A stretch of 64,000 bases of DNA, from contig JAADGJ010000010.1 in NCBI GenBank assembly GCA_013152435.1, forward strand, positions 13,911 to 77,910, given 5' to 3'. Both the position numbers and the translations under genes were made by a program. The notes under the pieces are model-generated. The model made no database searches, was not told the origin of the DNA, and saw only the letters and a program-made list of their open reading frames with translations. Below are positions 1 through 64,000 of the stretch, in pieces. Source of the DNA: Chloroflexota bacterium. GTDB lineage: Bacteria; Chloroflexota; Anaerolineae; DUEN01. How positions within the stretch are numbered: position 1 is the first letter of the stretch; each line of letters begins with the position of its first letter.

Positions 1-588
1 ACCTGCCGGTGGTGGGGTTGATCTGGCCGGACGTGACCTTCGGTGGGATCTGGATGCTGACGTCCGTCACAGTGACCGGGAATGTGGGCACGAAGGGAAC
101 GGTAGCCGATACCAGCACCCGTCCGACGATGTGGGCGCCTTCCTCCGTGGAAGGCACATGGAAGGTGAAGTCGATCCCCGTCTTGGTGCTGGGTCGGGGG
201 CCGAAGACCACCGGGCGAGAGATCGAAGGGGCTTCGGCCTCAGGTGGGATGGTGGTGTCCGTCTTTTCGGCCCGGATGTTCCATGTGGCGACGCCGACTG
301 GCAACTCCAGCGTGTATGCGCCCTCCGCGTCGGTCGTCGTGCTCACCTCAGCGCCCGTGGCCGGTCGCCTCGCGACGATGCGGGCGTTTTGCACCGGCCG
401 GGGCGGATCCTCGTCGGTCCGCGCGTGCCCCGTAACCACGTTGTTGTCCTGGGGAGTGTCCACGGTAGCCGATGTTGGGGAGTCCTCTCCTTGTGCCGGC
501 ATGGCCCAGACCAGGGTGGCGGAACCGATCAGTAGCAGCGTCACTGCTGCGAGCACGGTAACGAGCAAAGGTGTTCTTCGAGTCATGT
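1..588 (-). CDS. Secreted protein, N-terminal part only (C-terminus lies beyond window start). It has a signal peptide followed by repeated beta-sandwich (carboxypeptidase-regulatory-like / Ig-like) segments.
   Basis: Minus-strand frame with ATG at 588..586 preceded by GGAAGGAGG (rc of 597..605). My own translation, MTRRTPLLVTVLAAVTLLLIGSATLVWAMPAQGE..., reads without stops to position 1. The N-terminus is signal-peptide-like and is followed by repeated ...GRVLVSATVP...VTVTDVSIQ... motifs. The track's plus ORF 9..728 covers the same DNA but has antisense-like composition. Confidence 0.5.
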
Positions 589-711
589 TGCAAAACCTCC
601 TTCCTTTCAGTCCCGTGATCCCCAGCGGGGACGGGCGTTCTCAGAGCGAATGTGAGCTTTGTCCGTTGGATAGGCTACCGTGCCTGTTCTGGGGCCATTG
701 CCGGCCTAGAG

Positions 712-756
712 CGTGTCTGAAAATTTAGCAGAAGCAACGGCATTTCTCAGACACAC
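712..756 (-). terminator. Imperfect hairpin (GTGTCTGA ... TCAGACAC) downstream of the response-regulator gene; a candidate terminator.
   Basis: The 8-bp inverted repeat 712..719 / 749..756 lies 3' of the minus-strand operon that ends at 837. Confidence 0.3.
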
Positions 757-836
757 TCTTAGAGGCTTACCCGTTATATTGTGGTCGACGTGAGACGTGT
801 GCCCTACATCTTGTATCTTCGTTGCTATCGCCTTAC

Positions 837-1493
837 TCAGCCGTTGCGTCGCACCACGCCGCTACGCCAGGCGTAGACCGCGGCCTGTGTGCGATCGGCC
901 AGGTGCAGCTTGCTCAGGATATTGCTGACGTGGGTCTTCACCGTCTTCTCACTGATGACCAGTCGTTCGGCGATGGACGCGTTGTCCAGGCCGTCGGCGA
1001 TCAGGCGCAGGACCTCCAGCTCTCGCTCGCTCAGATCGGTGAAGGGATTGAGCTCCTGCCGTCGTGAGCCGTGCAGCTCCTGGACGACTCGGGCGGCCAC
1101 GCTGGGGTGCAGGATGGCCTCGCCGCGGGCCGCTCGCCGCACTGCCTCGGCCAGCTCGTCGGCCTGCACCTCCTTGAGCAGGTAGGAGAGCGCGCCGGCT
1201 TTGATGGCCGGAAAGATGTGCTCATCCTCGTGATATGAGGTCAGGATGACGACTTGCGTGTGGGGGCTGGCCCGGCAGATCCGCCGTGTGGCCTCGACGC
1301 CGTCCATGCCCGGCATGAGCAGATCCATCAGCACGACATCTGGGACCAGCTCCGTGGCCAGTTGGACGGCCTCCTCGCCTGTGCCCGCTTCTCCGATCAC
1401 CTGGATGTCCGGCTGCGCGTCCAGGAAGGCTCGCACGCCCTCCCGTACGATGGCGTGATCGTCGGCCAGTAGGACGGTAATGGGTTCGTTCAT
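837..1493 (-). CDS. NarL/FixJ-family response regulator (REC + LuxR-type HTH).
   Basis: Translation MNEPITVLLADDHAIVREG...DLLMPGMDG...SERELEVLRLIADGLDNASIAERLVISEKTVKTHVSNILSKL shows a receiver domain with the phospho-acceptor Asp context and a LuxR HTH. The ATG is at 1493..1491. The track ORF's 290-aa upstream extension (to 2372) is R/G/P-rich antisense of the kinase gene and is rejected. Confidence 0.9.
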   Translation of the reverse strand: MNEPITVLLADDHAIVREGVRAFLDAQPDIQVIGEAGTGEEAVQLATELVPDVVLMDLLMPGMDGVEATRRICRASPHTQVVILTSYHEDEHIFPAIKAGALSYLLKEVQADELAEAVRRAARGEAILHPSVAARVVQELHGSRRQELNPFTDLSERELEVLRLIADGLDNASIAERLVISEKTVKTHVSNILSKLHLADRTQAAVYAWRSGVVRRNG

Positions 1494-3025
1494 GTGCTTG
1501 CCTCCACGGGTAAACTGGCGCGAATGGTGGTGCCCTCGCCGGGGCGGCTGAGGACTTGGAAGTCGCCGGCCAGAGCGACCACCCGTTCTCTCATGCTGAT
1601 CAAGCCCAGCCCCTTGCCCATGGCTGTCTCCACGTCGAAGCCACAGCCATGGTCGGTGATCTCCAGGGTCACGTGGTGTCGATTGTAGTTCAGATCCACT
1701 TCCAGATGGTCGCTGCCGCTGTGGCGGGCTACGTTGGCCAGGGCCTCCTGGGCCACCCGATAGAGGGCCTGCTCCGTCTCCAGCGGCACTTTGCGCTCGC
1801 CGCTCACCCGCAGCTTGGCCGTGATCCCGGTGCGCTCGCTCCAGGCGCTCAGGTGTTGGTGCAATGCGGTGGCCAGGCCCTTGCCGACCAATGCGACCGG
1901 CCGTAGCTGCCTTAGCAGGGCGTTGAGCTCCTGCTGGGCCTGTTGCGCCAGGTCCTCGGCCTGACGCAGGTGCTTGGCGACGCTTGGTGGGTCTTGACCC
2001 AGAAGCGCCCTCGCCGCTGCGATCTGCATGGCTGTGGCGAAGACTTGTTGCTTGACGCTGTCGTGGAGCTCTCGGGCCAGGCGGTTTCGCTCCTCCAGCG
2101 AGGCCAGATGCTCTCGCACCTCCAGCACGCCCTGGAGCTGTTCCGCCATCCGGTTGAGCTGCCGGGCCAATCGCCCGATCTCGTCGTCGGGCTCGGCGCG
2201 CGCCTGCACCGAGAAATCGCCACGGCCCCAGGCGGCCGTGACCTCGGCCAGTTGGTCCAGTCGCCGCGTGAGCCAGTAGGCGGTGAGGAACCCGAAGACC
2301 GTGGCGGCGAAGACCCGGCCGACCGCCAGGAAGGCGCCCACGCCCCCCTCCAGCTTCATGATCGACGACCACAGCCGTCCCCCGGGCGCCGTGGCGACGA
2401 CCCGCAGGTAGAGGGCGCCCCGGATCGTTCCGCTGGGGTCCCGTATCGGCTCGGTCGCCACCACCTCGCCGTGGTCCAGCCGGATGGCCTGTCCGTTGCC
2501 TGTCAGCGCCTGTTGCAGGAGCGTTGTGCTGACCTCGGCTGCGGCGGGGTCGTAAAAGGGATCGGGCCAGCCGGTCCGCAGAGAGGCGGGCACGTTGCTG
2601 GCCACGAGCCGCCCCTTCTCGTCCACGATGGCGATCAGATCGAACCTTTGCGGCAGGTGATCGGGCGGATCAGGATCGCTGAGCGCCAGGATGGGTAGGC
2701 CCGGGATGCCACTGCCGTTCTCCTGGAGCGGCACGACAGAGGAGAGCCAGCGATCCAGAAGGGCGGTATCCGGGCCGGATGCCAGCAGGGCCCCGGCCGG
2801 GATGCTCAGTTGGCGGGCGATCCGGGCCATCAGTTGGGGGAGCCTGGGCCCCCGTGTGCTGATCCACCATGAGCCGAGCAACAGGCCGATCTGGATGAGC
2901 AACACGCTGATGAGCATGAGCAGAGCATAGTAGATGGTCAGGCGCCAACGTAGCCCTTGTCGCATGGTCCGGCTCCTGGCATGAGAGGACTGGAGTAACG
3001 ATGTTGCCTTGACACGCGATCGCAC
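1490..3025 (-). CDS. NarX-like sensor histidine kinase (two TM segments, HAMP, HisKA_3, HATPase_c).
   Basis: Motifs seen: ERNRLARELHDSVKQQ (H-box of the HisKA_3 type), a HAMP-like segment and a C-terminal ATPase (GLGLISMRERV...). The stop overlaps the RR start (ATGA coupling at 1490..1493). The start is either 3025 or the internal Met at about 2965. Confidence 0.85.
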   Translation of the reverse strand: MRSRVKATSLLQSSHARSRTMRQGLRWRLTIYYALLMLISVLLIQIGLLLGSWWISTRGPRLPQLMARIARQLSIPAGALLASGPDTALLDRWLSSVVPLQENGSGIPGLPILALSDPDPPDHLPQRFDLIAIVDEKGRLVASNVPASLRTGWPDPFYDPAAAEVSTTLLQQALTGNGQAIRLDHGEVVATEPIRDPSGTIRGALYLRVVATAPGGRLWSSIMKLEGGVGAFLAVGRVFAATVFGFLTAYWLTRRLDQLAEVTAAWGRGDFSVQARAEPDDEIGRLARQLNRMAEQLQGVLEVREHLASLEERNRLARELHDSVKQQVFATAMQIAAARALLGQDPPSVAKHLRQAEDLAQQAQQELNALLRQLRPVALVGKGLATALHQHLSAWSERTGITAKLRVSGERKVPLETEQALYRVAQEALANVARHSGSDHLEVDLNYNRHHVTLEITDHGCGFDVETAMGKGLGLISMRERVVALAGDFQVLSRPGEGTTIRASLPVEAST

Positions 3026-3194
3026 CTCTTCTCGTGTTGATTGCCCAGAGAATTTTGCTACCTCAGGGGAGCGTGTCTAGCCTTTCACGACTAATGTAAC
3101 ACAATCAAAAGAAATCGCCATCAGTCCCTGGCCCTATTTCGGTTCCGACTTCAGGCGGATACGCGAGGCATCCCGAATCGTGGTGGCTTTTGCG

Positions 3195-3224
3195 TTGACA
3201 GGCGATGATCCTCTTTGCTATAAT
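3195..3224 (+). promoter_or_regulatory. Consensus sigma70-type promoter (TTGACA-N18-TATAAT) upstream of the GH20 gene.
   Basis: TTGACA at 3195..3200 and TATAAT at 3219..3224, about 75 nt upstream of the start codon, which has an AGGAGG RBS at 3290..3295. Confidence 0.5.
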
Positions 3225-3298
3225 GCGGCCCGCATCGGTGACGGAGATGTCGATGTTGATTCCGTTCGTTTTCTCAAGAGATTCCGTTTAGGAGGTCG

Positions 3299-5185
3299 AT
3301 GATGTCCCGTAATTTGGTGCTATTGCCTTCCCCTCAGCGCTTGCAGGAGCTGCCGGGCAGCCATCATCTGCAGCCCGATCGTTTCATTTGGCTGGCGGGA
3401 GATGTGTCCGATGCCCTGTGGCGTGTGGGGCAGATCGTCCAGGATGCGCTTTCGGCGATAGGGCGGCGGTGGGAGTTGACGGCGGCGCGGGGAGATGATC
3501 TCAGCCGGCTGGGGGCCACCGTGCATGTGGATCCCGCTCAGGTGCCGCAGCGGGAGGGATATCATCTGACCGTTGGGGCCGATCAGATCCGGATCGTGGC
3601 GCACGATCTGGCGGGGGCCTTCTATGCGGCTATGACGCTGCGGCAGATCGCCCGCCAGATCGCTGGATCTGGGGAGCTGCCCTGCCTGCGTATCGAGGAT
3701 TGGCCGGATTTCCCGAATCGGGGCGTCATGCTGGACATCAGCCGGGATAGGGTCCCGACCATGGAGACGTTGTACGCCCTGGTGGATATGCTGGCCGAGT
3801 GGAAGGTCAACCAATTCCAGCTCTACATGGAGCACACCTTTGCCTATCGCAACCATCGGGAGGTGTGGGAGAACGCTTCTCCCATGACCGGCGAGGAGAT
3901 CCTGGCGCTGGACGCCTATTGCCGTGAGCGCTTCATAGAGCTCGTGCCCAACCAGAACTCCTTCGGTCATATGCACCATTGGCTGAAACATGATCGATAT
4001 CGGCCGCTGGCGGAGTGTCCGGACGGCTGGAAGTCCCCCTGGGGGGAGTGGAACGACGAACCGTTTAGCCTTTGCCCGCTGGATCCCGGTTCCATCGAGT
4101 TGATCTCTGAGCTATACGACGAGCTGTTGCCGCATTTCTCCAGCCGACAGTTCAATGTGGGCTGCGATGAGACCTTCGATCTGGGGCAGGGGCGGAGCAA
4201 GGAGGCCTGTGAGGAGCGGGGCGTCGGCCGTGTCTACCTGGAGTTCCTGCTCAAGATCCATAGCCTGGTGCAGCGGAAGGGGCGGACGATGCAGTTCTGG
4301 GGGGATATCATCCTGCATCATCCCGAGCTTATCCCTGAGCTGCCGGGCGATATCGTCGCCCTGGAGTGGGGGTATGGGGCCACCCATCCCTTCGCCGAGA
4401 ACGGCGAGAAATTCGCCCGGGCGGGCGTCCCGTACTATGTCTGTCCTGGTACGTCCAGCTGGAACTCCATCGCTGGACGTACGGAGAACGCGATCGGCAA
4501 CTTGCGAAACGCGGCGGAGAATGGGCTGGCCCATGGAGCCATCGGCTACCTGAACACCGACTGGGGGGACAACGGTCACTGGCAACATCTGCCCATCTCC
4601 TTCCTGGGCTACGCATACGGGGCGGCCGTCAGCTGGGCCGCCCAGGCCAATCGGGATATCGATCTGCCACGGGCCCTGGATCTGCATGCGTTCCGGGATG
4701 CCGCGGGCGTGATGGGGAAGTTGGCCTATGATCTGGGGAACGCATACAAGGTGCCCGGCGTGACGCCGTTCAACTCTTCTGCGATGGCCCTGCTCTTGCT
4801 GAGCCCGAGTCGTCCCTTCTATGAGGGGAGGCTGGCGGAGCTGACCGTCGAGGGGTTGGAGCGGGCGCAGGAGTACGTGGACCAGGTGATCTCCCGGCTG
4901 CCGGAGGCTCGCATGGGGCGCCCCGACGCCGATCTCATCGTCGACGAGTTCCGCAATGCGGCGGCGTTGCTGCGCCATGCCTGTCGGCTGGGGATCGCCC
5001 GGCTTCAGACAGAGGGCGGGGAGATCGCTCAGATCCCGGCGGAGACGCGGGCGTCGCTGGCGGAGGAGTTGGAGGCGATCATCGCCGAATACAAGCGGCT
5101 GTGGCTGGCACGCAACCGGATCGGTGGGCTGGCGGACAGCGTGGGCCGCATGGAGCGGTTGTTGGAGATGTATCGCGGCGGGTGA
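3299..5185 (+). CDS. Glycoside hydrolase family 20 beta-N-acetylhexosaminidase-like protein.
   Basis: The segment RIEDWPDFPNRGVMLDISRDRVPTMETLYALVDMLAEWKVNQFQLYMEH...FNVGCDETFDLGQ matches the GH20 catalytic TIM-barrel signature. RBS AGGAGG; the start may be the second ATG at 3302. Confidence 0.8.
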   Translation: MMSRNLVLLPSPQRLQELPGSHHLQPDRFIWLAGDVSDALWRVGQIVQDALSAIGRRWELTAARGDDLSRLGATVHVDPAQVPQREGYHLTVGADQIRIVAHDLAGAFYAAMTLRQIARQIAGSGELPCLRIEDWPDFPNRGVMLDISRDRVPTMETLYALVDMLAEWKVNQFQLYMEHTFAYRNHREVWENASPMTGEEILALDAYCRERFIELVPNQNSFGHMHHWLKHDRYRPLAECPDGWKSPWGEWNDEPFSLCPLDPGSIELISELYDELLPHFSSRQFNVGCDETFDLGQGRSKEACEERGVGRVYLEFLLKIHSLVQRKGRTMQFWGDIILHHPELIPELPGDIVALEWGYGATHPFAENGEKFARAGVPYYVCPGTSSWNSIAGRTENAIGNLRNAAENGLAHGAIGYLNTDWGDNGHWQHLPISFLGYAYGAAVSWAAQANRDIDLPRALDLHAFRDAAGVMGKLAYDLGNAYKVPGVTPFNSSAMALLLLSPSRPFYEGRLAELTVEGLERAQEYVDQVISRLPEARMGRPDADLIVDEFRNAAALLRHACRLGIARLQTEGGEIAQIPAETRASLAEELEAIIAEYKRLWLARNRIGGLADSVGRMERLLEMYRGG

Positions 5186-5224
5186 GAAGAGATCCGCCTG
5201 CCGGGCCGGAAGTCGAATCGAGGG

Positions 5225-5258
5225 GGCCTGCTCTCTCCCGAGCAGGCTCTCTTTGTTG
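5225..5258 (+). terminator. Rho-independent terminator after the GH20 gene.
   Basis: Hairpin CCTGCTC-TCTCCC-GAGCAGG at 5227..5246 followed by the T-rich run CTCTCTTTGTTG. Confidence 0.55.
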
Positions 5259-5578
5259 CGGGGGGATTGACGGGATATTCGTGTAGTCAGTGAGTTATTC
5301 ACAAAGGCCTGGCGAAGTAGGGGGGGCTTAGGGGAGGTATGGAGGGGACCTCTTCTGAAGGATCCAGACCGAGGCCAGGCTGGTCGCAGGCGCATGAGCC
5401 GCCCCTGCCCGGGGGCCATTTCTTGCTGATGAAACGCTATATATGGTGGATCATCCTCGTTGAATATCCATATATGCCGTTTTCATCGATGTCGTGATGC
5501 CTATTCGTGTAGTGAGCACGCTATCCCCCGGAGACGACGAGAGGGAAAAACAGGAAACCCACACCCCCCACAGCCGGC

Positions 5579-6358
5579 TCAACCTCGCCAGCGAATGAAC
5601 AGGCTTCCCGCCAACAGCATGAGGAGGAGGGCCGTGACCAGGCAATCAAGCCAGTTGAAGCGCAGCCGGCGGAATTGCGTCCGTTGTATCCCCGGCGCCC
5701 CCAGTCCCCTGGCCTCCAGGCTCCAGGCCAGGCTCTGGCTGGTACGGAGGGCGCTGATGATGACGGCCACCAGGATGGGCTGGTGCGCTCGGAGGCGACG
5801 CCAGAGAGACCCGGTGTCCAGGTCCAGGCCGCGCGCTCGTTGTGCGTCAACGACCTGACGATAAAGCTCGGCGATGGTGGGGAGGTACCGCAGCGCCAGG
5901 GATAGCGTGAGGCTCCAGGTGTACGGGAGGCCCAGCGCGGCCATCCCTCGCACCATGGTGGCCTGGTCAGTGGTGAACAACCACAGGAACATGACGAAGG
6001 CCAGCGCGTCCAGGCGGAGGGCGACCGTGATCCCCTGCAGCAGCGCCCCCCAGGTCAATCGAAGGGGGCCGAGCGCCATGAGGGCCGGCCCCGGCCCGGG
6101 CTGGAAGATCCACCACAACGCCGGGATCAACAAGGTGAGCGGCAACATGAGTCGCCAGACGCTCCGCACACGCCGCATGGGCACCCCGGCGCTCAGGATC
6201 AAAGCGTGTGCCAGAACCAGGGCGGCGATGGCTGTGAGTAGGTGGGTGAACAGGAAGAGCAAGATGATGGCCTCGGCCACCAGCAGGAGCTTGACCCGGG
6301 GATCCAGCCGATGAAGAAAACTATCCCCCGATATGTACAGATCGTAGTCACCGCTCAT
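5579..6358 (-). CDS. ecfT: ECF transporter transmembrane (T) component, EcfT/CbiQ family.
   Basis: 259-aa polytopic membrane protein carrying the conserved EcfT motifs ...ARGL... and ALRTSQSLAWSLEARG. It overlaps the upstream ATPase gene by 11 nt. Confidence 0.8.
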   Translation of the reverse strand: MSGDYDLYISGDSFLHRLDPRVKLLLVAEAIILLFLFTHLLTAIAALVLAHALILSAGVPMRRVRSVWRLMLPLTLLIPALWWIFQPGPGPALMALGPLRLTWGALLQGITVALRLDALAFVMFLWLFTTDQATMVRGMAALGLPYTWSLTLSLALRYLPTIAELYRQVVDAQRARGLDLDTGSLWRRLRAHQPILVAVIISALRTSQSLAWSLEARGLGAPGIQRTQFRRLRFNWLDCLVTALLLMLLAGSLFIRWRG

Positions 6359-8039
6359 GGTGAGGCCCTCCCGCCCACGCTCGAAGGAATTCGTCCACGG
6401 TGAGCACGGGCGATACCTCAGGCGGGGCGTTCAGCGCATAGGCCAGCCGGGTGACGGGGGGCGAGTATAAGCTGGCCGCCTCCAGTACATCCGGCCGGGA
6501 GAACAGCTCCCTGGGGGTGCCGTCGAAGATCATCTGCCCGTCCACCAGGACGATGCTGCGTTGAGCCCGCTCCGCCACGATGGTCATCTCGTGGGTGATC
6601 AGCACAACGGTGGTCCCCCGGTCGTTGAGTTCATCGAGAAAATCCAGCAGCTCGTTCGCTGTGGCCCAGTCCAATCCCCCCGTGGGTTCGTCCAGGATAA
6701 GCACGTCCGGGCGGGCGGCCGCAATCGCCGCGATGGCCACCTTGCGCCGCAGGCCATATCCCAGCACGGCGGGGGGGACGTCGGCCAGCGACTCCAGGTG
6801 AAAGCGCCCCAACATCTCGTCCACGGCTTTCTGGACATCCTGAGCGGGCCATCCCATATTCTGCGGGCCGAAGGCGATCTCCTCCCGTACGGTGGAGGCG
6901 AAGATCTGATGATCGGGATTCTGGAAGGCATATCCGACGATGTGGGCAAGCCTGGGAACGGGGGTAACCTGGGTGTCGTGTCCCCGCACCTGCACGCGTC
7001 CCTCCGTAGGGCGGAGCAGTCCCATGATCAGGCGAGCCAGCGTGGACTTTCCCGCCCCGTTGGGCCCGACCAGGGCAATGTACTCGCCAGCGTGAAAGCG
7101 CAGGGAGACGTCCACTAATGCCCTCACGCCGTTGGGATACGCAAAGCTCAACCGCTCGATGGTCACGATGGGGCGAGGGGACGGCGCGGCAGGGGAGCTG
7201 GACGAAGGATGGGAACCCCGTGAGCGCCACCGTGCGGGGGAGAGGATTCGGGCCGCCTCCGGCACGGTGAGCGGCAGGCGATGTGCATTGGGAGAGGCCG
7301 GGCGGAGAGCGCTCACCAGTCGGGCGATCTGAGGGGCGCCTACGCCCCATTCGCATAGCGTGCGAACCCCATGCGAAGGCCACTCGTTCACGTCCCACGA
7401 GGTTATCTGCCCCTCCCGAAGCACGGCCAGCCGGCTGGCCCCCCGGGCGATCCATTCGATATCCTGAGTGGCCATGATCGTCGTGGTGTGCAGGGTATGA
7501 CGGAGGCGGTCGAGGGTTTGGAAGACCTCCGCTTTCCCTCGGGGGTCCAGGTGGGCGGTAGGCTCGTCCAGCACCAACATGGCGGGGCGGGGGGCCAGGG
7601 CGGCTGCGATCGCAATGCGCTGCATCTGTCCCCCGGAGAGCTGCCGTGGGGATCGACGGCGAAATCCCTCCATGCCGACCAGCGAGAGTGCCCAATCGAT
7701 GCGGCGGTCGATCTCGTCCGAAGGAACGCCCAGGTTCTCCAGTCCGAAGGCGATCTCGTCCTCCACGGTGAGCTGGAACAGCTGGCTCTCCGGATCCTGG
7801 AAGACCATGCCCACATCACGGGCAAAGGAGGCGGGGGGAAAGCGCCGCGTGTCCCTTCCCCTGACCAGGACGCGACCTCGGATGACCCCGCCGGTCGCCT
7901 GAGGGACCAGCCCGTTGAAGGACAGGCACAGCGTGGTTTTGCCGGCGCCCGTGCGTCCCAGGAGGGCGATGAATTCCCCCTGGCCCGCGCGCAAACTGAC
8001 CCCCCGGAGCACGCGCTCCGGGGGGTCCTCGTCCCGCAA
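6348..8039 (-). CDS. ecfA: ECF transporter fused duplicated ATPase (EcfA-EcfA', YkoD-like), two ABC ATPase domains.
   Basis: Two Walker A motifs (GRTGAGKTTL and GPNGAGKSTL) and an ABC signature LSGGQMQRIAIAAAL. The conserved N-terminal ILTVEDLHFAYPP lies upstream of the first canonical start, so the true start is probably a non-ATG codon near 8060..8080. Confidence 0.85.
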   Translation of the reverse strand: MRDEDPPERVLRGVSLRAGQGEFIALLGRTGAGKTTLCLSFNGLVPQATGGVIRGRVLVRGRDTRRFPPASFARDVGMVFQDPESQLFQLTVEDEIAFGLENLGVPSDEIDRRIDWALSLVGMEGFRRRSPRQLSGGQMQRIAIAAALAPRPAMLVLDEPTAHLDPRGKAEVFQTLDRLRHTLHTTTIMATQDIEWIARGASRLAVLREGQITSWDVNEWPSHGVRTLCEWGVGAPQIARLVSALRPASPNAHRLPLTVPEAARILSPARWRSRGSHPSSSSPAAPSPRPIVTIERLSFAYPNGVRALVDVSLRFHAGEYIALVGPNGAGKSTLARLIMGLLRPTEGRVQVRGHDTQVTPVPRLAHIVGYAFQNPDHQIFASTVREEIAFGPQNMGWPAQDVQKAVDEMLGRFHLESLADVPPAVLGYGLRRKVAIAAIAAARPDVLILDEPTGGLDWATANELLDFLDELNDRGTTVVLITHEMTIVAERAQRSIVLVDGQMIFDGTPRELFSRPDVLEAASLYSPPVTRLAYALNAPPEVSPVLTVDEFLRAWAGGPHHER

Positions 8040-8087
8040 CGGGGGATACGCAAAGTGTAGATCCTCAACGGTCAGGATGTCCAGCGA

Positions 8088-8621
8088 TCACTCCTCCCGC
8101 CAGGCTTGCCGGCTCAGCATGTGGATAAGCGGCGGGTAGGCCCTTCGCACGGCCAGCACCAAAGGGATGCCCACCACGGCCCCAACCAGGTTCTGGAAGG
8201 CATTGAACGGCAGCTCCCACAGGGCGGGCCCCCATCCGGTCAGCACCAGACCTTCGCCCAGTAGATACAGTCCGCACATGACCACCGCACCCGCCAGCCA
8301 GGCCACCACCATCCCCGTGAATTGACGATCTCGCCCCAGCCATCCGGCCACGAACCCCTCCAGCCCGTGGGCGAAGAAGGTCAACAGGGCGAATTGGGCG
8401 TACCCGCCTATCAGATCGGCCAGCGCCGTTCCCACGCCTCCGGCAATGAGCCCAACCCAAGGGCCGAAGGCGAAGGCGGTGAAGTAGATGGCCACATCGG
8501 ACAGGTTGACGTAGCCATTGGTGGCGGGGACGGGGACGCGCACGGCCAGGGTGAACACGGTCGTCACCGCGGTCATGACGGCAATCACCGCAATCGCCAG
8601 CGGGTTCAGCTGCCGTCCCAT
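8088..8621 (-). CDS. ECF transporter substrate-specific (S) component; substrate unknown.
   Basis: 177-aa protein with about 6 TM helices, first gene of an S-A-T operon. RBS GAGGAGGTGG is 7 nt before the ATG at 8621..8619. Confidence 0.7.
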   Translation of the reverse strand: MGRQLNPLAIAVIAVMTAVTTVFTLAVRVPVPATNGYVNLSDVAIYFTAFAFGPWVGLIAGGVGTALADLIGGYAQFALLTFFAHGLEGFVAGWLGRDRQFTGMVVAWLAGAVVMCGLYLLGEGLVLTGWGPALWELPFNAFQNLVGAVVGIPLVLAVRRAYPPLIHMLSRQAWREE

Positions 8622-8650
8622 GCTCCACCTCCTCGGGTCGGATTTTCTCT

Positions 8651-8678
8651 ATTCTATCCCATACCAAGTGATGCGCAA
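8651..8678 (-). promoter_or_regulatory. Sigma70-like promoter (TTGCGC-N16-TAGAAT on minus strand) for the ECF S-A-T operon.
   Basis: The reverse complement of 8651..8678 reads TTGCGCATCACTTGGTATGGGATAGAAT, about 30 nt upstream of the S-component start. The leader is too short for a riboswitch. Confidence 0.4.
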
Positions 8679-8814
8679 GTGCCAAACGCCGCCAAATGGA
8701 GTGATCCAATTCGCCCTACTCATAGGGCCGGAGGCCTGATCTTGCGTGTTTTTGACGCGAGCGAGGGGGATCATCTATACTGCGGCCACCAATCCGAGCA
8801 GCCGGGAGGTGGTC

Positions 8815-9834
8815 ATGCAGGAGTCAACTACGTTGCCCGCGGGAAAGCTGCCGGCAGATCTGCTGGAGAGGCTGCTGCGCCGGTACGGAGGCCGAGACCC
8901 CCGGCTCGTGGTCGGGCCCCGGGCGGGCGAGGATGCGGCCGTCATCGACTTCGGCGATCGCTATTTGCTGGCAAAGACGGACCCGATCACCTTTGCAACG
9001 GATGAGATCGGCTGGTATGCCGTGAACGTCAACGCGAACGATATCGCCGCCATGGGGGGGCGACCGAAGTGGTTTCTGGCGACGATGCTGTTGCCAGAGG
9101 GACAGGCGACCCCGCAGATGGCGGATACCCTCTTTGGACAGATCCATGCCGCGTGCGCGGAGTTGGGCGTCACGCTGGCGGGCGGACACACGGAGATCAC
9201 GTATGGGCTGGATCGCCCCATCATCGCGGGCGTGATGCTGGGGGAGGTGGATCCGGAGCGGATGGTGACGACGGCCGGAGCCCGGCCAGGCGACGCGATC
9301 GTGCTGGTGAAGGGGGTCCCCATTGAAGGCGCTTCCCTGATCGCCCGCGAGAAACGCCAGGTGCTGCGGGATCGCGGCTATGAGGACGCCTGGCTGGATC
9401 GCGTCGCTGGGTTCCTGTACGACCCTGGGATCAGCGTGGTGGCCCCGGCGCTGCGGGCCCGCGAGGTCGCCGACGTGCACGCGATGCATGATCCCACCGA
9501 GGGAGGGCTGATCACCGGGCTTTGGGAGATCGCCCGGGCGGCTGATGTGGGCCTGGAGGTGTCCAGGGATGCGATCCCGATCCTGCCGGAGGGGCAGCGG
9601 CTCTGCGAGGAGTTTGGCCTGGATCCGCTGGGCACCATCGCCTCCGGCAGCCTGTTGGTGGTCCTCCCGGCGGATGAGGTCTCCGCCCTCCAGGCCGTCC
9701 TGGAACGAGAGGGGTTTCCCGTTGCTGTGATCGGCCGCGTGCTGGCCAAGAGGGAAGGGGTCTGGCTAAGGGACAGCGACGCGCGCCTCCCCTTGCCCCG
9801 GTTCGCCGTTGATGAGATCACCAAGCTGTTCTAA
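8815..9834 (+). CDS. AIR-synthase-related (PurM/HypE-like) ATP-binding protein.
   Basis: PurM-superfamily N-domain motifs (AVIDFGDRYLLAKTDPITF...ANDIAAMGGRPKWF) resemble HypE/ThiL-like proteins. The C-terminus lacks the HypE PRIC motif. Start ATG 8815 has a GGGAGGTGG RBS; the track's 8746 start is rejected. Confidence 0.7.
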   Translation: MQESTTLPAGKLPADLLERLLRRYGGRDPRLVVGPRAGEDAAVIDFGDRYLLAKTDPITFATDEIGWYAVNVNANDIAAMGGRPKWFLATMLLPEGQATPQMADTLFGQIHAACAELGVTLAGGHTEITYGLDRPIIAGVMLGEVDPERMVTTAGARPGDAIVLVKGVPIEGASLIAREKRQVLRDRGYEDAWLDRVAGFLYDPGISVVAPALRAREVADVHAMHDPTEGGLITGLWEIARAADVGLEVSRDAIPILPEGQRLCEEFGLDPLGTIASGSLLVVLPADEVSALQAVLEREGFPVAVIGRVLAKREGVWLRDSDARLPLPRFAVDEITKLF

Positions 9835-9873
9835 GAATGTGTCTGAGAAACACACCACGAAGTATATCGAGTA

Positions 9874-9942
9874 GGGGCGACGCATGCGTCGCCCCATTGG
9901 TATCAATCTCTGGGGTGGCTCGGAGGGGCTGCAGCCCCTCCG
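9874..9942. terminator. Two consecutive perfect GC-rich palindromes (GGGGCGACGCATGCGTCGCCCC, CGGAGGGGCTGCAGCCCCTCCG) between convergent genes; likely bidirectional terminators.
   Basis: Palindromes at 9874..9895 and 9921..9942, in the gap between the plus gene ending at 9834 and the minus gene ending at 10090. Confidence 0.5.
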
Positions 9943-10089
9943 AAGAAATCTATTTTCAGCCCCTCACCTGCTCCGTGGGGCCGGAGGCCACCGGCCAAAG
10001 CCCCAACCAGGCAGGGAAAAGGCGAGAACAAGAGTTTTCCTGCGGAGGGGAAGCCCCTCCGCACCTCCTCTTATCCTGAGAGAGCCCCG

Positions 10090-10818
10090 TTATTGCGCCT
10101 CCTCCATCCACGCGTCCTCCGGGAGGTTGTGCCCCGCGATCAGGAGAATGGTCAGCGCCAGTAACCAGGTCGACTCCTCCTCTGAGAGCGATCCGGCCGG
10201 GAACACGGCCGGGCTATGCCCCCATTTCCGCCGCTCCTGAAAGCTGGCCAGGCGGCCGATCTCCCGGCCGTGTAGGGTCACCGTGTGAGGCCGCCCCAGC
10301 TTCTCCCTAAGGGCTGCCTGGGCTCCCGCGACGAACAGGATGGGCGGCCCTCCCACCCGGGGGGCGCTTCCCACGGCCTCGCCCGTCGAGTCAAGCAGCG
10401 TCCCATCCGGCAGGATCGTCCCCCACAACTCCCCATCGATGTGGATCGTCGTGCGCTCCGGCGTGATATCGAAGGAGAAGGTATGCTCCGTCGTGCGAGC
10501 CTCCAGGGTCCCGCGCGTCGTCTCACGCCCCCCACGTATGTTGAACGTAAAGGCGATCCATGCGGGCCCTTTGGGATCATGCACGCTATGGATCATGCCC
10601 TGGCCGCGCACCCGTCGAGGGAGCTTCACCCAACGGGCTTCCCACTTGGCGGACAGATCCTCCAGGCTCTCCGGCGGCCAGGGGCGAAGGTGCGTCACGG
10701 CCCGGCGCCACCGGCGAATCAGCCATAGGACCAAGGCGACAAGTCCTGCCATTCCCAGGCCAACCAGGCAGATGGAGGCCAGGCAGATGATCGCCCAGTT
10801 TGGAGACGTGGAATCCAT
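10090..10818 (-). CDS. Uncharacterised membrane protein (N-terminal TM anchor, ~200-aa domain, C-terminal amphipathic/TM segment); paralog of 32213..33028.
   Basis: 242 aa. Clear paralogy to the 271-aa product of 32213..33028 (LRPWPPESLEDL / LRPWSSEGLTDL; GSAPR; LARTTE; WLLALTILLIAGHNL / WLLSLAILQIAGYNL). Start 10818 has an AAGGGGGG RBS and lies 10 nt after the stop of the metzincin gene. Confidence 0.7.
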   Translation of the reverse strand: MDSTSPNWAIICLASICLVGLGMAGLVALVLWLIRRWRRAVTHLRPWPPESLEDLSAKWEARWVKLPRRVRGQGMIHSVHDPKGPAWIAFTFNIRGGRETTRGTLEARTTEHTFSFDITPERTTIHIDGELWGTILPDGTLLDSTGEAVGSAPRVGGPPILFVAGAQAALREKLGRPHTVTLHGREIGRLASFQERRKWGHSPAVFPAGSLSEEESTWLLALTILLIAGHNLPEDAWMEEAQ

Positions 10819-10828
10819 CGTTCCCCCC

Positions 10829-13800
10829 TTATTCCTGGCTTATGGCGGGCATGAAGATCTGCACAGGAGGCCACTCGCCGACGGTGATGGTCACAGAGGC
10901 GCTGCCGGTCAAGCCATCGCTATCGATGGCGGTCAGGGTGATCGTGTGATAGCCTGGAGGCAGATCGGAGACCTCCAGGCTCGAACCGGAGCCCAGGTCG
11001 CCGCTGATGTCGGAGTGCCAGCGCAGCTGTGCATCCGCCTCGATCGGTCCATCCTCAATGTCCGTCCCATAACCCTTCAGATAGATCGGCGAACCCACGG
11101 GGAAGAAGGTCCCGGCCGTGGGGACGAGGATGCCCGCCAGGGGCGGCTTCCTCGGCACGGAGAAAACCCCATCGCTCTCATCGGCGGCGGTGTTCACCCC
11201 GTCGCTCGCCAGCACGCGCACCTTGGCCTGGTCGGAGCCGCCGATCTCTGATGTATCGACCGTATAGCTCGTCTCGGTCAGGTTCACGGCCATGGTGTGC
11301 CACGTCCCTCCGCCGTCGATGCTATATTGCAAAGTGTAGACGAGCGGGTCGCCGTCGGGATCGTTGCCATGCCAGCGTATTGTTATCGATCCGTCGAGCG
11401 CCTCGCCGCCGTTGGGATAGTCCATCGTGACCGTGGGCGGATTGGGGCTGACCTGGCGGGTGTCCAGGACCTTCTCACCGTGCAGAAGGACGATCGATCG
11501 CGTGCCGATTGGGAATGGCAGCACCTCTATCCAATAGCGCCGGGGCTCTGAGGTGTCGGAGTCGGCGATGTACTGCTGTGGCTCAAAGTAGCGCGTGAAC
11601 AGGACGTTGCCCGTCGCATCCCGCAGCTCCAGGCGGTAGGCACCCTCCCCCGGGGCATCGGCCGTGCCTACCGGGCGTCCTTCCACATAGGCGAATCCTA
11701 ACTCTCCTGTATCGGCCTCCACATCTACGAAGCCATTGATGAGCAGATAAGGTTGCTCCTGGTTGGTCCCCCGCGCAGCGCTGGACCCTGGGCGGATTAC
11801 CAGCTTTTTGAAGATCGCCTGATACGTGTATGGGCTGACCCAACCTGGCCAACAGTATGACATAAGATCATAGGTGGACGCCGGGTCATACACGCGCGGG
11901 GTAAAGCTGAAGACGTCGAATCCGAATTCGCCAATGGAAGAGAGCGGATAGGGGACACCTTGCGGATTCTTGTAGTTCGGATAGTTGGTGTCCTCACCGC
12001 TTGGATCCTTGCAATGTGGGTCAATGACTTTTCCTTTCTTGTCTCGCGCGCTGGGGGCATGTGCTCGCCCAAAGTTGTGGCCCAGCTCGTGTGCCATGGC
12101 GCGGCCGTTAAACGCTACCCCGGCTGCCACCGGCACCCTGGTTGAGCCTATTCCCGCGACGGCCAGTTTAGGGATGTTCTTGTCCACCAGCCCGTACCAG
12201 TTACGACGCGTATTGACAGAGCGGATCCGCAGCCAGTTCAGCTTGTCCAGTAGCGCCTCCCATCCCGCCCGCCTCGTCAGGTCATGCTTGAAGGGGAGGA
12301 CAGCGTAGCCCACCGGCCACCAGAGGCGAATCTGGGAAAGGGGGAAGGTCTTCTCCGTGTAGCGGGGCGTCTCGAACGCCGCCTGAAGGGGAGGTAGGTA
12401 GACGGTCGGTTTTTTCTGCCCCGCCGCCTGCGACTCATACCGTACGCGAACCATCACGATATCCAGTGGTCGCGTCTCCTGAAAGGTGACCGTCGCTTCA
12501 CGCCGATTATTGGTCAGGTCGCGTTCCGGGACCAGCTCTCCCGGGTTCAGATCGAAGACGAAGTGCATCCGTCCCCTGCTCCACCTGGAAGGTAGCTCAA
12601 AGTAGAAGCTGTGGTCAAGCCTCCCTCGCTGAGGATTGGTCCGGACGGTGATCAGCCTGTGAGGATGCCTTGGCTCCAGCCGGGCGATGAGAACCTTCGT
12701 CCCATTGCTGGCCACGGCATACACTTTCAGAACCGCAAATACCCCGCTTACAGACCCGCCCAAGGGCGAATTCGCCCTGACGTGCGCGCGCACGTAAGTC
12801 GGTCTGTTCTGCACCAAGGGGACGCTGTTGTTCAGATCCTGGATAGCCTGTGTGACTTCCAACGCCTGTATCTCCAGGTCCGGCAAGAGGTCTCGGCTGA
12901 ACTCGGAGGTGTTGCCCATGCCGTCCGTCGTCGTGAGCGTGAAGTATCTCCGTCTCCGTGCCACGGAGACGCTGTACTTGCCGGACGCGTCGGCCTGAAC
13001 GCTCGTCAGGAACTCCTCGCCCTCATCGGCATCATCAACGAAGACCTCCACGGTGCATTTGCCACAGGTGCTGCCCTCTAAGGTATACTGGCCGCCGGCG
13101 GACGTCACCCGGGTGACGGAGGGAGGGCTTAAGCCTTGATTTCCGCCTGACAGGAGGCGAATACCCCGACCCTCGTTTTTGAAGATGCTGTTGTGGGAGA
13201 TGGTATTGCGTATCGTATTGTGTCCTTCAATCCGGATGCCATCCCCCTTGTTGCCGGTGATCGTGTTCGCCATGCCCGACGAGGCCCCTCCGATCTGATT
13301 CATCTGGGCGCCGCCGGCGATGTATATACCGTGTGACCCGTTGGGAAGGGGGGCGGAGAAAGCTCCGATGCCTATGCGATTCCCCCACACCTTATTCCGA
13401 TCCGTGCCGACGTCGGTAATGGCCACGCCAAGTCGATTGTTCCCCGCGATCACATTCCCCGCGTCGGTATCTCTTCCCCCGATCTCATTCTCCTGAGCGC
13501 CGCCGGCAATGATCACGCCGTTGAGGTGATTGGGTATGGCAACTCGTCCCGTGAAATCGGTACCGATGTAATTGCCCAGCACCCGATTGCGCACCGTCCC
13601 CGTTCCGTAAATGTGTACCCCGTTGTCCTGGTTGCCGCTGATGATATTGTTCTCGAACAGATCAGTGCTGCCGATGATATTATCATGGGCGCCCGTGGCG
13701 ATGATCACGCCGGAGCCATCATTGGGGATGGCCATCTTCCCGGTGGCGTCGGTGCCGATGTAATTGCCAGTGACGGTGATGGCCGTGGAGGACTCCCAGA

Positions 13801-15961
13801 TGAGGATCCCATGGCGACCGTTTCCGCTGATGACGTTGCCCTCCGTATGGAACCCGCCGATGCGATGTTCTCTGCCGCGGGATATCTCGATCCCATCGCC
13901 GCCGTTACCCAAGTCCACATTGCCGCGCGGGTTCACGCCGATGCGGTTGCCGCGCACGACGTTGTCTCGTCCCGATTCGATGCGTATCCCATCCCCCATG
14001 TTGCCGCTGATGACGTTGGCAGAGAGCGCGCCAGGGGAGCCGACGGTGGTGCGACGGACGTTATCGAGATACACGCCGTCTCCGTGGTTGGGCAACGCGG
14101 TGGTGCCGAGGCGGTTCAGGCCAATGATGTTCCCCAGGATATAGGTCCTCTCAACGCCCGGTCCTCTGAGCTCGACGCCATGACTCAGGTTGCCGCTGAT
14201 CACGTTGCCCTCGCCATCGTTGGGGCCGCCGATGAAGTTGCTCCGAGCCTTCTGAGAGACGAGCACACCGATGCCGCCGTTGCCCAACGCCAGGTTGCCC
14301 TCTTTGTCGGTACCGATGACGTTCCCCCGCACGGAATTCTGGTCCGTGCCGGCGCCGGTGATCCATATGCCGCCGCTATCGTTGCCGCTGACTACGTTGC
14401 CGGGACCGATTTGATTCGCGTTGGCGCCGTCCTGGATGACGATCCCCCAACCGTGATTGGAGCGCCGCACCTCTCTGCCGGTGGGGTCCAGGCCGATGAT
14501 GTTCCGCTCTATCCGGTTCACCATGCTACCCGACCCGGCGATGAGCAGGCCGTGCTGCCCGTTCCCGCCGATCACGTTCCCCCGGATCAGGTTGTGGCTG
14601 GCGTTCTCGCTCAGGACCACGCCGATGCCGTTACCGGCCGGATTGCCGAGGGGGTCCAACCCCACGGTATTGGTGAGCACCTGATTGCTGGCCCCCTGGA
14701 TCCAGATGCCGTAATGCTCAAAGCCGGTGATGCTCAACCCCTGGATCACGACTTTGGTCCCCTCGACGATCAGGCCATCGCCGCCCGCGCCCAGGCGGGA
14801 TCCGTCGATCTGGATCTCGGGGCCGGCCGGGTTGGGGTCGCTGCCGATGAATCCCGCCTGACTGAAGCCATCTATGAGGAGGCCGGGCGCGGTCAGAGCG
14901 GGCAGGGTCGAGGTGACCTGGATGGTCCAGTAGCCGCCGGCCGGGTAGTAGCCCGGGTCCGAAGTGGGAATTCGGAACGTGATGTGCTTGACGAAATAGC
15001 GATTGGCCGCCTGAATGGCTTCGCGTAGGGAACAGTGCTGAAGCGTGCAGGCGCCATCGTCGCGATCGTCCGTAGTGTTCACCTCCCAGCGCAGTACGAA
15101 GGTCCAGCGAAGGCGGTAGGAGGCCGGCAGGACGGCCGTCCCGGGGTTCGCCCGAACGCCCACTCGGTAGGTCCCCCCGACCTCGGCCGGGTAGATGATG
15201 GCCTCCGCGCGGGTCCCGGGCGCGTCGGAGAACGCCACCTCCTCGCCGTTGGGGTCGAAGAGGACGAGAACGAGATCGATCGGCAGATCCGAGGGGGATG
15301 ATGCCGCCATCTCCGACACGCCGTCCACCTCGATCTGGAGGATCTGCCCGGGCGACACGTCGGGTAGCGCATAGTAATCCACGTCCTCCTCATGGCAGAT
15401 GTAGCTATCGACGGGCGCGTCAGGCTCGATGGACCATGCCTCCTCCGGGACATCGTTCGGCTCGTAGGGATCAGGGCAGGGAGCCGGGGTAGCGACCGAG
15501 TCCACGCGTAGGGTGTATGGGTTGGGTTGCTCGTCCTCCGTTCCCCAGACCACCGCGTAATACGTGCCCGCCTGATCCGCCGTGTGGACGATCTGTTCCG
15601 TTGTGGTCCCCGGGTTGGTCGAGGTGATGAGCACGGTCTGATCGGGCCCGTAGAGATCAAGGTTGCTATCCCATTCCATGCCGTAAAGGCTGATCGTGAT
15701 CTGCTGGCCCGTGGTCAGGGGAAAACGGAAGAAGTCGTTATCATCGGAATTGCATACGACGGCGTTGTATTCCACACCGAACTCCACCGGTGTGGCCTGG
15801 TCAAACCAGTTGTTGGGCTCGTAAGGATCGGTGCAGTCGGCGGGCAGGTGGGCCGTTGCCTCCCCATCTGGTGAGTCGCTTAGAACAACCGTACCGCCAA
15901 GGGCGAAGAGGACGAGGGGGAGGAGGAAGGCAACCAGCCATTGTGCGCGATGGAAGGACAT
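10829..15961 (-). CDS. Giant secreted multidomain metzincin-type zinc metalloprotease (1710 aa).
   Basis: Domain order read from the translation: signal peptide; two N-terminal PPC (pre-peptidase) domains (DPYEPNN...DDNDFFRF); CSLREA motif (TLQHCSLREAIQAAN); about 20 parallel beta-helix repeats (NVISGN.., GNRIG..); metzincin motif HELGHNFGRAH (12061..12093) plus Met-turn DLMSY; C-terminal Ig/PKD-like domains. The last residues are ...VQIFMPAISQE. RBS AAAGGAG. Confidence 0.85.
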   Translation of the reverse strand: MSFHRAQWLVAFLLPLVLFALGGTVVLSDSPDGEATAHLPADCTDPYEPNNWFDQATPVEFGVEYNAVVCNSDDNDFFRFPLTTGQQITISLYGMEWDSNLDLYGPDQTVLITSTNPGTTTEQIVHTADQAGTYYAVVWGTEDEQPNPYTLRVDSVATPAPCPDPYEPNDVPEEAWSIEPDAPVDSYICHEEDVDYYALPDVSPGQILQIEVDGVSEMAASSPSDLPIDLVLVLFDPNGEEVAFSDAPGTRAEAIIYPAEVGGTYRVGVRANPGTAVLPASYRLRWTFVLRWEVNTTDDRDDGACTLQHCSLREAIQAANRYFVKHITFRIPTSDPGYYPAGGYWTIQVTSTLPALTAPGLLIDGFSQAGFIGSDPNPAGPEIQIDGSRLGAGGDGLIVEGTKVVIQGLSITGFEHYGIWIQGASNQVLTNTVGLDPLGNPAGNGIGVVLSENASHNLIRGNVIGGNGQHGLLIAGSGSMVNRIERNIIGLDPTGREVRRSNHGWGIVIQDGANANQIGPGNVVSGNDSGGIWITGAGTDQNSVRGNVIGTDKEGNLALGNGGIGVLVSQKARSNFIGGPNDGEGNVISGNLSHGVELRGPGVERTYILGNIIGLNRLGTTALPNHGDGVYLDNVRRTTVGSPGALSANVISGNMGDGIRIESGRDNVVRGNRIGVNPRGNVDLGNGGDGIEISRGREHRIGGFHTEGNVISGNGRHGILIWESSTAITVTGNYIGTDATGKMAIPNDGSGVIIATGAHDNIIGSTDLFENNIISGNQDNGVHIYGTGTVRNRVLGNYIGTDFTGRVAIPNHLNGVIIAGGAQENEIGGRDTDAGNVIAGNNRLGVAITDVGTDRNKVWGNRIGIGAFSAPLPNGSHGIYIAGGAQMNQIGGASSGMANTITGNKGDGIRIEGHNTIRNTISHNSIFKNEGRGIRLLSGGNQGLSPPSVTRVTSAGGQYTLEGSTCGKCTVEVFVDDADEGEEFLTSVQADASGKYSVSVARRRRYFTLTTTDGMGNTSEFSRDLLPDLEIQALEVTQAIQDLNNSVPLVQNRPTYVRAHVRANSPLGGSVSGVFAVLKVYAVASNGTKVLIARLEPRHPHRLITVRTNPQRGRLDHSFYFELPSRWSRGRMHFVFDLNPGELVPERDLTNNRREATVTFQETRPLDIVMVRVRYESQAAGQKKPTVYLPPLQAAFETPRYTEKTFPLSQIRLWWPVGYAVLPFKHDLTRRAGWEALLDKLNWLRIRSVNTRRNWYGLVDKNIPKLAVAGIGSTRVPVAAGVAFNGRAMAHELGHNFGRAHAPSARDKKGKVIDPHCKDPSGEDTNYPNYKNPQGVPYPLSSIGEFGFDVFSFTPRVYDPASTYDLMSYCWPGWVSPYTYQAIFKKLVIRPGSSAARGTNQEQPYLLINGFVDVEADTGELGFAYVEGRPVGTADAPGEGAYRLELRDATGNVLFTRYFEPQQYIADSDTSEPRRYWIEVLPFPIGTRSIVLLHGEKVLDTRQVSPNPPTVTMDYPNGGEALDGSITIRWHGNDPDGDPLVYTLQYSIDGGGTWHTMAVNLTETSYTVDTSEIGGSDQAKVRVLASDGVNTAADESDGVFSVPRKPPLAGILVPTAGTFFPVGSPIYLKGYGTDIEDGPIEADAQLRWHSDISGDLGSGSSLEVSDLPPGYHTITLTAIDSDGLTGSASVTITVGEWPPVQIFMPAISQE

Positions 15962-16048
15962 GATCAGCTCCTTTCAGGACCCCCGTGGCATCCCGTGAGG
16001 GTCTCCCTCATCCGGCTAGTCCAACCGCGAGCGGCGCGTCGCATACGA

Positions 16049-18937
16049 TCACCCGCAAAGCGAGAACACGAGATAGCCCGCCGGACACACGATGGCCTGA
16101 TTCTCCTGCGTCGTGACGGCGATCCACTGGTCATCCGGGCTGAAGACGAGTCCCTGGAATGGGCCGCCCACGGGGAGAAGCTCAAGCCCTTGCTCCCCGC
16201 TGATGACCACATATGCCTCCGAGGAGCCAAGGGCGACCACGAGCTGCCCACCAGAAGAAAGCGCCAGCGTATGGATACTTTCCGGAGCGGGGATGCTGGC
16301 CGCGAGGGTTCCATCCACACGCCAGATGTGCAGCGCATAGCCCTCGTCGGTCGAGCCGTTGGTCAGGAACCCCCCGGGGTCGAGGAAGAGGAGCGTGTTC
16401 GGGTCGCCGGAGATCCCGGTTTTCACCGTGGCGACCGGTTCCCAGTCCTCTGTGCGCCAGATCTGTACCGTGCCCCCATAGGCGATAGCGACCAGATACG
16501 CGCCATCCGGCCCGAAGGCGACACCCTCGACGATGGGCGCGTGGACGCCTTCATACGGGAATCGGAGCTTCTGCACCACCGATCCGGTCTTCGCCTCGAT
16601 CACCGGCACCAGGCTCCCCTGGGCCGCCGAGACGGCCAGCGCGATCAGCCGGCCATCGGGGCTGAAGGCCAGGCCCATGATGCCGCCGAAGCTATCGCGA
16701 AAGGTCGCCGTGGGGGCGGCGTCCCCCTTCAGCAGCGCCGCCGTCTCCCACACGGTTAGATGATCCTGGAGATCGGCGGTGTAAGCTGTGGCCAGCAACG
16801 TCCCATCGGGGCTAAAGGCGATCTTACTGGCCTGGATAGGTTGAACGGCGAGCTGCTCAAAGGTTCGCCCATCGTAGAGGGCCAGGCGTGACGTGCCGGA
16901 CGAGCTATCCCAGAGGACCATCGCCACCCAGCGCCCCGCCGGGTCCCATGCCAGATCAAGGGGGCGCGTGCCTTCCGGGAGCGTAAGCGATGTGATCTCC
17001 TGCTCCACGGTCGATTCCGGCTGCGAGGTTGAGGAGAGATAGCGCCGGTCGTAGTACTCGCGGATCCTCTCCGGTGACCACCGGAGGCTTCGGAGCACTC
17101 GTAACACGGTCCCCTCGTGATAGCCCTCATTCCACAGGTCGGCTGGAGCCATCCAGAGGAAGTAGGCACGGATCCCTTGCTGCGGCTCCCAGAGTACCTC
17201 CAGGCCCTTACGTGTGCCGTCTTCGGAGGTAAACTCGGTGATGGTGACGGGGAGTCCCTGGGCATCCTCGCTCGTGTCCGTCTCGGCGGCCGGGCTCTCG
17301 CCGAAGGCTCGCTTTCGCAGCTCCTGAACGAACTGCTGGAAGATCTCCGCCAGGTCGGCGTCGGTGACGTCGGAATAGACGAACAGGAGCCCCTCGCCGG
17401 TCTGGTCGCTCTTAAACGCGTATCCGGTTGGCGGGTCGGTTAGCTCCTCCTCCTGGTCCAGCTGGGGGGGACGAGAGAAGGAGAAGAAACCCAAGGGCTC
17501 TTCATAAGGGGTCCACATGTTGAACTTTTTATGCACTCTGGGCGGGAACCAGGTGATTTCCAGTTCCTGCCACTGCTGCAGGCGTTGCTCCCAACGGTCC
17601 TTGGGCACGAGCCAGAAGCGGAGCAGGATGATGCCCCGATCTTCCTGGAGGCTGATCATCCCGCCGCGCTGCTCGGCCTCGGAGATCGCGTATGCGACGG
17701 CCACGCGCCCGCCCTCCGGGGCAGCTTGGGAGATGATCTCAGCATCGTCGCCGATCGTTGCGACGACCTCGGGGATGATCGCGTCCACCATCTCGCTCCA
17801 GGTGGCGTCATCCAGCGGCTGGCTGTCTACGGGGATGAACGAGATAGCCAGGGCCTCCGTATCCTCCGGGTTGCTGAAGATGTAGCCGTACTGGTTCTCG
17901 TCCGCGTTCTCCTCGACGACGCTGAGGTGCGCCGGATAGCGTATCGTGAACAGGCTGTTGGGGTCATAAGGATCGCCGAACTCGCTCCACCCCGAGGCTC
18001 CTTCGGGGGCAGGCGTGGGCGTGGGGGGCTCCACCTCCGCGCGCACGGTGAAGGTATAGGTCGCCACCTCCCGATCGTCGATGAGGAGCACCACCTTGTG
18101 TTCCCCTTCGGGCCATCCCTGCTCGGGCAGGTAGGAGAAGTAGAAGCCCGTGTCCTCGACGTTCTCCTGAGCTGTGATGGTGCGAGTGCCTGCCTCATCC
18201 AGTTGGCCGGACACATACCAGTGGGCTTCCAGCGTCGAGTGGAGTCCCAGGTCCACCCGGCCGACCACGAACACTTCCTCTGTAGGTGTGAAAGTGTCCG
18301 TGGGCTCGATCGGCTGGAAGTCCTCCGTCGCCCCCCGGGCCAGGACAGCCTGGCGCACCTGGGAGGGGATGGCCTCAGGCGGCGGGATGATGATGAACTC
18401 GTAGGATCCGGCCGGAGATCCGTTCAGGAGAATCTCCGCTCGGTAAAGATCGCTGATGGGGAATGGCTTCTCATGGGTGAGGGTGAAGCCCACGTTGGTG
18501 TTGCCCCCGATCACGAAGACCAGGCCCTGCTTCTTGCGCTCCTCGGCCAGATCCACGGTAGCCGATGCGATCTCCTGATCCTGATAGAGGAAACGGGCGG
18601 TCACCTGCCCTCCTTTGGGAGTGCCCTTCAGCTTGATGGAGAGGTAGATCGTCTCTTCCGGTGTAAACGTGTTGCCGGGATTGACGGGGGCGAATTCCTC
18701 CGTCAGGCCGTGGGCGAAGGTAGCCTCCAGGATCTTCAGAGCAGTCTGTTCCTCTGCGACGGGGGTGGGAGTGGGGACGATCTCCTCTTCCTCAGGCGCG
18801 GGCGTCTGCACGGCCGCCTCCCCGGCCGGAGCAGGCGTCGGCGTGGCCGGCTCCTCCTCACCGCCGCAGGCTGCCAACCCGAATGCAAGCGACAAGGCCA
18901 GGAACACGGTCAGAAGGTACATACGCATCTCTCGCAT
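16049..18937 (-). CDS. Lipoprotein with duplicated N-terminal domains and a C-terminal WD40/TolB-like beta-propeller (962 aa).
   Basis: Signal peptide with lipobox LAACGG and a TP/E-rich linker. Repeats FSPDGTLLATA, FSPDGRLIALA, FGPDGAYLVAIA and FSPDDQWIAVT are typical of beta-propeller blades. RBS GGAGGA. Confidence 0.75.
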   Translation of the reverse strand: MREMRMYLLTVFLALSLAFGLAACGGEEEPATPTPAPAGEAAVQTPAPEEEEIVPTPTPVAEEQTALKILEATFAHGLTEEFAPVNPGNTFTPEETIYLSIKLKGTPKGGQVTARFLYQDQEIASATVDLAEERKKQGLVFVIGGNTNVGFTLTHEKPFPISDLYRAEILLNGSPAGSYEFIIIPPPEAIPSQVRQAVLARGATEDFQPIEPTDTFTPTEEVFVVGRVDLGLHSTLEAHWYVSGQLDEAGTRTITAQENVEDTGFYFSYLPEQGWPEGEHKVVLLIDDREVATYTFTVRAEVEPPTPTPAPEGASGWSEFGDPYDPNSLFTIRYPAHLSVVEENADENQYGYIFSNPEDTEALAISFIPVDSQPLDDATWSEMVDAIIPEVVATIGDDAEIISQAAPEGGRVAVAYAISEAEQRGGMISLQEDRGIILLRFWLVPKDRWEQRLQQWQELEITWFPPRVHKKFNMWTPYEEPLGFFSFSRPPQLDQEEELTDPPTGYAFKSDQTGEGLLFVYSDVTDADLAEIFQQFVQELRKRAFGESPAAETDTSEDAQGLPVTITEFTSEDGTRKGLEVLWEPQQGIRAYFLWMAPADLWNEGYHEGTVLRVLRSLRWSPERIREYYDRRYLSSTSQPESTVEQEITSLTLPEGTRPLDLAWDPAGRWVAMVLWDSSSGTSRLALYDGRTFEQLAVQPIQASKIAFSPDGTLLATAYTADLQDHLTVWETAALLKGDAAPTATFRDSFGGIMGLAFSPDGRLIALAVSAAQGSLVPVIEAKTGSVVQKLRFPYEGVHAPIVEGVAFGPDGAYLVAIAYGGTVQIWRTEDWEPVATVKTGISGDPNTLLFLDPGGFLTNGSTDEGYALHIWRVDGTLAASIPAPESIHTLALSSGGQLVVALGSSEAYVVISGEQGLELLPVGGPFQGLVFSPDDQWIAVTTQENQAIVCPAGYLVFSLCG

Positions 18938-19014
18938 CTTTCTTTCCTCCGTTCGAACTCTGATTTCTCCACATCTCTCACCAGGGGAGACATCTTTCTC
19001 TGGTGGCTCTCACA

Positions 19015-22000
19015 TCAGGGTGCCCCCAGGGGCAGTTCCCTGAGCATGGTCGGGAAGAAGGTCTGACGGTTGACATAGATATCGATGGCGTCGGAGGCGT
19101 GATTGCCGTCGTCATCGGTAACGGCGACGGTGATCCGGTGTCGCCCTAGGCTCAGTTGCGACGCCAGGATCTCCTGGCCGATGCCCAGATCCCCGTCACG
19201 ATCGGAGTGCCAGCTGTACGCCTCATCGGGCAGCGCCCCGTCCTCAGCGTCGTATCCGATCGCGCTGAGGAGGACCGAGGAGCCCAGGAACATCCCGGCC
19301 CCATCCTGAGGGGCCAGGATGGACACCCTGGGGGGCTTGGCTGGCACGGTGAACGGGCCGGTCATATCCTCCGCCGTGTTCACGCCATCGGTGATTCGGA
19401 CGCGCAACATCCCCTGCTGCGTCTCGGGCCACAGCGAGGTGTCCAACTCCACCTGCGTCTCCTTGATATCGATGGCAAGCGGCTCCCATGTCTCGCCGGC
19501 GTCGGCGCTGAAGTACACCGTGGCCGTGAGCGCATCACCGTCCGGGTCGGCCGTTTCCCAGGAGAGGGTGAGGGTGTCGGGCACGATATCTGGCACCGGA
19601 TCGAGGGTTACCGTCGGGGGATTGGGGCTGGCGGTCGTGGAGGTCAGCTCAGCGCCCTGATGGGCGATGACGATGCGGGTTGTGCGCGCGTCATAAGGCA
19701 CCCACACGGCGAAGGGTAGAGGGGCATCTTCGGTGTCGACCCCCGGTAGTGGGGTGAACGGCTGCTCGGCCAATACGGTGCCGTCGGCGGCCAGCAATCG
19801 AACGGCGTACTCGCCCTCCGATTCCCCCCAGGCCATGGCGCTCACCTCGGATGCCGGTAAACGCATCATGGGCAGCAGGGTGATCTGCTCAGTCCTCTGA
19901 TCTATCGCGCCCACCACCTCCAGGTATTCACCCTCTTGGGACGCAGGCTGCAACGGGGCGGGGGAGGGGGTGCCGCCTTGGAGGCGTTTCTTCAGCTTGC
20001 GAAAGGTGTAATCCGATATCCATCGGTTGAGCTGATAGGTCATAATGTCGGCGAAGACGGTCGGGTTCTTGATGAGAGGCGGGGAGAAGCCCGTGTCTAG
20101 CCCATAGTAATCCCGCTCGCCGCCCCGGCTCAGTTGGGTCCCGGGATAGGGATAAGGCTCATAAGGCCCCGCGGTGAGGCCATCGCTCACATGATGCATC
20201 CCCAGACAATGGGCGATCTCATGAGCAAAAGTGCCCCCTGTTCTCTCCGGGTCCTTTGGATGCACTTTGACCCAGCCGACGCGCCACTTGTCACTACAGA
20301 ACCCGTTGAACTTCCGGGTGTTCGTGGAATCCCGAACTACGGCCAGGGCGACGGTGTTCGGCCCCTTCACCAGGCTGCGCAGACGGATCAGTTGGGCCTG
20401 CATGACGCCCACGGTTCTGCCGAATTGGATCCAGGTTCGGTGGGGGTGCAGGGTGATCCTGCTGAGCGGGTACATGCGTTGGGCCACCAGGTGAATATGC
20501 TTATAGTCATTGTAGGAAAGCCCGTTCGTCTCCTGACAGTTGGTGGTGCAGCCGTCGCGCACCTGCACGATCTTAATATCCAGGGGCGGCGATGGTTCGA
20601 CTGTCATCGTGACGGTCCTGGTGTTGTTGTGCGAGGCCGGATCGCTGGTGCAGGGTGCGTCCACCTGTGCGGTGATCTCCAGGGTTCCCGACCTGGCCAC
20701 CCAGGACGGCGGAATCGGGCAGTAGAGGCCGCCGGTGATTGTATTGTTGCGGGCATATTTCTCACTTCCAGGATAAAACCGGATGACAGGGCTGTTGGCA
20801 CAAGGGACAGGGGCTGTTCCCAGAGAGACCCCATCTCGCTTCGCCCGTAGCCACCCACGCGTGGAGACGGTAACCTTGCGATCGCCCTTCGTATACAACC
20901 GCACATAGGTTCGCTTACCCGCGATCAGGGGTACATCGTTGTCCAGGTTCTGGATGCTCTGCGTCACCTCCATGTCGATGAGCTGAAGGTCCAGGACGGT
21001 GGGCCGGGGGACATATGCGGAGGGCGGGCATACCACCGGCGTCGGCGTCAGCGTTGGTGTGGGCGTTGGAGTCGGCGTCCACGTGGGCGTCGGGGTCGAG
21101 GTTGGCGTCGGGGTCGAGGTTGGCGTTGAGGTGGGCGTGGGCGTGGCCGAGTTGACGCGTGCGCTGAGACGATAGCGGTGAATGATGTCCCCGTCGACCT
21201 GGGGGCCGACCTCCAGGTAGAAATAGTCGCTCTTGGTAGGGAAGGTGTCGATCCGCAGGGTGTTGTTGATGGGAACTGTGGCGCAGTTCAGGCGGTTCCC
21301 GGTGCTCATATCCACCAGGCAGAGGAACATTTGGCCCTGGGAAGAGGTGTATGTCACCTCGGCGATCAGCCGATCCCCTTGATCCGCCTGCAAAACGAAC
21401 CAGTCCCGGTCACCGGGGGGACAGATGCTGAGGTTATCGTGCTCCTCGGTGTGATCGCGGGTGTTCCTCAATTCCCACGCCTTATAGTAGGGATCGTTGG
21501 GCTCCAGCCGATCCATCTGACAGTTGAACACCTGGGCCAGGATGGTATACGGCCTGCTCGTGTCGAAGTACCGGCCCTTTCCCGTGACCTGAACGTACCA
21601 GGTGCCGCTGCGGTCGGCGGTGAACCGGGCGAGCTCATCCGGGGTGCCGCTCAGGACCGAGGAGGTGGCCCGGGTCCGATCCGGGCGGTACAGGAAGAGA
21701 TCATAGTCCTGAGGCAGATCGTAAAGTTGGACTTTCATGGTCTGGCTGATGCTGATGGATGGGAGCAGCCAGTAGTCCTGATCGGCGACGGCACAAATAT
21801 AGCTGACCGTGGGAGCGTCCACGATGGACCAGAAGGCCTCGTCAAAGGTGTCGTTGGGCTCCCAGGGATCGGGACACCCGGGATAGCGCGGCGTAGCCGT
21901 TGGCGTCGGGGTGGGCGTAGGCGTGGCCGTGGCCAGATTCGTCCCGCATGCGGTCAGGCGCACGTTATCCAGGAAGAACCGGGTGAGGTTCTGGGCGTTG

Positions 22001-22941
22001 GTCGTGGCTGTGAAGCGGAGGGTATCAAAGCCGCTCAGGTACGGGGTCAGATCCGTTGAAAAGCTACCCTGTCCCGGATCGCCGATATGTCGCGTGATCT
22101 GGGTGAACTGGCCGGTAGAGCCGTTCTCGAGGACGACATCCAATGTGTCTCCGGCATCACTGGGGCCGTCTATCAGGAGGTCATACGTCAGCGTCAGGCG
22201 GGTGGTGTTGAGCGGCAGGGTAAAGGTCTGCCTCAGGTGGCTGGTCTGGCTATCTCCGTGGCTGAGCAGCGCACTGTATACCCCATCGCTGGCCCATTCT
22301 GCGGTGATGGGATCCGGGATATCGGCGGTGCTGGTCCACTGCCACGCGAGCAGCCCGACCTCAAAGGAGCCATTCGTCAGGATCTGGGTGCACGTCTCGC
22401 CGGGGCCGGATGTGGGTGTGGGTGTGGGGGTAGGGGTAGGGGTATCCGTGGCCTGGCTCGCGGCTGTAACGCGAAGGGTGTAAGGGTTGACGAGCTCTCC
22501 TTCGGTGCCATGGACGAGGGCGTAGTGGGTGCCGCTCTCCTGAGCCGTGTAGATGATTTGCTCCGGTGTGTCACCCGGATTCGTGGAGCTGGCGATGAGC
22601 GTCTCCCCTGGGTCGTACAGATCCAGATCGCTGTTCAGCTCCATGTTGTATAGATCGATCACCACCTGCTGGCCGGCGTCGAGATAGAAGCGGTAATAGT
22701 CGAGGTCGTCGGAGTTGCAGACGTAGGCGGCGTACTCCGCGTCGAATTCCACGTCGGTCGCCTGGGTGAACCAATCGTTGGGCTCGTAGGGATCGGGACA
22801 CTCCGAGGGCAGGGCAATGTTGGCGGCGCCACGGTACCCGAAAGCCGGTACCTGATGACCCCCGTTCAGGGCGATCATGATGAACACCAGCATCGAGAGC
22901 GGGATGATCATCATGATATGGGATAACGCCCGCTGTGCCAT
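19015..22941 (-). CDS. Giant secreted metzincin-type zinc metalloprotease, paralog of 10829..15961 (about 1308 aa from Met at 22941).
   Basis: Signal peptide MAQRALSHIMMIIPLSMLVFIMIALNG; three PPC domains; a CBM-like middle domain; multiple TPTPTP linkers; metzincin motif HEIAHCLGMHH (20191..20223) plus Met-turn DIMTY; C-terminal Ig-like domains aligning with the paralog. It ends ...RQTFFPTMLRELPLGAP. The upstream 42-codon extension in the track is rejected because it would overlap the gene that ends at 22956. Confidence 0.85.
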   Translation of the reverse strand: MAQRALSHIMMIIPLSMLVFIMIALNGGHQVPAFGYRGAANIALPSECPDPYEPNDWFTQATDVEFDAEYAAYVCNSDDLDYYRFYLDAGQQVVIDLYNMELNSDLDLYDPGETLIASSTNPGDTPEQIIYTAQESGTHYALVHGTEGELVNPYTLRVTAASQATDTPTPTPTPTPTSGPGETCTQILTNGSFEVGLLAWQWTSTADIPDPITAEWASDGVYSALLSHGDSQTSHLRQTFTLPLNTTRLTLTYDLLIDGPSDAGDTLDVVLENGSTGQFTQITRHIGDPGQGSFSTDLTPYLSGFDTLRFTATTNAQNLTRFFLDNVRLTACGTNLATATPTPTPTPTATPRYPGCPDPWEPNDTFDEAFWSIVDAPTVSYICAVADQDYWLLPSISISQTMKVQLYDLPQDYDLFLYRPDRTRATSSVLSGTPDELARFTADRSGTWYVQVTGKGRYFDTSRPYTILAQVFNCQMDRLEPNDPYYKAWELRNTRDHTEEHDNLSICPPGDRDWFVLQADQGDRLIAEVTYTSSQGQMFLCLVDMSTGNRLNCATVPINNTLRIDTFPTKSDYFYLEVGPQVDGDIIHRYRLSARVNSATPTPTSTPTSTPTPTSTPTPTWTPTPTPTPTLTPTPVVCPPSAYVPRPTVLDLQLIDMEVTQSIQNLDNDVPLIAGKRTYVRLYTKGDRKVTVSTRGWLRAKRDGVSLGTAPVPCANSPVIRFYPGSEKYARNNTITGGLYCPIPPSWVARSGTLEITAQVDAPCTSDPASHNNTRTVTMTVEPSPPLDIKIVQVRDGCTTNCQETNGLSYNDYKHIHLVAQRMYPLSRITLHPHRTWIQFGRTVGVMQAQLIRLRSLVKGPNTVALAVVRDSTNTRKFNGFCSDKWRVGWVKVHPKDPERTGGTFAHEIAHCLGMHHVSDGLTAGPYEPYPYPGTQLSRGGERDYYGLDTGFSPPLIKNPTVFADIMTYQLNRWISDYTFRKLKKRLQGGTPSPAPLQPASQEGEYLEVVGAIDQRTEQITLLPMMRLPASEVSAMAWGESEGEYAVRLLAADGTVLAEQPFTPLPGVDTEDAPLPFAVWVPYDARTTRIVIAHQGAELTSTTASPNPPTVTLDPVPDIVPDTLTLSWETADPDGDALTATVYFSADAGETWEPLAIDIKETQVELDTSLWPETQQGMLRVRITDGVNTAEDMTGPFTVPAKPPRVSILAPQDGAGMFLGSSVLLSAIGYDAEDGALPDEAYSWHSDRDGDLGIGQEILASQLSLGRHRITVAVTDDDGNHASDAIDIYVNRQTFFPTMLRELPLGAP
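21036..21150 (-). repeat. Hexanucleotide (GGCGTN)n coding repeat specifying a Thr-Pro linker.
   Basis: Runs of ggcgtc/ggcgtg/ggggtc on the plus strand, which are ACGCCN on the coding strand and give TPTPTSTPTPT. Smaller copies lie at about 21891..21935 and 22401..22450. Confidence 0.8.
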
Positions 22942-22955
22942 AATGTCCCTCCCCG

Positions 22956-24017
22956 CTACATGTGCAGGAGCACCGGCAGGTAGATCTTGATGTGGCCTGG
23001 CATCCCCGTTGGTGTGGGCGTCGGCGTCACGATGGCCAGGCGGAGGGCGTAGGGAGTGGCGCTCCACGCGTTTTGAGGGGCGAAAACGCCAGCGATGTAG
23101 TTGTTCCAGCTGGGAACATAGTGCTCCACATGCTCGGGTGTGGTGGCAGGCTGCCTCGATGCGGCTACCGGGGTGGCCTTCCCAGGCTCCCAGAGGAGGA
23201 GATCATAATTCTCAGGCAGGTTGGTTAGATCCAGGATCACGACGTTCCCGCCGGTCACATAGAAGCTGTAGTAATCCTCGTCTCCCTGAGGACAGATGTA
23301 TGCCTGAATCTGCCCCGGCGAGATGGGCGCCGCGTTAAACCCATCGTCATTGGGTTCATAGGCGTCGGGCGGACATATCGACGTAGGCGTGAGCGTGGGA
23401 GTTGGTGTGGGCGTGGGCGTGCTCGTCGGCGTGGGAGTTGGCGTTGATGTGGGCGTGTTCGTCGCTGTCGGGGTCGGCGTCGGCGTCGGTGTGAGCACCG
23501 CCACCTGTAGCGTATAGGGATTCACGCTCCACACACCACCATAACCGAAGACGTTCGCCCGGTATCCCCCGGTTTGGGAGGCTACATGCTCGATGTGCTC
23601 GGAGGTGGTGCCGGTGTTCTGGGAACGGGCGGTCAGATATCCTGAGGGGTCCCAGAGAAAGAGATCGAAGTCATCCGGCAAATTGGTTAGATCCAGTCGA
23701 ATCGTATCCCCGGCGGTAACGGAGAACTGAAAATAATCCTCGTCTCCCTGAGGGCAGATGACCGCCTCCCATAATCCTGGGGAGATCGAGTAAGCCGTGC
23801 TGAAGGTGTCGTTGGGCTCAAAGGGATCGTAGGGGCAGTCCTGAGTCTGGAACGCCGGGGCCGGGGCGGGCGCTCGCAGGGGATCCGAAAGGGTCGATCC
23901 TGCCGAGCGTCCGGAGAGCATGATCCAGAGCGGGAAGAGGAGAAGCAAAGGGATCAGCGAGTGCCCGGATTTCAAAATCGGATTCCGTGATATGGGGTGC
24001 TGACGTGGAGGTGCCAT
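22956..24017 (-). CDS. Small secreted protein with two PPC (pre-peptidase C-terminal-type) domains joined by a long TP linker.
   Basis: Signal peptide from Met at 24017 (MAPPRQHPISRNPILKSGHSLIPLLLLFPLWIMLSG). Two copies of the YEPND...ICPQGDEDYY.F module. C-terminus ...GHIKIYLPVLLHM. RBS AAGGAGAGGG. Confidence 0.75.
   Translation of the reverse strand: MAPPRQHPISRNPILKSGHSLIPLLLLFPLWIMLSGRSAGSTLSDPLRAPAPAPAFQTQDCPYDPFEPNDTFSTAYSISPGLWEAVICPQGDEDYFQFSVTAGDTIRLDLTNLPDDFDLFLWDPSGYLTARSQNTGTTSEHIEHVASQTGGYRANVFGYGGVWSVNPYTLQVAVLTPTPTPTPTATNTPTSTPTPTPTSTPTPTPTPTLTPTSICPPDAYEPNDDGFNAAPISPGQIQAYICPQGDEDYYSFYVTGGNVVILDLTNLPENYDLLLWEPGKATPVAASRQPATTPEHVEHYVPSWNNYIAGVFAPQNAWSATPYALRLAIVTPTPTPTGMPGHIKIYLPVLLHM
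23385..23500 (-). repeat. Hexanucleotide coding repeat for a 40-residue Thr-Pro linker.
   Basis: (GGCGTN/GGTGTG)n on the plus strand, giving TPTPTPTATNTPTSTPTPTPTSTPTPTPTPTLTPT. Confidence 0.8.
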
Positions 24018-24046
24018 GATCCCTCTCCTTATCTTCAGAGGTGGAG

Positions 24047-25876
24047 CTATCTCATGACATGCGGGATATAGATCTTCCGAGCTCCATTGGATCCAGATGC
24101 GTCCGTTCCCCAATCCGGGTATGCCGCGCGGCCGTCGGTGGTGACGGGCCACAGCTCCACCGGGTTCTCCAGGTTGAGAATCCACAGATCGCGCCCGTTG
24201 ACCGTGCGGCGATCGAACATGAGATACTTCCCATCGGGAGAGACCGTGGGTGAATGCACGGGATCGGCGAGGAGCTGTTCCGTGTATCGATATAGGTTCA
24301 GCTGGGTCAGCGGCTGTACCTGCCCGGTGGAGAATCGATACAGGTAGAAGTTAAGCCCGTCCGTGTAAACGAAGCCGGAGCCATCCGGCAGCCAGGCCAG
24401 TTCCTGGGTGGAGATCCCGGTGCTCACCGCGTTCACCAGCAGGGTGCCCTGGCCGCCGCCCTCCGTGGTTTGGTAGATCCCCGCGTATGAGGCGTAGAGC
24501 AGGGTGCCGTCCCCCTGGGGAGACCAGGAGAAATCGCTCACCCCTCGGGCGTTGGTGGTGAAGGGATCCCCCAGCAGCCCGCCCAGGGTCACCGTCTGGG
24601 CCACGCCGTTGACCGAGAAGCCGATGAGCGCTCCATCCGGCCTCCAGGAGGGATTGCTGGGCTCGATGGCCTGGCAATCATCGGGGACGAAGTTCAGCGT
24701 GCCCACGCTCGTCGTCTTGCCTGCGCGCACGTCCACCATCCCCCCGGCGAAGGTATACAGCCCCTGGCTGCATTTGCTGTCCATCCAGATGAGGACGATG
24801 TACTGCAACGTGCCCGACCCCAGGTCTGCCACATTGGGGACGACGAAGGAGGCCGTGCTGTTGGGGCCGAGGGGGCCGAGCGCGATGGGTGTAGCCGCTC
24901 CCTGCACGTAGATTGAGGCGGCGGTGATCTGCCGGTTGCTGTTGTTGTGGACGACGCCGCTCACCGTGCCTCGGCCATAGCCGCCGCTTTGCATGTCCGC
25001 GTGGGAGGGTGGGTTGGTCACACGGCGCACACGTCCATCGCTCACACGAACGCGATATACATCCACGTGGAAGCGGGAGTAACCCGCCTCGTGATCGCTG
25101 GTGAACGCGATCTCCGAGCCGCCTGGTCTCCAGGCCAGGCCGAAGATCTTTCCCTTGCCGGCGACGGGATATGTCCAGAGGACGTGGCGGTTGCTGCCGT
25201 CGGGGTTCATCCAGCCGATGGTGTAGCGCCCGCTGTGATCCACCCCCCGGTAGGCGACGCGCCCGCTCAGCTGTGGATACACCATCTCACCGCTGAGTTT
25301 GAGGGATACATTGTCCACATAGGCCTGGAACGCGTCGTGTTGGTTGAGGACCAGTTGGATGAGGAGATAGACGCGCTGTTTGGCCTGGTGCGCGGCCTGA
25401 ATCGCGGCCACCTCGCCGTCGCTCAGAGTGTGTTGGAAACGCTGCCAGCCTGTGTCGCCGGTCACTACGGGGGTCACCTGCCAGGAGGTGATCTCGGTGG
25501 CCTGGGTGCCGTCGTGCTTGATGAAGCCGGCGACGAGCCGGCCGCCATAGGCGCCATAAGTGCCGGGCACCATACGATAGTCGAAGGAGACGGTAGCCGC
25601 GGTGGTGCGGGTGGGCAGGTAGATCTCCTGCCAAGCGCTCGCCGGCCCTCGGCTCAAAAAGGTCTTGAGGACGAGGACCGGGTCGGTGCCCACCCCTACG
25701 CTCTCCGTGGTGGTCACCTCGTTCCATCCCCAATCGTCCAGCCGGGCGTCAAAGGTGCCGTTGCGGATGAACTCGCGGTTGGTGAACGTCTCCCCGCCCG
25801 CGGCGAACGCTTGCATCGGCGTGACAATCGTGCTCATGATCAGGCACAAAAGCGCCCACGGGATGTATCTTTGCAT
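24047..25876 (-). CDS. Secreted protein with an N-terminal CBM-like jelly-roll domain and a TolB/WD40-like beta-propeller (609 aa).
   Basis: Signal peptide MQRYIPWALLCLIMSTIVTPMQAFA. The N-terminal segment matches the CBM4/9-like pattern (NGTFD...WGW). Propeller blades WRPGG, WSPQGDG, VSPDGKY. It ends ...GARKIYIPHVMR. Confidence 0.7.
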   Translation of the reverse strand: MQRYIPWALLCLIMSTIVTPMQAFAAGGETFTNREFIRNGTFDARLDDWGWNEVTTTESVGVGTDPVLVLKTFLSRGPASAWQEIYLPTRTTAATVSFDYRMVPGTYGAYGGRLVAGFIKHDGTQATEITSWQVTPVVTGDTGWQRFQHTLSDGEVAAIQAAHQAKQRVYLLIQLVLNQHDAFQAYVDNVSLKLSGEMVYPQLSGRVAYRGVDHSGRYTIGWMNPDGSNRHVLWTYPVAGKGKIFGLAWRPGGSEIAFTSDHEAGYSRFHVDVYRVRVSDGRVRRVTNPPSHADMQSGGYGRGTVSGVVHNNSNRQITAASIYVQGAATPIALGPLGPNSTASFVVPNVADLGSGTLQYIVLIWMDSKCSQGLYTFAGGMVDVRAGKTTSVGTLNFVPDDCQAIEPSNPSWRPDGALIGFSVNGVAQTVTLGGLLGDPFTTNARGVSDFSWSPQGDGTLLYASYAGIYQTTEGGGQGTLLVNAVSTGISTQELAWLPDGSGFVYTDGLNFYLYRFSTGQVQPLTQLNLYRYTEQLLADPVHSPTVSPDGKYLMFDRRTVNGRDLWILNLENPVELWPVTTDGRAAYPDWGTDASGSNGARKIYIPHVMR

Positions 25877-25919
25877 AGACGGATTCTCCTAGGGTCGCTG
25901 CAAGAAAGCGACAGAACCG

Positions 25920-27950
25920 TTATTGCCGCCGTATGATGGGCAGATAGATGTGCCGCGAAGGCGTCGGGGGGGCGGCTCCGCCGCTCAGCGCGATCGTAAG
26001 GGAGTAGGTCTGGTTGGCGCTGAAACCTGCGTAGGAAGTGACCGTGACGTAATAGAAGCCGCTCCCGGTCGCCACGTGTTCAATACGCTCGTCAGCATTG
26101 CCCGAGTTGGTAGAGGTGGCCACCTGGTTCTGACCAGGATCGCTCAGCCACAGATCGTAATCCGTGTTGGCGGGGATGTTCGTCAGGTCGATGATGATGC
26201 GCTGGCCCGCACTCGCGTTGAATTTGAAGTAATCGATGTCCTGATCGGAGCAAATGGCTGCTCGCAGGGTGGTTCCGGGCGTGATGCTGCGGGCCTGGCT
26301 GAAGTTGTCGTTGGGCTCGTAGGCGTCCGCACAGGCGAGCCTGGGCAAGACCGCCAGAACGGAGCCAAAGCTATCCCATTCTTCGGCTTGGTCTTCGATG
26401 CCATGGCTGTCTTGCGTCCACCACTGATTGTTTTGTGCGGTCAGGCCCTGAGTTGAGCCGTAGATGACCTGCACGGCTCCCGCGTTCTGGGTGTTGCCCA
26501 GATCTTCATAAGGGACGCCAACTGCGAGATCATCGTAGCCATCCCAATTGAAATCGCCCGCGGCCAGGGATTGCCCGAAGCTGTCGTTCGCCTTGGCCCC
26601 GTCGTTGTTCAGGCCGGGGGAGCCCTGATACCATAGCTGGGAACCGGAATCTGTCAGCCCTTGGTCGGTGCCGTAGATGATGATCACAGCTCCCGTATCG
26701 TTCACACTATTCATTTCTTCGTCGCGGACGCCTACGGCCAGGTCGTCGTATCCATCGCCGTCGAAATCGCCCGCGGCCAGGGCATAGCCGAATTCTTCAT
26801 CCTCTTCCGCGCGGTCCGGCAAATTGCCCGTGTCCTGCGTCCACCGCTGGTCGGGTGTGGCGAGGCCCTTGCTTGAGCCGTAGAGGACGTGCACAACGCC
26901 GGCTTCGCTCACCTTCCCGGCATCTTCGTTATGCGCTCCGATGGCCAGGTCGTCGTATCCATCGCCATCGAAATCACCCACGGCCAACGCCTCGCCGAAA
27001 TCGACATCCTCCTTCGGCTGGCCTGAGATGCCGTTATCGCTTTGATTGAACAGTTGATTACCTGTGGCCGTAAGCCCCTGTGCAGAGCCATATATCACCT
27101 GCACTGCGCCGGCGTTGGGCTCGCCCGTCACTTCCTCACCACGAATACCGATCGCCAGGTCGGCATACCCATCACCATTGAAGTCGCCAGAGGCCAGAGC
27201 GTCGCCGAAGAAGTCCCCATCACTGGCCTCCCCCAACATGCCGGGACTATCCTGATGCCACATCTGGTTGCCTGTGGCGGTCAGACCCTGGGCCGACCCG
27301 TAGAGGATGTGCACCACCCCCAGTGCGTCGGCGTTGTCGGCCTGGAAGCCCTCCGATGGATTGCTGATGGCCAGGTCCGTGTAGCCATCGCCATTGAAAT
27401 CGCCCGCGGCCAGGGCTTCACCGAAACTGTCGTAGTCTTCGACGCTATCGAGCACGCCCGGCGAGTTCTGGTCCCAAAGCTCACTGCGTTGCCCCACGCC
27501 GGTGGCTGATCCGTACAGGACGATGACCGCGCCGCCCTTCTTGCCCCCGGCTGGGGTCTCTCCATAGGCGCCGATGGCCAAATCAGGATAGCCATCGCCA
27601 TTGAAATCGCCCGCGGCCAGGGCGTTGCCGAAGAAGTCCCCTTTTTCCGCGTTCTCGGGGATGCCGGGGCTATCCTGGGTCCAGAATTGGCTGCCGGTGG
27701 CCGTGAGACCGGCGTTGGATCCGGGAATGGCATGAACGGCCCCGGCCATACTGACGTTGCCGACGGCCTCAGAGTCCACACCCACCACCAGGCCGTCCTG
27801 GAAGGTAAATCGGGGTGCGTTCGTTGCAACAGGCTGAGTCGGAGAGAGGAGAGTGCTACCGACCGCCACGCGCGCACCGAAGATCAGGATCACCATGCAG
27901 AGGGTGACCGAGACAGCGCCGATAAAGTGAATCCGTCCTTTTCGTGTCAT
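25920..27950 (-). CDS. Secreted FG-GAP (integrin-alpha-like) repeat protein with a C-terminal PPC domain.
   Basis: About 8 repeats of GDFNGDGY(A/D)DLAIG. Then the PPC module CADAYEPNDNF...ICSDQDIDYFKF. It ends ...RHIYLPIIRRQ. Start ATG 27950 has a GGGAGG RBS; the track's upstream start at 28001 is rejected. Confidence 0.8.
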   Translation of the reverse strand: MTRKGRIHFIGAVSVTLCMVILIFGARVAVGSTLLSPTQPVATNAPRFTFQDGLVVGVDSEAVGNVSMAGAVHAIPGSNAGLTATGSQFWTQDSPGIPENAEKGDFFGNALAAGDFNGDGYPDLAIGAYGETPAGGKKGGAVIVLYGSATGVGQRSELWDQNSPGVLDSVEDYDSFGEALAAGDFNGDGYTDLAISNPSEGFQADNADALGVVHILYGSAQGLTATGNQMWHQDSPGMLGEASDGDFFGDALASGDFNGDGYADLAIGIRGEEVTGEPNAGAVQVIYGSAQGLTATGNQLFNQSDNGISGQPKEDVDFGEALAVGDFDGDGYDDLAIGAHNEDAGKVSEAGVVHVLYGSSKGLATPDQRWTQDTGNLPDRAEEDEEFGYALAAGDFDGDGYDDLAVGVRDEEMNSVNDTGAVIIIYGTDQGLTDSGSQLWYQGSPGLNNDGAKANDSFGQSLAAGDFNWDGYDDLAVGVPYEDLGNTQNAGAVQVIYGSTQGLTAQNNQWWTQDSHGIEDQAEEWDSFGSVLAVLPRLACADAYEPNDNFSQARSITPGTTLRAAICSDQDIDYFKFNASAGQRIIIDLTNIPANTDYDLWLSDPGQNQVATSTNSGNADERIEHVATGSGFYYVTVTSYAGFSANQTYSLTIALSGGAAPPTPSRHIYLPIIRRQ

Positions 27951-28080
27951 CTTGCCTCCCTGCCTTGAAAACAGGTTCTCCGACCGATTCTCGTGGTTCA
28001 CGGCGTCCCGTTAGGGGCACGGTGACTGTCATCAAAAGAGATGCCTTTCCCTTGCTCTTGCCGTCTACCGTCTGCCGGAT

Positions 28081-31000
28081 CTAGTTAGGGGATGCGTCAG
28101 ACTGCGGCCCCCGGACGCCGGCGGGCGTGGGCCATGCGTGCGGGACGGGCTTGGGCGAGGTCCCCTCGTGTCGCTCCAGGGGAGCGATCGAGTCCTCGGC
28201 CGGAAGGCCATATTCCCGGCTGGCGTGGCTCTGCGCGGCCGTGATGGGCTCGTCCCAGGCGATGGCCCGGAAATCGTCGAAGTGGACGATGCCCGGCGCG
28301 TAGCTGGAGGGCCAGTTGATCAGCCCAAAGTATCCTTGGCCGAGCAGGGAGACGTCGCTCAGGGTCTGCAGGTATTCATCGTTCACGAAGAGGTGAATCT
28401 TCGTCCCATCACGCACGGCCTTGAGCGTGTTGGGCGAACTGCCCGGCCGGATGGCTGAGGAGGGAAGCCACGCATCCCCCTCCGCGTCATCCCATGTGAG
28501 CGCCTGCCAGTTGCCCTGGTAGATCGCCAGGGCATACTCCATCGTATCGGGGATGATCAGGAACGCGTACAGGGAGTTGAACGATCCATCCTCGCCGAAG
28601 ATCAACCCGTACGCGATGGGGTAGTTGCTCGGCCGATGTCGGGCGGTCACCTGGAAGCTCCCGTTGGGATACGGGCCGATAGGAGCCCGGAAGACGCATG
28701 CCCAGTCGGGCTGGGTAGCGGTCACGTACTCCCCACCCTCATACGTCGCCTGGCAGACCTCTGTGCCGCTGGTGGGCCATCCGCTGCCGGAACTGCTGAA
28801 GTCGTCCTCCATGATCACCGTGGGGATGGTGATCTTGAAGTCGTCGAAGTAGGAGGTGGCCGATCCGGTGTTGTAGTACGCCCAGGTGGCCACGCCTACG
28901 TACCCGTTGCTGGGGAAGGCATTGTCCTTCACGGTGACCAAATCCACATCGTTGACATAAAGTGTGATCTGGTCTCCCTGGCGACGTACCTTGAGGACAT
29001 TGACCTGGTCGCCCGTTTGGATGGCGGGTGAGGCTCCCGCGTCGGTGACGTTGGTCCACGTGCCGTTATCGTATCGTTGCAGCAGGTAGGTCTGGTATGC
29101 AGCATCCACCCAGAAGACGTAGAACTGCTGGATGCTGTTGGGGGAGTCCAGGCCAAAGACCAGGCCGTAGACGCTGCCATCACCGGCGGAGGACTTGGCG
29201 GCTTTCACCTGGAAGACGCCATCCACCCGGGGTTGCGCCGGAGCTGCGGAGAGGCATACCTGTCCTAGCTGCAGGACGGCTACGCCATACATGCCGCTCA
29301 CGTAGGCATACTGGCACACCCCTGCCGCCCCGGAGGCCCAGCCGCTGGCCGGATTGGCGAAGTTGTCGTAGTAGACGCGCGGTGAAGGGGGCTGCGTCGG
29401 TGTAGGTGTGGGGCCGACGGGCGTCGGGGTCGGCGTCGGCGTGGCTGTGGCCGTGGGGGTCGGTGTACTGGTGGGCAGGAGCACAGCTGTGGCCGTGGGA
29501 GTGGGTGTGGGATAGCCGGTGGGGGTTGGTGTGGCCGTGGGAGCAGATGTAGGTGTAAATGTAGGCGTGCTGGTTGGGGTGGGGGTGAACTGCCCCATGT
29601 TCTTCCCCACCAGCGGGAGATGGAGGAGGGTGGACGGCGTTGTGCCGGGCCGGGTCGGCGTGGGGGTGGGGGCAGAGGTGCCCCCGGAAAGCTGCACGCG
29701 ATATACGCTGCGCCCGTGGGTTGCGGCCACGAGCACGTTCGCCTTCGCGTTCAGGACCAGATCCACGACTGCCACGGCGGGCAGGCCGTTATTGAAGGGC
29801 TCCCAGGTGCGCCCGTCATCACGGGTGCGGAAGACGCCGGTATCCGTGCCGATGTAGATCGTGCCGGGTGCGTCCGGATCCAGGGCGATGGAGAGGGCGG
29901 GCACGTCCGGCAGATTGCCGCTGATGTCCCGCCAGGTGGCGCCTCCGTCCGTGGTCTTGAACACGTGCCCGGGCTGCCCGGGAGTGTGGACGTTGAAGCC
30001 GTTATACACCACGTACGCCACGCGGGGATTTCGGGAGTCTACGGCGATGGCGGAGACCCAACGATTGGGTAGGGGAGGCTTGGTCACGTTCGTCCAGCTC
30101 CCTCCCGTGTTAGTGGTCACCTGCACGTTGCCGTCCGATGTGCCCACGTAGATGGTGCGGGGATCTGAGGGGGCCACGGCGATGGCGGAGATGCTGCCGG
30201 GCCGAGTTCCTCCTTTGGAGAGATCCCCGCTAATGGGCGTCCACGTATCGCCGCGATCGGTGGTCCGGTAGAGGCGATGCGTTCCGAAGTAGATTACGCC
30301 GGGCGTGGACGGATCCAGAGCGAACGGCGCGTAGAAGAGCGCCCGGTCCTGCTGGCCGATGCCCTCCGTCTTAATGGGCCAGTCATCCACGGGGGCGCTC
30401 CCGTTCTTCTCGTTGCGCTGGAAGGAGATGCCGAACCGGGTGCCGTAGTAGATGTTGGGATTGAAGGGATCGATGGCCACCCGGCCTCCGTCGCCCACGT
30501 CCAGCGCATCCCATACCAGCGCCCCTGTGGTCCTCGCCTTGTTGTTATCCTGCATGCCGCCGAAGATGATGTTGGGATTCGTGGGGTGGACGCCGATGCC
30601 CGTGAACTGGAGGGTGGCCAGGCCGTTGTTTCGATTCACCCATGTGCGCCCGCCGTCGGCGGATCTCCACACGCCGCCGTCGGTGCCCACCCATACCACG
30701 TTCGGATTTTTGGGATCGAACACGATGGCGTGGACGTCGGGATGGAGGGTGTGCTCGGGCGCGTCGTTAGGGCTCAGGTCCTGCCAGGTGGCCCCGCCGT
30801 CCGTGGACCGAACGACGACCTCCTTGATGCGCGTGACCGGCTGCCAGATGTAGTTGGCGGCCCCGCCCAGGTACACGATGTTAGGGTTTGTGGGGTGGAT
30901 GGATACCACGTTGTCGTACCAGCACTGGCCCATGCAGTAGTTGGGCGCGTTGCGCAGCCAGGTCCACGAATCGCCGCCGTCCGTGGTCTTGAAGACGATG

Positions 31001-32181
31001 CCGCCCTGGTATCGGTTGGGCTCCTCGTATTGATAGCCCGCGTAGAGGACGTTGGGGTTGGAGCGGCTGATATCCAGGGCGATCATCCCGAAGTTGCGCC
31101 CCGGCAGGCCGTTGGTCAGCCGCACCCAGCTCGCCCCGCCGTCGGTGCTGCGGAAGATGCCGATATTCCAGAAGGCCGCGTACAGGATATTGGGGTTGGT
31201 GGGATGCATGAGGAGGGCGGAGGCCCCGTAGCAATCCTGGCAGGCCAGGAGGGTCTGCCAGGTGCGCCCGCCGTCCGTGGATCGGTAGATGCCGCGCAAA
31301 GGACGCGCCGGGCCCGCGACGCCCGTGAAGGAGGTGGCCGCGTAGAGCAGGTTGGGCTGGCGTGGATGGACGATCAGGGCCCGGATGCCCAACCCGGTGA
31401 AGGCGTCGGCGGCCAGATGCTGCCAGGTGCGCCCGCCGTCCGTGGATTTGAGGATCCCCATGCCGTAGTAGTTGTCCAGGCCGGGGGTGGGCTCTCCGGT
31501 GCCCACGTAGATCGTGTCCGGATTGGAGGGATCCAGCGTGATGGTGCCGACGGCCAACGTGGGCTGGTCATCGGTGAGCGGAACCCAGCTGTCGCCGCCG
31601 TCCGTGGTCTTCCACACGCCTCCCAGCGCCGTGCCCAGATAGACCACGTCGCTGTTGCGCGGATCGATGGCGAGGGCGGTGACGCGGCCGCTGACCTTCA
31701 CCTTGTGACTGCCCATCTGAGAGTCTCGCATGCTTGCGGGGCCGATGTTCTCCCAGCGCGGCAGGGCTGCGGCTTTCCGCAGCATACGCGACATCTCGAT
31801 CGTCTGGCGGATGGCCTTGGGATACGCCCCCTTGGGCAGGGTATCCTGCGGATAGGCGCGTTGGGCCACGAAGAAGTGCAGACGCAGGCGTGGCTTCCCC
31901 GTCTCGTCCACCCCCGGCGGTATAGGCGGTCCCCCTGGTGGGACGAGCCGCCAGGAGGGAGGCCCACCCGCGGGCGTGGGGCGGGCGCGGCAGGCGAGGC
32001 AGTTGGGGCCATCGTCCGGGCGCCACGCGTCGGGGGCCGGGACATGCGCGAGCGAGTCGACCATGTAGGGCACGATGGGCTCGGAGAGGATCCCCTGATC
32101 CGAGCGCGTAAAGATGGCCAGCACAGCCAGAACCACGGCCAGCGAAAGGTATACGGGCAGACGTCGATCAGCGCCTCTCAT
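28081..32181 (-). CDS. Large membrane-anchored/secreted BNR/Asp-box repeat protein (GH74/sortilin-like twin beta-propellers) with two C-terminal concanavalin-like lectin/hydrolase domains (1366 aa).
   Basis: N-terminal hydrophobic anchor. More than 10 Asp-box motifs (S/T)xDGGxTW. A long TP linker (29395..29595). Two homologous ~180-aa C-terminal domains (YYDNFANPASGW.. / IMEDDFSSSGSGW..) of the DUF1080/LamG-like type. RBS GGAGGA. Confidence 0.75.
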   Translation of the reverse strand: MRGADRRLPVYLSLAVVLAVLAIFTRSDQGILSEPIVPYMVDSLAHVPAPDAWRPDDGPNCLACRARPTPAGGPPSWRLVPPGGPPIPPGVDETGKPRLRLHFFVAQRAYPQDTLPKGAYPKAIRQTIEMSRMLRKAAALPRWENIGPASMRDSQMGSHKVKVSGRVTALAIDPRNSDVVYLGTALGGVWKTTDGGDSWVPLTDDQPTLAVGTITLDPSNPDTIYVGTGEPTPGLDNYYGMGILKSTDGGRTWQHLAADAFTGLGIRALIVHPRQPNLLYAATSFTGVAGPARPLRGIYRSTDGGRTWQTLLACQDCYGASALLMHPTNPNILYAAFWNIGIFRSTDGGASWVRLTNGLPGRNFGMIALDISRSNPNVLYAGYQYEEPNRYQGGIVFKTTDGGDSWTWLRNAPNYCMGQCWYDNVVSIHPTNPNIVYLGGAANYIWQPVTRIKEVVVRSTDGGATWQDLSPNDAPEHTLHPDVHAIVFDPKNPNVVWVGTDGGVWRSADGGRTWVNRNNGLATLQFTGIGVHPTNPNIIFGGMQDNNKARTTGALVWDALDVGDGGRVAIDPFNPNIYYGTRFGISFQRNEKNGSAPVDDWPIKTEGIGQQDRALFYAPFALDPSTPGVIYFGTHRLYRTTDRGDTWTPISGDLSKGGTRPGSISAIAVAPSDPRTIYVGTSDGNVQVTTNTGGSWTNVTKPPLPNRWVSAIAVDSRNPRVAYVVYNGFNVHTPGQPGHVFKTTDGGATWRDISGNLPDVPALSIALDPDAPGTIYIGTDTGVFRTRDDGRTWEPFNNGLPAVAVVDLVLNAKANVLVAATHGRSVYRVQLSGGTSAPTPTPTRPGTTPSTLLHLPLVGKNMGQFTPTPTSTPTFTPTSAPTATPTPTGYPTPTPTATAVLLPTSTPTPTATATPTPTPTPVGPTPTPTQPPSPRVYYDNFANPASGWASGAAGVCQYAYVSGMYGVAVLQLGQVCLSAAPAQPRVDGVFQVKAAKSSAGDGSVYGLVFGLDSPNSIQQFYVFWVDAAYQTYLLQRYDNGTWTNVTDAGASPAIQTGDQVNVLKVRRQGDQITLYVNDVDLVTVKDNAFPSNGYVGVATWAYYNTGSATSYFDDFKITIPTVIMEDDFSSSGSGWPTSGTEVCQATYEGGEYVTATQPDWACVFRAPIGPYPNGSFQVTARHRPSNYPIAYGLIFGEDGSFNSLYAFLIIPDTMEYALAIYQGNWQALTWDDAEGDAWLPSSAIRPGSSPNTLKAVRDGTKIHLFVNDEYLQTLSDVSLLGQGYFGLINWPSSYAPGIVHFDDFRAIAWDEPITAAQSHASREYGLPAEDSIAPLERHEGTSPKPVPHAWPTPAGVRGPQSDASPN
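29395..29595 (-). repeat. About 200-bp hexanucleotide coding repeat for a roughly 65-residue Thr-Pro-rich linker.
   Basis: (GGCGTN/GGTGTG/GGGGTN)n on the plus strand; the peptide is TPTPTSTPTFTPTSAPTATPTPTGYPTPTPTATAV..TPTPTATATPTPTPTP. Confidence 0.8.
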
Positions 32182-32212
32182 CTCGTATCCTCCGAATCCA
32201 CGACGGCCTTTC

Positions 32213-33028
32213 TCAGTCTATCCACGCGGTTTCCATCAGGTTGTACCCGGCGATCTGGAGGATCGCCAGGGATAGCAGCCAGATCTCCGCCTCTCTGGAG
32301 GGGGACCCCTCCAACGTGATGGCGGGGGTAAGAGCTCTCCTTCGCAAGTGAATGACGCCCTTCAGCCGGGCTGGAGGGCAGGCCAGATGACCGATGGTCT
32401 CCCCCCGGATCGTGACCGGGTAGGAGCGTTCTCGAGTATCACGCAAGCGGGTGATGGGGCCGATGCTGAAGCGGATAGGGGACCTCTTCGGCCGGGGTGC
32501 GCTGCCGATGGGCTGTTCCTCTGCGTCGAGGAGTATGCCGTCAAGGCGGATGCTTCCCCATGGCTCTCCGTCCACCTGGATCATGACGCTATCTGGCGTG
32601 ATGCGGTAGGCGAAGGACTGTTCGGTCGTGCGAGCCAGAAGATGCCCATCGGGTCGGCGGGCGCCGCGCACTTTCAAACCGAAGGCGACCCACGATGGCC
32701 CATCGGGATCGCTTCGGCTGGGGATGGTGCCCCGCGCGTTCAGATCCCTGCCGATCCTCCACCAACGAGCTCTCCAGCCGGCGGCGAGATCGGTCAGACC
32801 CTCCGAAGACCAGGGGCGGAGCTGAGCGACCATTTCGTCTAACTGCTCCTGCAGCTGCTCCCACCCTTCGGCCAGGGTAGTGGCATCCGGGGGACGCCAT
32901 TGGCGATGGATGGTGTACATCATGAACACCGCCAGCGCGATGAGCCCCAGCCCCCCGATGCAGAAGGGAAGCACGCAGCCGGCGATCGTCAGGAGTTCGG
33001 CGAAGGTCCTCGTCCCGCCCACGGGCAC
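32213..33028 (-). CDS. Uncharacterised membrane protein, paralog of 10090..10818.
   Basis: 271 aa with an N-terminal TM helix. Alignable throughout with the 10090..10818 product (see that entry). Probable GTG start at 33028 with a GAGGGAG RBS. Confidence 0.65.
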   Translation of the reverse strand: MPVGGTRTFAELLTIAGCVLPFCIGGLGLIALAVFMMYTIHRQWRPPDATTLAEGWEQLQEQLDEMVAQLRPWSSEGLTDLAAGWRARWWRIGRDLNARGTIPSRSDPDGPSWVAFGLKVRGARRPDGHLLARTTEQSFAYRITPDSVMIQVDGEPWGSIRLDGILLDAEEQPIGSAPRPKRSPIRFSIGPITRLRDTRERSYPVTIRGETIGHLACPPARLKGVIHLRRRALTPAITLEGSPSREAEIWLLSLAILQIAGYNLMETAWID

Positions 33029-33037
33029 TATCTCCCT

Positions 33038-34507
33038 CTATCCTTTCTTCACCATCACCGGCAGGAAGTAGCGATGGATTTTCGTCTGCTGGCCCGCCGG
33101 ATCGTACTCGTAGGCGCCGATATCGCAGACCGCGGAGCCGTTGCCATCGCCGTCCAAGGGGCGAGCCACGCCGCGTTGGTCGGTGGCAAGGCAAGTGGTG
33201 TTCAAACCGGCATCTACGGCGGGACTGTTACTTGGGAGAGCGTGCGTGGGGGTGGCACCGCCGTTATCCGCTAGCGGGAGCAGGCGTGGGTCTTTGCCGG
33301 TGATATTCCCGGTCGATGTGCCGCCGATGGTGCACTGGCTGGTCACCGTTTGGATCAGGTTATGGCCCAGGGAGGTGAGCTTGCCCCAACAATCCCGATC
33401 CCCGTTGGGGTCCTGGTTCCCGGCGATGAGGGTGTTGGTCAGCCGCACCACCGGCGAAGTCTCTTCAGAGGCGGAGAGCTCGTTGTAGACCCCGCCGCCA
33501 CGCCCCAGCCCGTCTCCGTCGAGATCTGCCGTGTTGTTCGCAATGGTCACGTTGGCCAGGGATACGGCGCCCTGGACGCCGATCGCGTTGCTGTTATAGA
33601 TCCCGCCACCGCGCCCATTCGTGCGGTTTCCGCTGATGGTGCTGTTGGCCAGCGTGAGCGTCCCACCGCTGTTCCGAATTCCACCTCCGCCTTCGTCATA
33701 GGCTACCGCCTCCGCGAAGTTCTCACTGAACGTGCTGGTCGCGATGGTGGTGGTTGAGTATACGTTGTTGAGGAGCGCGCCGCCCTCGCGTAGGGCTGAG
33801 TTCCCCCGGAAGAGGCTGTTTCGCACGATGACCGCATTGCCGTTGTTCGCCAGCCCCCCCCCGTTCATCCCAGCGTAGTTGTTCAGAAGCTGGACGTTTT
33901 CCAGTGTGGCGGAGGCGTTGTCGGTGACCTGAATGCCGCCGCCATTGCCGTCGCTCCGGTTATCGGTCAGCAGGACGTTCTTCACGAGGATCTGAGCCCG
34001 GCCAGAGACCTGAATGCCGCCGCCATGGGGTGGGTTGATGGCATGGCCGTTGCGGATCGTCATACCGGAGATCGTGACGAGGAAGGCCCCGGATGAAACC
34101 CCTACGATGTCGAAGACGCGATCGCTTTTGTTCCCGTCGATGATGGTCTTTCCGATCCCCGCGCCGTTGATGGCCAGGCTGGCTGTGATGTCCAGGTCGC
34201 CCATTGCGGCCGCATCCTCGTCGACCCCGGCGATGGTCAATTTGTAAATGCCCGCCGGCAGGGTGATGATATCGGCGCCGCTCCCCGCGGGGCAGGCGTC
34301 AACGGCGGTGTCCGTGTTGGCGGCCCGAATGGCCTCCCGTAAGGAGCAATCTCCATCGCTGTTCAACTCATCGTCGGTGGTGTTCACGGTGATCGTGGTC
34401 GCGGCCTGTGCGATGGGGGAGGGCAGTGCGGGCCAGGACCAGACGAGTGAGGACAGGATCAAGAGGGTGAGAAGCATCTTCGTGCGACTACCTTTCCTGA
34501 GCTGCAT
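33038..34507 (-). CDS. Secreted CSLREA-domain parallel-beta-helix repeat protein (489 aa).
   Basis: Signal peptide; N-terminal NTTDDELNSDGDCSLREAIRAAN (the CSLREA motif); GGGI-type beta-helix repeats; C-terminal ...DQRGVARP...CDIGAYE. It ends ...HRYFLPVMVKKG. RBS AAGGAGG is 7 nt before the ATG. Confidence 0.8.
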   Translation of the reverse strand: MQLRKGSRTKMLLTLLILSSLVWSWPALPSPIAQAATTITVNTTDDELNSDGDCSLREAIRAANTDTAVDACPAGSGADIITLPAGIYKLTIAGVDEDAAAMGDLDITASLAINGAGIGKTIIDGNKSDRVFDIVGVSSGAFLVTISGMTIRNGHAINPPHGGGIQVSGRAQILVKNVLLTDNRSDGNGGGIQVTDNASATLENVQLLNNYAGMNGGGLANNGNAVIVRNSLFRGNSALREGGALLNNVYSTTTIATSTFSENFAEAVAYDEGGGGIRNSGGTLTLANSTISGNRTNGRGGGIYNSNAIGVQGAVSLANVTIANNTADLDGDGLGRGGGVYNELSASEETSPVVRLTNTLIAGNQDPNGDRDCWGKLTSLGHNLIQTVTSQCTIGGTSTGNITGKDPRLLPLADNGGATPTHALPSNSPAVDAGLNTTCLATDQRGVARPLDGDGNGSAVCDIGAYEYDPAGQQTKIHRYFLPVMVKKG

Positions 34508-34551
34508 GCAGGCGCCTCCTTTTCGTGTAGTGCAAATGTTCTGCTTCGACG

Positions 34552-34764
34552 TTAGGGTCCTTCAGCGTTCCTGGTGGGGGGATCGAGAGGCGAGGAGGTC
34601 TGCTCTCGTAGATAGGCGATCAGTGCCTCCACGGAAGGGAACCCCTGGCGTTTTCCAGTTCGGGTATCTTCCAGGGAGGCTCGCCAGATGGGGGAGTCGT
34701 CACCTGACTCGGCCCACAGGCGTAGAAGGAAGGAATAGTATGGATATCGATCCAACGGGCTCAT
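34552..34764 (-). CDS. Small hypothetical protein (70 aa) between the regulator and the secreted-protein cluster.
   Basis: ATG at 34764 with a GGGAGG RBS (rc of 34771..34776). No recognisable domain, and codon bias is gene-like. Whether it is co-transcribed with the cluster is unknown. Confidence 0.4.
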   Translation of the reverse strand: MSPLDRYPYYSFLLRLWAESGDDSPIWRASLEDTRTGKRQGFPSVEALIAYLREQTSSPLDPPTRNAEGP

Positions 34765-34990
34765 GAGGAACCTCCCAACGCATGGGCGGTGCACTGGATC
34801 CTCGCATGGACGCGGCGGCATTATATGCCCCAGGATACAGTGTCCGGGCAATGGCACAGTGACTTCAATAGCACAATGGTGTCAGGAAAGTGTCAGGAGG
34901 GAGCCCTAGATCCGGTTCAGGGGTGGGTTTTCGATGAATGGAATATGGTAAAATAGGCCTAAGTAAGGGAGGGGCTCTGGGGGAAGGGAA

Positions 34991-37900
34991 ATGGGATTGG
35001 AGATCTTCCTGCTTGGGACGTTTCAGGTTCTGCGGGATGGCGAGTCGCTCCAGGGTTTTGAGTCCCAGCGCGTTCGAGCCCTGTTGGCTTATCTGGTGCT
35101 GGAGGCGGATCGGCCGCATTCGCGCGAGGCGCTGGCGGCCTTGCTCTGGCCCGATGCCTCCGATTGGCGGGCGCGCCGCAACCTCAGTCAGGCGTTATCC
35201 AATCTCCGGAAGGTCCTGGGAGAATCCGGTCGGGAAGGGGGGTATCTTCGAATCACGCCGCACAGTGTTCAGTTTAACCCGCAGAGCCGTTATGTCCTGG
35301 ATGTGACCCGCCTGGAGGCGCTGTTGGATGCCTGCGAACGGCATTCTCATCGGCGCATCGAGGGTTGCCAGGCCTGTCAGGATCGGCTGGAGCGGATTGT
35401 GGGCCTGTATAAAGGGCCGCTCTTACAGGGCGTCCGCGTGCGAGATGCGTTGCCGTTCGAGGAGTGGCTGGTGATGCGGCGTGAGCGTCTGGAGATCAAG
35501 GCCCAAACGGCCTTTATGAGGCTGCTTCAGATCTACGAGCGGCAGGGGGATTACGCGGCTGCCGAGGAGGTGGCCCGTAAGTTATTGGATCTGGCGCCCT
35601 GGCTGGAAGAGGCGCATGCGCGCCTCATACGCTTGTTAGCCGTCCAGGGACACCGCAGCCAGGCGCTGAAGCAGTATCGTACCTGCTGCAAGGTTCTGGC
35701 GCGTGAACTGGAGACCGAGCCTACAGCGGAGACGCAGGAGCTTGTGCGTCGGATCCGGGCGGGAGAGACCGATCCCTCCTCGTTGGGCTTCCCCGCGACC
35801 ATGTGTCGACTACCGACCCCTTTCACGCCCTTCGTGGGGCGTGAGGTGGAGGTCCAGGCCATCGTCGATCGGTTTCAGCGCCGGGGAGACAGGCTGGTTA
35901 CCATCGTAGGCCCTGGAGGATGCGGGAAGACCTATCTGGCCGTGCATGCCGCCCGGCGTCTTCTCTGCGCCTTTCGCGATGGGGTCTACTTCGTCTCTTT
36001 GGCCTCCTTGAGCTCGGCGGGGGCGCTCCCTTCCGCGATCGCAGATGTGTTGGGCATTCCGTTCTTCGGGGAGCGGTCGCCGGAGCAACAGGTGCTCGCT
36101 TATCTGCGTGAGAGAGACCTACTGCTTGTCCTGGATAATTTCGAACATCTGCTGCCGAAGGTCGGGTTTCTGGAGGAGCTTCTGCAGACTGCCCCAGACG
36201 TTTGTCTTCTCATCACCTCGCGCGCGCCCTTGCATCTGCAGGCTGAGCAGGTGGTCCCGTTGGGAGGGCTGGCATATCCCGAGGAGGGGGCGGCGGATTG
36301 GGAGCAGTATCCGGCGGTGCAACTTTTTGCCCAGCAAGCCAGGCGATTGAGCCCGGATGTGGATCCGCTTCGGGAGGAGCCCCGGGAGGTTGTACGCCTT
36401 TGCCGTCTGGTGGATGGGATGCCCCTGGCGCTCCTGCTGGCCGCTGCCTGGGTCCGGACGCTGTCGTGTGGGGAGATCGTCGCCCGGATCCGAGAGAACC
36501 TGGATTTCCTCCAGGTGAATTGGCCGGATGTGCCGCCTCGCCATCGCAGCTTGAGGGCGACCTTTGACCACTCCTGGCGATTGCTGAGCGCCAAGGAGCG
36601 GGAAGCCCTTCAGGGGGTGTCCGTGTTTCAGGGGGCTTTTGATGTCGGCGCTGCGAGTCAGGTGGCAGGGGCCACGGAGGAGGTTCTGGCCTCCCTGGTT
36701 GATAAATCCCTCGTCATGATCGTGGCCTCGCAGCACTACAGGTTACACGAGCAGCTCCGGCAGTACGTATATGAGAAACTGGAGGCTCACCCCGAGCGGT
36801 TGCGGCAGGTACTCGCTCGCTATTTGGCCTATTATGCAGATCTGGTCGAGCGGCATTTGGAGGGGCTTGAAGCGGGGGATCCGGAGGCGATGGCGGCCCT
36901 CGAGGCGGGACTGGAGGATATTCGGGCGGCCTGGCAACATGCGCTGGCGCTCGAGGATGCCCGGATTTTGCCCGTCCTGACGGAGGGGTTGACGGGCTAC
37001 TATCGGCGCCGCAGTCGGTTTCATGAGGTGGCTGACCTATTACGGCGCTTGCTAGAGGGGGGTGGAGGCGGCCGCCTGGACGACAGGACGCGGATCTCCT
37101 TTCAGCGTCAGCTGGGGGAGGCGTACTTCAAGTGCGGCCGCATGGTGGATGGGGAACGTTATCTGCACGACGTGTTGCGTGCACTCGACCGGCCCATGCC
37201 GAAGGCGGCCGCTCCTTTGGTGATTCGGATAGGTGTGGAGGCCGCACGGCAGGCGTGGCATCGCGTGCGGATGCCGCGCCCGGCGGCCGATCCCTGGAGG
37301 CTGCTGGACGCGGCGCGCGCATATGAGCGGCTGGGGCAGTGTTTCTTCTTCCGCTCTGAATCCCTCCCGGCGATCTACACGGCGCTTCGTGGGTTGAACC
37401 TGGCCGAGCGAGCGGGTGTATCGCCGGACTTAGCGCGCCTCTACGCCAGCATGTGTCTGGGACTGGCCTTTGCACCTCAACGCCGCTTGGCGCGAGTGTA
37501 CGCTCGTCTGACCCGGGAGATGATCGAGCGTGTGACGGAGGAGCGAGCTCGCGCCTGGGCGTTGGAGGTGCTCTCCCTTTATCACTGTGGCGTCGGGGAG
37601 TGGGGGGCTGCGTTGGAGGCGGCCAACGCAGCCGTTGAGATCGCCAAATCCATTGGGGATCAGCGGCGCATGGAGGAGGCCATGGTCACGCCGGCGCTGG
37701 TCGCTCACTATCGGGGCGATCTGGAGCGGGCGTCATCCATGTGGCTGGATCTCCATCGGCTGGCGGCGGATCGACGAGATCCTCAGGTGCAGGCGTGGTG
37801 CGGCACCGGATATGCTGAGAGTCGACTGTTGCTGGGGGAGGATGAGCGCGCTCTTCGCTGGCTGCTTCGCGCACAGACCCTGCTGGTCGACACGCTGGAT

Positions 37901-38449
37901 GAGATCAACAACGCGAGCTGTTACGGCGGGTTGGCGCTGGCCTACTGTCGATTGGGGCTTTCGGATCGGATCCCCCAGGTGGTCGATCAGATGATCCCGC
38001 TGTTGCATCGAGCTCCCTCCGCGTTTTCGATGTTGGAGGGCTTGGCCAACTTCGGTGAGGCGTGCCTGATGCTGTCCGCTTCGGAGTCGGCGGTGAACGG
38101 TGTGGCGCTGGCAAGGCCTCTTGAGGCGCTGACTCGAGAGGCCTTGCGGGCGATGCGGCGGTTTGCTCACGTGTTCCCGATTGGCCGCCCGCGTGCCTGC
38201 TGGCTTTTGGGGAAGCACGCCTGGCGACTAGGCAGGCGTCGTCAGGCCCGGCGCTATTGGCGGCAGGGTGCCCGGGCCGCTCAGCGTCTGGGGATGCGCT
38301 ATGAGCTGGCGCGTCTGCGCTATGAACTGCACGTTCATTTCGATGAGGCGTCCCCTGAGCTTTCCTTGGCAGCGGGGGAACGACCCTCACATTCCATTCT
38401 ATCGGCTCTGAAGGCGAGTTGTAATCGTTGTGGTGGGATCACCCCGTAG
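34991..38449 (+). CDS. SARP/AfsR-family STAND regulator: N-terminal winged-helix DNA-binding + BTAD, NB-ARC-type P-loop NTPase, C-terminal TPR-like repeats (1152 aa).
   Basis: The N-terminus (FLLGTFQVLRDGESL...RALLAYLVLEADRPHSREALAALLWPD) follows the SARP pattern; a BTAD region follows. Walker A VTIVGPGGCGKT is present. The long C-terminal segment is alpha-helical repeats. It is divergent from the minus-strand cluster. Confidence 0.85.
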   Translation: MGLEIFLLGTFQVLRDGESLQGFESQRVRALLAYLVLEADRPHSREALAALLWPDASDWRARRNLSQALSNLRKVLGESGREGGYLRITPHSVQFNPQSRYVLDVTRLEALLDACERHSHRRIEGCQACQDRLERIVGLYKGPLLQGVRVRDALPFEEWLVMRRERLEIKAQTAFMRLLQIYERQGDYAAAEEVARKLLDLAPWLEEAHARLIRLLAVQGHRSQALKQYRTCCKVLARELETEPTAETQELVRRIRAGETDPSSLGFPATMCRLPTPFTPFVGREVEVQAIVDRFQRRGDRLVTIVGPGGCGKTYLAVHAARRLLCAFRDGVYFVSLASLSSAGALPSAIADVLGIPFFGERSPEQQVLAYLRERDLLLVLDNFEHLLPKVGFLEELLQTAPDVCLLITSRAPLHLQAEQVVPLGGLAYPEEGAADWEQYPAVQLFAQQARRLSPDVDPLREEPREVVRLCRLVDGMPLALLLAAAWVRTLSCGEIVARIRENLDFLQVNWPDVPPRHRSLRATFDHSWRLLSAKEREALQGVSVFQGAFDVGAASQVAGATEEVLASLVDKSLVMIVASQHYRLHEQLRQYVYEKLEAHPERLRQVLARYLAYYADLVERHLEGLEAGDPEAMAALEAGLEDIRAAWQHALALEDARILPVLTEGLTGYYRRRSRFHEVADLLRRLLEGGGGGRLDDRTRISFQRQLGEAYFKCGRMVDGERYLHDVLRALDRPMPKAAAPLVIRIGVEAARQAWHRVRMPRPAADPWRLLDAARAYERLGQCFFFRSESLPAIYTALRGLNLAERAGVSPDLARLYASMCLGLAFAPQRRLARVYARLTREMIERVTEERARAWALEVLSLYHCGVGEWGAALEAANAAVEIAKSIGDQRRMEEAMVTPALVAHYRGDLERASSMWLDLHRLAADRRDPQVQAWCGTGYAESRLLLGEDERALRWLLRAQTLLVDTLDEINNASCYGGLALAYCRLGLSDRIPQVVDQMIPLLHRAPSAFSMLEGLANFGEACLMLSASESAVNGVALARPLEALTREALRAMRRFAHVFPIGRPRACWLLGKHAWRLGRRRQARRYWRQGARAAQRLGMRYELARLRYELHVHFDEASPELSLAAGERPSHSILSALKASCNRCGGITP

Positions 38450-39147
38450 ATTTCCAGGCACGTTCTGAAAGATTGCCCGTTTGATGGATCTCCGGAAGTA
38501 GGGTAGAATAGCAAACGTGCCATCCAGTAAATGGTATTTGTTTTTTGGTGTGGGGCGTGCATATTGTCGTGTTGTTATATGGGTATGTGCTGCATAATAT
38601 ATTGTTAATCTTTGTGGGTTCGGTAGGGGAGTGGGGTAGGGGAGTAGTGTTCGAGCTAAGAGGTACTGGCGAGGGATGTCAGGCCGGGCGCCAGTGTAAT
38701 GGGGGGGATTGTGTGGAATTGTAGCGTTCGGGCGCAGGCGCCGGACCTGCACGCCAGCGCCTGGCATCGGCGCCTGAAGCTGGATCGGAACCTGAGGGCC
38801 CGCCATGCCTTGCCCTCGTCTTCTCTCTGTGGTATATTAGACTTCGTCTAAGAAAACTTATGCGAAGTAAAATCTGTGAGGAGGACGAGAGGCCTGGATG
38901 AGTACTTCTGCCCCACTGCGGCGCTGCGTGATGAATGGTACCCGCCTGGGCGCTTCAGGTCAGGGCACCGTCCGGCGCTCGACGAGCTCACATCCCCCTA
39001 CCCTGTGTGGTTGCCTGTTATCCGGCTGGAAGAAGGAGCTGGACTTGGGGGACCGAGGGATATGTCCCATTGACGTCAGGGAGCCCCCTATTTGCGGCGC
39101 TCTCTCTGCTCCGTTTTGTGTTTATGTAAACTTACGTGGAGGGTGTG

Positions 39148-40260
39148 ATGACAGTTGAGGAGGCGATCGAGCAGTATCTGGAGCATCTCAAGGCCGCTCG
39201 ATCTTTTGGCACGGCTCGCACGTACGCCACCGGCTTGCGGCACTTCTGTCGCTATCTGGAGTCCCGCTCGATGCCGCCGGCGGAGACGGCGGTGCGGGAC
39301 CTTACCCTGCCGATCGCCACCGGGTTCGTCACCTGGCTGTACGATTACCTGCTGGAGGAGGCCGGCGGGGAGCCGCAGAAGATATCGGAGGCCACGAAGG
39401 GCACCTATTTCGCCGCTGTCATTGGCTTCTTCGAGTATTTGATCATTGAGGCCCAGCTCCTTCCGATGAGCATGAACGAGTATGACACGCTGCGGAAGGT
39501 GCTCGCCCGGGCGGTCAGGCGGCAGCAGCGGGACATCCTCCCCCCAGAGAAGCTCCCCACCCGAGAGATCGTCGAGGCTTTGCTGAAGGAGGCGTACAGG
39601 CCGTTGGAACTTCCCCCAGACACGCCGCCGGGCGAGCGTCGTCGCCGGGAGCTGATCCGATTGCGGAATATCGCCATCATCGAGGCGCTGTTGAGCTCTG
39701 GTATGCGGGTGGGCGAACTGGTGCGGCTGGAACGAGGGCACCTGCTGCATCACGTGCAGGGAGCGGTGGTCAAGTACGCGAAGGGCAAGAAGGAGCGCGA
39801 GGTGCTGTTCTCCGACCGGGCCTGGCATGCCATCCAGACGTATCTGAGGGCCCGCCAGGATACGGCTCAGGCCAGGCCGCTGTCCGACCTCCCCGTCTTC
39901 GCTCGCCACGATCGACGGGCTGGTTCCCGGATCCTCCCCCTCACCACCCGGAGCGTGCAGAACATCTTCTTCGAGCTGGCCTCTCGCTCGGGCATCGTGG
40001 AGATGTTTCATCTGACGCCGCACACGCTTCGGCACTTCTTTGCTACGGAGTTTCTGAGCGAGACCGGCGATCTGGCGCTGACCCAGTATGCGCTGGGACA
40101 CTCCTCCCCTGCCACGACCCGTATCTACGCTCAGACCAAGCGTGAGGACTACCGTCGGGCGCATCGGCACGTGTTCGGCTCGAAACGTGGGATCGAGCCG
40201 GATGTGGTGGAAGCCATCGATGCGGAGGTCCCGGAAGAGGAGCGGGGGCACGATGTGTAA
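39148..40260 (+). CDS. Tyrosine recombinase / phage-type integrase (XerC/D-like).
   Basis: Catalytic residues in the expected order: GMRVGELVRL (Arg), HTLRHFFAT (H-x-x-R) and RIYAQT (Tyr). ATG 39148 has a GGAGGGTG RBS. It follows a 700-bp low-GC intergenic region. Confidence 0.85.
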   Translation: MTVEEAIEQYLEHLKAARSFGTARTYATGLRHFCRYLESRSMPPAETAVRDLTLPIATGFVTWLYDYLLEEAGGEPQKISEATKGTYFAAVIGFFEYLIIEAQLLPMSMNEYDTLRKVLARAVRRQQRDILPPEKLPTREIVEALLKEAYRPLELPPDTPPGERRRRELIRLRNIAIIEALLSSGMRVGELVRLERGHLLHHVQGAVVKYAKGKKEREVLFSDRAWHAIQTYLRARQDTAQARPLSDLPVFARHDRRAGSRILPLTTRSVQNIFFELASRSGIVEMFHLTPHTLRHFFATEFLSETGDLALTQYALGHSSPATTRIYAQTKREDYRRAHRHVFGSKRGIEPDVVEAIDAEVPEEERGHDV

Positions 40261-40284
40261 CCGCCCTCGTGCCCCCGCCGTTCG

Positions 40285-41742
<1,458 letters not shown>

Positions 41743-41801
41743 TTATCGTGCGGAGGCGATCGGCTGATCGTTCCCTGTTGTTGCCGTCTGCTCAGCGTGC
41801 G

Positions 41802-44800
41802 TTAAACCGTGTACAGTTTGACGGTCTTGATCTCGTGTGGCGTCAGATGCAGCGAGAAGCTGCCTTCCTCGATGGCGAGGTCTGCCAGAGGCCGCTCGAC
41901 CAGATCGACCTCCTCCGCCCGGGCGATCGGCCACCCGGGCTGCAGACGCACATCCGTCTCCTGGCCGTGAGCCTCATACACCCGTACGATGACGGCCTGC
42001 CCTTCCTCCGGCTGATCCTCGGCCAGCTTCACCGCCGAGACCCGAGCGTGCTCCGACTCGCAGCGCAGCCACGGTCGTCCGGGCTGCAGCGGGCCAACGT
42101 GGCCGTCGGTGACCACGACCTGGACCGGCTGGTTCAACTCGGCCGCTCGCTGATCGGTCCCCGCCTCCCGCCAGTCGCCAGGATGTGGGTACAGCGAGTA
42201 GGTGAAGCGATGAAGCCCCTCGTCCGGGTTGTTGTCCGGCTCATAGGAAGCCCGCACCAGCGTCAGGCCCAGCGTGTTGCCGTGTGCCTGGTGGCCGTAC
42301 TTGCTGTCGTTCAACAGCGAGACCCCGTAGGCGTCCTCGGAGAGATCAGCCCAGCGTAGCGCGGGCACCTCACGGCCGTCGGCCGGGCGCTCCAGCCCGG
42401 CGAAGGGGATCTCGAAGGTCGCTCGGGTGTAGCCCAGGAGGGGAGCAAAGGTAGTGCGCAACATGGGCGCATCCTGGTGGGCACTCCCCCGCTCGTGCCA
42501 CTCCACCTCCGTCTCGAAATCGATGCGACGCAGCTTGCGGTACAGCACAATACGCTGCCGCAGCGAGGAGTTCAGGAACCGGCGGCGCACCTCGACCACG
42601 CCGCATACGGGGCCTTGCTCCACGACCTGCACTTGGGCTCCCGTGATGAGGTGATCCACCCGGGTGATATCGCCAATGTTCCAGGCTGACATGGGATGTG
42701 GTTGCTCCCACAGGATCTGCAATCGATTGAGCATCCCAGCGGTCGCCTTGGCCTCCGGTCCCTGGCCGGCTCTTGGCCCGGCCAGATCCCGACCCGTCTC
42801 ATGGTCGATCAGCTGGTCCAATGCCCCGGATGCGGGGTGAACCCGGATCCGCAGGACGCCGTTATCCAGCACGTTCTCCTGCGGATCTACCTGTACGATC
42901 GTCCCCTCGTCGCCCGCCGGCTCATTCACAGGACGGTAGACTCGCACGCCCAGCGAGGGGAGCTCTTCGGCGATGAAGACGAGCTCGTCGCCGCACACCT
43001 GGACGGGGAGGTGTTGTCCCCGGTCGTCCTCGACGGCGGTTGGGGCGGTGTCGCCCAGCTCGCTGAGCGGCACCCGCACGACGTCGTCTCGTTCCCAGGC
43101 CAGTGGGTTGAAGACGACGATGCGCGGCCCATCCCCTGCTCCGGTATCCACAGCCGAGGCCAACGTTGCCAATGCGCTCGCCGTCGTCTGTCGCGCCATC
43201 TCCATCATCGGCGCCATTCGCTCCCGGGCCTCCCGGTAGGTGACGCCGATGGCGCAGCCGCAGAGGATGTCGTGGAATTGGTGGAAACAGAGCGTGCGCC
43301 AGGCCTCGGCCAGGTCGTCCAGGGGATATGAGGCGTCGGCCATGAGGGCGCCCAGGGCGGCTGTCGTCTCCGCCGTCAGCAGGACGTTCTCGCCGTCCCG
43401 GTTCATGCGCTTGATGTCGCTGTGGCTGGTGTAGCATCCCTCGAAGACAGTGTTCAGCTCGCCGCGGACCACCGGGAGCTTGGGGGACTCCGCCAGGGCC
43501 TCCTGGTAGAACGACACGGTAGAGCTGCACTGCGCTCGAGGGAGAAAAGGCGTGGCGTCGATGACCCGGGCAGCCTCGATGTCCCGTGCCGTGGCTCCTC
43601 CGCCGTGGTCCCCGGCGCCATACACGTACAGACCGTGGTGGATGTTGTAACGGCCACTGAAGTCCATGACGCTCTCCACCACGCCAGAAGCCCCCAGGAC
43701 GTCGATCATGCTGCCATAGCCGCGTGGGTCCTGTACCGCCAGCACCCGGGAGCCGTCCAATCCCTCCCACCAGAAGAGCGGGTGCCCTTTTCCCGCCCGG
43801 CAGAAGTAGTAAAACTGCACGCCGCTCTTCTTCAGGATCTGCGGGTACGTCGCCGGGTGCCCGAAGGTATCCGGTTCCCAACAGATGGGCGGCTCCACGC
43901 CGAAGCGGCTCCGGATATATCGGCGGGTGTGCAGGATCTGTCGCACCAGCGACTCCCCGGCGGCCATGTTCAGGTCCCCCTCGACCCAGGTGGTGGCCGT
44001 GATATCCCAGCGGCCCTCCTGCACCCGAGCCCGAATGCGGTCGAACACGTCAGGATAATACGTCTCCATGGCGTGATAGGTCGACGCCTGGCTCTGGGAG
44101 AAGTGGAATTCGGGATATCGATCCATGAGGTGATCGACGGCGGTGAAATCTCGGCGGCAGACCTCCACCGTCTCGGACCAGGGCCATAGCCAGTTCATGT
44201 CAATATGGCTATGCGCAATCAGGTGCGCCGTGTAGCGTTTGGCCTCGTCGGCGAAGGGGCTCAGAGCCGCCTGGGCCGCCTTCACGCTGTTCCACCATCG
44301 ATCCCAGTTGTTGCCTTTCAGCGCCTCCAGATCCAGGGCGGCCGTAGCTCGCTCCCATGCGGCCATCTTCTCCGGGGTGGCGCCATCCCCCTGCCCCGCC
44401 AGGAAGCACGTGAAGGCCATCTGCATGCGGGCCAGGTCGATCCGGAAGATGACGTCGGCGAGATTGCTGAAGCGCAGATAGGCGGCGATGAAGGCGCCGA
44501 AGCCGTCGCCGGCGTTGCAGCGCACTACCAGGGTCCAGGGTGATCCTGGCTGATAGTCCTCGGTCAGGACCAGCGGGACCGCCCGGGTATCGGACCAGGA
44601 GGGCTCTCGATACATCTCCTTGTCGTTCACGTAGATGCTGGCGCCGATGGTGAGGAAGATGATCAGTTCCAGCGAGGACCCGGCCAGAGGGATGCCTTCC
44701 ACCTCGGCCGGGAGGTTCAATGTGGCCCGGAACCATGCCTCGCCGTCGGCCGATGACCAGGTTCGGGGCAGTTTTACGGCCTCCCAGTCGCTATCATCGA

Positions 44801-44933
44801 AACCGGGCGCCTGGGCGCCTTCCGGTGCGCCGATGCGGAACCTCCACTCTCTGATGGCGGAGGCTTTCATGATGGCATCGATCTTCTCCTGGACGGCCGA
44901 GTGGATGCCGTCCGTCGACGGGAAGGGTTGCAT
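41802..44933 (-). CDS. Glycoside hydrolase family 38 alpha-mannosidase (1043 aa).
   Basis: GH38 N-terminal signature IAHSHIDMNWLWPW. Overall size and architecture match the bacterial GH38 family. Confidence 0.8.
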   Translation of the reverse strand: MQPFPSTDGIHSAVQEKIDAIMKASAIREWRFRIGAPEGAQAPGFDDSDWEAVKLPRTWSSADGEAWFRATLNLPAEVEGIPLAGSSLELIIFLTIGASIYVNDKEMYREPSWSDTRAVPLVLTEDYQPGSPWTLVVRCNAGDGFGAFIAAYLRFSNLADVIFRIDLARMQMAFTCFLAGQGDGATPEKMAAWERATAALDLEALKGNNWDRWWNSVKAAQAALSPFADEAKRYTAHLIAHSHIDMNWLWPWSETVEVCRRDFTAVDHLMDRYPEFHFSQSQASTYHAMETYYPDVFDRIRARVQEGRWDITATTWVEGDLNMAAGESLVRQILHTRRYIRSRFGVEPPICWEPDTFGHPATYPQILKKSGVQFYYFCRAGKGHPLFWWEGLDGSRVLAVQDPRGYGSMIDVLGASGVVESVMDFSGRYNIHHGLYVYGAGDHGGGATARDIEAARVIDATPFLPRAQCSSTVSFYQEALAESPKLPVVRGELNTVFEGCYTSHSDIKRMNRDGENVLLTAETTAALGALMADASYPLDDLAEAWRTLCFHQFHDILCGCAIGVTYREARERMAPMMEMARQTTASALATLASAVDTGAGDGPRIVVFNPLAWERDDVVRVPLSELGDTAPTAVEDDRGQHLPVQVCGDELVFIAEELPSLGVRVYRPVNEPAGDEGTIVQVDPQENVLDNGVLRIRVHPASGALDQLIDHETGRDLAGPRAGQGPEAKATAGMLNRLQILWEQPHPMSAWNIGDITRVDHLITGAQVQVVEQGPVCGVVEVRRRFLNSSLRQRIVLYRKLRRIDFETEVEWHERGSAHQDAPMLRTTFAPLLGYTRATFEIPFAGLERPADGREVPALRWADLSEDAYGVSLLNDSKYGHQAHGNTLGLTLVRASYEPDNNPDEGLHRFTYSLYPHPGDWREAGTDQRAAELNQPVQVVVTDGHVGPLQPGRPWLRCESEHARVSAVKLAEDQPEEGQAVIVRVYEAHGQETDVRLQPGWPIARAEEVDLVERPLADLAIEEGSFSLHLTPHEIKTVKLYTV

Positions 44934-45022
44934 CGTGTGAGCTCCTTTTCATCCAGTCTTTGGTGAGATGCCTTCGCGACATGAAAAAGGGGAGCACATC
45001 GGGCGTGCTCCCCTCTCCCCGG

Positions 45023-46288
45023 CTAGTCTACCCGATAATCCTCTAAGCGTCCCATCAGCCACACGGGCACGCGGCCCTCCAGGAGCGTCCCCTCCCCCGT
45101 GTGCTCCTCGCGTTCCACGCTGCCGCGTTCATGCAGTTGGTGTAGCAACTCCGCCTCGCTGTACGGCAGCAGGACCCGCACGGGGATCATGCTCTCCTGC
45201 AAGGCCTCCTCCACCCGGGCCAGCAGGTCGTCCAGGCCCTTTCCCTTCAAGGCGGAGATGGTCACCGCCTTGGGGAAGATCTGGAGGGCGTCAGCGACCA
45301 TCTCCGCGTCCGGCACCAGGTCGATCTTGTTCAGCGCGACGACCACCGGTTTGTCGGCCGCCCCCAGGTCCTGGAGGATCTCCTCCACTGTGGCCGCCTG
45401 TTCTAACGCCAGCTTGTGCGTTATGTCAACTATATGTACGAGTACGTCGGCCTCGGTCACCTCCTCCAGCGTGGCCCGGAAGGCGGCTACCAGCTGCGTC
45501 GGCAGCTTTTGGATGAAGCCAACGGTATCGGTGAAGAGCACCTGTCGCCCGCCCGGCAGCTCCACCCTGCGGGTCGTCGGGTCCAGCGTGGCGAAGAGCT
45601 GGTCGGCGGCCACCACGTTGGCATCGGACAGCGCGTTGAGCAGCGTCGACTTGCCCGCGTTGGTGTATCCGACGATGGCGACCACGGGAAGCCCCGCCCG
45701 GCGCCGCCGGCGCCGGTGCAGCTGACGGTGCCGCCGCACTTCCTCCAGCTCCCGGCGGAGCTGGGCGATCCGTCGGCTGATCTCCCGCCGGTCGACCTCC
45801 AACTGGGTCTCGCCGGGGCCGCGCAGCCCGACGCCGCCGATGCCACCTCGCCCGGCTGAGCCCCCTACCTGACGGGCCAGGTGGGTCCATGCCCGGGTCA
45901 GGCGGGGCAGGCGGTACTCATATTGGGCCAGCTCCACCTGAAGGGCGCCCTCCCGGGTATGAGCGTGGCGGGCGAAGATGTCCAGGATCAGCGCCGTGCG
46001 GTCGAGGATCTTGATCTCGTCACCGAAGGCCTTCTCTAGCTCCCGTTGTTGCCGTGGCGAGAGCTCGTCGTCGAAGATGACGACGTCTGCATCCAGCGCC
46101 GCACGCAGCCCGACCAGTTCCTCGACCTTGCCGGTTCCGATGAAGGTAGCCGGGTTCGGGCGATCCAGTCGTTGGGTCACCCGGCCGACGACCTCGATGC
46201 CGGCCGTGCGGGCGAGCTGTTCTAGCTCGTCCAGCGAGTCCTCTAACGGCCAGGGGGAGGGCCGGCTTGTGATCTCTACGCCCACCAA
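45023..46288 (-). CDS. hflX: GTPase HflX.
   Basis: HflX N-domain followed by G-domain motifs GYTNAGKSTLLNAL and DTVGF. The conserved N-terminal ERGLLVGV extends upstream of the first canonical start (TTG at 46288), so the true start is uncertain. Confidence 0.85.
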   Translation of the reverse strand: MVGVEITSRPSPWPLEDSLDELEQLARTAGIEVVGRVTQRLDRPNPATFIGTGKVEELVGLRAALDADVVIFDDELSPRQQRELEKAFGDEIKILDRTALILDIFARHAHTREGALQVELAQYEYRLPRLTRAWTHLARQVGGSAGRGGIGGVGLRGPGETQLEVDRREISRRIAQLRRELEEVRRHRQLHRRRRRRAGLPVVAIVGYTNAGKSTLLNALSDANVVAADQLFATLDPTTRRVELPGGRQVLFTDTVGFIQKLPTQLVAAFRATLEEVTEADVLVHIVDITHKLALEQAATVEEILQDLGAADKPVVVALNKIDLVPDAEMVADALQIFPKAVTISALKGKGLDDLLARVEEALQESMIPVRVLLPYSEAELLHQLHERGSVEREEHTGEGTLLEGRVPVWLMGRLEDYRVD

Positions 46289-46417
46289 TAGTCCACGTTC
46301 GGGCCCTTCGTCTGTGACGATCAGGTCTCTAGGGATAAGATCACCTCCTGCTGCGAGAATGCGACGAGTGGCGAAGGACGGGCGACGAATATCGAAGCGC
46401 CTTTCGCCCCGTCGCGC

Positions 46418-46648
46418 TTATGCGAGGGCTCTCTCGCCTAGAATAAGATTGGTCAACGGCAGCCCTCTCAGCTCAAGCCGGGATAGATCGACTCGCTTGC
46501 TGGCGTCCTCGATCTCGATGCCGACGATGCAGTTCTGTTCGTCGAAATCCACGACAATTCCAGGCGTGATTTCTTCCGATTCAGTGCTTGTGCCGTGCGT
46601 CAACCTGATGTACAACATGTCCGTTTCCGCATCATATTCAAATATCAT
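46418..46648 (-). CDS. DUF2283-family small protein (putative antitoxin).
   Basis: 76 aa. The pattern MIFEYDAETDMLYIRL...VVDFDEQNCIVGIEIEDAS is the characteristic DUF2283 pattern. Confidence 0.7.
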   Translation of the reverse strand: MIFEYDAETDMLYIRLTHGTSTESEEITPGIVVDFDEQNCIVGIEIEDASKRVDLSRLELRGLPLTNLILGERALA

Positions 46649-46663
46649 GTTCTCGTCCCCCGC

Positions 46664-46894
46664 TCACGGCTTGAAACGGCGATCAAAGAAGGCATTATGC
46701 ACAGTCTCTCCGTCCGCTTCCGTCACGACCCTGAGGTATTTTCCTGCCTCGGCGATGAACCCCCAGTGGCGAATACGCCCGTTCGGCTGTATCTCGGTAC
46801 GAATAGGACTTGCGAGGACTTGCTCGATCCACTCCGCCCTGAGATAGGGACGACGTGCCATGACGCTGGTTTTGAAGTATCTGGTCGTCTTCAT
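46664..46894 (-). CDS. DUF4258-family small protein (putative toxin partner of DUF2283).
   Basis: 76 aa and basic, located 15 nt upstream of the DUF2283 gene in the same orientation. This is the typical two-gene TA-like arrangement. Confidence 0.6.
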   Translation of the reverse strand: MKTTRYFKTSVMARRPYLRAEWIEQVLASPIRTEIQPNGRIRHWGFIAEAGKYLRVVTEADGETVHNAFFDRRFKP

Positions 46895-46936
46895 GGGCTG
46901 CCGGTCGCCTGTTGTGGAAGGCCGGTGAGACGGCTC

Positions 46937-48097
46937 TCATAGTTTGAATTGGCGCACGCGCTCCATCGCCTCTCGCACCCGGTCGGTGGGCGTCCCCATG
47001 GAGATGCGCAGGTAGCCCTCGCCGTGCTCACCAAAGGCCGTGCCGGGCGTCATGGAGACGCCGATCTCCTCCAGGAGCCGGGTGGCCAGCTCCGCCGATG
47101 TGTATCCCTGGGGCACCTTGGGCCATATGTAGAGGCTTGCCTTGGGCGCCTCGGCCGCCAGGCCCACCTCGTTCAGCGCCTGCACGATGATGTCCCGTCG
47201 CTCCTGATAGACGGCGTTGCGCTCCTCCAGCCAGCTCTGATCCCCGGTCATGGCGGCGATGGCCGCCTCCTGAATGCCCAGAAAGATGCCGGAGTCGATA
47301 TTGCTCTTGATCCGGCCCAGCGCTTCCACTGCAATAGGATTGCCGACCGCCATGCCGACGCGCCACCCGGCCATGTTGTGTGACTTGGACAGGGAGTTGA
47401 ACTCCAGAACCACATCCTTGGCGTCGGGAATCTGCAGGATGGAAGGAGCCACGTAGCCGTCGAAGCACACGTCGCAATACGGCGCATCGTGACAGAGCAG
47501 GATGTCGTGCTGACGGCAGAATGCCACGGCCTCCTCCAGGAATTCCATCGGGGCGATGGCCCCCGTCGGGTTGTTGGGGTAGTTCAGCCACATCATCCGA
47601 GCGCGATCGGCCACATCCGCCGGGATAGCCTTCAGATCGGGAAGGAAGTTGTTCTCCTCCAACAGAGGCATAAAGTACACCTCTGCCCCCACCATGCGCG
47701 GCCCCATGCGGTAGGTGGGATATCCTGGATCGGGCACGAGCACCAGATCGCCGGGATCCAGCCAGGCCAGCGCCATATTGGCGATCCCCTCTTTCGACCC
47801 GATGAGGGCGACGACCTCCTTAGCCGGATCCACGCTTACGCCAAAGCGGGCGGCGTAATAGTCGGCTACCGCCTTGCGGAAGGCGGGCGTGCCGCCGAAG
47901 CCGGGATATCCGTGCTTACCTGGATCGCGAGCGGCGCGCTCCAATGCCTCGATGATGTGGGGCGCCGGGGGCAGATCCGGGCTACCCATATCCAGCCGGA
48001 TGACGTCCATCCCCTGGCTGCGCAGCTCGTTGATGCGAGCCGCCAGCTTGGCGAATACGTAAGGCGGAAGTGCGTTCATTCTCTGGGCTGGTCGCAT
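46937..48097 (-). CDS. Class I PLP-dependent aminotransferase (LL-diaminopimelate/aspartate aminotransferase-like).
   Basis: Motifs NYPNNPTG and SLSKSHNMAGWRVG (the PLP-lysine region). 386 aa. Confidence 0.8.
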   Translation of the reverse strand: MRPAQRMNALPPYVFAKLAARINELRSQGMDVIRLDMGSPDLPPAPHIIEALERAARDPGKHGYPGFGGTPAFRKAVADYYAARFGVSVDPAKEVVALIGSKEGIANMALAWLDPGDLVLVPDPGYPTYRMGPRMVGAEVYFMPLLEENNFLPDLKAIPADVADRARMMWLNYPNNPTGAIAPMEFLEEAVAFCRQHDILLCHDAPYCDVCFDGYVAPSILQIPDAKDVVLEFNSLSKSHNMAGWRVGMAVGNPIAVEALGRIKSNIDSGIFLGIQEAAIAAMTGDQSWLEERNAVYQERRDIIVQALNEVGLAAEAPKASLYIWPKVPQGYTSAELATRLLEEIGVSMTPGTAFGEHGEGYLRISMGTPTDRVREAMERVRQFKL

Positions 48098-48169
48098 GAC
48101 AATTCCTCCTCTTTTTCGGAAACCGAGTCGTAATCTACTGTGTTGCGATGTGGGGGTAAATCTATCTCG

Positions 48170-49138
48170 TCAATCCTCCCCTTCCAGGAAGGCCTCGACT
48201 GTGCGTCCAACGCGTTCCAGGCTCTCCGCGCTGAGCTTGTCGCAGGTGTCCTCCACCGTGTGCCAGTATGGATAGTCGAAATCGATGATATCTACGGCGG
48301 GGATCCCCGCTTGCAGGAACGGCGTGTGGTCATCTAGTATAGACCATTTCAGCTGAGGGATGAAAAACTCCCCATAGCCCAGTTGGCTGGCGATGCGCCA
48401 CAGAGTCTCCTGTAGCTCGGGGTCCGAGTTTCGCTCCATGTAGATCTGTTGGTCGGCATCCCCGATCATGTCCACCACGATCACCAGCGAGGGGCGATCC
48501 TCAGGGGTGAGCTGTCTGGCCATATACGTGGAGCCGGCGATGAACTCCCAGCCGTCCAGTTGTCCGTTGTCCTCAGCATCGAAGAAGGCCAAGCGCACCC
48601 GGTAAGGTGATCGGCCGAGATCGACCACACGCGCCAGCTCGAGGAGTACGGCCACGCCGCTGGCGCCATCGTTGGCCCCTGGCACGGGCTCGCTTCGTCG
48701 CGCGGGGTCCGGATCGCGGTCGGCTCGCTGGCGGGTGTCATAGTGCGCGCCGATCAAGGCAATGGGAGCATCGGGCTTGGGTTCCCGGGCTGGCCGGGCG
48801 ATCAGGTTCACGCCGGGAGTGTTCTGATATGTAAACGGCTGCCGCTCGACCTCCCACCCCACCTGGGACAACTGCTCCGTGATGTATGCCTGTAGCTGCC
48901 GATGCGCCTCGCTGTTCACCGGCCGTGGGCCCAAGTTACACTGATACAGGGCATGCTTCAGGGCCAGTTCCCCTCGAAAGACTCGAGGCTCCTCCTGAGG
49001 CCGCCCGATCATGGACGAGACCCAAGGGGATACGAGATCATACCCTAACCAGCCAAACCAGGCCAGCGCGCCTGCCAGTGCGAGCAGCAGGACGATCTCA
49101 ATCCGCCTTTGCCTCAACCACCTCCCCGCTCTTCGCAT
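48170..49138 (-). CDS. M28-family zinc peptidase (aminopeptidase/glutaminyl-cyclase-like) with N-terminal membrane anchor.
   Basis: Metal-binding motifs HYDTR, ANDGASGVAVLLELAR and FFDAEDNG. N-terminal TM segment. Confidence 0.75.
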   Translation of the reverse strand: MRRAGRWLRQRRIEIVLLLALAGALAWFGWLGYDLVSPWVSSMIGRPQEEPRVFRGELALKHALYQCNLGPRPVNSEAHRQLQAYITEQLSQVGWEVERQPFTYQNTPGVNLIARPAREPKPDAPIALIGAHYDTRQRADRDPDPARRSEPVPGANDGASGVAVLLELARVVDLGRSPYRVRLAFFDAEDNGQLDGWEFIAGSTYMARQLTPEDRPSLVIVVDMIGDADQQIYMERNSDPELQETLWRIASQLGYGEFFIPQLKWSILDDHTPFLQAGIPAVDIIDFDYPYWHTVEDTCDKLSAESLERVGRTVEAFLEGED

Positions 49139-49190
49139 AGCCTCGGTCTTCCCTTTATTGTGGATTATGTGGCTGTCTCTGGTTTATAGC

Positions 49191-50675
49191 TTAGTGACTA
49201 CGCGAACCGTCTCGGTCGTCCCCACCAGAACCGTCCCAGGGAGGGGAGAGGTCGATCCCCTCCCCCTCCTCGAGCTGGCGCCGCCGACCTCCCCGCTTAC
49301 GCCTCCCCGCTCGAGGAGGTCGATCCCGGTCGCGAAACAGCAACCGAATCGGCGTCCCCTCAAACGGATAGAATGACCGGATCACGTTTTCCAGGTACCG
49401 CTCGTAGGAGAAGTGCAACAGCTCCCGATCGTTGATGAAGAAGACGAAGGTGGGAGGACAAACACCGGTCTGAGTGACGTAATAAAAGCGCAGCCGTTTC
49501 CCCTTCTTGGACGGCGGTTGATGTCGCGTGACCGCCTCTCGCAGCACCCGGTTCAGGTCCGCCGTGGAAAGGCGCACGAAACGCTCTCGATGCACACGAA
49601 GCGCTGTCGGGATCACCTGATTCACCCGCTGCCGTGTTTTGGCGGAGATGAAGAGGACGGGCACGTAATCCATGAAATTCAGCGCTGCTCGCACCTGTTG
49701 CGTATATGTGTTCATCGTGTAGGTGTCCTTCTCGATCAGGTCCCACTTGTTCACCAGCACGACGATCCCTTTTCCCGCCTCCAGCACGTATCCCGCCACA
49801 TGGGTATCCTGGGCCGTAACGCCTTCGCTCGCATCGATCAGGAGCAAAACGACATCCGAACGCTCGATCGCCCGAAGGGCCCGCAGCACGGAGTAATACT
49901 CAACTCCTCGCTCGATCCGACCACGGCGGCGGATCCCCGCTGTGTCGATCAAAATGATGTGCTCTCCCTCCCACTCCAACTCGGTATCAATGGCATCCCG
50001 GGTCGTGCCTGGGATCTCGCTGACGATGGCACGCTCTTGACGCAACAGGGCGTTCAGAAGCGAGGACTTCCCCACATTGGGCCGTCCCACGATAGCTATG
50101 CGAACCCCCTCTTCCTCCTCTTCCTCGAGCTGCTGAGGGAAACGGCCCAGCACGGCGTCCAGGAGGTCCCCCACACCACGACCGTGAAGGGCGGAGATCG
50201 GATAAGGCTCTCCCAGCCCCAACTCCCAGAATTCCGCCGCCGCCCTCTCCCAGGCCTCGTTATCCGCCTTATTCACAGCTAAGACCACTGGCTTTTGGGT
50301 GGTCCGCAACAAATCCGCAACGTCCATGTCCGCAGGCGTAACCCCATCGCGCACGTCGACCAGAAAGATGATCACATCCGCCTCATCGATGGCGATTTGA
50401 GCCTGCGTGCGGATGGCGGGGATGAAATCCGCCGACGCCACGGACAACGGCTCGGGCGTCGTCTCATTGGGCTGAGAGGAGAGATCCAGCAATTCCAGAC
50501 CGCCCGTATCCACCAGAACGAACGGGACGCCGGCCCACTCCGTCTCCGCATACAAACGATCCCGGGTCGTCCCCGGGATATCCTCGACGATCGCCCGGCG
50601 TTCCCCGATGATCCGGTTAAACAACGTCGATTTCCCCACATTAGGGCGACCTACCAGAGCAACAATCGGCTTCAT
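49191..50675 (-). CDS. der: Ribosome-biogenesis GTPase Der (EngA), with tandem G domains, KH domain and an Arg/Gly-rich C-terminal tail.
   Basis: Two GTPase domains, GRPNVGKSTLFNR and GRPNVGKSSLLNAL. The ~45-aa basic tail is unusual. Confidence 0.9.
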   Translation of the reverse strand: MKPIVALVGRPNVGKSTLFNRIIGERRAIVEDIPGTTRDRLYAETEWAGVPFVLVDTGGLELLDLSSQPNETTPEPLSVASADFIPAIRTQAQIAIDEADVIIFLVDVRDGVTPADMDVADLLRTTQKPVVLAVNKADNEAWERAAAEFWELGLGEPYPISALHGRGVGDLLDAVLGRFPQQLEEEEEEGVRIAIVGRPNVGKSSLLNALLRQERAIVSEIPGTTRDAIDTELEWEGEHIILIDTAGIRRRGRIERGVEYYSVLRALRAIERSDVVLLLIDASEGVTAQDTHVAGYVLEAGKGIVVLVNKWDLIEKDTYTMNTYTQQVRAALNFMDYVPVLFISAKTRQRVNQVIPTALRVHRERFVRLSTADLNRVLREAVTRHQPPSKKGKRLRFYYVTQTGVCPPTFVFFINDRELLHFSYERYLENVIRSFYPFEGTPIRLLFRDRDRPPRAGRRKRGGRRRQLEEGEGIDLSPPWDGSGGDDRDGSRSH

Positions 50676-50687
50676 CCATTCCCCTTT

Positions 50688-52046
50688 TCACGGCTTCGGT
50701 TCTTGCTTCCGTTCTATCGGCAATACCCCCGCGCCTCCCTGCGCGCCCGCCTCAGGCGTGGGGGTGTGCGTGGGGGTAACCTCCGGCGTGGCCACGACGG
50801 TCTCCTCCGGAGTCGGCGTCTCCGGCACCGGCGTCGGCGTTGGAAGCTCCACGATCTCCACCTCCACCGTCTCCGGCAGCCAGCTATCCACACGCACTCC
50901 CTCCGGCGTCACGATGACGGGGCGAACGTTATGCACCCCCGGCCCCAGCCCGGACAGATCCAGCACCACCCGAACATCCGTGGGCTGTAACGCCTCCAGA
51001 CGGGGCAGAGGACCGGACAGGAAGACGTCTACCTTATCCAGCAGGACGTTCGCCTGCAGCCCCGGCGCTACCCCCTGCACGACGGGGGAGCGCGTCACCG
51101 TCAACCCACCCTCCAGTGGCGTAATGGTCACGCGCACGGTCACGCTCTGCACGCCAAAAGCGGACGAGACGTTCTCGGGCAGTAACAAGGCGGCACGCTC
51201 GATCACATCGGTGTCCGCCCCCTCGATGTTGACCGGCGTCGCCTCCACGTACCCGGGCACAGCCTGGATCGCCTGAGGATCTCCGAACAACATGACCACC
51301 GGGGGCTCCACGCTGACATTGCTGACCCGGTAGCCGCGCGCCGGCTGCCCTTGAAGCTGCACCAGGACCGTCACCTCCCGGTAGCCGGGACGCTGGACGA
51401 TGGGGACCGTCACCGACACCGATTTCGGCTCGACCTCCACGAAGCGGGTGGGCAGCCCCTCGCTATTTCGCAGGGATACAGGGCGAATGCGATGCACCGT
51501 GGACTTCGCGCCGAGGATGGACACTTCTACAACGGCACTGGCCACGTCCTCTACATACGTGCGGGCGCCGGAAACCGTCACCCGATCCGGCTCCACCGTC
51601 GGCGTCTCCCAGTCATACCCCAGCGCAGGCTCATCCAGCACCTCCACCCGCACGGGGACGACCTTCTTCACGAAGGTGTCCAGCGTCACCCGCACCCGCT
51701 CAGGCCGCACCTGCACGACCTCCACGTCGGGCTTCTCCACATACACCTCTACGGGGACCTCGTGGACACCCTCCCGCAATCCGGCCACATCCACAATGGC
51801 CCGGAAATCCTGGGCGGACAGCGTATCCCACGTGCGCCTTGGTGCCCGCACCTCCACCTGCACAGTATCCGCCGTCTGGCTCAAAAGGGCCAGATCGCTG
51901 GATAGCCCCACCACGTTGATCGGAACCGGCTCGGGCAACAGTTGTCGCAAAACCGGGTTCTCCTCCTGGACCGCTACCACCCAGACGACGAAGGCCAGGA
52001 TAATGGACAGGATGATCGTGCCCAATTCACCAGCCAGGCGATTCAT
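50688..52046 (-). CDS. cdaR: CdaR/YbbR-domain protein (regulator of diadenylate cyclase).
   Basis: N-terminal TM; repeated YbbR-like beta domains; C-terminal PT-rich tail. The start ATG (52046) overlaps the cdaA stop (ATGA). Confidence 0.7.
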   Translation of the reverse strand: MNRLAGELGTIILSIILAFVVWVVAVQEENPVLRQLLPEPVPINVVGLSSDLALLSQTADTVQVEVRAPRRTWDTLSAQDFRAIVDVAGLREGVHEVPVEVYVEKPDVEVVQVRPERVRVTLDTFVKKVVPVRVEVLDEPALGYDWETPTVEPDRVTVSGARTYVEDVASAVVEVSILGAKSTVHRIRPVSLRNSEGLPTRFVEVEPKSVSVTVPIVQRPGYREVTVLVQLQGQPARGYRVSNVSVEPPVVMLFGDPQAIQAVPGYVEATPVNIEGADTDVIERAALLLPENVSSAFGVQSVTVRVTITPLEGGLTVTRSPVVQGVAPGLQANVLLDKVDVFLSGPLPRLEALQPTDVRVVLDLSGLGPGVHNVRPVIVTPEGVRVDSWLPETVEVEIVELPTPTPVPETPTPEETVVATPEVTPTHTPTPEAGAQGGAGVLPIERKQEPKP

Positions 52047-52852
52047 GCCATCGCCCCCCGCGGCTCCCGCGCCCAAGGACGTTCAGGTCGGTAGAAGGAT
52101 TCGATCACCCGCTCCAGGCGGCTCTCATCCAAGCGGCGCACGATACGCCCATTGCGGGCGACGGAGATCGTCCCCGTCTCCTCGGAGACGACGATCGCCA
52201 GAGCATCGCTCTGCTCCGTGATCCCCAGGGCCGCTCGATGGCGAGTGCCGTACTGAACCTCCGCGCTGGGGCGGCTGGAGAGCGGCAGGACACATTTAGC
52301 CGCCACGATCCGATTATCCCGCATGATGACAGCACCGTCATGCAGTGGTGTGTTCGGGAAGAAGATCGTGAGCAAAAGCTGCGTTGAGACGATCCCGTCG
52401 ATCATCACCCCCGTCTCGATGTAATCCTGCAGACCGGTCTGGCCCTCCAAAACGATCAGGGCGCCATGTCGGTGCTCGGCCAGCCGCATCGCGGCGGACA
52501 CGAGATATCCGGTGACCTGCTCGGCCATGGACTCCCGATTCCCCCACCGGAACAGGGTGCTGGTTCGCCCCATACGCTCCAGCGCCCGTCGCAGCTCCGG
52601 CTGGAAGATCACCGGGAGAGACACCAGGATCGCGGGCAGCGAGTTGCGCACCAACCACTCGAAAGCGCTCAGCTGCAATACGCTGGTCACGATGGTGATA
52701 ATCAGCAGGACGAGGAGGACGCCTCGCAGCAGGGCGACGGCCTGCGTGCCGCGAAACAGCCGCAGCAACCCGTAAAAGATCGCCGCCACGAGCGCGATAT
52801 CGATCACGCTCTGCCACGAGAAACGGCTGAGAATGCCAAAGACGTCGATCAA
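52043..52852 (-). CDS. cdaA: Diadenylate cyclase CdaA (c-di-AMP synthase, DisA_N domain).
   Basis: Three N-terminal TM helices, then DAC-domain motifs HDGAVIM and GTRHRAALGITE. Confidence 0.85.
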   Translation of the reverse strand: MIDVFGILSRFSWQSVIDIALVAAIFYGLLRLFRGTQAVALLRGVLLVLLIITIVTSVLQLSAFEWLVRNSLPAILVSLPVIFQPELRRALERMGRTSTLFRWGNRESMAEQVTGYLVSAAMRLAEHRHGALIVLEGQTGLQDYIETGVMIDGIVSTQLLLTIFFPNTPLHDGAVIMRDNRIVAAKCVLPLSSRPSAEVQYGTRHRAALGITEQSDALAIVVSEETGTISVARNGRIVRRLDESRLERVIESFYRPERPWAREPRGAMA

Positions 52853-52922
52853 CTCCGCACCTCATCCCTATACGTTCGATATGTACCCCACCTTCGCCGG
52901 GGAGAGCGACGGCCGCTCCCCA

Positions 52923-53852
52923 CTACCCCTCTGCGGGCGCCATCAAACGCACCAATAGCCCTTTTTGCGCATGCAGCCGGTTCTCTGCCTGATCGAACAA
53001 CACGGAGTGTGGACCATCCGCCACATCGTCCGTGATCTCCTCACCGCGATGAGCCGGCAGGCAGTGCATGACGATCACGTCCGGCCGCGCCCGCGACACC
53101 AAATCGGCGTTCACCTGATAGGGGGGAAACACCTGACGCCTGCGCTCCGCCTCCGCCTCCTGTCCCATGCTCGTCCACACATCCGTATAGATCACATCGG
53201 CATCCCGCACCGCCGCGAGGGGATCCGTGGTGAGGGTGACCTGTCCGCCCCCTCGCTCGGCCAGCGAGCGAGCGAGGGCCACCGTCTCCTCATCCAGCTG
53301 GTAACCTTCCGGCGAGGCGATCACCAAATGAATCCCCGTCAGCGCCGCGGCAAAAGCCAACGAGCGAGCCACGTTGTTCCCATCGCCCACGTAGGCCAGG
53401 CGAACCCCTTCCAGACGCCCCTTCCGCTCCCAGATCGTGAGAAGATCCGCCAACGCCTGACAGGGGTGGTTATAATCGGAGAGCCCGTTGATCACAGGCA
53501 CCCGGGAGTGAGCGGCCAGTTGCTCCACATGGGCATGAGCGAACACGCGCGCCATGATCCCATCCACATAGCGTGACAGGACACGCGCCACATCGGGAAC
53601 GCTCTCCCTCTCCCCCAGACGGATCTCCTGCGGCGAAAGGTAGATCGCGTCCCCGCCCAGATGGATCATGCCCATGTGGAACGACACCCGCGTCCGCAAG
53701 GACGGCTTCTGGAACAACAATCCCAGAACCTTCCCTCGTAAAAGAGGCCGGTTGCCCCCCGCGAGCCATTCGTCTTTCAGCTCTCGCGCCAGCCGGAGGA
53801 TTCTCCACAATTCCTCCGGCGTCAGATCAGCGATCGATAGAAAATGTTGCAT
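52923..53852 (-). CDS. argF: Ornithine carbamoyltransferase.
   Basis: Motifs STRTR, HPCQ and HCLP. Start ATG 53852 has a GGAGGTG RBS; the track's upstream 19 codons are rejected. Confidence 0.85.
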
Positions 53853-53905
53853 GAGAAAGCGCACCTCCGCACGCGATTCGAAACATGCCCCCGTCTCAAC
53901 CTCGA

Positions 53906-54808
53906 TCAATCCGCCAGCAACAGGATGCCAGATCGCACCCCATACTGGCGCCCGCAGGCGTTACAGCGCCAGAAACGCGATGTAACGGACCAATCTCGAG
54001 CGCCGCAGCGCGGGCAGAGTAGGCACTCAGCCAGGGAGCACTCACCTCCCCCCGAGCCAAGAGCAGACCCCGCCTTGCGAGCGAACGCCCAATCGTAGTC
54101 CACCTGCCAGCGCCGAACCTCGCACGCCGCCATCCCCATGTCCATCAACATCTGGCGGAAGGCGGATCGGTGGAAGGTGCGGCCGGGCAACAGGCGCGCC
54201 TGCCACCCCACTCGATTGGAGAGGAGCATGAGTCCTCCGGGCCGCAGCACCCGCACCATCTCCGCCAGAGCCCCGCGAGGGTCGGGCATGAACTCCAAAG
54301 CCTCCACGCAGCTTACGGCGTCAAACGTGGCGTCTGGGAACGGCAGCTTGGAGGCGTCCAGCCACAGCCAGGAGACCCTCTCGTCCCCTTCCAACCGACG
54401 GACGGCCTCCTGGAGCATCCCCAGGGAGCGATCCACAGCTACGATGTGCCCGGGGAACTCGCCATCGGCGAGCAGCGCTCGTGGCACCCGCCCCGTACCG
54501 GTGCCCACATCCAGGAGCCATGGGCGGCGCGCCCCCACCAGGTCAAGCCCCAAACGCAACGGCCGGGCGATGAAGTGGTGCTCATCCTCCTGGTTAAAGC
54601 CCTTGACGTCGTCGTAGCGTCGGGCGAACCGATCATACAGGTAGGCGACAACCCCACTTCCCAGATAGGCACCCTCGGCGATGATCAGATGCCAATAGGC
54701 CAGGGCAACCACGATGATCAGAGCGATCGTCAGGGTGATCCATATCCACAGGCTCACCCGGGAGCGCCTCCCAACGCCCATCCCGCAGCCAGCAAAGCGA
54801 CCCACCAC
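53906..54808 (-). CDS. Class I SAM-dependent methyltransferase with N-terminal TM and C-terminal Cys4 zinc-ribbon.
   Basis: SAM motif [11 protein letters not shown]-terminal CPRCG...CNACG. The start is uncertain (54808 GTG or 54781 ATG). Confidence 0.65.
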
Positions 54809-55656
54809 CAGGATTGAACGTGGGCGAGCACAGCCGAGTTCCCCTCCTCAGCGCCTATCCGCCCATACGTCCACCATGTAGGCGCTGAGGCCAACGCCAC
54901 ACCAGCTGCCCAAAGGGGATGCCGCGTCCCCACGAGGAGGGCGACCACGCCCAATTGCGATAGAGCCAGGAGCCACCAGGCCCGTTGGTTCCCGTTCTCG
55001 ACCTCCAGCGCGGCCCGCTGCCACACCGTGAAAGCAGCTCCCCCGCCGAGAGAGGCCAGGGTCATCGGGGCGTAGATGAGATGTCCCAGAACCCATGGCA
55101 GGCCGATCGTCAAGGAAGCTTGGACCCATGTGTTCGGCCGCCCGTTCAGACGAGCGGTGCCCCATCCGATCATGCACAGGGAGAGCGCCAGCAGGGTCGC
55201 CAACACCGCCTCACGCCCCAGGATCAGGGCGACCAAACCGGTGGCCAGCAAGGTGGGCAACCCCAATCGCCAGGCGGCAACCAGAGAACGGTCGCTCTCC
55301 GCCCAGCCCAGCAGCCGAGCCGCCGGCGACCCAGGCCGCAGATACGGCAACGCGAACGTGGTCGAAGGCCACCATTCATCCCCATCCAGGGTGTCATGGC
55401 GACGCTCCGCCAGGATGGTCCACAAACCACCCCACGCGGGATCGGCCAAAAACACCAGGAGAAGCAGACGCAGGAGGTCCTGAGATCTCCACACGAGGGC
55501 ACCGGAGGCCAATGCCCCCGCCAAGACCGCCCATCCCGGCCCCAGGCGCCAGAAGGAGCGGGTCAGCCATAGCCGCATGCCGATCAGCGGCCCGCCGCCA
55601 ACCGGCCATTGTCTTAGCTCTTCTCGCTGCACGGGCTCTCTCCTGTTGCACAACAC
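54754..55656 (-). CDS. Polytopic integral membrane protein, function unknown.
   Basis: 300-aa ORF with 8 or more hydrophobic segments. The N-terminal limit is uncertain; Met27 at about 55578 is an alternative start. Confidence 0.45.
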   Translation of the reverse strand: MLCNRREPVQREELRQWPVGGGPLIGMRLWLTRSFWRLGPGWAVLAGALASGALVWRSQDLLRLLLLVFLADPAWGGLWTILAERRHDTLDGDEWWPSTTFALPYLRPGSPAARLLGWAESDRSLVAAWRLGLPTLLATGLVALILGREAVLATLLALSLCMIGWGTARLNGRPNTWVQASLTIGLPWVLGHLIYAPMTLASLGGGAAFTVWQRAALEVENGNQRAWWLLALSQLGVVALLVGTRHPLWAAGVALASAPTWWTYGRIGAEEGNSAVLAHVQSWWWVALLAAGWALGGAPG

Positions 55657-55803
55657 GCTGAATTATACCACAAGGGATTACCAAAGGGCCACACTATTCG
55701 CATCAACTGAACAGCATGAGCGAGGCGACCACCTGTCGCTCTTTCCCTCCACGGGCGGTCGCACCTGAAAGGGGATGTGTGGAGGGGCTACCGCTCCGTC
55801 GAA

Positions 55804-55832
55804 TTGACAGCTCAACAGGAAAACGATATACT
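55804..55832 (+). promoter_or_regulatory. Consensus promoter TTGACA-N17-TATACT with a ~170-nt structured leader before the 56002 gene.
   Basis: TTGACA at 55804..55809 and TATACT at 55827..55832. No recognisable SD before the ATG at 56002. Confidence 0.4.
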
Positions 55833-56001
55833 CCTTCTCGGCTCTACAACAGTTCAGCATCTGAGGGCCTGGCACGTGAGAGCGAGCTTCTGCGAAAGCG
55901 CGGGGGTGTGGTCCTGTGGCACGGGTGTCGTCCCCTGGGCGGGGGGCGTAGCCTTTGGCTACACGAACACCACCCCACATCCATCTCCGAGGCCATATTG
56001 A

Positions 56002-57453
56002 ATGGAGACCTCGCAGGCAACCCACTTGCTCCTGATCCGTCACGCGGAGTCCCTGAGCAACCTGTACGGGATCAACATGGGCCCTAATACGGGGCTCACA
56101 GCCCGAGGTTGGGAGCAAGCTCGCTACCTGGCAGACTGGTTGGCGACACATGAGCCCATCGATGTCATCATCTCCAGTCCCCTGCTGCGCGCCCGCCAGA
56201 CGGCCGATATCCTGAGCATCCGGCTGAACCTCCCCGTGCACATCCAAAAAGGACTGGAGGAGGCCACACAGCCATACTGGGACGAGTTCCCCTCCTTTGC
56301 CGAGAGCAAAGGGTTACCTGACGAGCCCTGGATCCCCACGCCGGAGACGGCCCCCATGTACACAGCCTTCCGGGATCAGGTCGTCCAGGCGCTGCGAGCC
56401 ATCCTGGACCAATTCTGGGGGCACCGCATCGCCATCATCACCCACGGTGGGACCATGTCCACCCTGTTACGCTCTCTGATCGGGGGCCATCACGTCCGTG
56501 TCTATCAACACAACACCGCCATCCACAAGCTCGTCTGGGAAAAGAAGCAATGGACCCTCATTTATGTCAACAGAATCGAGCATCTGAACAGCGAGGCCGC
56601 CCCCGCTGACCGCCAGGCATCTCAGGAGGAGGAACGAGATGAGCAGGAGGTCCAGGCGACACTGCCAGCCCCAGCCTCTCCTCCCCCTCCCCTGCCCGTC
56701 CATCGGCCTCACGACCTCACCCCCGCCCAAATTGAGCGCCTCATAGATCTCGTTGATCCACAGCCGGACGAGCGGGCACTGGATATCGCCACCGGCACCG
56801 GGGCGCTGGCCGTTGCCCTGGCACAAAAGATGAGGCAGGTCATCGCCGTGGATACGAGTCCCGAGATGCTGGAAGAGGCTGAGATCGCCCGTATCCAAGC
56901 CGGGCTGGACAACCTCCACGTGCGATGGGCCCGGCCGGAACAGCTCCCCTTCCTGGATGACTCCTTCGACCTGATCACCTGCGCTTATGGTCTCCATCAC
57001 TTCCAGGACGCCGCCGCGGCGATCCGGGAGATGGCCCGGGTGTGCCGTCCCGGGGGGCATATCCTGATCCACGAGCCCGCCGGGGATATCGACCCCGTGA
57101 AGCGGGCCACACAAGACGTCATCGAGCTACGGCGGGATAGCTCCCATGTGACGCTCCTCACCGCCGATCAGACGCGCGATCTGGTCATCCAGGCCGGGTT
57201 GGAGATCGATCGAGACGAGATCACGGAGATCGAGCGCCATCTGGCGGACTGGCTGGACGCCGAGAACGCCGACGCCGAGATGGTCGAAGAGGTGACAGCC
57301 ATGTTGGACGCGGCGATGGAGGGCGACGCGGCCGGCCTGCAGGTCCACCGAGAGCGCGATGGCAGCCTATCCTTCCGGCAACGCGTGCTCACGTTGCTGG
57401 CACACAAGCCCATCCAGGAGACACCGGGTCCCAACGACGCACCCACCGCATGA
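56002..57453 (+). CDS. Fusion protein: histidine phosphatase (phosphoglycerate-mutase family) + class I SAM-dependent methyltransferase.
   Basis: N-terminal LLLIRHAES (the RHG motif) and the later histidine. C-terminal half has LDIATGTGALAVALA (motif I) and VCRPGGHILIHEP (motif III). Confidence 0.75.
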   Translation: METSQATHLLLIRHAESLSNLYGINMGPNTGLTARGWEQARYLADWLATHEPIDVIISSPLLRARQTADILSIRLNLPVHIQKGLEEATQPYWDEFPSFAESKGLPDEPWIPTPETAPMYTAFRDQVVQALRAILDQFWGHRIAIITHGGTMSTLLRSLIGGHHVRVYQHNTAIHKLVWEKKQWTLIYVNRIEHLNSEAAPADRQASQEEERDEQEVQATLPAPASPPPPLPVHRPHDLTPAQIERLIDLVDPQPDERALDIATGTGALAVALAQKMRQVIAVDTSPEMLEEAEIARIQAGLDNLHVRWARPEQLPFLDDSFDLITCAYGLHHFQDAAAAIREMARVCRPGGHILIHEPAGDIDPVKRATQDVIELRRDSSHVTLLTADQTRDLVIQAGLEIDRDEITEIERHLADWLDAENADAEMVEEVTAMLDAAMEGDAAGLQVHRERDGSLSFRQRVLTLLAHKPIQETPGPNDAPTA

Positions 57454-57732
57454 TACACAGGAAACCCAGCCCTCCAACCTCGGCCCTCACCGGCAGTACA
57501 TCTTTTCATGTGGAATTACGGCGGAAGCCGTGAGGGGTTGCACTCCTCAAAAGAACCTTCCGGGTTTCCGCCCCTCACCCGCTTCGCCCGGCCTTGCCCC
57601 ACCCGAATGAGGCCGGGAATGCGAACAATGATGACGGCAACGATTCCCACAAGCATCATGGCGATGAATCACCAGGCGCCTTCACGCCCTCCAAATGGGT
57701 ATAGTACCATCTTCCGGGGTACCGGGGGGGCA

Positions 57733-57761
57733 TTGACGTCCGCCCGCGGCTCAACTAGGAT
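57733..57761 (+). promoter_or_regulatory. Putative promoter TTGACG-N17-TAGGAT upstream of the HTH gene.
   Basis: TTGACG at 57733..57738 and TAGGAT at 57756..57761. Confidence 0.3.
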
Positions 57762-57864
57762 GAATGCGTAAATCTTAAACGGATTGAATCGGTTTCAGAG
57801 AGCTCCGTTCGGTCAGCGTGTGAGAAGCTGGGATGGACTTCATCACTCGCGAGGGGAAGGCGCC

Positions 57865-58101
57865 ATGAGTCCACCTGATGAAGCATCGCTCCTCACGGCA
57901 CGGGAAGCGGCACAGTATCTCAACATCAGCCTGTCCACACTTCATCGGATTGAGCAGGAGGGCTGGCTCGTACCGTATCGTACGCCCGGTGGGCACCGAC
58001 GATACAGCATCAAGATGCTGCAGGAGTATCTGGAGAAAACCCGGCGGCAGCCGTCACAACGCGCCGATGATTCCGAAAAAACCTTTTTCATCGAGGGATA
58101 A
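57865..58101 (+). CDS. Excisionase/MerR-type helix-turn-helix DNA-binding protein (HTH_17-like), 78 aa.
   Basis: LLTAREAAQYLNISLSTLHRIEQEGWLVPYRTPGGHRRY matches the Xis/HTH_17 pattern. ATG 57865. The stop TAA at 58099..58101 is followed after one nucleotide by the ATG of the next gene. Confidence 0.65.
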   Translation: MSPPDEASLLTAREAAQYLNISLSTLHRIEQEGWLVPYRTPGGHRRYSIKMLQEYLEKTRRQPSQRADDSEKTFFIEG

Positions 58102-58102
58102 T

Positions 58103-58495
58103 ATGGGAAAACGCATTCTCGTTATCGATGACGAGCCCGATCTCGTACACCTGGTATCGATCTTCCTGGGCGCAGCGGGATTCGAGGTAATCGGTGCCGA
58201 CAACGGGCGCGAGGGAATAGAGAAGATCGAGCAGGTCTCCCCCGATCTCGTGATCTGTGATATGGTGATGCCGAACATGGACGGCATCGAAACCGTCAAG
58301 GCCATTCGGGCCAATCCGCGCACGCGCTCGCTGCCGGTCATCATGCTCTCCGCCAGAGGGCAGACGGAAGATGTCAACCGGGCCCTCACCGCCGGAGCCA
58401 ACGACTACATCATCAAGCCCTTTCGCGGGGCGGAAATCGTGGAGATGGTCAAGCGATACCTCTCCCAGGAGCAGTTAACTGAGATATGCCCTTAA
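58103..58495 (+). CDS. Single-domain (CheY-like) response regulator receiver.
   Basis: RILVIDDEPDLV...DLVICDMVMPNMDG...SARGQ...DYIIKPF; 131 aa with no output domain. Confidence 0.85.
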   Translation: MGKRILVIDDEPDLVHLVSIFLGAAGFEVIGADNGREGIEKIEQVSPDLVICDMVMPNMDGIETVKAIRANPRTRSLPVIMLSARGQTEDVNRALTAGANDYIIKPFRGAEIVEMVKRYLSQEQLTEICP

Positions 58496-59751
58496 ATGAG
58501 GCAGTTCGCTACGGCGTAGATCCCGTTTCACCTCCAACCGACCATCATCCATTAAGTCCACCCCTCCGACAATCCAATGCACCCGGCGATCCGCCCCACC
58601 CCCCCGCTGCGATCGCGGCGCTGATCGCCAGGATGGTCGCATGCCCGCCGGACAAATCGCCTCTTGCCCACGCGCTGGAATGCCTGGCGGCGGAGATCCA
58701 AGCGCGAGGGATGGCGCTGCATCTGCTGTCCGATGATCAGACGGGCTTCGTGTTGGCCCATCATCACAACCTGAGCAAGCGGACACAGAAGGAATGGGAG
58801 CACCTGCAGGACGTGGTGAAGGAGGGGCAGATCGCCCTTCCCCCCGCCCCCGACGCAAAGGCTCAATTCTCCGTACCGATCGTACATGAGCAGCGCACGA
58901 TCGGCATTCTGACCACATGCTGGGACGATCCGAAACATCCTACGGACGCCGAACGAGCCCTGCTGCAATGGGGAGCCCTGCTTCTGCTGCTCCGCATGGA
59001 TCGCAACATGCCGCACGCCCAGCGAGCGCAATTCATGGATCCCGAGATGTTCATCGGGATGCTCCGACACGACCTGCAGAGCTTGCTCTCCACCGTCATC
59101 GGGTATGCGGAGCTGCTGTTGAGCACGTACACGGACCCGCTGTCCAAGGACCAGGAGGAGTACATACAGACCATCCTGGAGAACGCCCGGCGTGCAGCCC
59201 ATCTCATCACCATGCTGTCCGAAGCCTCACAGCTCGCCTCGGGCCAACTCGCCCTCGAGCGCGAGATCGTTCGCATCCGGGACATCTGGGAGGAGGCGAT
59301 CCAGCAGATCGAGCCCTACCTGACCGGCCGGAATCAGAAAATCCGCCTGATCGACACGGGCGACAGCCCCATGATCCAGGCGGATCCGCAAAGGCTGCCT
59401 CAGGCGTTGGGTGGTCTGCTGCGTTTCATCGCGCGCCATCTACCATCGCACAGCATCATCGTTCTGCGCATACTCCCCCACCCCGATCAGGGCATCGTAG
59501 AGACGCGCATCGAGCGCGCTCAGCCACAGAACGGGAGCAAACCAGGCTACCATGCGACCCCACCGAAACGGCGAAGCCCGCCGCTCCCCCTGGTGATCGC
59601 GTACGCGTTCATCGAGGCGCATGGTGGCCGTCTCACCTGGTTTGGACCGCAAAGCTCTGAGGAGATCGCCAGCATCGATCTCCCCATCGCATCATCGGAC
59701 ACGCTGGGGGCTGCCAGCCTCCAGTTCACCATTGCCAGCTATCCCGCCTAA
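58486..59751 (+). CDS. Cytoplasmic sensor histidine kinase (GAF-like N-domain, HisKA, degenerate HATPase).
   Basis: H-box RHDLQSLLSTVIGYAELL. No TM segments. The start overlaps the RR stop by 10 nt. Confidence 0.7.
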   Translation: MPLNEAVRYGVDPVSPPTDHHPLSPPLRQSNAPGDPPHPPAAIAALIARMVACPPDKSPLAHALECLAAEIQARGMALHLLSDDQTGFVLAHHHNLSKRTQKEWEHLQDVVKEGQIALPPAPDAKAQFSVPIVHEQRTIGILTTCWDDPKHPTDAERALLQWGALLLLLRMDRNMPHAQRAQFMDPEMFIGMLRHDLQSLLSTVIGYAELLLSTYTDPLSKDQEEYIQTILENARRAAHLITMLSEASQLASGQLALEREIVRIRDIWEEAIQQIEPYLTGRNQKIRLIDTGDSPMIQADPQRLPQALGGLLRFIARHLPSHSIIVLRILPHPDQGIVETRIERAQPQNGSKPGYHATPPKRRSPPLPLVIAYAFIEAHGGRLTWFGPQSSEEIASIDLPIASSDTLGAASLQFTIASYPA

Positions 59752-59876
59752 ACAGCGAAGGCCCCCCTTGGGGGCCCCTCCTCATCCAAATCGACCGTAT
59801 GAGTGAAGCCGGGGTGTTACATGCCCCGGCTTCATTCGTGTGCGTCATCGTGCTGAATCACGGCGTATCCCACGGG

Positions 59877-60821
59877 CTATCCGGCCCCCTGTCGCTCATA
59901 CACGGCATACACCTCCTCCCGACTGGGCAGGCTGGCCACCGCGCCGCGCCCACGCACCTTCAGCGCGGCCGCGATCACCCCCAGACGAGCCGCCTCCACC
60001 GGCGTTTGCCCCTCGCACAGGCCGTGCAGGAACGCCCCGTTGAAGGCATCCCCCGCACCCGTCGTATCCCTGGCAGCGATCCCGGATAGCGGAGGCACCC
60101 GCTCCATGGAGCCCGTCGCTCGCTCCCCCACCCAGCATCCCTCCATCCCCCATTTCAATGCCACCAGATCGACGCCGAAGCTCCAGAAGCGTTCGATGAC
60201 CTCCTCTGGCCTCTCCAAGTCCAACAGGATGCGGCTTTCATCCGGCCCGCCCGGCATGGCGATGCTCACATACGGCAGGATCTCCTCCAGAGCCTGGCGC
60301 GCCTCCTCAAGCGACCACAGCTTCAAACGCAAATTGGGGTCGTAAGCGACCTGCACGCCGTGCGCCCGGGCGATCTGCGCCGCACGCAACGCCGTCTCCC
60401 TGGATGAGGACGAGATCGCCTGCGTGATGCCGGTCGTAAGCAGGATACGTGCGCCCGCGATATAATCCTCATCCAGGTCCGAGGGCTCCATCGTAGACGG
60501 GGCGCTCCCCTTGCGATAGTATGTGAACTCACGCTCGCCACCCGGCAGCAGGCTGATGAAATAGATCCCGTTAAAGCCGGGGACGACCTTGCAATGGCTC
60601 GTATCCACCCCCATCTCCTGCCAACTCTTGAGCAGGTACGGAGCGAAAGGATCGTCCCCCACCCGGGTGATAAACCCGGTCTTCGACCCCATGCGCTGTG
60701 CCGCCGCGATGATGTTGAACGCATCTCCGGCAAACGCTTTGGTAAAGCACTTCGCCTGCGCGATCGGTTCGTCGGCGAAGAACTCGATCATGCATTCCCC
60801 AATGGACACGATATCCAACAT
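59877..60821 (-). CDS. kdgK: PfkB-family sugar kinase, 2-dehydro-3-deoxygluconokinase-like.
   Basis: PfkB motifs, including DTTGAGDAFNGAFL near the C-terminus. It is adjacent to a KDPG aldolase gene. Confidence 0.75.
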   Translation of the reverse strand: MLDIVSIGECMIEFFADEPIAQAKCFTKAFAGDAFNIIAAAQRMGSKTGFITRVGDDPFAPYLLKSWQEMGVDTSHCKVVPGFNGIYFISLLPGGEREFTYYRKGSAPSTMEPSDLDEDYIAGARILLTTGITQAISSSSRETALRAAQIARAHGVQVAYDPNLRLKLWSLEEARQALEEILPYVSIAMPGGPDESRILLDLERPEEVIERFWSFGVDLVALKWGMEGCWVGERATGSMERVPPLSGIAARDTTGAGDAFNGAFLHGLCEGQTPVEAARLGVIAAALKVRGRGAVASLPSREEVYAVYERQGAG

Positions 60822-61444
60822 GAGCCTTCCCCTGCGTCACTCGTCCGCTCCCCCAAGCGAACCAGATCCTTCGGGATCAACGCGCCGCCCAGCCCGACGG
60901 CCTTCGCCCCGGCCGCCAGATACGCCCGGAAGTTCTCGAACGTCACGCCGCCGGTGGGCACCAGGGGGAGGTCCGGCAGCGGCGCCAGAACGCTGCGCAC
61001 GTACGAAGGTCCTCCCACCGCCCCGGCGGGGAACAGCTTCACGAGATCGGCGCCGGACTGCCACGCGTGGAATAACTCCGTCGGCGTCAGCCCGGCCACC
61101 ATGCAGACCACATCACGGCGATGGCACGCCGCGATCAGATCCAGCTGGCCCACGGGTGAGACGACGAACCTGGCCCCGGCGGAGATGGCATCTTCGGCCT
61201 GCTCCGGAGTGGTCACGGAGCCGGCGCCGACGACCGTCTCAGGTAATGCACGGGTCAATCGGGCGATCGCAGCCGGGGCATCCGGCACCGTGAAGGTGAT
61301 CTCGATCAGGTCTACGCCCCCCTCGGCCAGGGCCTTCCCCACCTGCAAGGCCTCATCGGCACCGGCCGCACGCACGACGGCGATCAACCGCCGATCGAGA
61401 ATGCGCTCCACGATCGAGGAGCGATCCAATGCAGAGCCGCTCAT
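60788..61444 (-). CDS. eda: KDPG / KHG aldolase (Eda family).
   Basis: Eda-family TIM barrel with the Schiff-base lysine context VKLFPA. 218 aa. Confidence 0.75.
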   Translation of the reverse strand: MSGSALDRSSIVERILDRRLIAVVRAAGADEALQVGKALAEGGVDLIEITFTVPDAPAAIARLTRALPETVVGAGSVTTPEQAEDAISAGARFVVSPVGQLDLIAACHRRDVVCMVAGLTPTELFHAWQSGADLVKLFPAGAVGGPSYVRSVLAPLPDLPLVPTGGVTFENFRAYLAAGAKAVGLGGALIPKDLVRLGERTSDAGEGSCWISCPLGNA

Positions 61445-61782
61445 TCCGTCTCCTTGCCCCCCTCAACGTCCTCCCCCGTGGGGATCTCCGTCAAGACCAC
61501 CGAGTTGTAGGAGCCGAACTCGTTGGGCACATAGTCATCCGCATCGGGATCGTTCTGCCACTGGGTCCCATCGATCAGATAGCGAAACTGATAGCGCCGT
61601 CCCCGTGGGAGCTCCAAGACGATGCGCCAGGCGCCATCTCGCTCCTGGCGCAGAGGATGCGAGGTGCGATTCCACCCATTGAACTCACCGACGAGGCAGA
61701 TCCGCTCCGCCCAGAATGAGCTGGGGAGCTCAAATATCACACGAATCTTGTCCGGATCAGAGGCGGGCGCTTTGTGAATCAT
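61441..61782 (-). CDS. CBM48 (glycogen-binding, AMPK-beta/isoamylase-N-like) single-domain protein.
   Basis: VIFELPSSFWAERICLVGEFNGWNRTSHPLRQERDGAWRIVLELPRGRRYQFRYLIDGTQWQNDPDADDYV fits the CBM48 pattern. It overlaps the eda start (ATGA). Confidence 0.7.
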   Translation of the reverse strand: MIHKAPASDPDKIRVIFELPSSFWAERICLVGEFNGWNRTSHPLRQERDGAWRIVLELPRGRRYQFRYLIDGTQWQNDPDADDYVPNEFGSYNSVVLTEIPTGEDVEGGKETE

Positions 61783-61990
61783 GGATTCCTCCGGGGGAGT
61801 TACAACGGTCCGTCTCGACGGTCGAATTCTAGCATGCTTTCAGGGGGAAGGCAAAGCTCTCTACACGAAAACCAGGGCTTTTTCAAAGTCAGTGATGGAA
61901 ATCGGGGTGGTAGGAACACCCCGCGTGTCGCCCGACGCAAGACATTCCCCTAATCATCGACCGAGGGAAAACGGCCCTCATCCCCCAAAC

Positions 61991-62019
61991 CCCCTTCTCC
62001 CGAGCCCGGGAGAAGGGGG
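61991..62019. other. Perfect 13-bp-stem GC-rich palindrome (CCCCTTCTCCCG-AGC-CGGGAGAAGGGG) inside a divergent intergenic region.
   Basis: Read directly from the sequence. No adjacent convergent gene explains it as a terminator, so a small RNA or an operator is possible. Confidence 0.3.
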
Positions 62020-62177
62020 CTCAACGGTGGGTGGGGTACGTCTGGCCATGTCGTGTGCTGGGGGAAACCGAGAAGACGCGCGTACAGACACGACACCTTG
62101 CCTCGTCCCTGCAGGCGCCATGTATGCCAATATGAACGTTGGACTTTGAAAAGGCCCTACCCCGCCCTCGCCCGGCA

Positions 62178-62205
62178 TTGCGGTTTCGGACAGGGAAGGT
62201 ATACT
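62178..62205 (+). promoter_or_regulatory. Putative promoter TTGCGG-N16-TATACT for the pyruvate-kinase-like gene.
   Basis: TTGCGG at 62178..62183 and TATACT at 62200..62205, 36 nt before the ATG at 62242. Confidence 0.35.
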
Positions 62206-62241
62206 AGGGGCAACACCACGTGACTATGGACAACACCCATC

Positions 62242-63261
62242 ATGAATCCCGAAATTCACTTCACGCTGGGACCGACCTCATGGCCCCCGACCACCCTACG
62301 AGCCGTCCTGGAGGCCGGGGCGCACACCTGTCGCGTGAACCTGTCCCATATGCAGCCGGATCAGCTGGAAGCATGGTTTGCGCACGTGCGCGGCGTCGCC
62401 GCCGAGATCGGGAAGTCAATTCGCATCGGCGCCGACGTGCGAGGGCGCAAGCTGCGGATCGGCCCGCTTCCCGATGGCCGCATCACGTTGACGGTCGGGC
62501 AGACCTTCACGCTGATCCCCGTCGGGACATCGGAGGAGGCACCAGGAGGCGATGGCCACGCGTCGGTCAACTGCCCCGCGCTGGGGGAGATCGCCCGGCC
62601 GGGCGATCTGATCCTGCTGGACGATGGAGCGCTCCGTCTGCGGGTGAAGGCAGCCCAAAATGGGAGCGTCGAGTGCATCGTGGAGATCGGGGGATCGTTG
62701 CCCGAACGAAGCGGCGTGAACCTGCCGGGGAGGCGCATCACCCTGCCATCGCTGACGGCGAAGGACCGGCAGGACCTGGATGCGCTGGCGCCGCTGAGGC
62801 CGGACTGCGTCTACCTCTCCTACGTGGAGACCGCCGCCGATATCGCCCTGCTCCGCCACGAGCTGGCCCAGCGAGGGCTCCACGTCCCGATCATCGCCAA
62901 GATCGAGCGGGCCGTGGCGTTGGCGCACATTGAGGAGATCGCCGCGGCCGCCGATGCCCTATGCCTGGCCCGGGGAGATCTGGGCGTCGAGGTGCCCCTA
63001 CCGCAGATCCCCCGGGTGCAACGCCAGGTTGCACAAGCCGCACGAGAGGCCCAAACGCCTGTCCTGCTGGCCGGAGAGGTGCTGTACTCCATGATCGATC
63101 GCCATATCCCCTATCGGGCGGAGGTCACCGACGTGGCTGTGGCGCTGGAGCAGGGCTATGCGGGGTTCATCCTTTCCGACGAGACGGCGATGGGATGTGA
63201 TCCGCCGGGGGCCGTCCGGTGGATCCAGCGCATCGCTTCAGCGGCGATATCCGACACATAA
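62242..63261 (+). CDS. Pyruvate-kinase-family protein consisting of the PK barrel only (339 aa, lacks the C-terminal alpha/beta domain).
   Basis: PK motifs RVNLSHM (for R.N.SHG), LILLDDG, CLARGDLGVEV (for MVARGDLG) and LSDETAMG. Canonical PKs have about 130 additional C-terminal residues. Confidence 0.65.
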   Translation: MNPEIHFTLGPTSWPPTTLRAVLEAGAHTCRVNLSHMQPDQLEAWFAHVRGVAAEIGKSIRIGADVRGRKLRIGPLPDGRITLTVGQTFTLIPVGTSEEAPGGDGHASVNCPALGEIARPGDLILLDDGALRLRVKAAQNGSVECIVEIGGSLPERSGVNLPGRRITLPSLTAKDRQDLDALAPLRPDCVYLSYVETAADIALLRHELAQRGLHVPIIAKIERAVALAHIEEIAAAADALCLARGDLGVEVPLPQIPRVQRQVAQAAREAQTPVLLAGEVLYSMIDRHIPYRAEVTDVAVALEQGYAGFILSDETAMGCDPPGAVRWIQRIASAAISDT

Positions 63262-63308
63262 GCGCGACCCAGCCGGTCGTCTCATGAGTAGCTGAAAATA
63301 GAGTTCTT

Positions 63309-63330
63309 CGGAGGGGTTACCGCCCCTCCG
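63309..63330 (+). terminator. GC-rich hairpin (CGGAGGGG-TTAC-CGCCCCTCCG) after the PK-like gene.
   Basis: Seen 48 nt after the stop codon; it has no U tract. Confidence 0.4.
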
Positions 63331-63525
63331 AGCCACCCCAGAGATGCGGAGCTACGCTTCCGTATCGCTTAACTTGATATCAATGGGGCGATTCATGAAT
63401 CGTCCCACCCGTGAGGAAGGCTATCCAAGACGCAGGGGGCGTGGCTTCTCAAAATTCCCACAGGCGCCCACTGGCGAAAGGGATAAACGCGACGGGAAGC
63501 TGAGCATCCCAAGGAGGCAGCCGAG

Positions 63526-64000
63526 ATGAAGCCATTCCGTGAACGTGTCGCCATCGCCATCGATGGAGGGGGCATCCGGGGCGTCGTCGTCGCCCGGGCG
63601 TTGGCCATCCTGGAGGATCACCTGGGGCGGTCCGCTCATGAGATCTTCCGGCTGACGGCGGGCACGTCAACCGGCTCCGTCATCGCGGCGGGCATCGCCG
63701 CCGGCCTGACCGGCGCCCAGATGCATCGGCTATACACGGAGCTGGGGCACACCATCTTCCGCCGGACGTGGCGCAGCTGGCTGTGGCCGCTCACCCGCTA
63801 TCGCTATCCATTCGATCCGCTGAAAAAGGCCATCCGGGAGCAGATCGGCGACCTGAAGATGGGGGACTTCTGGTCGGCGGATCCCCCCACCGATGTGGTC
63901 ATCACCGCCTTCGACCTGGTCACCAACCACACACGTTTCATCAAGCCGTGGAAGCCGGAATATGCGAACTGGCCGGTGGTCAAGGCGGTGCTGGCGTCCT
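63526..64000 (+). CDS. Patatin-like phospholipase (N-terminal part; continues beyond window end).
   Basis: DGGGIRG oxyanion motif and GTSTGS nucleophile motif. RBS GGAGGC. Confidence 0.8.
   Translation, partial: MKPFRERVAIAIDGGGIRGVVVARALAILEDHLGRSAHEIFRLTAGTSTGSVIAAGIAAGLTGAQMHRLYTELGHTIFRRTWRSWLWPLTRYRYPFDPLKKAIREQIGDLKMGDFWSADPPTDVVITAFDLVTNHTRFIKPWKPEYANWPVVKAVLAS

Follow-up and report, generated by a model that had tools for sequence, protein, structure and literature searches.

The stretch of DNA analysed, referred to here as the window, is 64 kb of a Chloroflexota genome. It contains a block of ten minus-strand genes, g10 to g1, which a first-pass annotation had reported over the range 10090-34764; each open reading frame was found exactly at the position given there, and the co-directional arrangement with gaps of 9-130 nt was confirmed from the ORF positions and fixed starts (Table 1). 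With start codons set by gene calls on a 99%-identical MAG contig (L001) and by GGAG-type ribosome-binding sites, the gaps from g10 to g1 measure 9, 31, 130, 43, 29, 14, 77, 87, and 10 nt. GGAG sites precede g9, g6, g5, g4, and g1, with AAGGAG ahead of the g5 ATG at 24017. The reported range also includes an eleventh gene, g11, 44 nt upstream of g10 and absent from the earlier description. Beyond the last gene, the region 9960-10089 on the minus strand folds at -70.1 kcal/mol (z -2.57), while intergenic regions within the block gave z values of -1.25 to +0.13 in the fold scan, a strong hairpin being found only past g1. Consensus promoter and terminator scans returned chance-level results and were hence uninformative. 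GC content is even across the region, at 0.60-0.66.

Table 1. Features of the gene block and its flanks, in window coordinates.
Feature	Position	Strand	Description
Tyrosine recombinase	39136-40260		Integrase adjacent to the block
AfsR-type SARP regulator	34991..38449	+	Winged helix, BTAD, NB-ARC/AAA STAND NTPase, TPR; divergent from the block
Candidate SARP box	34879..34898	-	TCCTGACAC-N2-TCCTGACAC; direct repeat, 11-bp period
g11	34552..34764	-	70-aa protein (YSFLLRLW...WRASLEDTRTGKRQGF...LIAYL), first gene of the block; called in L001 and L007
g10	33038..34507	-	CSLREA, beta-helix (Chlam_PMP), choice-of-anchor Q surface protein; tail YFLPVMVKKG at 33041-33070
g9		-	Membrane protein
g8	28081..32181	-	Twin BNR/sortilin propeller, TP linker, two DUF6250-like jelly rolls
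Fossil tail within g8	29593-29628	-	LLHLPLVGKNMG
g7	25920..27950	-	Six FG-GAP repeats and PPC; tail IYLPIIRRQ at 25923-25949; start per L001 gene call
g6	24047..25876	-	PD40/TolB-like propeller protein; tail IYIPHVMR at 24050-24073
g5	22956..24017	-	Double-PPC protein, TP linkers; tail IYLPVLLHM at 22959-22985
g4	19015..22941	-	Three PPC-like modules, TP linkers, StcE-like metzincin (HEIAHCLGMHH); degenerate tail FFPTMLRELPLGAP at 19018-19059
g3	16049..18937	-	Lipoprotein (LAACGG lipobox), duplicated N-terminal domains, C-terminal WD40 propeller; tail absent
g2	10829..15961	-	Two PPC, CSLREA, long beta-helix (Beta_helix/NosD), StcE-like metzincin (HELGHNFGRAH), Ig-like domains; tail IFMPAISQE at 10832-10858
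g1	10090..10818	-	g9 paralogue, last gene of the block
GC hairpin	10041..10063	-	10-bp stem, UGCGGAGGGG-CUU-CCCCUCCGCA; about 25 nt past the g1 stop; terminator-like block end

Profile searches, the check proposed in the first-pass annotation, confirmed the domain types assigned to the block products. In g10, CSLREA (TIGR04214, 40.4 bits) and choice-of-anchor Q (NF041518, 91.6 bits) both exceed their cutoffs of 25, and CSLREA in g2 also scores 40.4 bits. g8 matches Sortilin-Vps10 at 125 bits and NF045728 (F510_1955 family) at 196.5 bits against a cutoff of 175. The FG-GAP match of g7 reaches 216.5 bits, accompanied by PPC, with 210-nt repeats visible at the DNA level, and the second PPC of g5 was seen via BLAST and DNA repeats. 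All eight non-membrane products start with a signal peptide, a signal anchor, or a lipobox, as read from their sequences. g11 matches no Pfam or NCBIfam family; it differs from its counterpart in the related genome Dive96_bin10.82 (L007) by 15 synonymous codons and one non-synonymous codon, and homologues occur in L002, L017 (49% identity), and three metagenome loci.

The products repeatedly draw on the same modules. The N-terminal PPC motif recurs six times at the DNA level across g2, g4, g5, and g7, in agreement with the four PPC proteins claimed earlier, and eight PPC-like modules are present in the block. The earlier claim of TP linkers for five or more proteins is an overstatement: they can be seen clearly in g3, g4, g5, and g8 and are only vestigial in g7 and g2. 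The paralogy proposed for the two membrane proteins and for the two metzincins was borne out: g1 and g9 are 40% identical (E 6e-57), and g2 and g4 share 29% identity over 705 aa (E 4e-59), their first PPC domains being 55% identical. Across 46 sequences, the metzincin site residues H272, E273, H276, G279, and H282 vary little or not at all, and the Met-turn region D346-x-M348-x-Y350-C351 is conserved; an Ig-like domain and a metzincin catalytic domain, which mark the fold, are both present. Against Pfam M66 (PF10462), carried by about 30 of the 120 listed metzincin homologues, g2 and g4 score 11.6 and 11.8 bits, far under the gathering cutoff of 20.6. In this they differ from the mucin-type metzincins StcE/TagA (MEROPS M66), and also in their fusion to modules of the PPC, beta-helix, and Ig-like types.

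Six of the ten products (g10, g7, g6, g5, g4, and g2) end in a YLP-type tail, defined by [YF][LIFM]P in the last 14 residues. Elsewhere in the window, the pattern matches only two of 358 long reading frames, both probably non-coding. The tail takes the form hydrophobic-Y/F-L-P-hydrophobic-hydrophobic; because only 4-6 residues follow the proline (10 in the degenerate g4 tail), it has neither a transmembrane helix nor a classical basic cluster. Two of the tails, IFMPAISQE in g2 and FFPTMLRE... in g4, match the pattern only weakly. All six carriers display a basic n-region and a hydrophobic stretch at the N-terminus when inspected by eye. Codons differ among the six tails, indicating conservation at the peptide level.

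The tail occupies the same position in 63 of the 120 best g10 homologues and in about 11 of 120 metzincin homologues, following the pattern [YH]x[VLI]YLP[LIV][IV]x[RK] and then 0-3 residues. A loose form of the pattern was found at 72 of 240 C-termini compared with 0.56% of internal windows, and a strict form at 37 of 240 compared with 0.019%. Other g10 homologues carry a TM+RRRR anchor or a dockerin-like end in place of the tail, with SLH in L014. A metagenome scan with one exact tail variant returned at least 120 contigs, in 107 of which the match lies at the end of an ORF that is 60 aa or longer. Sixty-two tail proteins carry 58 different Pfam families, extracellular in type among the 25 families listed, and small metagenome tail proteins possess clear A-x-A signal peptides. 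Tail genes also cluster at other loci, with three in a row in L018 and four each in L020 and L003. As a shared module, the tail had been missed by the first-pass annotation, and it strengthens the link among the products.

Judged by our own pattern and by positional equivalence in homologues, the window tails are divergent representatives of the NCBIfam 'YLP-box putative sorting motif'. YLP-box proteins (NF050076, sort_motif_YLP; NF053834, ultrashort_CTERM) bear the same very short, extreme C-terminal motif on many unrelated extracellular domains, often after a Thr/Pro-rich linker, as here. These models match canonical tails (14.4-18.3 bits) and tails of neighbouring genes in L004 (16.2), L015 (16.8 and 16.2), and L002 (14.8 and 13.0), with curated cutoffs of 15 or 10 bits. 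In contrast, the six window tails gave no match as full proteins, as 29-31-aa peptides, or as 20-aa peptides, although HMMER filters may hide weak scores. The earlier statement that no named system has this composition holds for the cluster, but its unifying tail already has a name. The function of the motif is graded 'putative', and a literature search found no publication on it.

Several better-known sorting systems offer parallels. LPXTG/sortase, PEP-CTERM/exosortase, and choice-of-anchor proteins are likewise exported sets whose members have a short signature at the C-terminus, in many cases clustered and equipped with low-complexity linkers, and the choice-of-anchor Q domain of g10 precedes LPXTG/PEP-CTERM-like sorting signals in other bacteria. 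A tripartite LPXTG/PEP-CTERM signal was rejected for the window tails, given the missing helix and basic cluster and given that no sortase, exosortase, or rhombosortase gene was found in the 64 kb window. Cellulosome and T9SS cargo also share a single C-terminal tag on varied secreted enzymes and binding proteins whose genes often cluster, and the dockerin-like ends of some g10 homologues recall cellulosome cargo; however, the tag here comprises about 10 residues rather than a folded domain, and scaffoldin and T9SS genes are absent.

No sorting enzyme was identified in the window or among the neighbours of 120 tail loci. Within the block, g1 and g9 might themselves sort or process YLP tails, each CSLREA-tail gene and its downstream membrane gene forming a substrate-enzyme pair. 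Each paralogue does follow a CSLREA tail protein at a distance of 9-10 nt (g9 after g10, g1 after g2), and the same pairing is seen in L002, L003, L004, and L012, yet we regard this role as extremely unlikely. The g9 family is rare (7 clusters by word search, 229 representatives by profile) whereas YLP tails are abundant, and its genes are entirely missing from the 120 tail loci. Dive96_bin10.82 is without g9 yet retains the tail-bearing g10, while L009, L011, L013, and L014 have the membrane protein and no tail gene; the data suggest that the number of YLP tails in a genome does not follow the g9 family. Moreover, a basic cluster past the N-terminal helix predicts a cytoplasmic domain, and searches found no catalytic motif or enzyme fold. 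A Tubby, LOR (DUF567), or scramblase-like barrel, in which a beta-barrel encloses a C-terminal helix, is a tentative possibility for g1 and g9.

Adjoining the block and divergent from it is the SARP regulator noted in the first-pass annotation, confirmed as AfsR-type by its Pfam domains. Matches include BTAD (67.6 bits), Trans_reg_C (26.2 bits, at cutoff), NB-ARC, AAA_22, NACHT, and TPR, giving the AfsR-type combination of an OmpR-type winged helix with BTAD, NB-ARC, and TPR. SARP regulators bind direct repeats one helical turn apart at target promoters. The candidate SARP box occurs once in the 64 kb window, compared with 0.07 occurrences expected by chance, and falls in the divergent intergenic region, within a stretch that is the same letter for letter in the window and in L007, the 86-94% relative; it was not found in distant loci. 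By analogy, the regulator probably binds at this box. The regulator shares this domain architecture with the actinomycete AfsR-type SARPs that have pathway-specific target clusters, and it too is divergent from its presumed target, with an 11-bp-period direct repeat in the shared promoter region; the presumed targets here are exoprotein genes and not antibiotic biosynthesis genes. A STAND/Avs-like anti-phage defence identity was rejected, as PADLOC models matched none of the regulator, g1, g9, g10, g11, and the integrase.

Tight spacing, ribosome-binding sites, a single candidate SARP box, and a hairpin at the end only all fit co-transcription. On this sequence evidence, the ten-gene block is real and probably one regulated operon. 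The co-regulation claimed earlier agrees with the layout and the candidate operator, from which we infer both the operon and the link between regulator and target.

Gene content changes markedly among relatives. The 99% relative is collinear as far as its contig reaches. Dive96_bin10.82 (86-98% identity) has a 91%-identical g1 homologue followed by a second SARP gene, and this extra SARP gene and a third metzincin lie between g1 and purM. In Caldilineae J4 (77-86%), only g3 (77% identical), a 53-aa g2 remnant, and half of g1 remain between the integrase and purM, with g4 to g10 and the regulator absent. GCA_054014895.1 has g10 (61%) as its sole block gene, directly adjoining purM, and distant g9-family loci bear different cargo. 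Because content changes so freely between close relatives, the block is better described as a variable exoprotein island than as a fixed multi-part machine. The synteny check set out in the first-pass annotation failed for the block as a whole, and the claim of a single dedicated, conserved ten-gene system is not supported; what stands of the 'dedicated module' is a set of exported or envelope products reusing modules, not a fixed conserved set.

A fixed surface, predation, or biofilm apparatus of ten interdependent, co-evolving parts would account for tight, co-directional genes that share PPC, TP, tail, and CSLREA modules beside a regulator, and for the collinearity of the 99% relative. We nevertheless consider it quite improbable, since content differs from the window at every step through Dive96_bin10.82, Caldilineae J4, and GCA_054014895.1, the distant loci carry other cargo, and secretion, assembly, and sorting components are absent from the block.

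A further explanation is a mobile genomic island, or an array of integron type, that the neighbouring tyrosine recombinase imported or rearranged. The integrase sits at the island border, divergent from the array, and its position is kept in Caldilineae J4 (86% identity) even though the content between integrase and purM differs by about 20 kb. This explanation appears very unlikely, however, as the integrase remains where the island is mostly gone, the window contains no tRNA genes, and no direct repeats of at least 9-11 nt were found linking borders or indel junctions. GC content is uniform, gaps of 9-44 nt leave no room for attC sites, and the longer gaps are without significant structure. 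All relatives found are Chloroflexota chromosomal contigs, the search covering collections other than those of phages and plasmids.

Beneath this turnover, a core recurs. A SARP-STAND gene neighbours CSLREA/tail genes in L002, L007, L017, and L020, and g9-family genes in L002, L009, L014, and L015; SARP-STAND, CSLREA, and g9-family genes repeatedly occur together in loci only 39-56% identical. By comparison, 619 kb of unrelated YLP-tail loci (120 loci) contained zero SARP matches and zero g9-family matches. In distant Anaerolineae, the recurring core consists of the SARP-STAND regulator, the 70-aa protein, and a CSLREA beta-helix surface protein, often accompanied by a g9-family membrane protein and a g3-like lipoprotein; orthologue-like g3 genes adjoin g9-family genes in L002 (49% and 34% identity) and L005.

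This recurrence bears on the null reading, in which unrelated exoprotein genes came to lie side by side by chance and share neither regulation nor purpose. Such a reading is compatible with content that varies between relatives, with domain types common in Chloroflexota secretomes, and with the uninformative promoter and terminator scans. It is nonetheless unlikely: all six YLP-type tails on genuine genes in the window sit inside the block, which also holds the eight PPC-like modules, the two paralogue pairs, and the short gaps with ribosome-binding sites. Clustering of tail genes in L018, L020, and L003 and the joint recurrence of the core, absent from the control tail loci, argue in the same direction.

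The reading we favour, and hold to be reasonably probable, is that the block is an exoprotein island, regulated and quick to evolve, in the genome of an uncultured Chloroflexota of the Anaerolineae/Caldilineae lineage. The SARP-STAND regulator would bind the 11-bp-spaced TCCTGACAC repeat and switch on a single long transcript that extends from g11 to the hairpin past g1. Eight products are predicted to leave via the Sec or lipoprotein pathway, based on signal peptides and the g3 lipobox, and six of these eight bear a YLP-type tail that most likely keeps or sorts them at the cell envelope. The cargo consists of two StcE-like metzincins, the twin BNR/sortilin propeller and its lectin-like jelly rolls, FG-GAP and PD40 propellers, beta-helix proteins, and PPC/TP spacers, a mix that would suit adhesion or the capturing and degrading of glycoproteins or polysaccharides outside the cell. 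This set is not fixed: duplication, module shuffling, and fusion, together with deletion, enlarge and reduce it.

More tentatively, and with considerable doubt, the core may represent a cassette for signalling and display, so far undescribed, in Anaerolineae-type Chloroflexota. Its members would be SARP-STAND, g11, a YLP/SLH-anchored CSLREA protein, a g9-family protein that is anchored at its N-terminus and may be tubby-like, and in many cases a WD40 lipoprotein resembling g3. An envelope signal would pass from the membrane protein and g11 to the STAND regulator, which would switch on exchangeable YLP-tagged exoproteins.

Sediments, hot springs, and wastewater sludge harbour abundant Chloroflexota, and, to our knowledge, protein export and retention on the unusual envelope of these bacteria have barely been studied. 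With six YLP-box-type tail carriers behind one candidate SARP-controlled promoter, the locus is a compact place for asking whether the tail sorts proteins and what switches exoprotein sets on. Exoprotein arsenals turn over quickly between close relatives, as expected for surface or feeding functions under changing selection, and a dense exoprotein cluster need not amount to a fixed "system". One minor observation concerns g8, whose internal fossil tail is YLP-like, lies just ahead of the linker, and is kept in L007.

Ten large minus-strand reading frames, g1 to g10, occupy the interval between purM and a divergent AfsR-type SARP-STAND regulator, with an eleventh gene, g11, at the start of the block. 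Start codons follow those annotated on a MAG contig 99% identical to the window (GCA_054014295.1, L001), together with GGAG-type ribosome-binding sites. With the starts so fixed, the intergenic gaps from g10 to g1 measure 9, 31, 130, 43, 29, 14, 77, 87 and 10 nt, in agreement with the tight 9-130 nt spacing noted by the first-pass annotation for a ten-gene block. The block is real and probably a SARP-controlled operon of exported proteins. PPC modules, TP linkers and a divergent form of the YLP-box tail recur among its products, which are likely to capture and degrade extracellular polymers or to serve in adhesion. It is a plastic island around a small core that recurs, rather than a fixed system of ten parts.

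Genes, C-termini and other features of the exoprotein block and its borders (window positions; domains from Pfam and NCBIfam)
Feature	Position	Strand	Product or domains	C-terminus
purM	8746-9834	+		
purM-g1 convergent region	9835-10089		GC-rich hairpins	
g1	10090-10818	-	membrane protein	
g2	10829-15961	-	metzincin; two PPC, CSLREA, Beta_helix/NosD	..VQIFMPAISQE
g3	16049-18937	-	lipobox, then WD40 propeller	
g4	19015-22941	-	metzincin; PPC	..QTFFPTMLRELPLGAP
g5	22956-24017	-	PPC	..IKIYLPVLLHM
g6	24047-25876	-	PD40/TolB-like	..RKIYIPHVMR
g7	25920-27950	-	six FG-GAP repeats, PPC	..RHIYLPIIRRQ
g8	28081-32181	-	Sortilin/BNR, over F510_1955 family cutoff; weak DUF6250 match	
g8 internal YLP-like motif	29593-29628	-	LLHLPLVGKNMG	
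g9	32213-33028	-	membrane protein	
g10	33038-34507	-	CSLREA, Chlam_PMP repeats, choice-of-anchor Q	..HRYFLPVMVKKG
g11	34552-34764	-	70 aa	
Candidate SARP box	34879-34898	-	TCCTGACAC-N2-TCCTGACAC	
AfsR-type regulator	34991-38449	+	SARP-STAND	
Regulator-integrase spacer	38450-39135		non-coding, 686 nt	
Promoter-like element	38810-38838		TTGCCC-17-TATATT with extended TG	
Beta-eliminating lyase	40285-41715	-	tryptophanase-like	

Elsewhere the window encodes housekeeping functions, namely a two-component system, GH20, an ECF transporter, a tryptophanase-like lyase, GH38, HflX, Der, CdaA, OTCase and pyruvate kinase, and GC content stays at 60-66% along the whole length. No sortase, exosortase or secretion genes were found in the 64-kb window, no Rfam family matched in it, and the PADLOC defence models returned no matches for the regulator, g1, g9, g10, g11 or the bordering integrase.

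SARP sites are usually direct repeats one helical turn apart. The divergent region of 226 nt contains such a candidate, a direct repeat present as a single copy in the window, with 0.07 expected by chance, and located within the stretch best conserved against L007, a contig of the related genome Dive96_bin10.82. An exact 7-mer periodic search of distant loci found no repeat of the SARP-box type. The internal intergenic regions show no more structure than shuffled sequences, and the region after g1, the last gene in transcription order, holds a 10-bp GC hairpin (z -2.57); this fits one long transcript, without proving it. Scans for consensus sigma-70 promoters and T-run terminators gave counts at chance level and therefore do not define transcription units. 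The convergent purM-g1 region carries three GC-rich perfect or near-perfect hairpins, including GGGGCGACGCATGCGTCGCCCC and GGAGGGGCTGCAGCCCCTCC, which the T-run scan missed. The spacer from the regulator to a tyrosine integrase includes an unusually AT-rich part and a promoter-like element, and a 52-nt piece of it (38820-38871) is kept in Caldilineae bacterium J4, where some 2 kb separate it from the integrase.

Synteny in relatives does not support the earlier view of the ten genes as one dedicated surface, predatory or biofilm module, since gene content differs among L001, Dive96_bin10.82, J4 and L006 and the set is not conserved as a unit. L001 (99%) keeps the gene order of the window between the regulator and g4, the point at which its contig stops. 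Dive96_bin10.82 (GCA_024277095.1; L007 and L015), at 86-98%, has the regulator, g11 and g10 followed directly by g8, without g9; its opposite end carries g2 and g1, and a second SARP gene plus a third metzincin separate g1 from purM. In J4 (L016), at 77-86%, the order is integrase, an unrelated PD40 gene, g3, 53 codons of g2, the first half of g1 and purM, with about 20 kb, from g4 to the regulator, absent and replaced by about 650 nt. GCA_054014895.1 (L006), with g10 at 61%, has a g11 fragment, g10, then purM. A small core recurs in loci only 39-56% identical: L002 combines a SARP-STAND gene, a g11-like gene, a YLP-tailed CSLREA/beta-helix gene, a g3-like lipoprotein and a g9-family gene, and parts of this set occur in L003, L004, L005, L009, L012, L014, L017 and L020. 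SARP genes are present in 4 of 11 g9-family loci (109 kb) versus 0 of 120 control tail loci (619 kb).

Acquisition of the island as a mobile element is suggested by the tyrosine integrase at its border, kept in the same place in J4, but is unlikely given the absence of a tRNA gene from the window, of att or attC-like repeats at island borders or indel junctions, and of any composition shift across the island. The J4 indel junctions have no repeats at the corresponding window positions. Variability is not confined to the exoprotein block: J4 lacks the lyase gene beside the integrase and has GH38 about 270 nt away from its integrase.

Several further details accompany these comparisons. The second SARP-type regulator and third, StcE-like metzincin of Dive96_bin10.82 (L015, JAJRVX010000334.1, 1748-6533) lie between g1 and purM and are absent from the window; this metzincin ends in the canonical tail RRLFLPLIRR, scoring 16.8 bits to the NCBIfam model NF050076. 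The J4 locus (L016, DUEN01000065.1, 9788-10354) is a decayed copy in which 155 nt of g2 (residues 63-115) adjoin codons 1-129 of g1, the g1 part abutting purM. Between the window and L007 (4213-5682), g10 differs by 69 non-synonymous and 130 synonymous codon changes, evolving much faster than its neighbours, with 86% amino-acid identity against 94% for g8 and 98.6% for g11 in the same genome pair.

Pfam and NCBIfam bear out the domain list proposed for the block from sequence alone. Six copies of the PPC start motif are seen at the DNA level across g2, g4, g5 and g7, upholding its presence in four proteins, TP-linker DNA repeats are found in g4, g5 and g8, and the FG-GAP, beta-helix and BNR repeats within single genes also appear as DNA repeats. 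Both proposed paralogous pairs stand, g1 and g9 sharing 40% identity (E 6e-57) and the metzincins g2 and g4 sharing 29% over the last ~700 residues (E 4e-59), with 55% between the first PPC of g2 and that of g4. A CBM-like 'NGxFE...W' module common to g6 and g4 was rejected, the similarity being weak (E 0.021).

Neither metzincin matches a Pfam peptidase family at cutoff, the zinc site giving sub-threshold Reprolysin and M66 matches, and neither has a direct PDB match by sequence; the best homologue reaches 37% identity. PF10462 (Peptidase_M66) is found in about 30 of the 120 metzincin homologues listed, some also carrying CARDB. HExxHxxGxxH and the Met-turn D-x-M-x-Y-C are invariant or nearly so in a 46-sequence alignment, justifying the name metzincin. 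The fold is StcE-like, with HMM scores below formal M66 membership.

The most distinctive feature of the block, already catalogued, is the YLP-type tail ending g10, g7, g6, g5, g2 and g4. The pattern appears in only two more of the 358 long reading frames of the window, both of which look non-coding, and the six tails use different codons, indicating conservation at the peptide level. Many homologues carry [Y/H]-x-[VLI]-Y-L-P-[LIV]-[IV]-x-[RK] plus 0-3 residues in the same position, with a tail in 63/120 g10 homologues and ~11/120 metzincin homologues. A loose pattern fits 72 of 240 true C-termini versus 0.56% of internal windows, and a strict one 37 of 240 versus 0.019%. Other homologues end there in a TM helix with RRRR, a dockerin-like segment or SLH domains (L014), showing that the tail occupies an anchor position.

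Scanning metagenomes for a single exact variant, YLP[L][IV][L][RK]NH-stop, gave at least 120 contigs, and in 107 of 120 the match closes an ORF 60 aa or longer. Fifty-eight different Pfam families are represented on 62 metagenome tail proteins, the 25 listed being of extracellular type (PKD, beta-helix, DUF11, LVIVD, Calx-beta, GH16, CBM11, Peptidase_C25 and others). The possibility of an unmodelled motif was rejected because canonical metagenome tails match two NCBIfam models, sort_motif_YLP (NF050076) and ultrashort_CTERM (NF053834), each carrying the description 'YLP-box putative sorting motif'. In L002, L004 and L015 the tails of neighbouring genes reach or come close to the cutoffs of these models; the six tails of the window draw no reported match from either and are read as divergent YLP-box variants, placed by position and pattern only. 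Literature searches on tail strings, Chloroflexi sorting signals and CSLREA found no paper on the YLP-box motif. Clustering all ORFs of the 120 tail loci (619 kb) revealed no sorting enzyme by association, the only recurrent neighbours being an antisense artefact, a response-regulator-linked cluster and a few LuxR-STAND regulators.

The internal YLP-like motif of g8 lies between the BNR propellers and a TP linker followed by two jelly-roll domains, is kept in L007, and appears to be a one-time C-terminal tail that became internal by gene fusion. Very small exported metagenome proteins (L024 1156-1437, L039 2190-2471, L054, L081, L088, L031, L097, L134, L075) combine a clear signal peptide, a ~60-aa Gly/Tyr-rich core (GGGYDLxW...GGGYxLxGGFW or CxGYWCG) and the canonical YLPLVLRNH tail, weakly resembling the CPR pilus protein PamT at a sub-threshold level (E 9e-6, 25 bits vs cutoff 240).

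The g1/g9 membrane family has no Pfam or NCBIfam model, comprises 7 clusters by word search and 229 representatives by profile search, and has all nine of its genome matches in Chloroflexota MAGs. The g9 fold has no significant Foldseek match in the PDB. An RRWRR/RRQWR cluster after the helix suggests, by the positive-inside rule, a domain facing the cytoplasm. The family is not a general partner of YLP tails, being absent from the 120 tail loci (619 kb) and from beside g10 in the 86-94% relative, and occurring without tail genes in L009, L011, L013 and L014. Giant proteins of 1100-4300 aa (P0269, P0277, P0292, P0350, P0389) match g9-profile positions 137-179 10-23 times each, indicating that this beta-domain stretch resembles a widespread beta-hairpin repeat. 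A different anchor appears in this kind of neighbourhood in L014 (Anaerolineales MAG DATLZK010000042.1, 10887-12740): the CSLREA/choice-of-anchor-Q-like protein there, adjacent to a SARP-STAND regulator and a g9-family gene, has C-terminal SLH domains and no YLP tail.

No Pfam or NCBIfam family covers g11. It differs from its copy in the 86-94% relative by 15 synonymous and 1 non-synonymous codon changes, establishing a real gene under strong purifying selection. Its signature, [YF]xLLRLW(R/A)E...WRA(S/T)LEDxxTG(E/K)RxGF...L(I/V)AYL, occurs beside SARP-STAND regulators and CSLREA genes, with g11-like proteins or domains also in L002 (4318-4533), L021, L028, L122 and L017 (11636-11794), where the domain is fused to a 196-aa protein.

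Follow-up and report, generated by a model that had tools for sequence, protein, structure and literature searches.

Small C-terminal sorting signals have been characterized by a checklist of eight attributes (10.1101/2023.06.07.544157), six of which (1, 2, 3, 6, 7 and 8) were found for the protein tails reported here. Attribute 2 is seen in six tail occurrences within 24 kb of one contig, and attribute 3 in the conservation of Y, L and P across 66 tails. The N-terminal signal peptide on most members (attribute 6) is present on six of six proteins by a hydropathy heuristic, the members are otherwise unrelated (attribute 7), with diverse folds and 12 further tailed proteins from outside the CSLREA family that served as search query, and homologs from other lineages (attribute 8) carry either no such signal or a different one. 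A hydrophobic region of transmembrane (TM) length (attribute 4) is missing, with about three hydrophobic residues following the Pro, and the terminal group of two to five basic residues (attribute 5) is mostly reduced to a single R or K in homologs and to 0-2 in the tails of the window (the whole stretch of 64,000 nucleotides of Chloroflexota DNA that was analysed). The tail is too short for a TM helix and thus lacks an attribute by which all characterised C-terminal sorting signals are defined; since it cannot span the membrane, it must be recognised in another way than the substrates of sortase, exosortase, rhombosortase and myxosortase.

The LPXTG/sortase system is similar in that a C-terminal tag is placed on Sec-exported surface proteins, frequently behind a Pro/Thr-rich spacer and with an L-P dipeptide, and in that both tags take the same place on homologous cargo, where Dehalococcoidia carry LPLTG, LPDTG, LPPTG or LPRTG followed by a TM segment and an Arg cluster. 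However, the tails in question have no T-G scissile pair, no TM helix and at most one or two basic residues. Identity with LPXTG substrates was rejected, as T-G, a TM segment and any match of window proteins to TIGR01167 were all missing; no sortase gene was found in the window. The tripartite systems (PEP-CTERM/exosortase, GlyGly-CTERM/rhombosortase and MYXO-CTERM/myxosortase) share the same six attributes and overlap in cargo, with CSLREA_Nterm and 'rhombotarget A' both matching the 489-aa protein of the window, yet differ from the ~10-residue tail in having a TM segment and a full Arg cluster. The C-terminal domain of the T9SS, a folded beta-sandwich of ~70-100 residues, was rejected too, given an element of ~10 residues that is predicted to be disordered and gives no match to a Por-secretion C-terminal domain.

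Ultrashort C-terminal motifs without a TM segment of their own are known from eukaryotes, where the CAAX box, a C-terminal tetrapeptide on which Rce1/CPBP-family proteases act, directs membrane or surface association. The analogy is functional only. These proteases are related to myxosortases; the tails described here have no Cys, are exported rather than cytoplasmic, and have no linked CPBP gene in this locus.

The closest described element is the YLP-box, modelled in NCBIfam as NF050076 ('sort_motif_YLP') and NF053834 ('ultrashort_CTERM'), each described as 'YLP-box putative sorting motif'. An earlier note on this DNA had presented the tails as an undescribed motif, which the two models contradict; a literature search found no paper on the YLP-box, and the NCBIfam label itself says 'putative'. 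The six tails are best explained as local versions of the YLP-box, in part degenerate, in filamentous Chloroflexota secreted proteins. The nearest relative of the source metagenome-assembled genome (MAG) is a Caldilineae MAG.

Six tails on unrelated secreted proteins

Each of the six tails (Table 1) translates exactly as the earlier note had quoted it, with a stop codon immediately after it. The signal peptides that had been claimed for all six proteins were likewise supported, as each was found to have a charged start followed by a hydrophobic N-terminal segment. By the same heuristic, none of the six C-termini contains a hydrophobic stretch of 19 residues. Thus the part of the claim 'no TM helix or basic tail' that concerns the helix holds, while the other is only partly correct: five of the six window tails have R, K or H as the fourth residue after the Pro (P+4), 48 of 66 homolog tails have R or K there, usually a single one, and the basic residues at the ends of the window tails are RR, KK, R, R, H and none. 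The regular expression of that note, taken literally, matches one of the six, and the distance from motif to stop is 2-9 residues rather than 3-7.

Table 1. Tails, cargo genes and neighbouring features in the window.
Feature	Sequence or accession	Position	Strand	Protein and status
YLP-box tail	HRYFLPVMVKKG	33041..33076	-	489-aa protein; translation and stop verified
YLP-box tail	RHIYLPIIRRQ	25923..25955	-	676-aa FG-GAP + PPC protein; translation and stop verified
YLP-box tail	IKIYLPVLLHM	22959..22991	-	353-aa PPC-domain protein; translation and stop verified
Divergent YLP-box tail	RKIYIPHVMR	24050..24079	-	609-aa PD40/TolB-like propeller protein; translation and stop verified
Degenerate, extended YLP-like tail	RQTFFPTMLRELPLGAP	19018..19068	-	1308-aa PPC / HExxH protein; translation and stop verified
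Degenerate YLP-like tail	VQIFMPAISQE	10832..10864	-	1710-aa PPC / CSLREA / beta-helix / HExxH protein; verified
Internal stretch	TLLHLPLVGKNMG	29593..29631	-	1366-aa BNR/sortilin protein; translation confirmed, membership doubtful
Cargo gene, 489 aa	NOZ26612.1	33038..34507	-	exact GenBank match
Cargo gene, 676 aa	NOZ26609.1	25920..27950	-	FG-GAP repeats + PPC domain; start codon confirmed by exact look-up
Cargo gene, 609 aa	NOZ26608.1	24047..25876	-	PD40 / TolB-propeller matches weak; exact look-up
Cargo gene, 353 aa	NOZ26607.1	22956..24017	-	PPC domain; exact look-up
Cargo gene, 1308 aa		19015..22941	-	PPC domain; exact sequence absent from records, start inferred
Cargo gene, 1710 aa	NOZ26604.1	10829..15961	-	PPC, CSLREA_Nterm, Beta_helix, NosD matches; exact look-up
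Membrane-protein gene		10090..10818		
Membrane-protein gene		32213..33028		

The cargo folds are mutually unrelated (beta-helix, FG-GAP, PPC-only, PD40 propeller and HExxH module). The 489-aa protein, with matches to CSLREA_Nterm, Chlam_PMP and choice-of-anchor Q NF041518 (the last at residues 406-469), is a CSLREA / choice-of-anchor Q beta-helix protein in which the choice-of-anchor Q domain precedes the tail, while the linkers GGAAPPTPS and TPTPTPTGMPG stand before the tails of the 676-aa and 353-aa proteins, respectively. The tail of the 609-aa protein stops exactly at the basic P+4, as do 54% of 123 YLP-tailed proteins. The real ATG of the 353-aa gene lies 29 nt past an upstream stop codon; that of the 1308-aa gene lies 14 nt past one and is preceded by a ribosome-binding site. 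The last 420 aa of the 1308-aa protein are paralogous to the 1710-aa protein.

The core pattern [IYFTVL][YF][LIMF]P.[ILMV], which was fitted only after the tails were known, gave six C-terminal plus three internal matches in the 31 window proteins against 0.059 C-terminal matches expected (P ~6e-11). A 10-column matrix was made from 60 tails, all from outside the window and spanning 10.3-31.6 bits. Over 17,546 positions of the window proteins, it ranked HRYFLPVMVKKG, RHIYLPIIRRQ and IKIYLPVLLHM first, second and third (19.1, 18.8 and 15.9 bits, respectively). RKIYIPHVMR reached a moderate 7.9 bits, while RQTFFPTMLR (within RQTFFPTMLRELPLGAP, where seven residues follow P+4) and VQIFMPAISQ were under the training range at 5.9 and 1.9 bits. 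These two weakest tails align together within the paralogous C-terminal modules of the 1308-aa and 1710-aa proteins, and canonical boxes such as PRIYLPAILKDHS and PRVYLPLVLKATW occupy their position in homologs; for example, homologs P0124, P0125, P0126 and P0128 share the Ig-like domain of the 1710-aa protein and carry a canonical YLP box behind it as their last element. The two degenerate tails are counted as family solely because homologs hold a canonical box at that position. Moreover, the six tails are encoded with differing synonymous codons and are followed by unrelated DNA, which indicates selection at the protein level. The six tails are thus confirmed as a real shared feature, not chance.

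The NCBIfam models match canonical tails of homologs, including that of P0125, which is homologous, full-length and at 37% identity, to the C-terminal module of the 1710-aa protein. Their curated cut-offs are 15 bits (NF050076) and 10 bits (NF053834), and positive controls scored 12.6-17.9 bits. For the six window tails no match to either model was reported at a limit of E ~0.1 (~12 bits), at which scores of 10-12 bits are invisible; the canonical tail RVYLPIILKNH likewise went unreported at this limit. The window tails share with the YLP-box its core (hydrophobic-Y-L-P-hydrophobic x3-basic), its extreme C-terminal place and its signal-peptide cargo, but are divergent in form (YFLPVMVKKG, IYIPHVMR, IFMPAISQE and FFPTMLRE plus seven residues) and looser than the homologs, with Y or F at P-2 and L, I, M or F at P-1. 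The window proteins are named 'CSLREA domain-containing' or 'hypothetical' in GenBank; as the YLP-box label is not used there, the six count as newly recognised divergent examples of a catalogued motif.

An internal copy had also been proposed in the BNR protein. The span quoted for it is out of frame, and the in-frame stretch TLLHLPLVGKNMG scores 10.5 bits versus 11.4, 10.8 and 10.2 bits for chance matches in cytoplasmic proteins; by score it is indistinguishable from chance. It stands directly after the propeller domain with Pro/Thr linkers on both sides, a position that would possibly fit a fossil C-terminus.

Anatomy and lineage range of the motif

The consensus of the motif is [HY][WR]-[VLI]-Y-L-P-[LIV]-[IV]-[LQ]-[RK], followed by 0-2 residues. 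In a Pro-anchored alignment of 66 homolog tails, L occupies P-1 in 61 and Y occupies P-2 in 45 (F in 10), with an extended [HY][WR] preference upstream of the core. The distance of the Pro from the end is 4-6 residues in 59 of the 66; of the window tails, five have the Pro 4-6 residues before the stop and one has it 11 residues before. At 14 bits or more, the matrix found 38 C-terminal versus three internal matches in Anaerolineae/Chloroflexia loci, a ~700-fold enrichment per position.

The tail is modular. Among the 123 YLP-tailed proteins, the spacer between the last fold element and the Pro ranges from 6 to 1033 residues, and the linker is at least 50% Pro/Thr/Ser in 34% of them versus 2% of controls. 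In the AlphaFold2 model of the 489-aa protein (pLDDT 89.7 overall), residues 475-489 are at <50, without secondary structure and unpacked. YLP tails were found on 53 of 992 genes of the related loci, where tandem arrays of three to four are common.

The taxonomic range of the YLP-box covers only the Chloroflexota classes Anaerolineae and Chloroflexia. Among homologs of the CSLREA-type cargo, it was found in 23 of 38 from Anaerolineae/Chloroflexia, in none of six from Dehalococcoidia and in none of 13 from other phyla, a pattern that depends on MAG labels and mostly on one cargo family. Four of the six Dehalococcoidia homologs have a terminal TM segment and Arg cluster, with an LPxTG-like motif visible in all three Dehalococcoidia tails inspected, and other homologs have dockerin-like ends or stop directly behind their last domain. 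Against curated models of sorting domains, all matches of these other tails were below cut-off.

How the tail may be read

The best-supported reading of this shared tag on otherwise unrelated secreted proteins is sorting or anchoring, as the earlier note had suggested, given the six checklist attributes and the LPxTG-like replacement on homologous cargo. Specifically, the YLP-box is, on balance, probably a surface-retention or sorting signal that is read by an envelope factor acting in trans, whose gene would lie at another place in the genome. Neither the window nor the DNA up to 5 kb from the YLP-tailed genes at 32 YLP-positive loci yielded an enzyme or receptor for it; a dedicated recognition enzyme is putative.

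The lack of a partner gene near YLP genes would also suit an enzyme-free physical anchor, whose hydrophobic core and basic residue (VYLPLIL-R) stick non-covalently to the outer membrane face or to an anionic wall or sheath polymer. The tail is hydrophobic, its final residue is R or K in 65 of the 123 proteins, and the Pro/Thr-rich spacers would suit a stalk from the anchor point. However, the conservation of L, Y and the upstream [HY][WR] is sequence-specific beyond composition, membrane partitioning of seven hydrophobic residues broken by a Pro is expected to be weak, and a motif confined to two classes within a single phylum more typically has a co-evolving receptor, so that such an anchor appears rather unlikely.

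Quite unlikely, too, is a C-terminal processing or turnover signal, in which a tail-specific or PDZ-type protease would recognise the tail, or the tail would be a pro-segment that is removed, in the control of maturation, release or degradation. PDZ-protease recognition of hydrophobic C-termini is established, the motif is bound to the free C-terminus (112 of 123 proteins end 0-2 residues past the basic position), and the predicted disorder of the tail would fit. Yet PDZ recognition anchors on terminal residues, whereas those of the 123 proteins vary in kind and number (R, K, P, Q, S, H and others). Furthermore, tail-specific proteases are widespread while the YLP motif is lineage-restricted, and the replacement of the tail by LPxTG-type anchors on homologous cargo points to anchoring.

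The two membrane proteins of Table 1, which had been named as candidate partners, are very improbable sorting or processing factors, and that model is largely refuted. Their genes each lie directly downstream of a YLP-tailed gene, and the products are paralogs (40% identical) of a real family of ~145 clusters. Nevertheless, the gene is missing beside a 61%-identical ortholog of the 489-aa protein (L001), the nearest relative's copy is truncated and stands beside a tail-less gene (L002), and family members at L083-L088 have no YLP-tailed neighbour; one of them follows a gene with a product ending in NTG, probably the C-terminus of a PEP carboxylase. None of the 32 YLP-positive loci showed a family member within 5 kb of its YLP-tailed genes, and a confident AlphaFold2 model of the membrane protein (pLDDT 88) has no protease-like fold and no match in the PDB below E = 0.1. 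Finally, the reading that there is no functional tag at all, be it chance or composition, a DNA-level 3'-end element or the last strand of the cargo fold, could draw on the weak scores of two of the six tails but is refuted, with next to no probability left to it, by the enrichment in the window and in related loci, the varying synonymous codons and unrelated downstream DNA, and the unrelated preceding folds, variable spacers and unpacked tail of the AlphaFold2 model.

Under the favoured reading, that of a surface-retention or sorting signal, the cargo would be exported via Sec by its N-terminal signal sequences. The tail, predicted to stay unstructured, is kept off the folded cargo by a variable, often Pro/Thr-rich spacer. 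An envelope factor encoded elsewhere would then read the tail as a peptide and retain or attach the protein at the cell surface. The presence of several YLP genes per locus, often in tandem, together with no recurrent enzyme neighbour, points to a one-to-many relation between factor and cargo. With two of its six tails degenerate, constraint on the signal may perhaps be relaxed in this genome. In these Chloroflexota the YLP tail would thus stand in for the signal of LPxTG-like motif, TM segment and Arg cluster on the homologous cargo of Dehalococcoidia.

Six terminal tails in a cluster of secreted-protein genes

Ten minus-strand genes form a tightly packed run in the window, and six of their products (the 'cargo' proteins, named here by length) end in the tails that the earlier note had read, with coordinates that proved exact for all six and a stop codon immediately 3′ of each. 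Within ~10-30 nt of its stop, each tailed gene gives way to a ribosome-binding site and the next gene's start, and this spacing fixed the true starts of two over-long ORFs, while the start calls for four proteins were confirmed by exact sequence look-up. By cluster look-up, five of the window proteins correspond to GenBank NOZ26604.1, NOZ26607.1-NOZ26609.1 and NOZ26612.1, named 'CSLREA domain-containing protein' or 'hypothetical protein'. According to a hydropathy heuristic, a signal-peptide-like N-terminal hydrophobic segment is present in all six, as had been claimed, and a transmembrane (TM)-length C-terminal stretch is absent from all six.

Table. Coordinates of the features discussed
Feature	Position	Strand	Remark
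Tightly packed run of ten genes	10090..34507	minus	six products tailed
Membrane protein, first paralog	10090..10818	minus	proposed partner
Membrane protein, second paralog	32213..33028	minus	proposed partner
Genes sharing a PPC opening	10829..15961, 19015..22941, 22956..24017
Starts set by stop-to-start spacing	22941 and 24017
Paralogous 420-residue ends of the 1710-aa and 1308-aa proteins	10829..12100 and 19015..20286	minus	33% identity
Internal YLP-like stretch, 1366-aa BNR/sortilin protein	29593..29631	minus	residues 851-863
BTAD/AAA/TPR (or LuxR-type) regulator	34991..38449	plus
AIR-synthase-like gene	8746..9834		flanks the cluster
GH38 mannosidase gene	41802..44933		flanks the cluster
Interval compared with the closest relative	10829..40251

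When scanned in six frames, a loose pattern matched nine times in the whole 64 kb, five of the matches sitting 2-4 residues before the stops of long real genes. The core pattern fitting all six tails was found six times at C-termini (0.059 expected) versus three times internally among 31 proteins. As this pattern was fitted after the fact, an independent matrix of 10 columns (P-5 to P+4 relative to the motif Pro) was trained on 60 distinct tails from proteins that lie outside the window. The window protein and the two relatives nearest to it were kept out of the training set, and the matrix was run over the 17,546 protein positions of the window.

Table. Cargo proteins, their ten-residue boxes and matrix scores
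Protein	Architecture	Box	Bits	Remark
489 aa	beta-helix; CSLREA_Nterm, Chlam_PMP repeats, NCBIfam 'choice-of-anchor Q' domain	HRYFLPVMVK	19.1	rank 1
676 aa	FG-GAP and PPC protein	RHIYLPIIRR	18.8	rank 2
353 aa	small PPC protein	IKIYLPVLLH	15.9	rank 3
609 aa	PD40/TolB-like propeller	RKIYIPHVMR	7.9	exact C-terminus
1308 aa	giant protein; paralogous final 420 residues with HExxH motif	RQTFFPTMLR	5.9	then 7 more residues
1710 aa	giant protein; paralogous final 420 residues with HExxH motif	VQIFMPAISQ	1.9

The weak tails of the 1308-aa and 1710-aa proteins are mutually aligned within their paralogous modules, and homologs of the module carry canonical boxes at the same place (PRIYLPAILKDHS, PRVYLPLVLKATW, PRIYLPLVRR and SRVWLPVVLKG), with further homologs ending instead in a TM segment plus basic residues. 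Given this alignment and the canonical boxes, the six are treated as one family, four of them recognisable and two degenerate.

The HExxH motifs of the paralogous ends read AHELGHNFG and AHEIAHCLG and are followed by Ig-like domains. Pfam returned no confident peptidase or other domain match for the module, and only two sub-threshold matches were found, both within the final ~190 residues of the 1710-aa protein; the module may be an unclassified metalloprotease. In three of the six cargo proteins the mature part opens with the same PPC start (C[TP]DPYEPN[ND]WF.QAT), which points to local duplication and module shuffling inside the cluster. In the closest relative, a Caldilineae MAG (DUEN01000065.1, locus L002), nothing is encoded in the equivalent interval beyond an integrase, a PD40 protein, the WD40 lipoprotein and a small membrane protein in truncated form; thus the array of tailed genes occupies an expanded, variable region.

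An internal copy of the motif had also been reported in the BNR/sortilin protein. The stretch, TLLHLPLVGKNMG, does exist, at a position that differs from the span first quoted for it, and it scores 10.5 bits, level with chance matches in cytoplasmic proteins. A propeller domain and a Pro/Thr linker lie directly before it, and it is followed by another long Pro/Thr linker and by more domains, the layout expected had a former tailed C-terminus been fused to a downstream gene.

A modular C-terminal motif and its distribution

The ~10-residue extreme C-terminal motif, hereafter the YLP-box, is a property of the protein and not of the DNA: synonymous codons vary among the six tails and the DNA downstream is unrelated, which excludes a DNA repeat or terminator. 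Nor is it part of the cargo fold. The AlphaFold2 model of the 489-aa protein is confident overall (pLDDT 89.7, pTM 0.87), and residues 475-489 are modelled with pLDDT below 50 and without secondary structure; moreover, the distance from the Pro to the last fold element (CDIGAYE) varies from 6 to 1033 residues. Among 120 homologs of the 489-aa protein, 66 carry the consensus tail [HY][WR][VLI]-Y-L-P-[LIV][IV][LQ][RK] followed by 0-2 residues, and in 59 of these 66 the Pro stands 4-6 residues before the end. In 34% of 123 distinct YLP-tailed proteins the box is directly preceded by a linker with a Pro/Thr/Ser content of 50% or more, versus 2% of control proteins. The motif is thus terminal in position and modular.

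To survey the homologs, one genome per species was scanned, yielding 78 loci that encode homologs of the 489-aa protein, a YLP tail being counted at 9 bits or more. Tailed homologs made up 23 of 38 in Anaerolineae plus Chloroflexia (Anaerolineales, Ardenticatenaceae, Caldilineaceae, Thermoflexales, Promineifilum, Chloroflexus, Herpetosiphonaceae and Brachytrichaceae) and 7 of 12 in unclassified Chloroflexota, and none of the 6 in Dehalococcoidia or the 13 in other phyla. Of the 992 genes called across these loci, 53 bear the tail, and tandem arrays of three or four such genes are frequent; 12 of the 53 do not belong to the CSLREA family that served as the search query. The comparison of C-terminal with internal occurrence, which the earlier note had put forward as a test, favours the motif: in the Anaerolineae/Chloroflexia loci, matrix matches of at least 14 bits are ~700 times commoner per position at C-termini than internally, and no such C-terminal match was found in the loci of Dehalococcoidia or other phyla.

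The motif is accordingly lineage-restricted, and on homologous cargo it is interchangeable with other tails. In four of the six Dehalococcoidia homologs the C-terminus consists of a TM segment with an Arg cluster, and LPPTG, LPDTG or LPRTG precedes the TM segment in the three tails read. LPxTG-like tails with a TM segment and an Arg cluster are present at L015, L028 and L072 and in P0027, P0136 and P0138 (loci and proteins of Dehalococcoidia and other homologs). Against the curated NCBIfam sorting-domain models, every match of the alternative tails fell below cut-off (GVDTG_CTERM, 15-20 bits versus 29; LPXTG_anchor, 14.3 versus 15.9), and these tails may represent a lineage-specific variant of the sortase signal.

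Two locus labels deserve mention. L079 (labelled Alcaligenaceae) and L076 (Anaerolineales) have nearly identical C-termini, …CDIGA[VF]E[ST]GSAGDPRW[TL]WLP[SN][LV]AN[GS]AAP, despite labels far apart, and L052 (Thermodesulfobacteriota) has a weak YLP-like end, AWVPVLLE; both suggest mis-binned contigs in public MAGs.

The tag had been put forward as undescribed, which is wrong at the database level. Scanning the tails against NCBIfam matched two curated models that share the description 'YLP-box putative sorting motif-containing protein': NF050076.1 ('sort_motif_YLP'), with 11 positions and a 15-bit cut-off, and NF053834.1 ('ultrashort_CTERM'), with 10 positions and a 10-bit cut-off. On these models canonical tails, including that of P0125, a homolog of the 1710-aa protein, reached 12.6-17.9 bits. 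For the window tails (as 20-27-residue peptides) no match was reported, in a scan that dropped matches above ~E = 0.1 and likewise missed one canonical tail. A full-text literature search found no paper on the YLP-box motif. The six proteins are regarded as new, divergent members of a catalogued motif class.

Proposed partners and genomic neighbourhood

The two paralogous membrane proteins suggested as partners of the tail are 40% identical. An exhaustive profile search placed about 145 clusters in their family, versus only two relatives by word-indexed search. Its unannotated members (~250 aa) combine a beta-rich domain with a TM helix at the N-terminus and a conserved 'E..WLLALAILQ' helix at the C-terminus, and one metagenome contig (L083) bears two copies in tandem. 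A partner role is not supported and was rejected: no such protein stands beside the ortholog that shares 61% identity with the 489-aa protein, only a truncated copy is present in the closest relative, family members in other genomic contexts do not adjoin YLP-tailed genes, and none lies within 5 kb of such genes in 32 YLP-positive loci. The AlphaFold2 model, too, is confident (pLDDT 88) and fits no solved fold, with no PDB match better than E = 0.1.

The window holds no sortase, exosortase, rhomboid or CPBP gene. All proteins from the 992 called genes of the 78 loci were clustered by BLAST, and a Pfam census was taken of the 150 genes within 5 kb of YLP-tailed genes, in which no recurrent protease, sortase, rhomboid, CPBP or exosortase was found. 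Large BTAD/LuxR-AAA-TPR regulators were the only recurrent neighbours, and they stand just as often next to homologs that lack a YLP tail; some repeated occurrence was also seen for a few Tad-like and SCO4226-like proteins. The lack of a recurrent enzyme fits a one-to-many system with its factor encoded elsewhere. Regulators of this kind are also the sole recurrent gene family beside CSLREA beta-helix genes, whether tailed or not, and stand there in the window and in 23 of the 78 loci (L005-L082), suggesting that the pairing of regulator and cargo is conserved independently of anchor type. TadE/TadG-like pilus-assembly genes (Pfam Tad, TadE) lie a few kb from YLP-tailed genes at three Anaerolineales/Chloroflexota loci (L017, L021 and L041).

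Possible function of the tail

Eight attributes of small C-terminal sorting signals have been set out in a published checklist (10.1101/2023.06.07.544157). The tails display six of them: they are terminal, occur in several copies, share signature residues and sit on proteins that carry signal peptides and are otherwise unrelated, and in other lineages the signal is absent or a different one takes its place; the TM segment is lacking and the basic cluster is weakly developed. The idea of a sorting tag is reasonable but not new. Retention or attachment at the cell surface is suggested by the LPxTG-type swap on homologous cargo, by the 'choice-of-anchor' domain, by Pro/Thr spacers that resemble stalks and by the adhesin- and protease-like nature of the cargo. 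We lean, with moderate confidence, towards the tail being a cell-surface retention or attachment signal: the secreted proteins would be exported, a trans-acting factor would recognise the tail, and the tailed protein would be kept at the surface.

A basic residue forms the exact end in 54% of the 123 distinct YLP-tailed proteins, a feature that would suit an enzyme-free hydrophobic/basic anchor, though such an anchor is considered unlikely. A processing or turnover signal is given slightly less credence again, the exchange with LPxTG-type anchors pointing to retention.

To our knowledge, in all characterised bacterial C-terminal sorting signals it is a TM segment that brings the substrate to a processing enzyme embedded in the membrane. 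The YLP-box lacks such a segment, yet by the comparative criteria applied it behaves like a sorting signal. More tentatively than surface retention itself, it could represent a new class of sorting signal, in which an extramembrane enzyme or receptor, peculiar to filamentous, wall-bearing Chloroflexota, attaches proteins to the wall, sheath or S-layer by chemistry unrelated to that of sortase, exosortase, rhombosortase or myxosortase; this we regard as possible rather than probable.

The contribution of the window is modest, a matter of comparative detail and not of discovery: it adds divergent members, documents that LPxTG stands in for the YLP-box on homologous cargo and eliminates the proposed partner genes, and it raises the question of how a sorting signal could work without a TM segment. 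In practice, the tail flags the surface and secreted proteome in Anaerolineae and Chloroflexia MAGs, where divergent copies like these six appear to be unlabelled in current annotation. Sediments, hot springs and wastewater sludge are rich in Chloroflexota, a phylum whose surface biology is, as far as we know, almost unstudied. Were the tail truly to act as a sorting signal, the machinery behind it would represent a new means of protein attachment to a monoderm-type envelope.

Follow-up and report, generated by a model that had tools for sequence, protein, structure and literature searches.

Genes and domain order at the locus

The window, meaning the whole 64,000-nucleotide stretch analyzed here, comes from an uncultured Chloroflexota bacterium and carries two giant minus-strand genes, whose products we call proteins A and B. 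Protein A starts at an ATG at 22941, located 6 nt past a Shine-Dalgarno-like stretch (GGGGAGGG) and 14 nt past the stop of the upstream gene; the mechanical ORF extends to a GTG at 23067. The order of its parts is leader, PPC1, CBM-like domain, PPC2, PPC3, PT linker, Ig/CARDB sandwich, metzincin, beta-sandwich, FN3-like domain, PKD-like domain, and C-terminal tail. An ortholog of A with 88.5% identity was identified in the related MAG JAJRVX01, and B has an ortholog in L001 with 97% identity across aa 1-1538.

19015..22941 (-): protein A, 1308 aa, complete gene including stop
22822..22941 (-): A aa 1-40, N-terminal hydrophobic leader from sequence (signal peptide or signal anchor; IMMIIPLSMLVFIMIAL)
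22456..22803 (-): A aa 47-162, PPC module 1 (CPDPYEPND ... DLDYYRF), Pfam PF04151, best stretch aa 81-145
21922..22419 (-): A aa 175-340, Cys-bracketed 'NGSFE ... FFLDNV' domain, probably a CBM-type jelly-roll
21157..21879 (-): A aa 355-595, PPC modules 2 and 3 (module 3 divergent); PPC match of 24.1 bits, module 2 alone
21025..21156 (-): A aa 596-639, long Pro/Thr/Ser linker
20572..21024 (-): A aa 640-790, Ig/CARDB-like beta-sandwich N-terminal to the catalytic domain (AF2 model; Foldseek CARDB 3IDU and the StcE Ig-like part)
19942..20571 (-): A aa 791-1000, metzincin catalytic domain
20191-20223 (-): A zinc motif HEIAHCLGMHH, aa 907-917
20035-20049 (-): A Met-turn DIMTY, aa 965-969
19072..19941 (-): A aa 1001-1290, post-catalytic beta-sandwich, FN3-like domain, K319L/PKD-like domain (weak Pfam matches; conserved with B and the family core)
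19018..19071 (-): A aa 1291-1308, C-terminal tail '...RQTFFPTMLRELPLGAP' (ortholog tail 'RQTFFPIMLKGLPREAP')
10829..15961 (-): protein B, 1710 aa, complete gene including stop
15086..15841 (-): B aa 41-292, PPC modules 1 and 2 (Pfam PF04151, two stretches)
13127..15082 (-): B aa 294-945, CSLREA N-terminal domain (aa 294-320), then right-handed parallel beta-helix
15017-15034 (-): B CSLREA motif, aa 310-315
12896..13126 (-): B aa 946-1022, Big_6-like Ig domain (weak Pfam match in B; above cut-off in the relative P0150)
12452..12895 (-): B aa 1023-1170, Ig/CARDB-like sandwich (AF2 model pLDDT 91.8; Foldseek CARDB 2KL6/3IDU)
11762..12451 (-): B aa 1171-1400, metzincin catalytic domain
12059-12091 (-): B zinc motif HELGHNFGRAH, aa 1291-1301
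11855-11869 (-): B Met-turn DLMSY, aa 1365-1369
10832..11761 (-): B aa 1401-1710, beta-sandwich, FN3-like and PKD-like domains, tail '...PPVQIFMPAISQE'

The leader of A is presumably cleaved, and its FN3-like domain contains an Asp-box-like 'SADAGETW'. Other genes on this strand of the block code for large proteins of the repeat or adhesion type (FG-GAP, PD40, sortilin/BNR, WD40, and PMP-like); the genes are tightly packed, and most carry PPC modules or a common tail. Besides A, p409 and the BNR protein also contain PT linkers. A short C-terminal tail, [YF]-L-P-h-h-x-[RK], ends most secreted proteins of the block, and our search for a published description of this tail found none.

Catalytic domains and their probable relation to StcE

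The HExxHxxGxxH motif and the D[IL]M[ST]Y Met-turn are intact in both paralogs, as the sequence-only reading had recognized. A 32-sequence family alignment showed no variation at the H, E, H, and H of the motif or at the Met-turn D and M; in a 59-sequence alignment, the second and third His, the E, and the D did not vary, and the first His and the Met hardly varied. The distance from the third His to the Met, 50 aa for A and 66 aa for B, appears to be longer than in adamalysins. Against the related-MAG orthologs, dN/dS was 0.03-0.42 in all domains except the short Ig domain of B (77 aa; 0.84), with values of 0.11 and 0.19 for the two catalytic domains; purifying selection acts on every domain of A and B. 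This conservation and constraint speak against a pattern arisen by chance. An alternative in which A and B serve as adhesins or structural parts of the envelope, with the metzincin domain a catalytically dead scaffold, would fit the binding and repeat modules that make up most of their mass and the adhesion-type repeats encoded next door, but the retention of all motif residues in both paralogs and their orthologs, together with the strong constraint on the catalytic domains, makes this reading extremely improbable.

Confident AF2 models of B (pLDDT 91.8) and A (82.1) placed the elements in the order sandwich, strands, helix A, strands, active-site helix, Met-turn, and helix C. The top Foldseek match of the A model was StcE (3UJZ; probability 1.00, E 1.2e-8), with 435 columns covering both domains, followed by ADAM/adamalysins and fragilysin; the TM-score against StcE was below 0.5, with structural-alignment identity of ~12%. 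The B model retrieved CARDB and fragilysin, and StcE was not in its top 50 matches. The M66 family (PF10462) matched 27 of 32 family members with a best E of 1e-9, whereas A and B scored 11.8 and 11.9 bits, under the cut-off of 20.6; CARDB was matched in 17 of the 32 relatives, and several relatives carry the NCBI name 'M66 family metalloprotease'. Family profiles aligned to StcE by hhalign at 87% (E 4e-6) and 72% (E 3.4e-5) in the same register (AHELGHNFGRxH with SHEVGHNYGLGH), over 196-220 columns running from the sandwich end through the zinc site, beyond the motif alone. Based on these profile and model comparisons, the Ig/CARDB sandwich plus metzincin unit of A and B is most likely a distant StcE/M66 relative. 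The architecture had been described as not matching M66; the catalytic unit is the very part that resembles M66/StcE by Pfam on relatives, hhalign, and Foldseek, though A and B themselves fall under the Pfam threshold.

A separate metzincin family, adamalysin/M12-like or unnamed, would instead reduce the StcE likeness to a generic fold and a coincidental preceding Ig-like domain. Run against PDB sequences, the family profile matched only the HExxH neighbourhood of adamalysins (best E 4e-5), and the 60 best matches shown did not include StcE. Further points for a separate family are the Reprolysin_3, _5, and _4 matches in 12-19 of the 32 relatives, the NCBI name 'M12 family metallo-peptidase' on some Gemmatimonadota relatives, the fragilysin hits of the B model, and the subthreshold M66 scores of A and B. 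Against it, M66 reaches the most relatives and the best E (compared with 9e-6 for Reprolysin_5), the hhalign match extends past the motif, and StcE is the sole match of the A model spanning both domains, so we consider a separate family unlikely.

N-terminal modules and divergence of the paralogs

PPC modules directly follow the N-terminal leader, 2 in B and 3 in A, as first proposed, with PF04151 scoring 51.6 bits in A and 43.5 in B (cut-off 25.9). In A the EPND-type modules begin at aa 53, 361, and 480, and the two in B at aa 48 and 167; module 3 of A was seen only via BLAST to other PPC copies of the window (FG-GAP protein, p409; E 6e-7 to 1e-4). The CSLREA motif and long beta-helix attributed to B were also recovered, with CSLREA_Nterm (TIGR04214) at 40.4 bits, Beta_helix at 85.8, and NosD at 51.2, all exceeding their cut-offs, and ~26 N-x-[IVL] rungs by count; this region is 35% identical to P0150 over 737 aa. 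For aa 175-340 of A, the Pfam scan gave no match and the word-index search no homolog; homologous N-terminal domains were identified in P0138 and P0140, and the 3-sequence profile matched CBM16 (2ZEZ) over its full length (E 0.0076), a weak match in line with the CBM-like insert suggested earlier and with a probable CBM-type jelly-roll.

The ~650-aa core was recovered as a single continuous match in 33 of the 150 best representatives. Of these 33, 22 exceed 1000 aa, and in most of them the additional sequence precedes the core. Eleven giants scanned by Pfam, those named being Chloroflexota or Chloroflexia MAG proteins, carry 1-4 PPC modules, DUF11, beta-helix with Big_6, FG-GAP, LVIVD, or TSP3 modules, and some relatives terminate in an SLH domain or TM anchor. 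P0150 (Chloroflexi MAG, 2131 aa) has the architecture of B. The layout implied to be unique is thus one of many in which the same core stands behind variable modules, and A and B extend a known kind of protein rather than forming a new one.

The sequence-only reading had taken the paralogs for recent duplicates sharing 50-65% identity in several segments. Such identity holds for the first PPC only (62.5% over 112 aa; 51% over 172 aa including the leader), whereas the FN3+PKD end is 41% identical, the catalytic domain 27%, and the C-terminal 726 aa 29%. Synonymous sites are saturated in each segment (pS 0.58-0.71), even in PPC1 (0.71). The core of A is 43-48% identical to proteins of other metagenomes and Chloroflexota MAGs and lies nearer to P0136, P0139, and P0140 (45-48%) than to B; the related MAG already holds both paralogs in a syntenic locus. 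Judged by their sequences, A and B are anciently diverged paralogs. The likeness of PPC1, the location of the genes ~3 kb apart on one strand, and the fact that we know of no characterized M66 enzyme with N-terminal PPC domains would suit a recent tandem-like duplication of a novel N-terminal-PPC protease architecture unlike known layouts, but that account is very improbable given the saturation, the core divergence, and the Chloroflexota MAG proteins P0139 (4 PPC and core) and P0150 (2 PPC, beta-helix, Big_6, and core).

Proposed function and comparison with known systems

With a probability of about 0.72, we interpret A and B as ancient paralogs in a large, experimentally uncharacterized family of secreted multidomain zinc endopeptidases (metzincins), found here mainly in Chloroflexota MAGs, whose core is distantly related to StcE/M66 and whose N-terminal modules are swapped. 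From their sequences, they are most likely envelope-associated extracellular enzymes with substrate-targeting modules. The conserved C-terminal core comprises the Ig/CARDB-like beta-sandwich, metzincin domain, beta-sandwich, FN3-like, and PKD-like domains, with zinc predicted to be bound by the three His of the motif, the Glu acting as general base, and the Met-turn lying beneath the site. Interchangeable binding modules differing by lineage are fused ahead of it: three PPC modules of the clostridial collagen-binding-domain type and a CBM-like jelly-roll in A, and two PPC modules, CSLREA, and the long parallel beta-helix in B. Following export via the hydrophobic leader, these modules may dock the proteins on the cell envelope or on a polymeric substrate, either (glyco)protein or polysaccharide, and the core would cleave peptide bonds extracellularly. 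The leaders on A and B, the PT linkers in A, the adhesion-type neighbours, and the SLH or TM ends of some relatives point to an extracellular setting.

Rather than general nutrient-scavenging proteases, A and B might be dedicated processing enzymes for co-encoded surface proteins, cutting at Pro/Thr-rich (possibly O-glycosylated, mucin-like) linkers or removing PPC modules or C-terminal tails. StcE cuts Ser/Thr-rich O-glycosylated mucin domains, and the distant relation to StcE, the PT linkers in three proteins, the tight one-strand packing of the block with modules or a tail common to most members, and its synteny in the related MAG favor such a role. Glycosylation and processing are purely conjectural here, the core has relatives across many phyla and in unrelated settings (Thermus, Gemmatimonadota, Longimicrobia), and the specificity of StcE is not transferable to A and B because structural identity is only ~12%. 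We therefore regard dedicated processing as improbable and favor extracellular endopeptidases with targeting modules.

StcE/TagA (MEROPS M66, PF10462), a secreted mucinase of E. coli O157:H7, has in common with A and B the HExxHxxGxxH zinc site and an Ig-like beta-sandwich immediately N-terminal to the metzincin domain; StcE is secreted, and A and B would be by virtue of their leaders. Unlike StcE, the family has its own conserved motifs in the alignment (HAPCG ... DLMSYC-P-W-SDYTY) and its own downstream domains (sandwich, FN3-like, PKD-like), to which A and B add the N-terminal PPC, CBM-like, and beta-helix modules. Adamalysin/reprolysin (M12B) and fragilysin share the metzincin fold (ADAM-8, adamalysin II, and BFT against the A model: Foldseek probability 1.00, target-normalized TM 0.5-0.6), and weak Reprolysin_x matches are located at the zinc site, but the sequence likeness is limited to the HExxH neighbourhood and the preceding CARDB/Ig domain is absent from these enzymes. 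The likeness to the clostridial collagenases ColG/ColH lies in the PPC fold of their collagen-binding domains, with a weak direct match of ColH CBD 3JQW to B aa 47-141 (E 0.15) and an EPND ... DxDYY signature that presumably resembles their Ca-binding residues. PPC is C-terminal in ColG/ColH, whereas in A and B it lies upstream of the protease; in this genome it also occurs on non-protease proteins (p409, FG-GAP protein) and carries a conserved Cys pair.

Proteins of ~520-660 aa from Thermus, Longimicrobiales, Gemmatimonadota, and Anaerolineae, named 'M66 family metalloprotease' or hypothetical by NCBI and none of them characterized, share the CARDB-like and metzincin core (with or without the downstream sandwich) at 26-33% identity and 87-98% coverage to the catalytic region of B; they lack the long N-terminal extension, with lengths of at most 666 aa among the 120 matches listed. 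The full 650-aa core is found, with 33-45% identity to A, in P0138 (MBN1483362.1), P0139 (NOZ29076.1), P0150 (MCP4166699.1), and P0192 (MBI3957948.1), whose annotation goes no further than 'hypothetical' or 'PPC domain-containing protein'; they also have 2-4 PPC modules, a CBM-like domain, or beta-helix and Big_6, and the same C-terminal tail motif. In these Chloroflexota MAG relatives, N-terminal modules and core lineages are shuffled relative to A and B, with P0150 joining a B-like front to an A-like core (38% identical to A vs 27% to B).

Genes and N-terminal modules of two large proteins

The window encodes two divergent metzincins, A and B, which are StcE-like (probably M66-related), predicted to be secreted, and members of a large modular, Chloroflexota-centred family that is barely recognised by current models. 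StcE is the E. coli mucinase of MEROPS family M66. The two proteins are encoded as follows:

19015-22941, minus strand: A, 1308 aa from the ATG at 22941
10829-15961, minus strand: B, 1710 aa, downstream of A on the same strand

The window has a G+C content of ~63%, and the A locus has a single long minus-strand ORF spanning 19015-23067. Within it, the ATG at 22941 is the likely start; it lies 14 nt past the stop codon of the preceding gene, with GGGGAGGG ahead of it. Only one gene, encoding a 962-aa WD40 protein, lies between A and B. The gene order is syntenic in the MAG of Chloroflexota bacterium Dive96_bin10.82 (JAJRVX01; "the MAG" hereafter), with a nucleotide identity of 90-95%, which places the window in an uncultured Chloroflexota lineage. 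Since dN/dS against the MAG orthologs was 0.03-0.42 across the domains of A and B, except for the short Ig domain of B (77 aa; 0.84), both are considered real, constrained genes. An exact look-up of A returned no identical entry on record, no tRNA genes or Rfam matches were identified in the window, and promoter and terminator scans of the window were at or below shuffle expectation.

The sequence-only reading had described PPC modules straight after the N-terminal leader in 2 or 3 copies, and Pfam annotation together with the module starts bears this out, with 3 modules in A and 2 in B. In each protein, a hydrophobic leader is followed directly by the first PPC module. PPC (PF04151) scored 51.6 bits in A and 43.5 bits in B, in 2 stretches each (gathering threshold 25.9 bits), and modules starting with C-x-D-P-Y-E-P-N-D were located at aa 53, 361, and 480 of A and aa 48 and 167 of B; the third module of A was recovered solely via BLAST to other PPC copies. 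All 5 modules are N-terminal to the catalytic domain, in contrast to the C-terminal placement implied by the PPC name, and the same position was found in P0139, P0147, P0150, and P0156 (P-numbers denote relatives of the conserved C-terminal core of ~650 aa, comprising an Ig/CARDB sandwich, the metzincin, a beta-sandwich, and FN3-like and PKD-like domains). Within the surrounding block of genes, PPC occurs 8 times in 4 proteins, including a non-peptidase protein of 409 aa, and one FG-GAP protein carries it at the C-terminus. PPC is promiscuous in this genome; its N-terminal placement in A and B is real, yet it is a recurrent solution in the lineage and not a singular invention.

Between the PPC and protease modules, the 2 proteins carry different inserts. 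The CSLREA motif and beta-helix repeats noticed earlier in one paralog are present in B, both above curated cut-offs: CSLREA_Nterm (TIGR04214), identified in B only and with its CSLREA motif at aa 310-315, scored 40.4 bits (cut-off 25), and the beta-helix, of which about 26 rungs were counted, matched Beta_helix (PF13229) with 85.8 bits (cut-off 25.9) and NosD with 51.2 bits (cut-off 23.6). As to the CBM-like domain proposed in the other paralog, Pfam gave no match for aa 175-340 of A and a word-index homolog search with this domain gave zero matches, but the domain was found again N-terminally in 2 close relatives, P0138 (MBN1483362.1) and P0140, and a profile of the 3 sequences matched the family-16 CBM 2ZEZ in the PDB over its full length (E 0.0076), along with an alginase N-terminus (E 0.011). 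Given the missing Pfam match, the recurrence in 2 relatives, and the CBM16 profile match, a CBM4/16-type jelly-roll is a plausible but weakly supported reading of this insert.

A metzincin catalytic domain probably nearest to M66

We located the complete metzincin signature (HExxHxxGxxH and Met-turn) previously reported for both giants: HEIAHCLGMHH at aa 907-917 and DIMTY at aa 965-969 of A, and HELGHNFGRAH at aa 1291-1301 and DLMSY at aa 1365-1369 of B. The family consensus reads AHELGHNFGRxHAPCG ... DLMSYCxPxWISDYTY, with H, E, H, H, D, and M invariant in an alignment of 32 sequences and the Met of the Met-turn nearly invariant in one of 59 sequences. AlphaFold models were obtained with a pLDDT of 91.8 and pTM of 0.90 for B and a pLDDT of 82.1 and pTM of 0.84 for A. 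In both metal-free models, DSSP gave the order beta-sandwich, strands, backing helix, strands, active-site helix, Met-turn, and C-terminal helix, with the Met-turn motif predicted 8-10 residues ahead of the last helix.

Foldseek comparison of the A model with the PDB ranked StcE (3UJZ) first (E 1.2e-8, probability 1.00, TMq 0.47), with an alignment of 435 columns covering both domains, followed by ADAM-8, adamalysin II, and fragilysin. The B model matched CARDB domains and fragilysin, and StcE was absent among its top 50 matches. Across the 2 models, Foldseek gave a probability of 1.00 for StcE, the ADAMs, and the adamalysins, with 1.00 as the highest value for fragilysin.

At the level of sequence, no Pfam family reached its threshold on the catalytic regions of A and B, the best matches being weak ones to Reprolysin_x and Peptidase_M66. 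A total of 224 relatives of the B region were identified at up to 33% identity, many with a precomputed PF10462 (M66) match, with or without CARDB; NCBI names some of them "M66 family metalloprotease" (Thermus, Longimicrobiales) and others "M12 family metallo-peptidase". When 32 aligned relatives were scanned singly, 27 matched PF10462 (E <= 0.01, best 1e-9), with Reprolysin_3 in 19, CARDB in 17, and Reprolysin_5 in 16. Two family profiles were aligned by hhalign to StcE (stcE/tagA from pO157), giving probabilities of 87% (196 columns, E 4e-6) and 72% (220 columns, E 3.4e-5), which is supportive yet below the usual confidence level of 95%; both alignments were in the same register, from the last sandwich strands through the zinc site. 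Searched against PDB sequences, the family profile showed similarity solely around HExxH of adamalysins, and StcE was absent from the 60 best matches listed. A tblastn search of A against plasmids was uninformative, its weak matches including a Thermus M66. The earlier view that the layout is unlike M66 needs revision, as the catalytic unit is probably nearest M66, though A (11.8 bits) and B (11.9 bits) both fall below the PF10462 gathering threshold of 20.6 bits. The catalytic domain is a genuine metzincin with M66 as its probable nearest known family, and the relationship to that family is distant.

A further feature of the family is a Cys pair, nearly invariant in the consensus, with one residue after the third His (HAPCG) and one after the Met-turn (DLMSYC), which probably forms a disulfide. 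The region is located as follows:

20035-20223, minus strand: Cys-pair region of A
11855-12091, minus strand: Cys-pair region of B

Both residues are lost in A (HHVSDG, DIMTYQ) and both are kept in B, which has a 13-aa insertion ahead of the first.

Family architecture, age of the duplication, and proposed action

We searched for the family architecture by exhaustive HMMER with aa 640-1308 of A. Among the 150 best representatives, 33 contained the whole ~650-aa core as a single continuous match, in most of them up to the C-terminus, and 22 of these 33 exceeded 1000 aa. The 13,632 matches at E <= 0.001 were not taken as the family size, because the PKD-like C-terminal domain matches repeat-rich giants. 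A word-index search with the catalytic region of A gave only 10 matches; this scarcity, like that for the CBM-like domain, reflects a limit of sensitivity, as the exhaustive search did find relatives. Modules outside the core were scanned in 11 giants, and those with a database name are proteins of Chloroflexota or Chloroflexia MAGs annotated as "hypothetical" or "PPC domain-containing".

Modules accompanying the core in giant relatives
P0139 (NOZ29076.1): PPC x4 + core
P0147: DUF11 + PPC + core
P0150 (MCP4166699.1): PPC x2 + beta-helix + Big_6 + core
P0156: PPC x2 + core
P0192 (MBI3957948.1): beta-helix + DUF11 + core
P0221, P0275, P0248: FG-GAP + core
P0233: LVIVD propeller + core
P0243: beta-helix + TSP3 outside the core

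P0150 is 35% identical to B across the CSLREA, beta-helix, and Ig domain, and its core is 38% identical to A versus 27% to B; with a B-like front and a core closer to A, it indicates that fronts and cores are shuffled in the family.

The proposal that A and B are recent duplicates did not hold. Their C-terminal 726 aa share 29% identity, with 51-62% only in the leader and first PPC, and synonymous differences are saturated in all segments (pS 0.71 in PPC1, 0.58 in FN3+PKD, and 0.69 in the metzincin). The core of A is 43-48% identical to P0136, P0138, P0139, and P0140 from other metagenomes and Chloroflexota MAGs, and the MAG already holds both paralogs. We also considered whether gene conversion had recently homogenised PPC1 in A and B, and reject this, because the pS of PPC1, 0.71, is saturated.

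Hydrophobic leaders occur in A and B alike, and A also contains Pro/Thr linkers. We infer that the two proteins are exported. They would remain envelope-associated, since in some relatives the core is followed by an SLH domain (P0232) or a TM anchor (P0176, P0243). They would hydrolyse extracellular protein or glycoprotein, and docking to substrate or surface would fall to the PPC, CBM-like, and beta-helix modules at the N-terminus. Processing of the surface proteins encoded alongside would be a possible but unsupported role, and so would the cutting of mucin-like PT linkers, proposed by analogy with StcE.

The findings on A and B describe domain-architecture variation within a known enzyme class and imply no new mechanism. 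They do point to a sizeable StcE-like metzincin clade that lies largely under the Pfam M66 threshold, with MAG members named only "hypothetical" or "PPC domain-containing", and with a model built for this clade, many large secreted proteins from Chloroflexota, Gemmatimonadota, and Thermus would be re-annotated as peptidases. In sediments and sludge, Chloroflexota are abundant as degraders, and modular, envelope-associated proteases equipped with binding modules could plausibly serve to attack polymeric proteins or glycoproteins.

Neighbouring genes and a shared C-terminal tail

Same-strand neighbours of A and B encode large repeat or adhesion-type proteins (FG-GAP+PPC, PD40, sortilin/BNR, WD40, CSLREA/PMP). 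Other features of the neighbourhood are as follows:

10090-10818, minus strand: p242, ~10 nt downstream of B (CSLREA)
16049-18937, minus strand: 962-aa protein with a WD40 propeller at its C-terminus, a leader (LAACGG) resembling that of a lipoprotein, and an acidic spacer rich in Pro, Thr, and Glu
22956-24185, minus strand: p409, PPC x2; its mechanical ORF shares ~139 nt with the end of the gene upstream
32213-33028, minus strand: p271, ~10 nt downstream of the 489-aa CSLREA/PMP-repeat protein at 33038-34507
34991-38449, plus strand: SARP/BTAD-NACHT-TPR regulator, transcribed divergently from the secreted-protein block
39136-40260, plus strand: tyrosine recombinase/integrase gene, just beyond the regulator

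The secreted-protein block may constitute an island under regulation, possibly a mobile one. The small membrane proteins p242 and p271 are paralogous (40% identical, E 6e-57), with hydrophobic segments at the N- and C-terminus and no match in Pfam, and a CSLREA protein with a p242/p271-type protein may form a conserved gene pair. As the MAG ortholog of p409 aligns from aa 52 only, p409 probably starts, in fact, at the Met close to aa 56 (around 24020). Along 10829-28001, protein identity to the MAG (loci L001 and L002) is uneven, at 97% for B, 88.5% for A, and 78% for the WD40 protein, the fastest-evolving gene of the block, and the dS of single domains lies between 0.035 and 0.59; divergence so uneven along the locus suggests mosaic recombination between strains.

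Six block proteins share a motif, [h]-[YF]-[LMI]-P-x-h-h-[RK...] (e.g., IYLPLVLR), in their last 8-15 residues:

10829-15961, minus strand: B, VQIFMPAISQE
19015-22941, minus strand: A, QTFFPTMLRELPLGAP
22956-24185, minus strand: p409, IKIYLPVLLHM
24047-25876, minus strand: p609 (609 aa), RKIYIPHVMR
25920-28001, minus strand: FG-GAP protein, RHIYLPIIRRQ
33038-34507, minus strand: p489 (489-aa CSLREA/PMP-repeat protein), RYFLPVMVKKG

The motif is common to secreted proteins with unrelated last domains, namely A, B, and 4 neighbours, and the WD40 protein is without it. Most close relatives of the core end in it too (RIYLPLVVR, RTYLPMLLGR, VYLPMVLR, and others), as do 2 otherwise different Anaerolineae giants (APIYLPLVLRNF and APIYLPLVLRNH); the sites outside the block comprise L003:287-4627, L004:56-4756, and proteins among P0136-P0275. 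The strict pattern occurred in 10% of 278 fetched proteins, versus 0.45% expected of 20-aa tails. Literature searches for the tail returned nothing relevant, which is not proof of novelty.

Recurring on otherwise unrelated secreted proteins, the tail may be the more original lead: it is a candidate tag for sorting or anchoring in Chloroflexota and could signal a route specific to the phylum. The wider proposal, that the block at 10090-34507 encodes a set of cell-surface proteins of Chloroflexota which an undescribed, TM-less C-terminal tag sorts or anchors, and that A and B act on this same set, e.g., by cleaving mucin-like Pro/Thr linkers or the tag, appears rather improbable. Unlike LPXTG or PEP-CTERM-type signals, the tail motif of the block proteins is followed by no TM segment.
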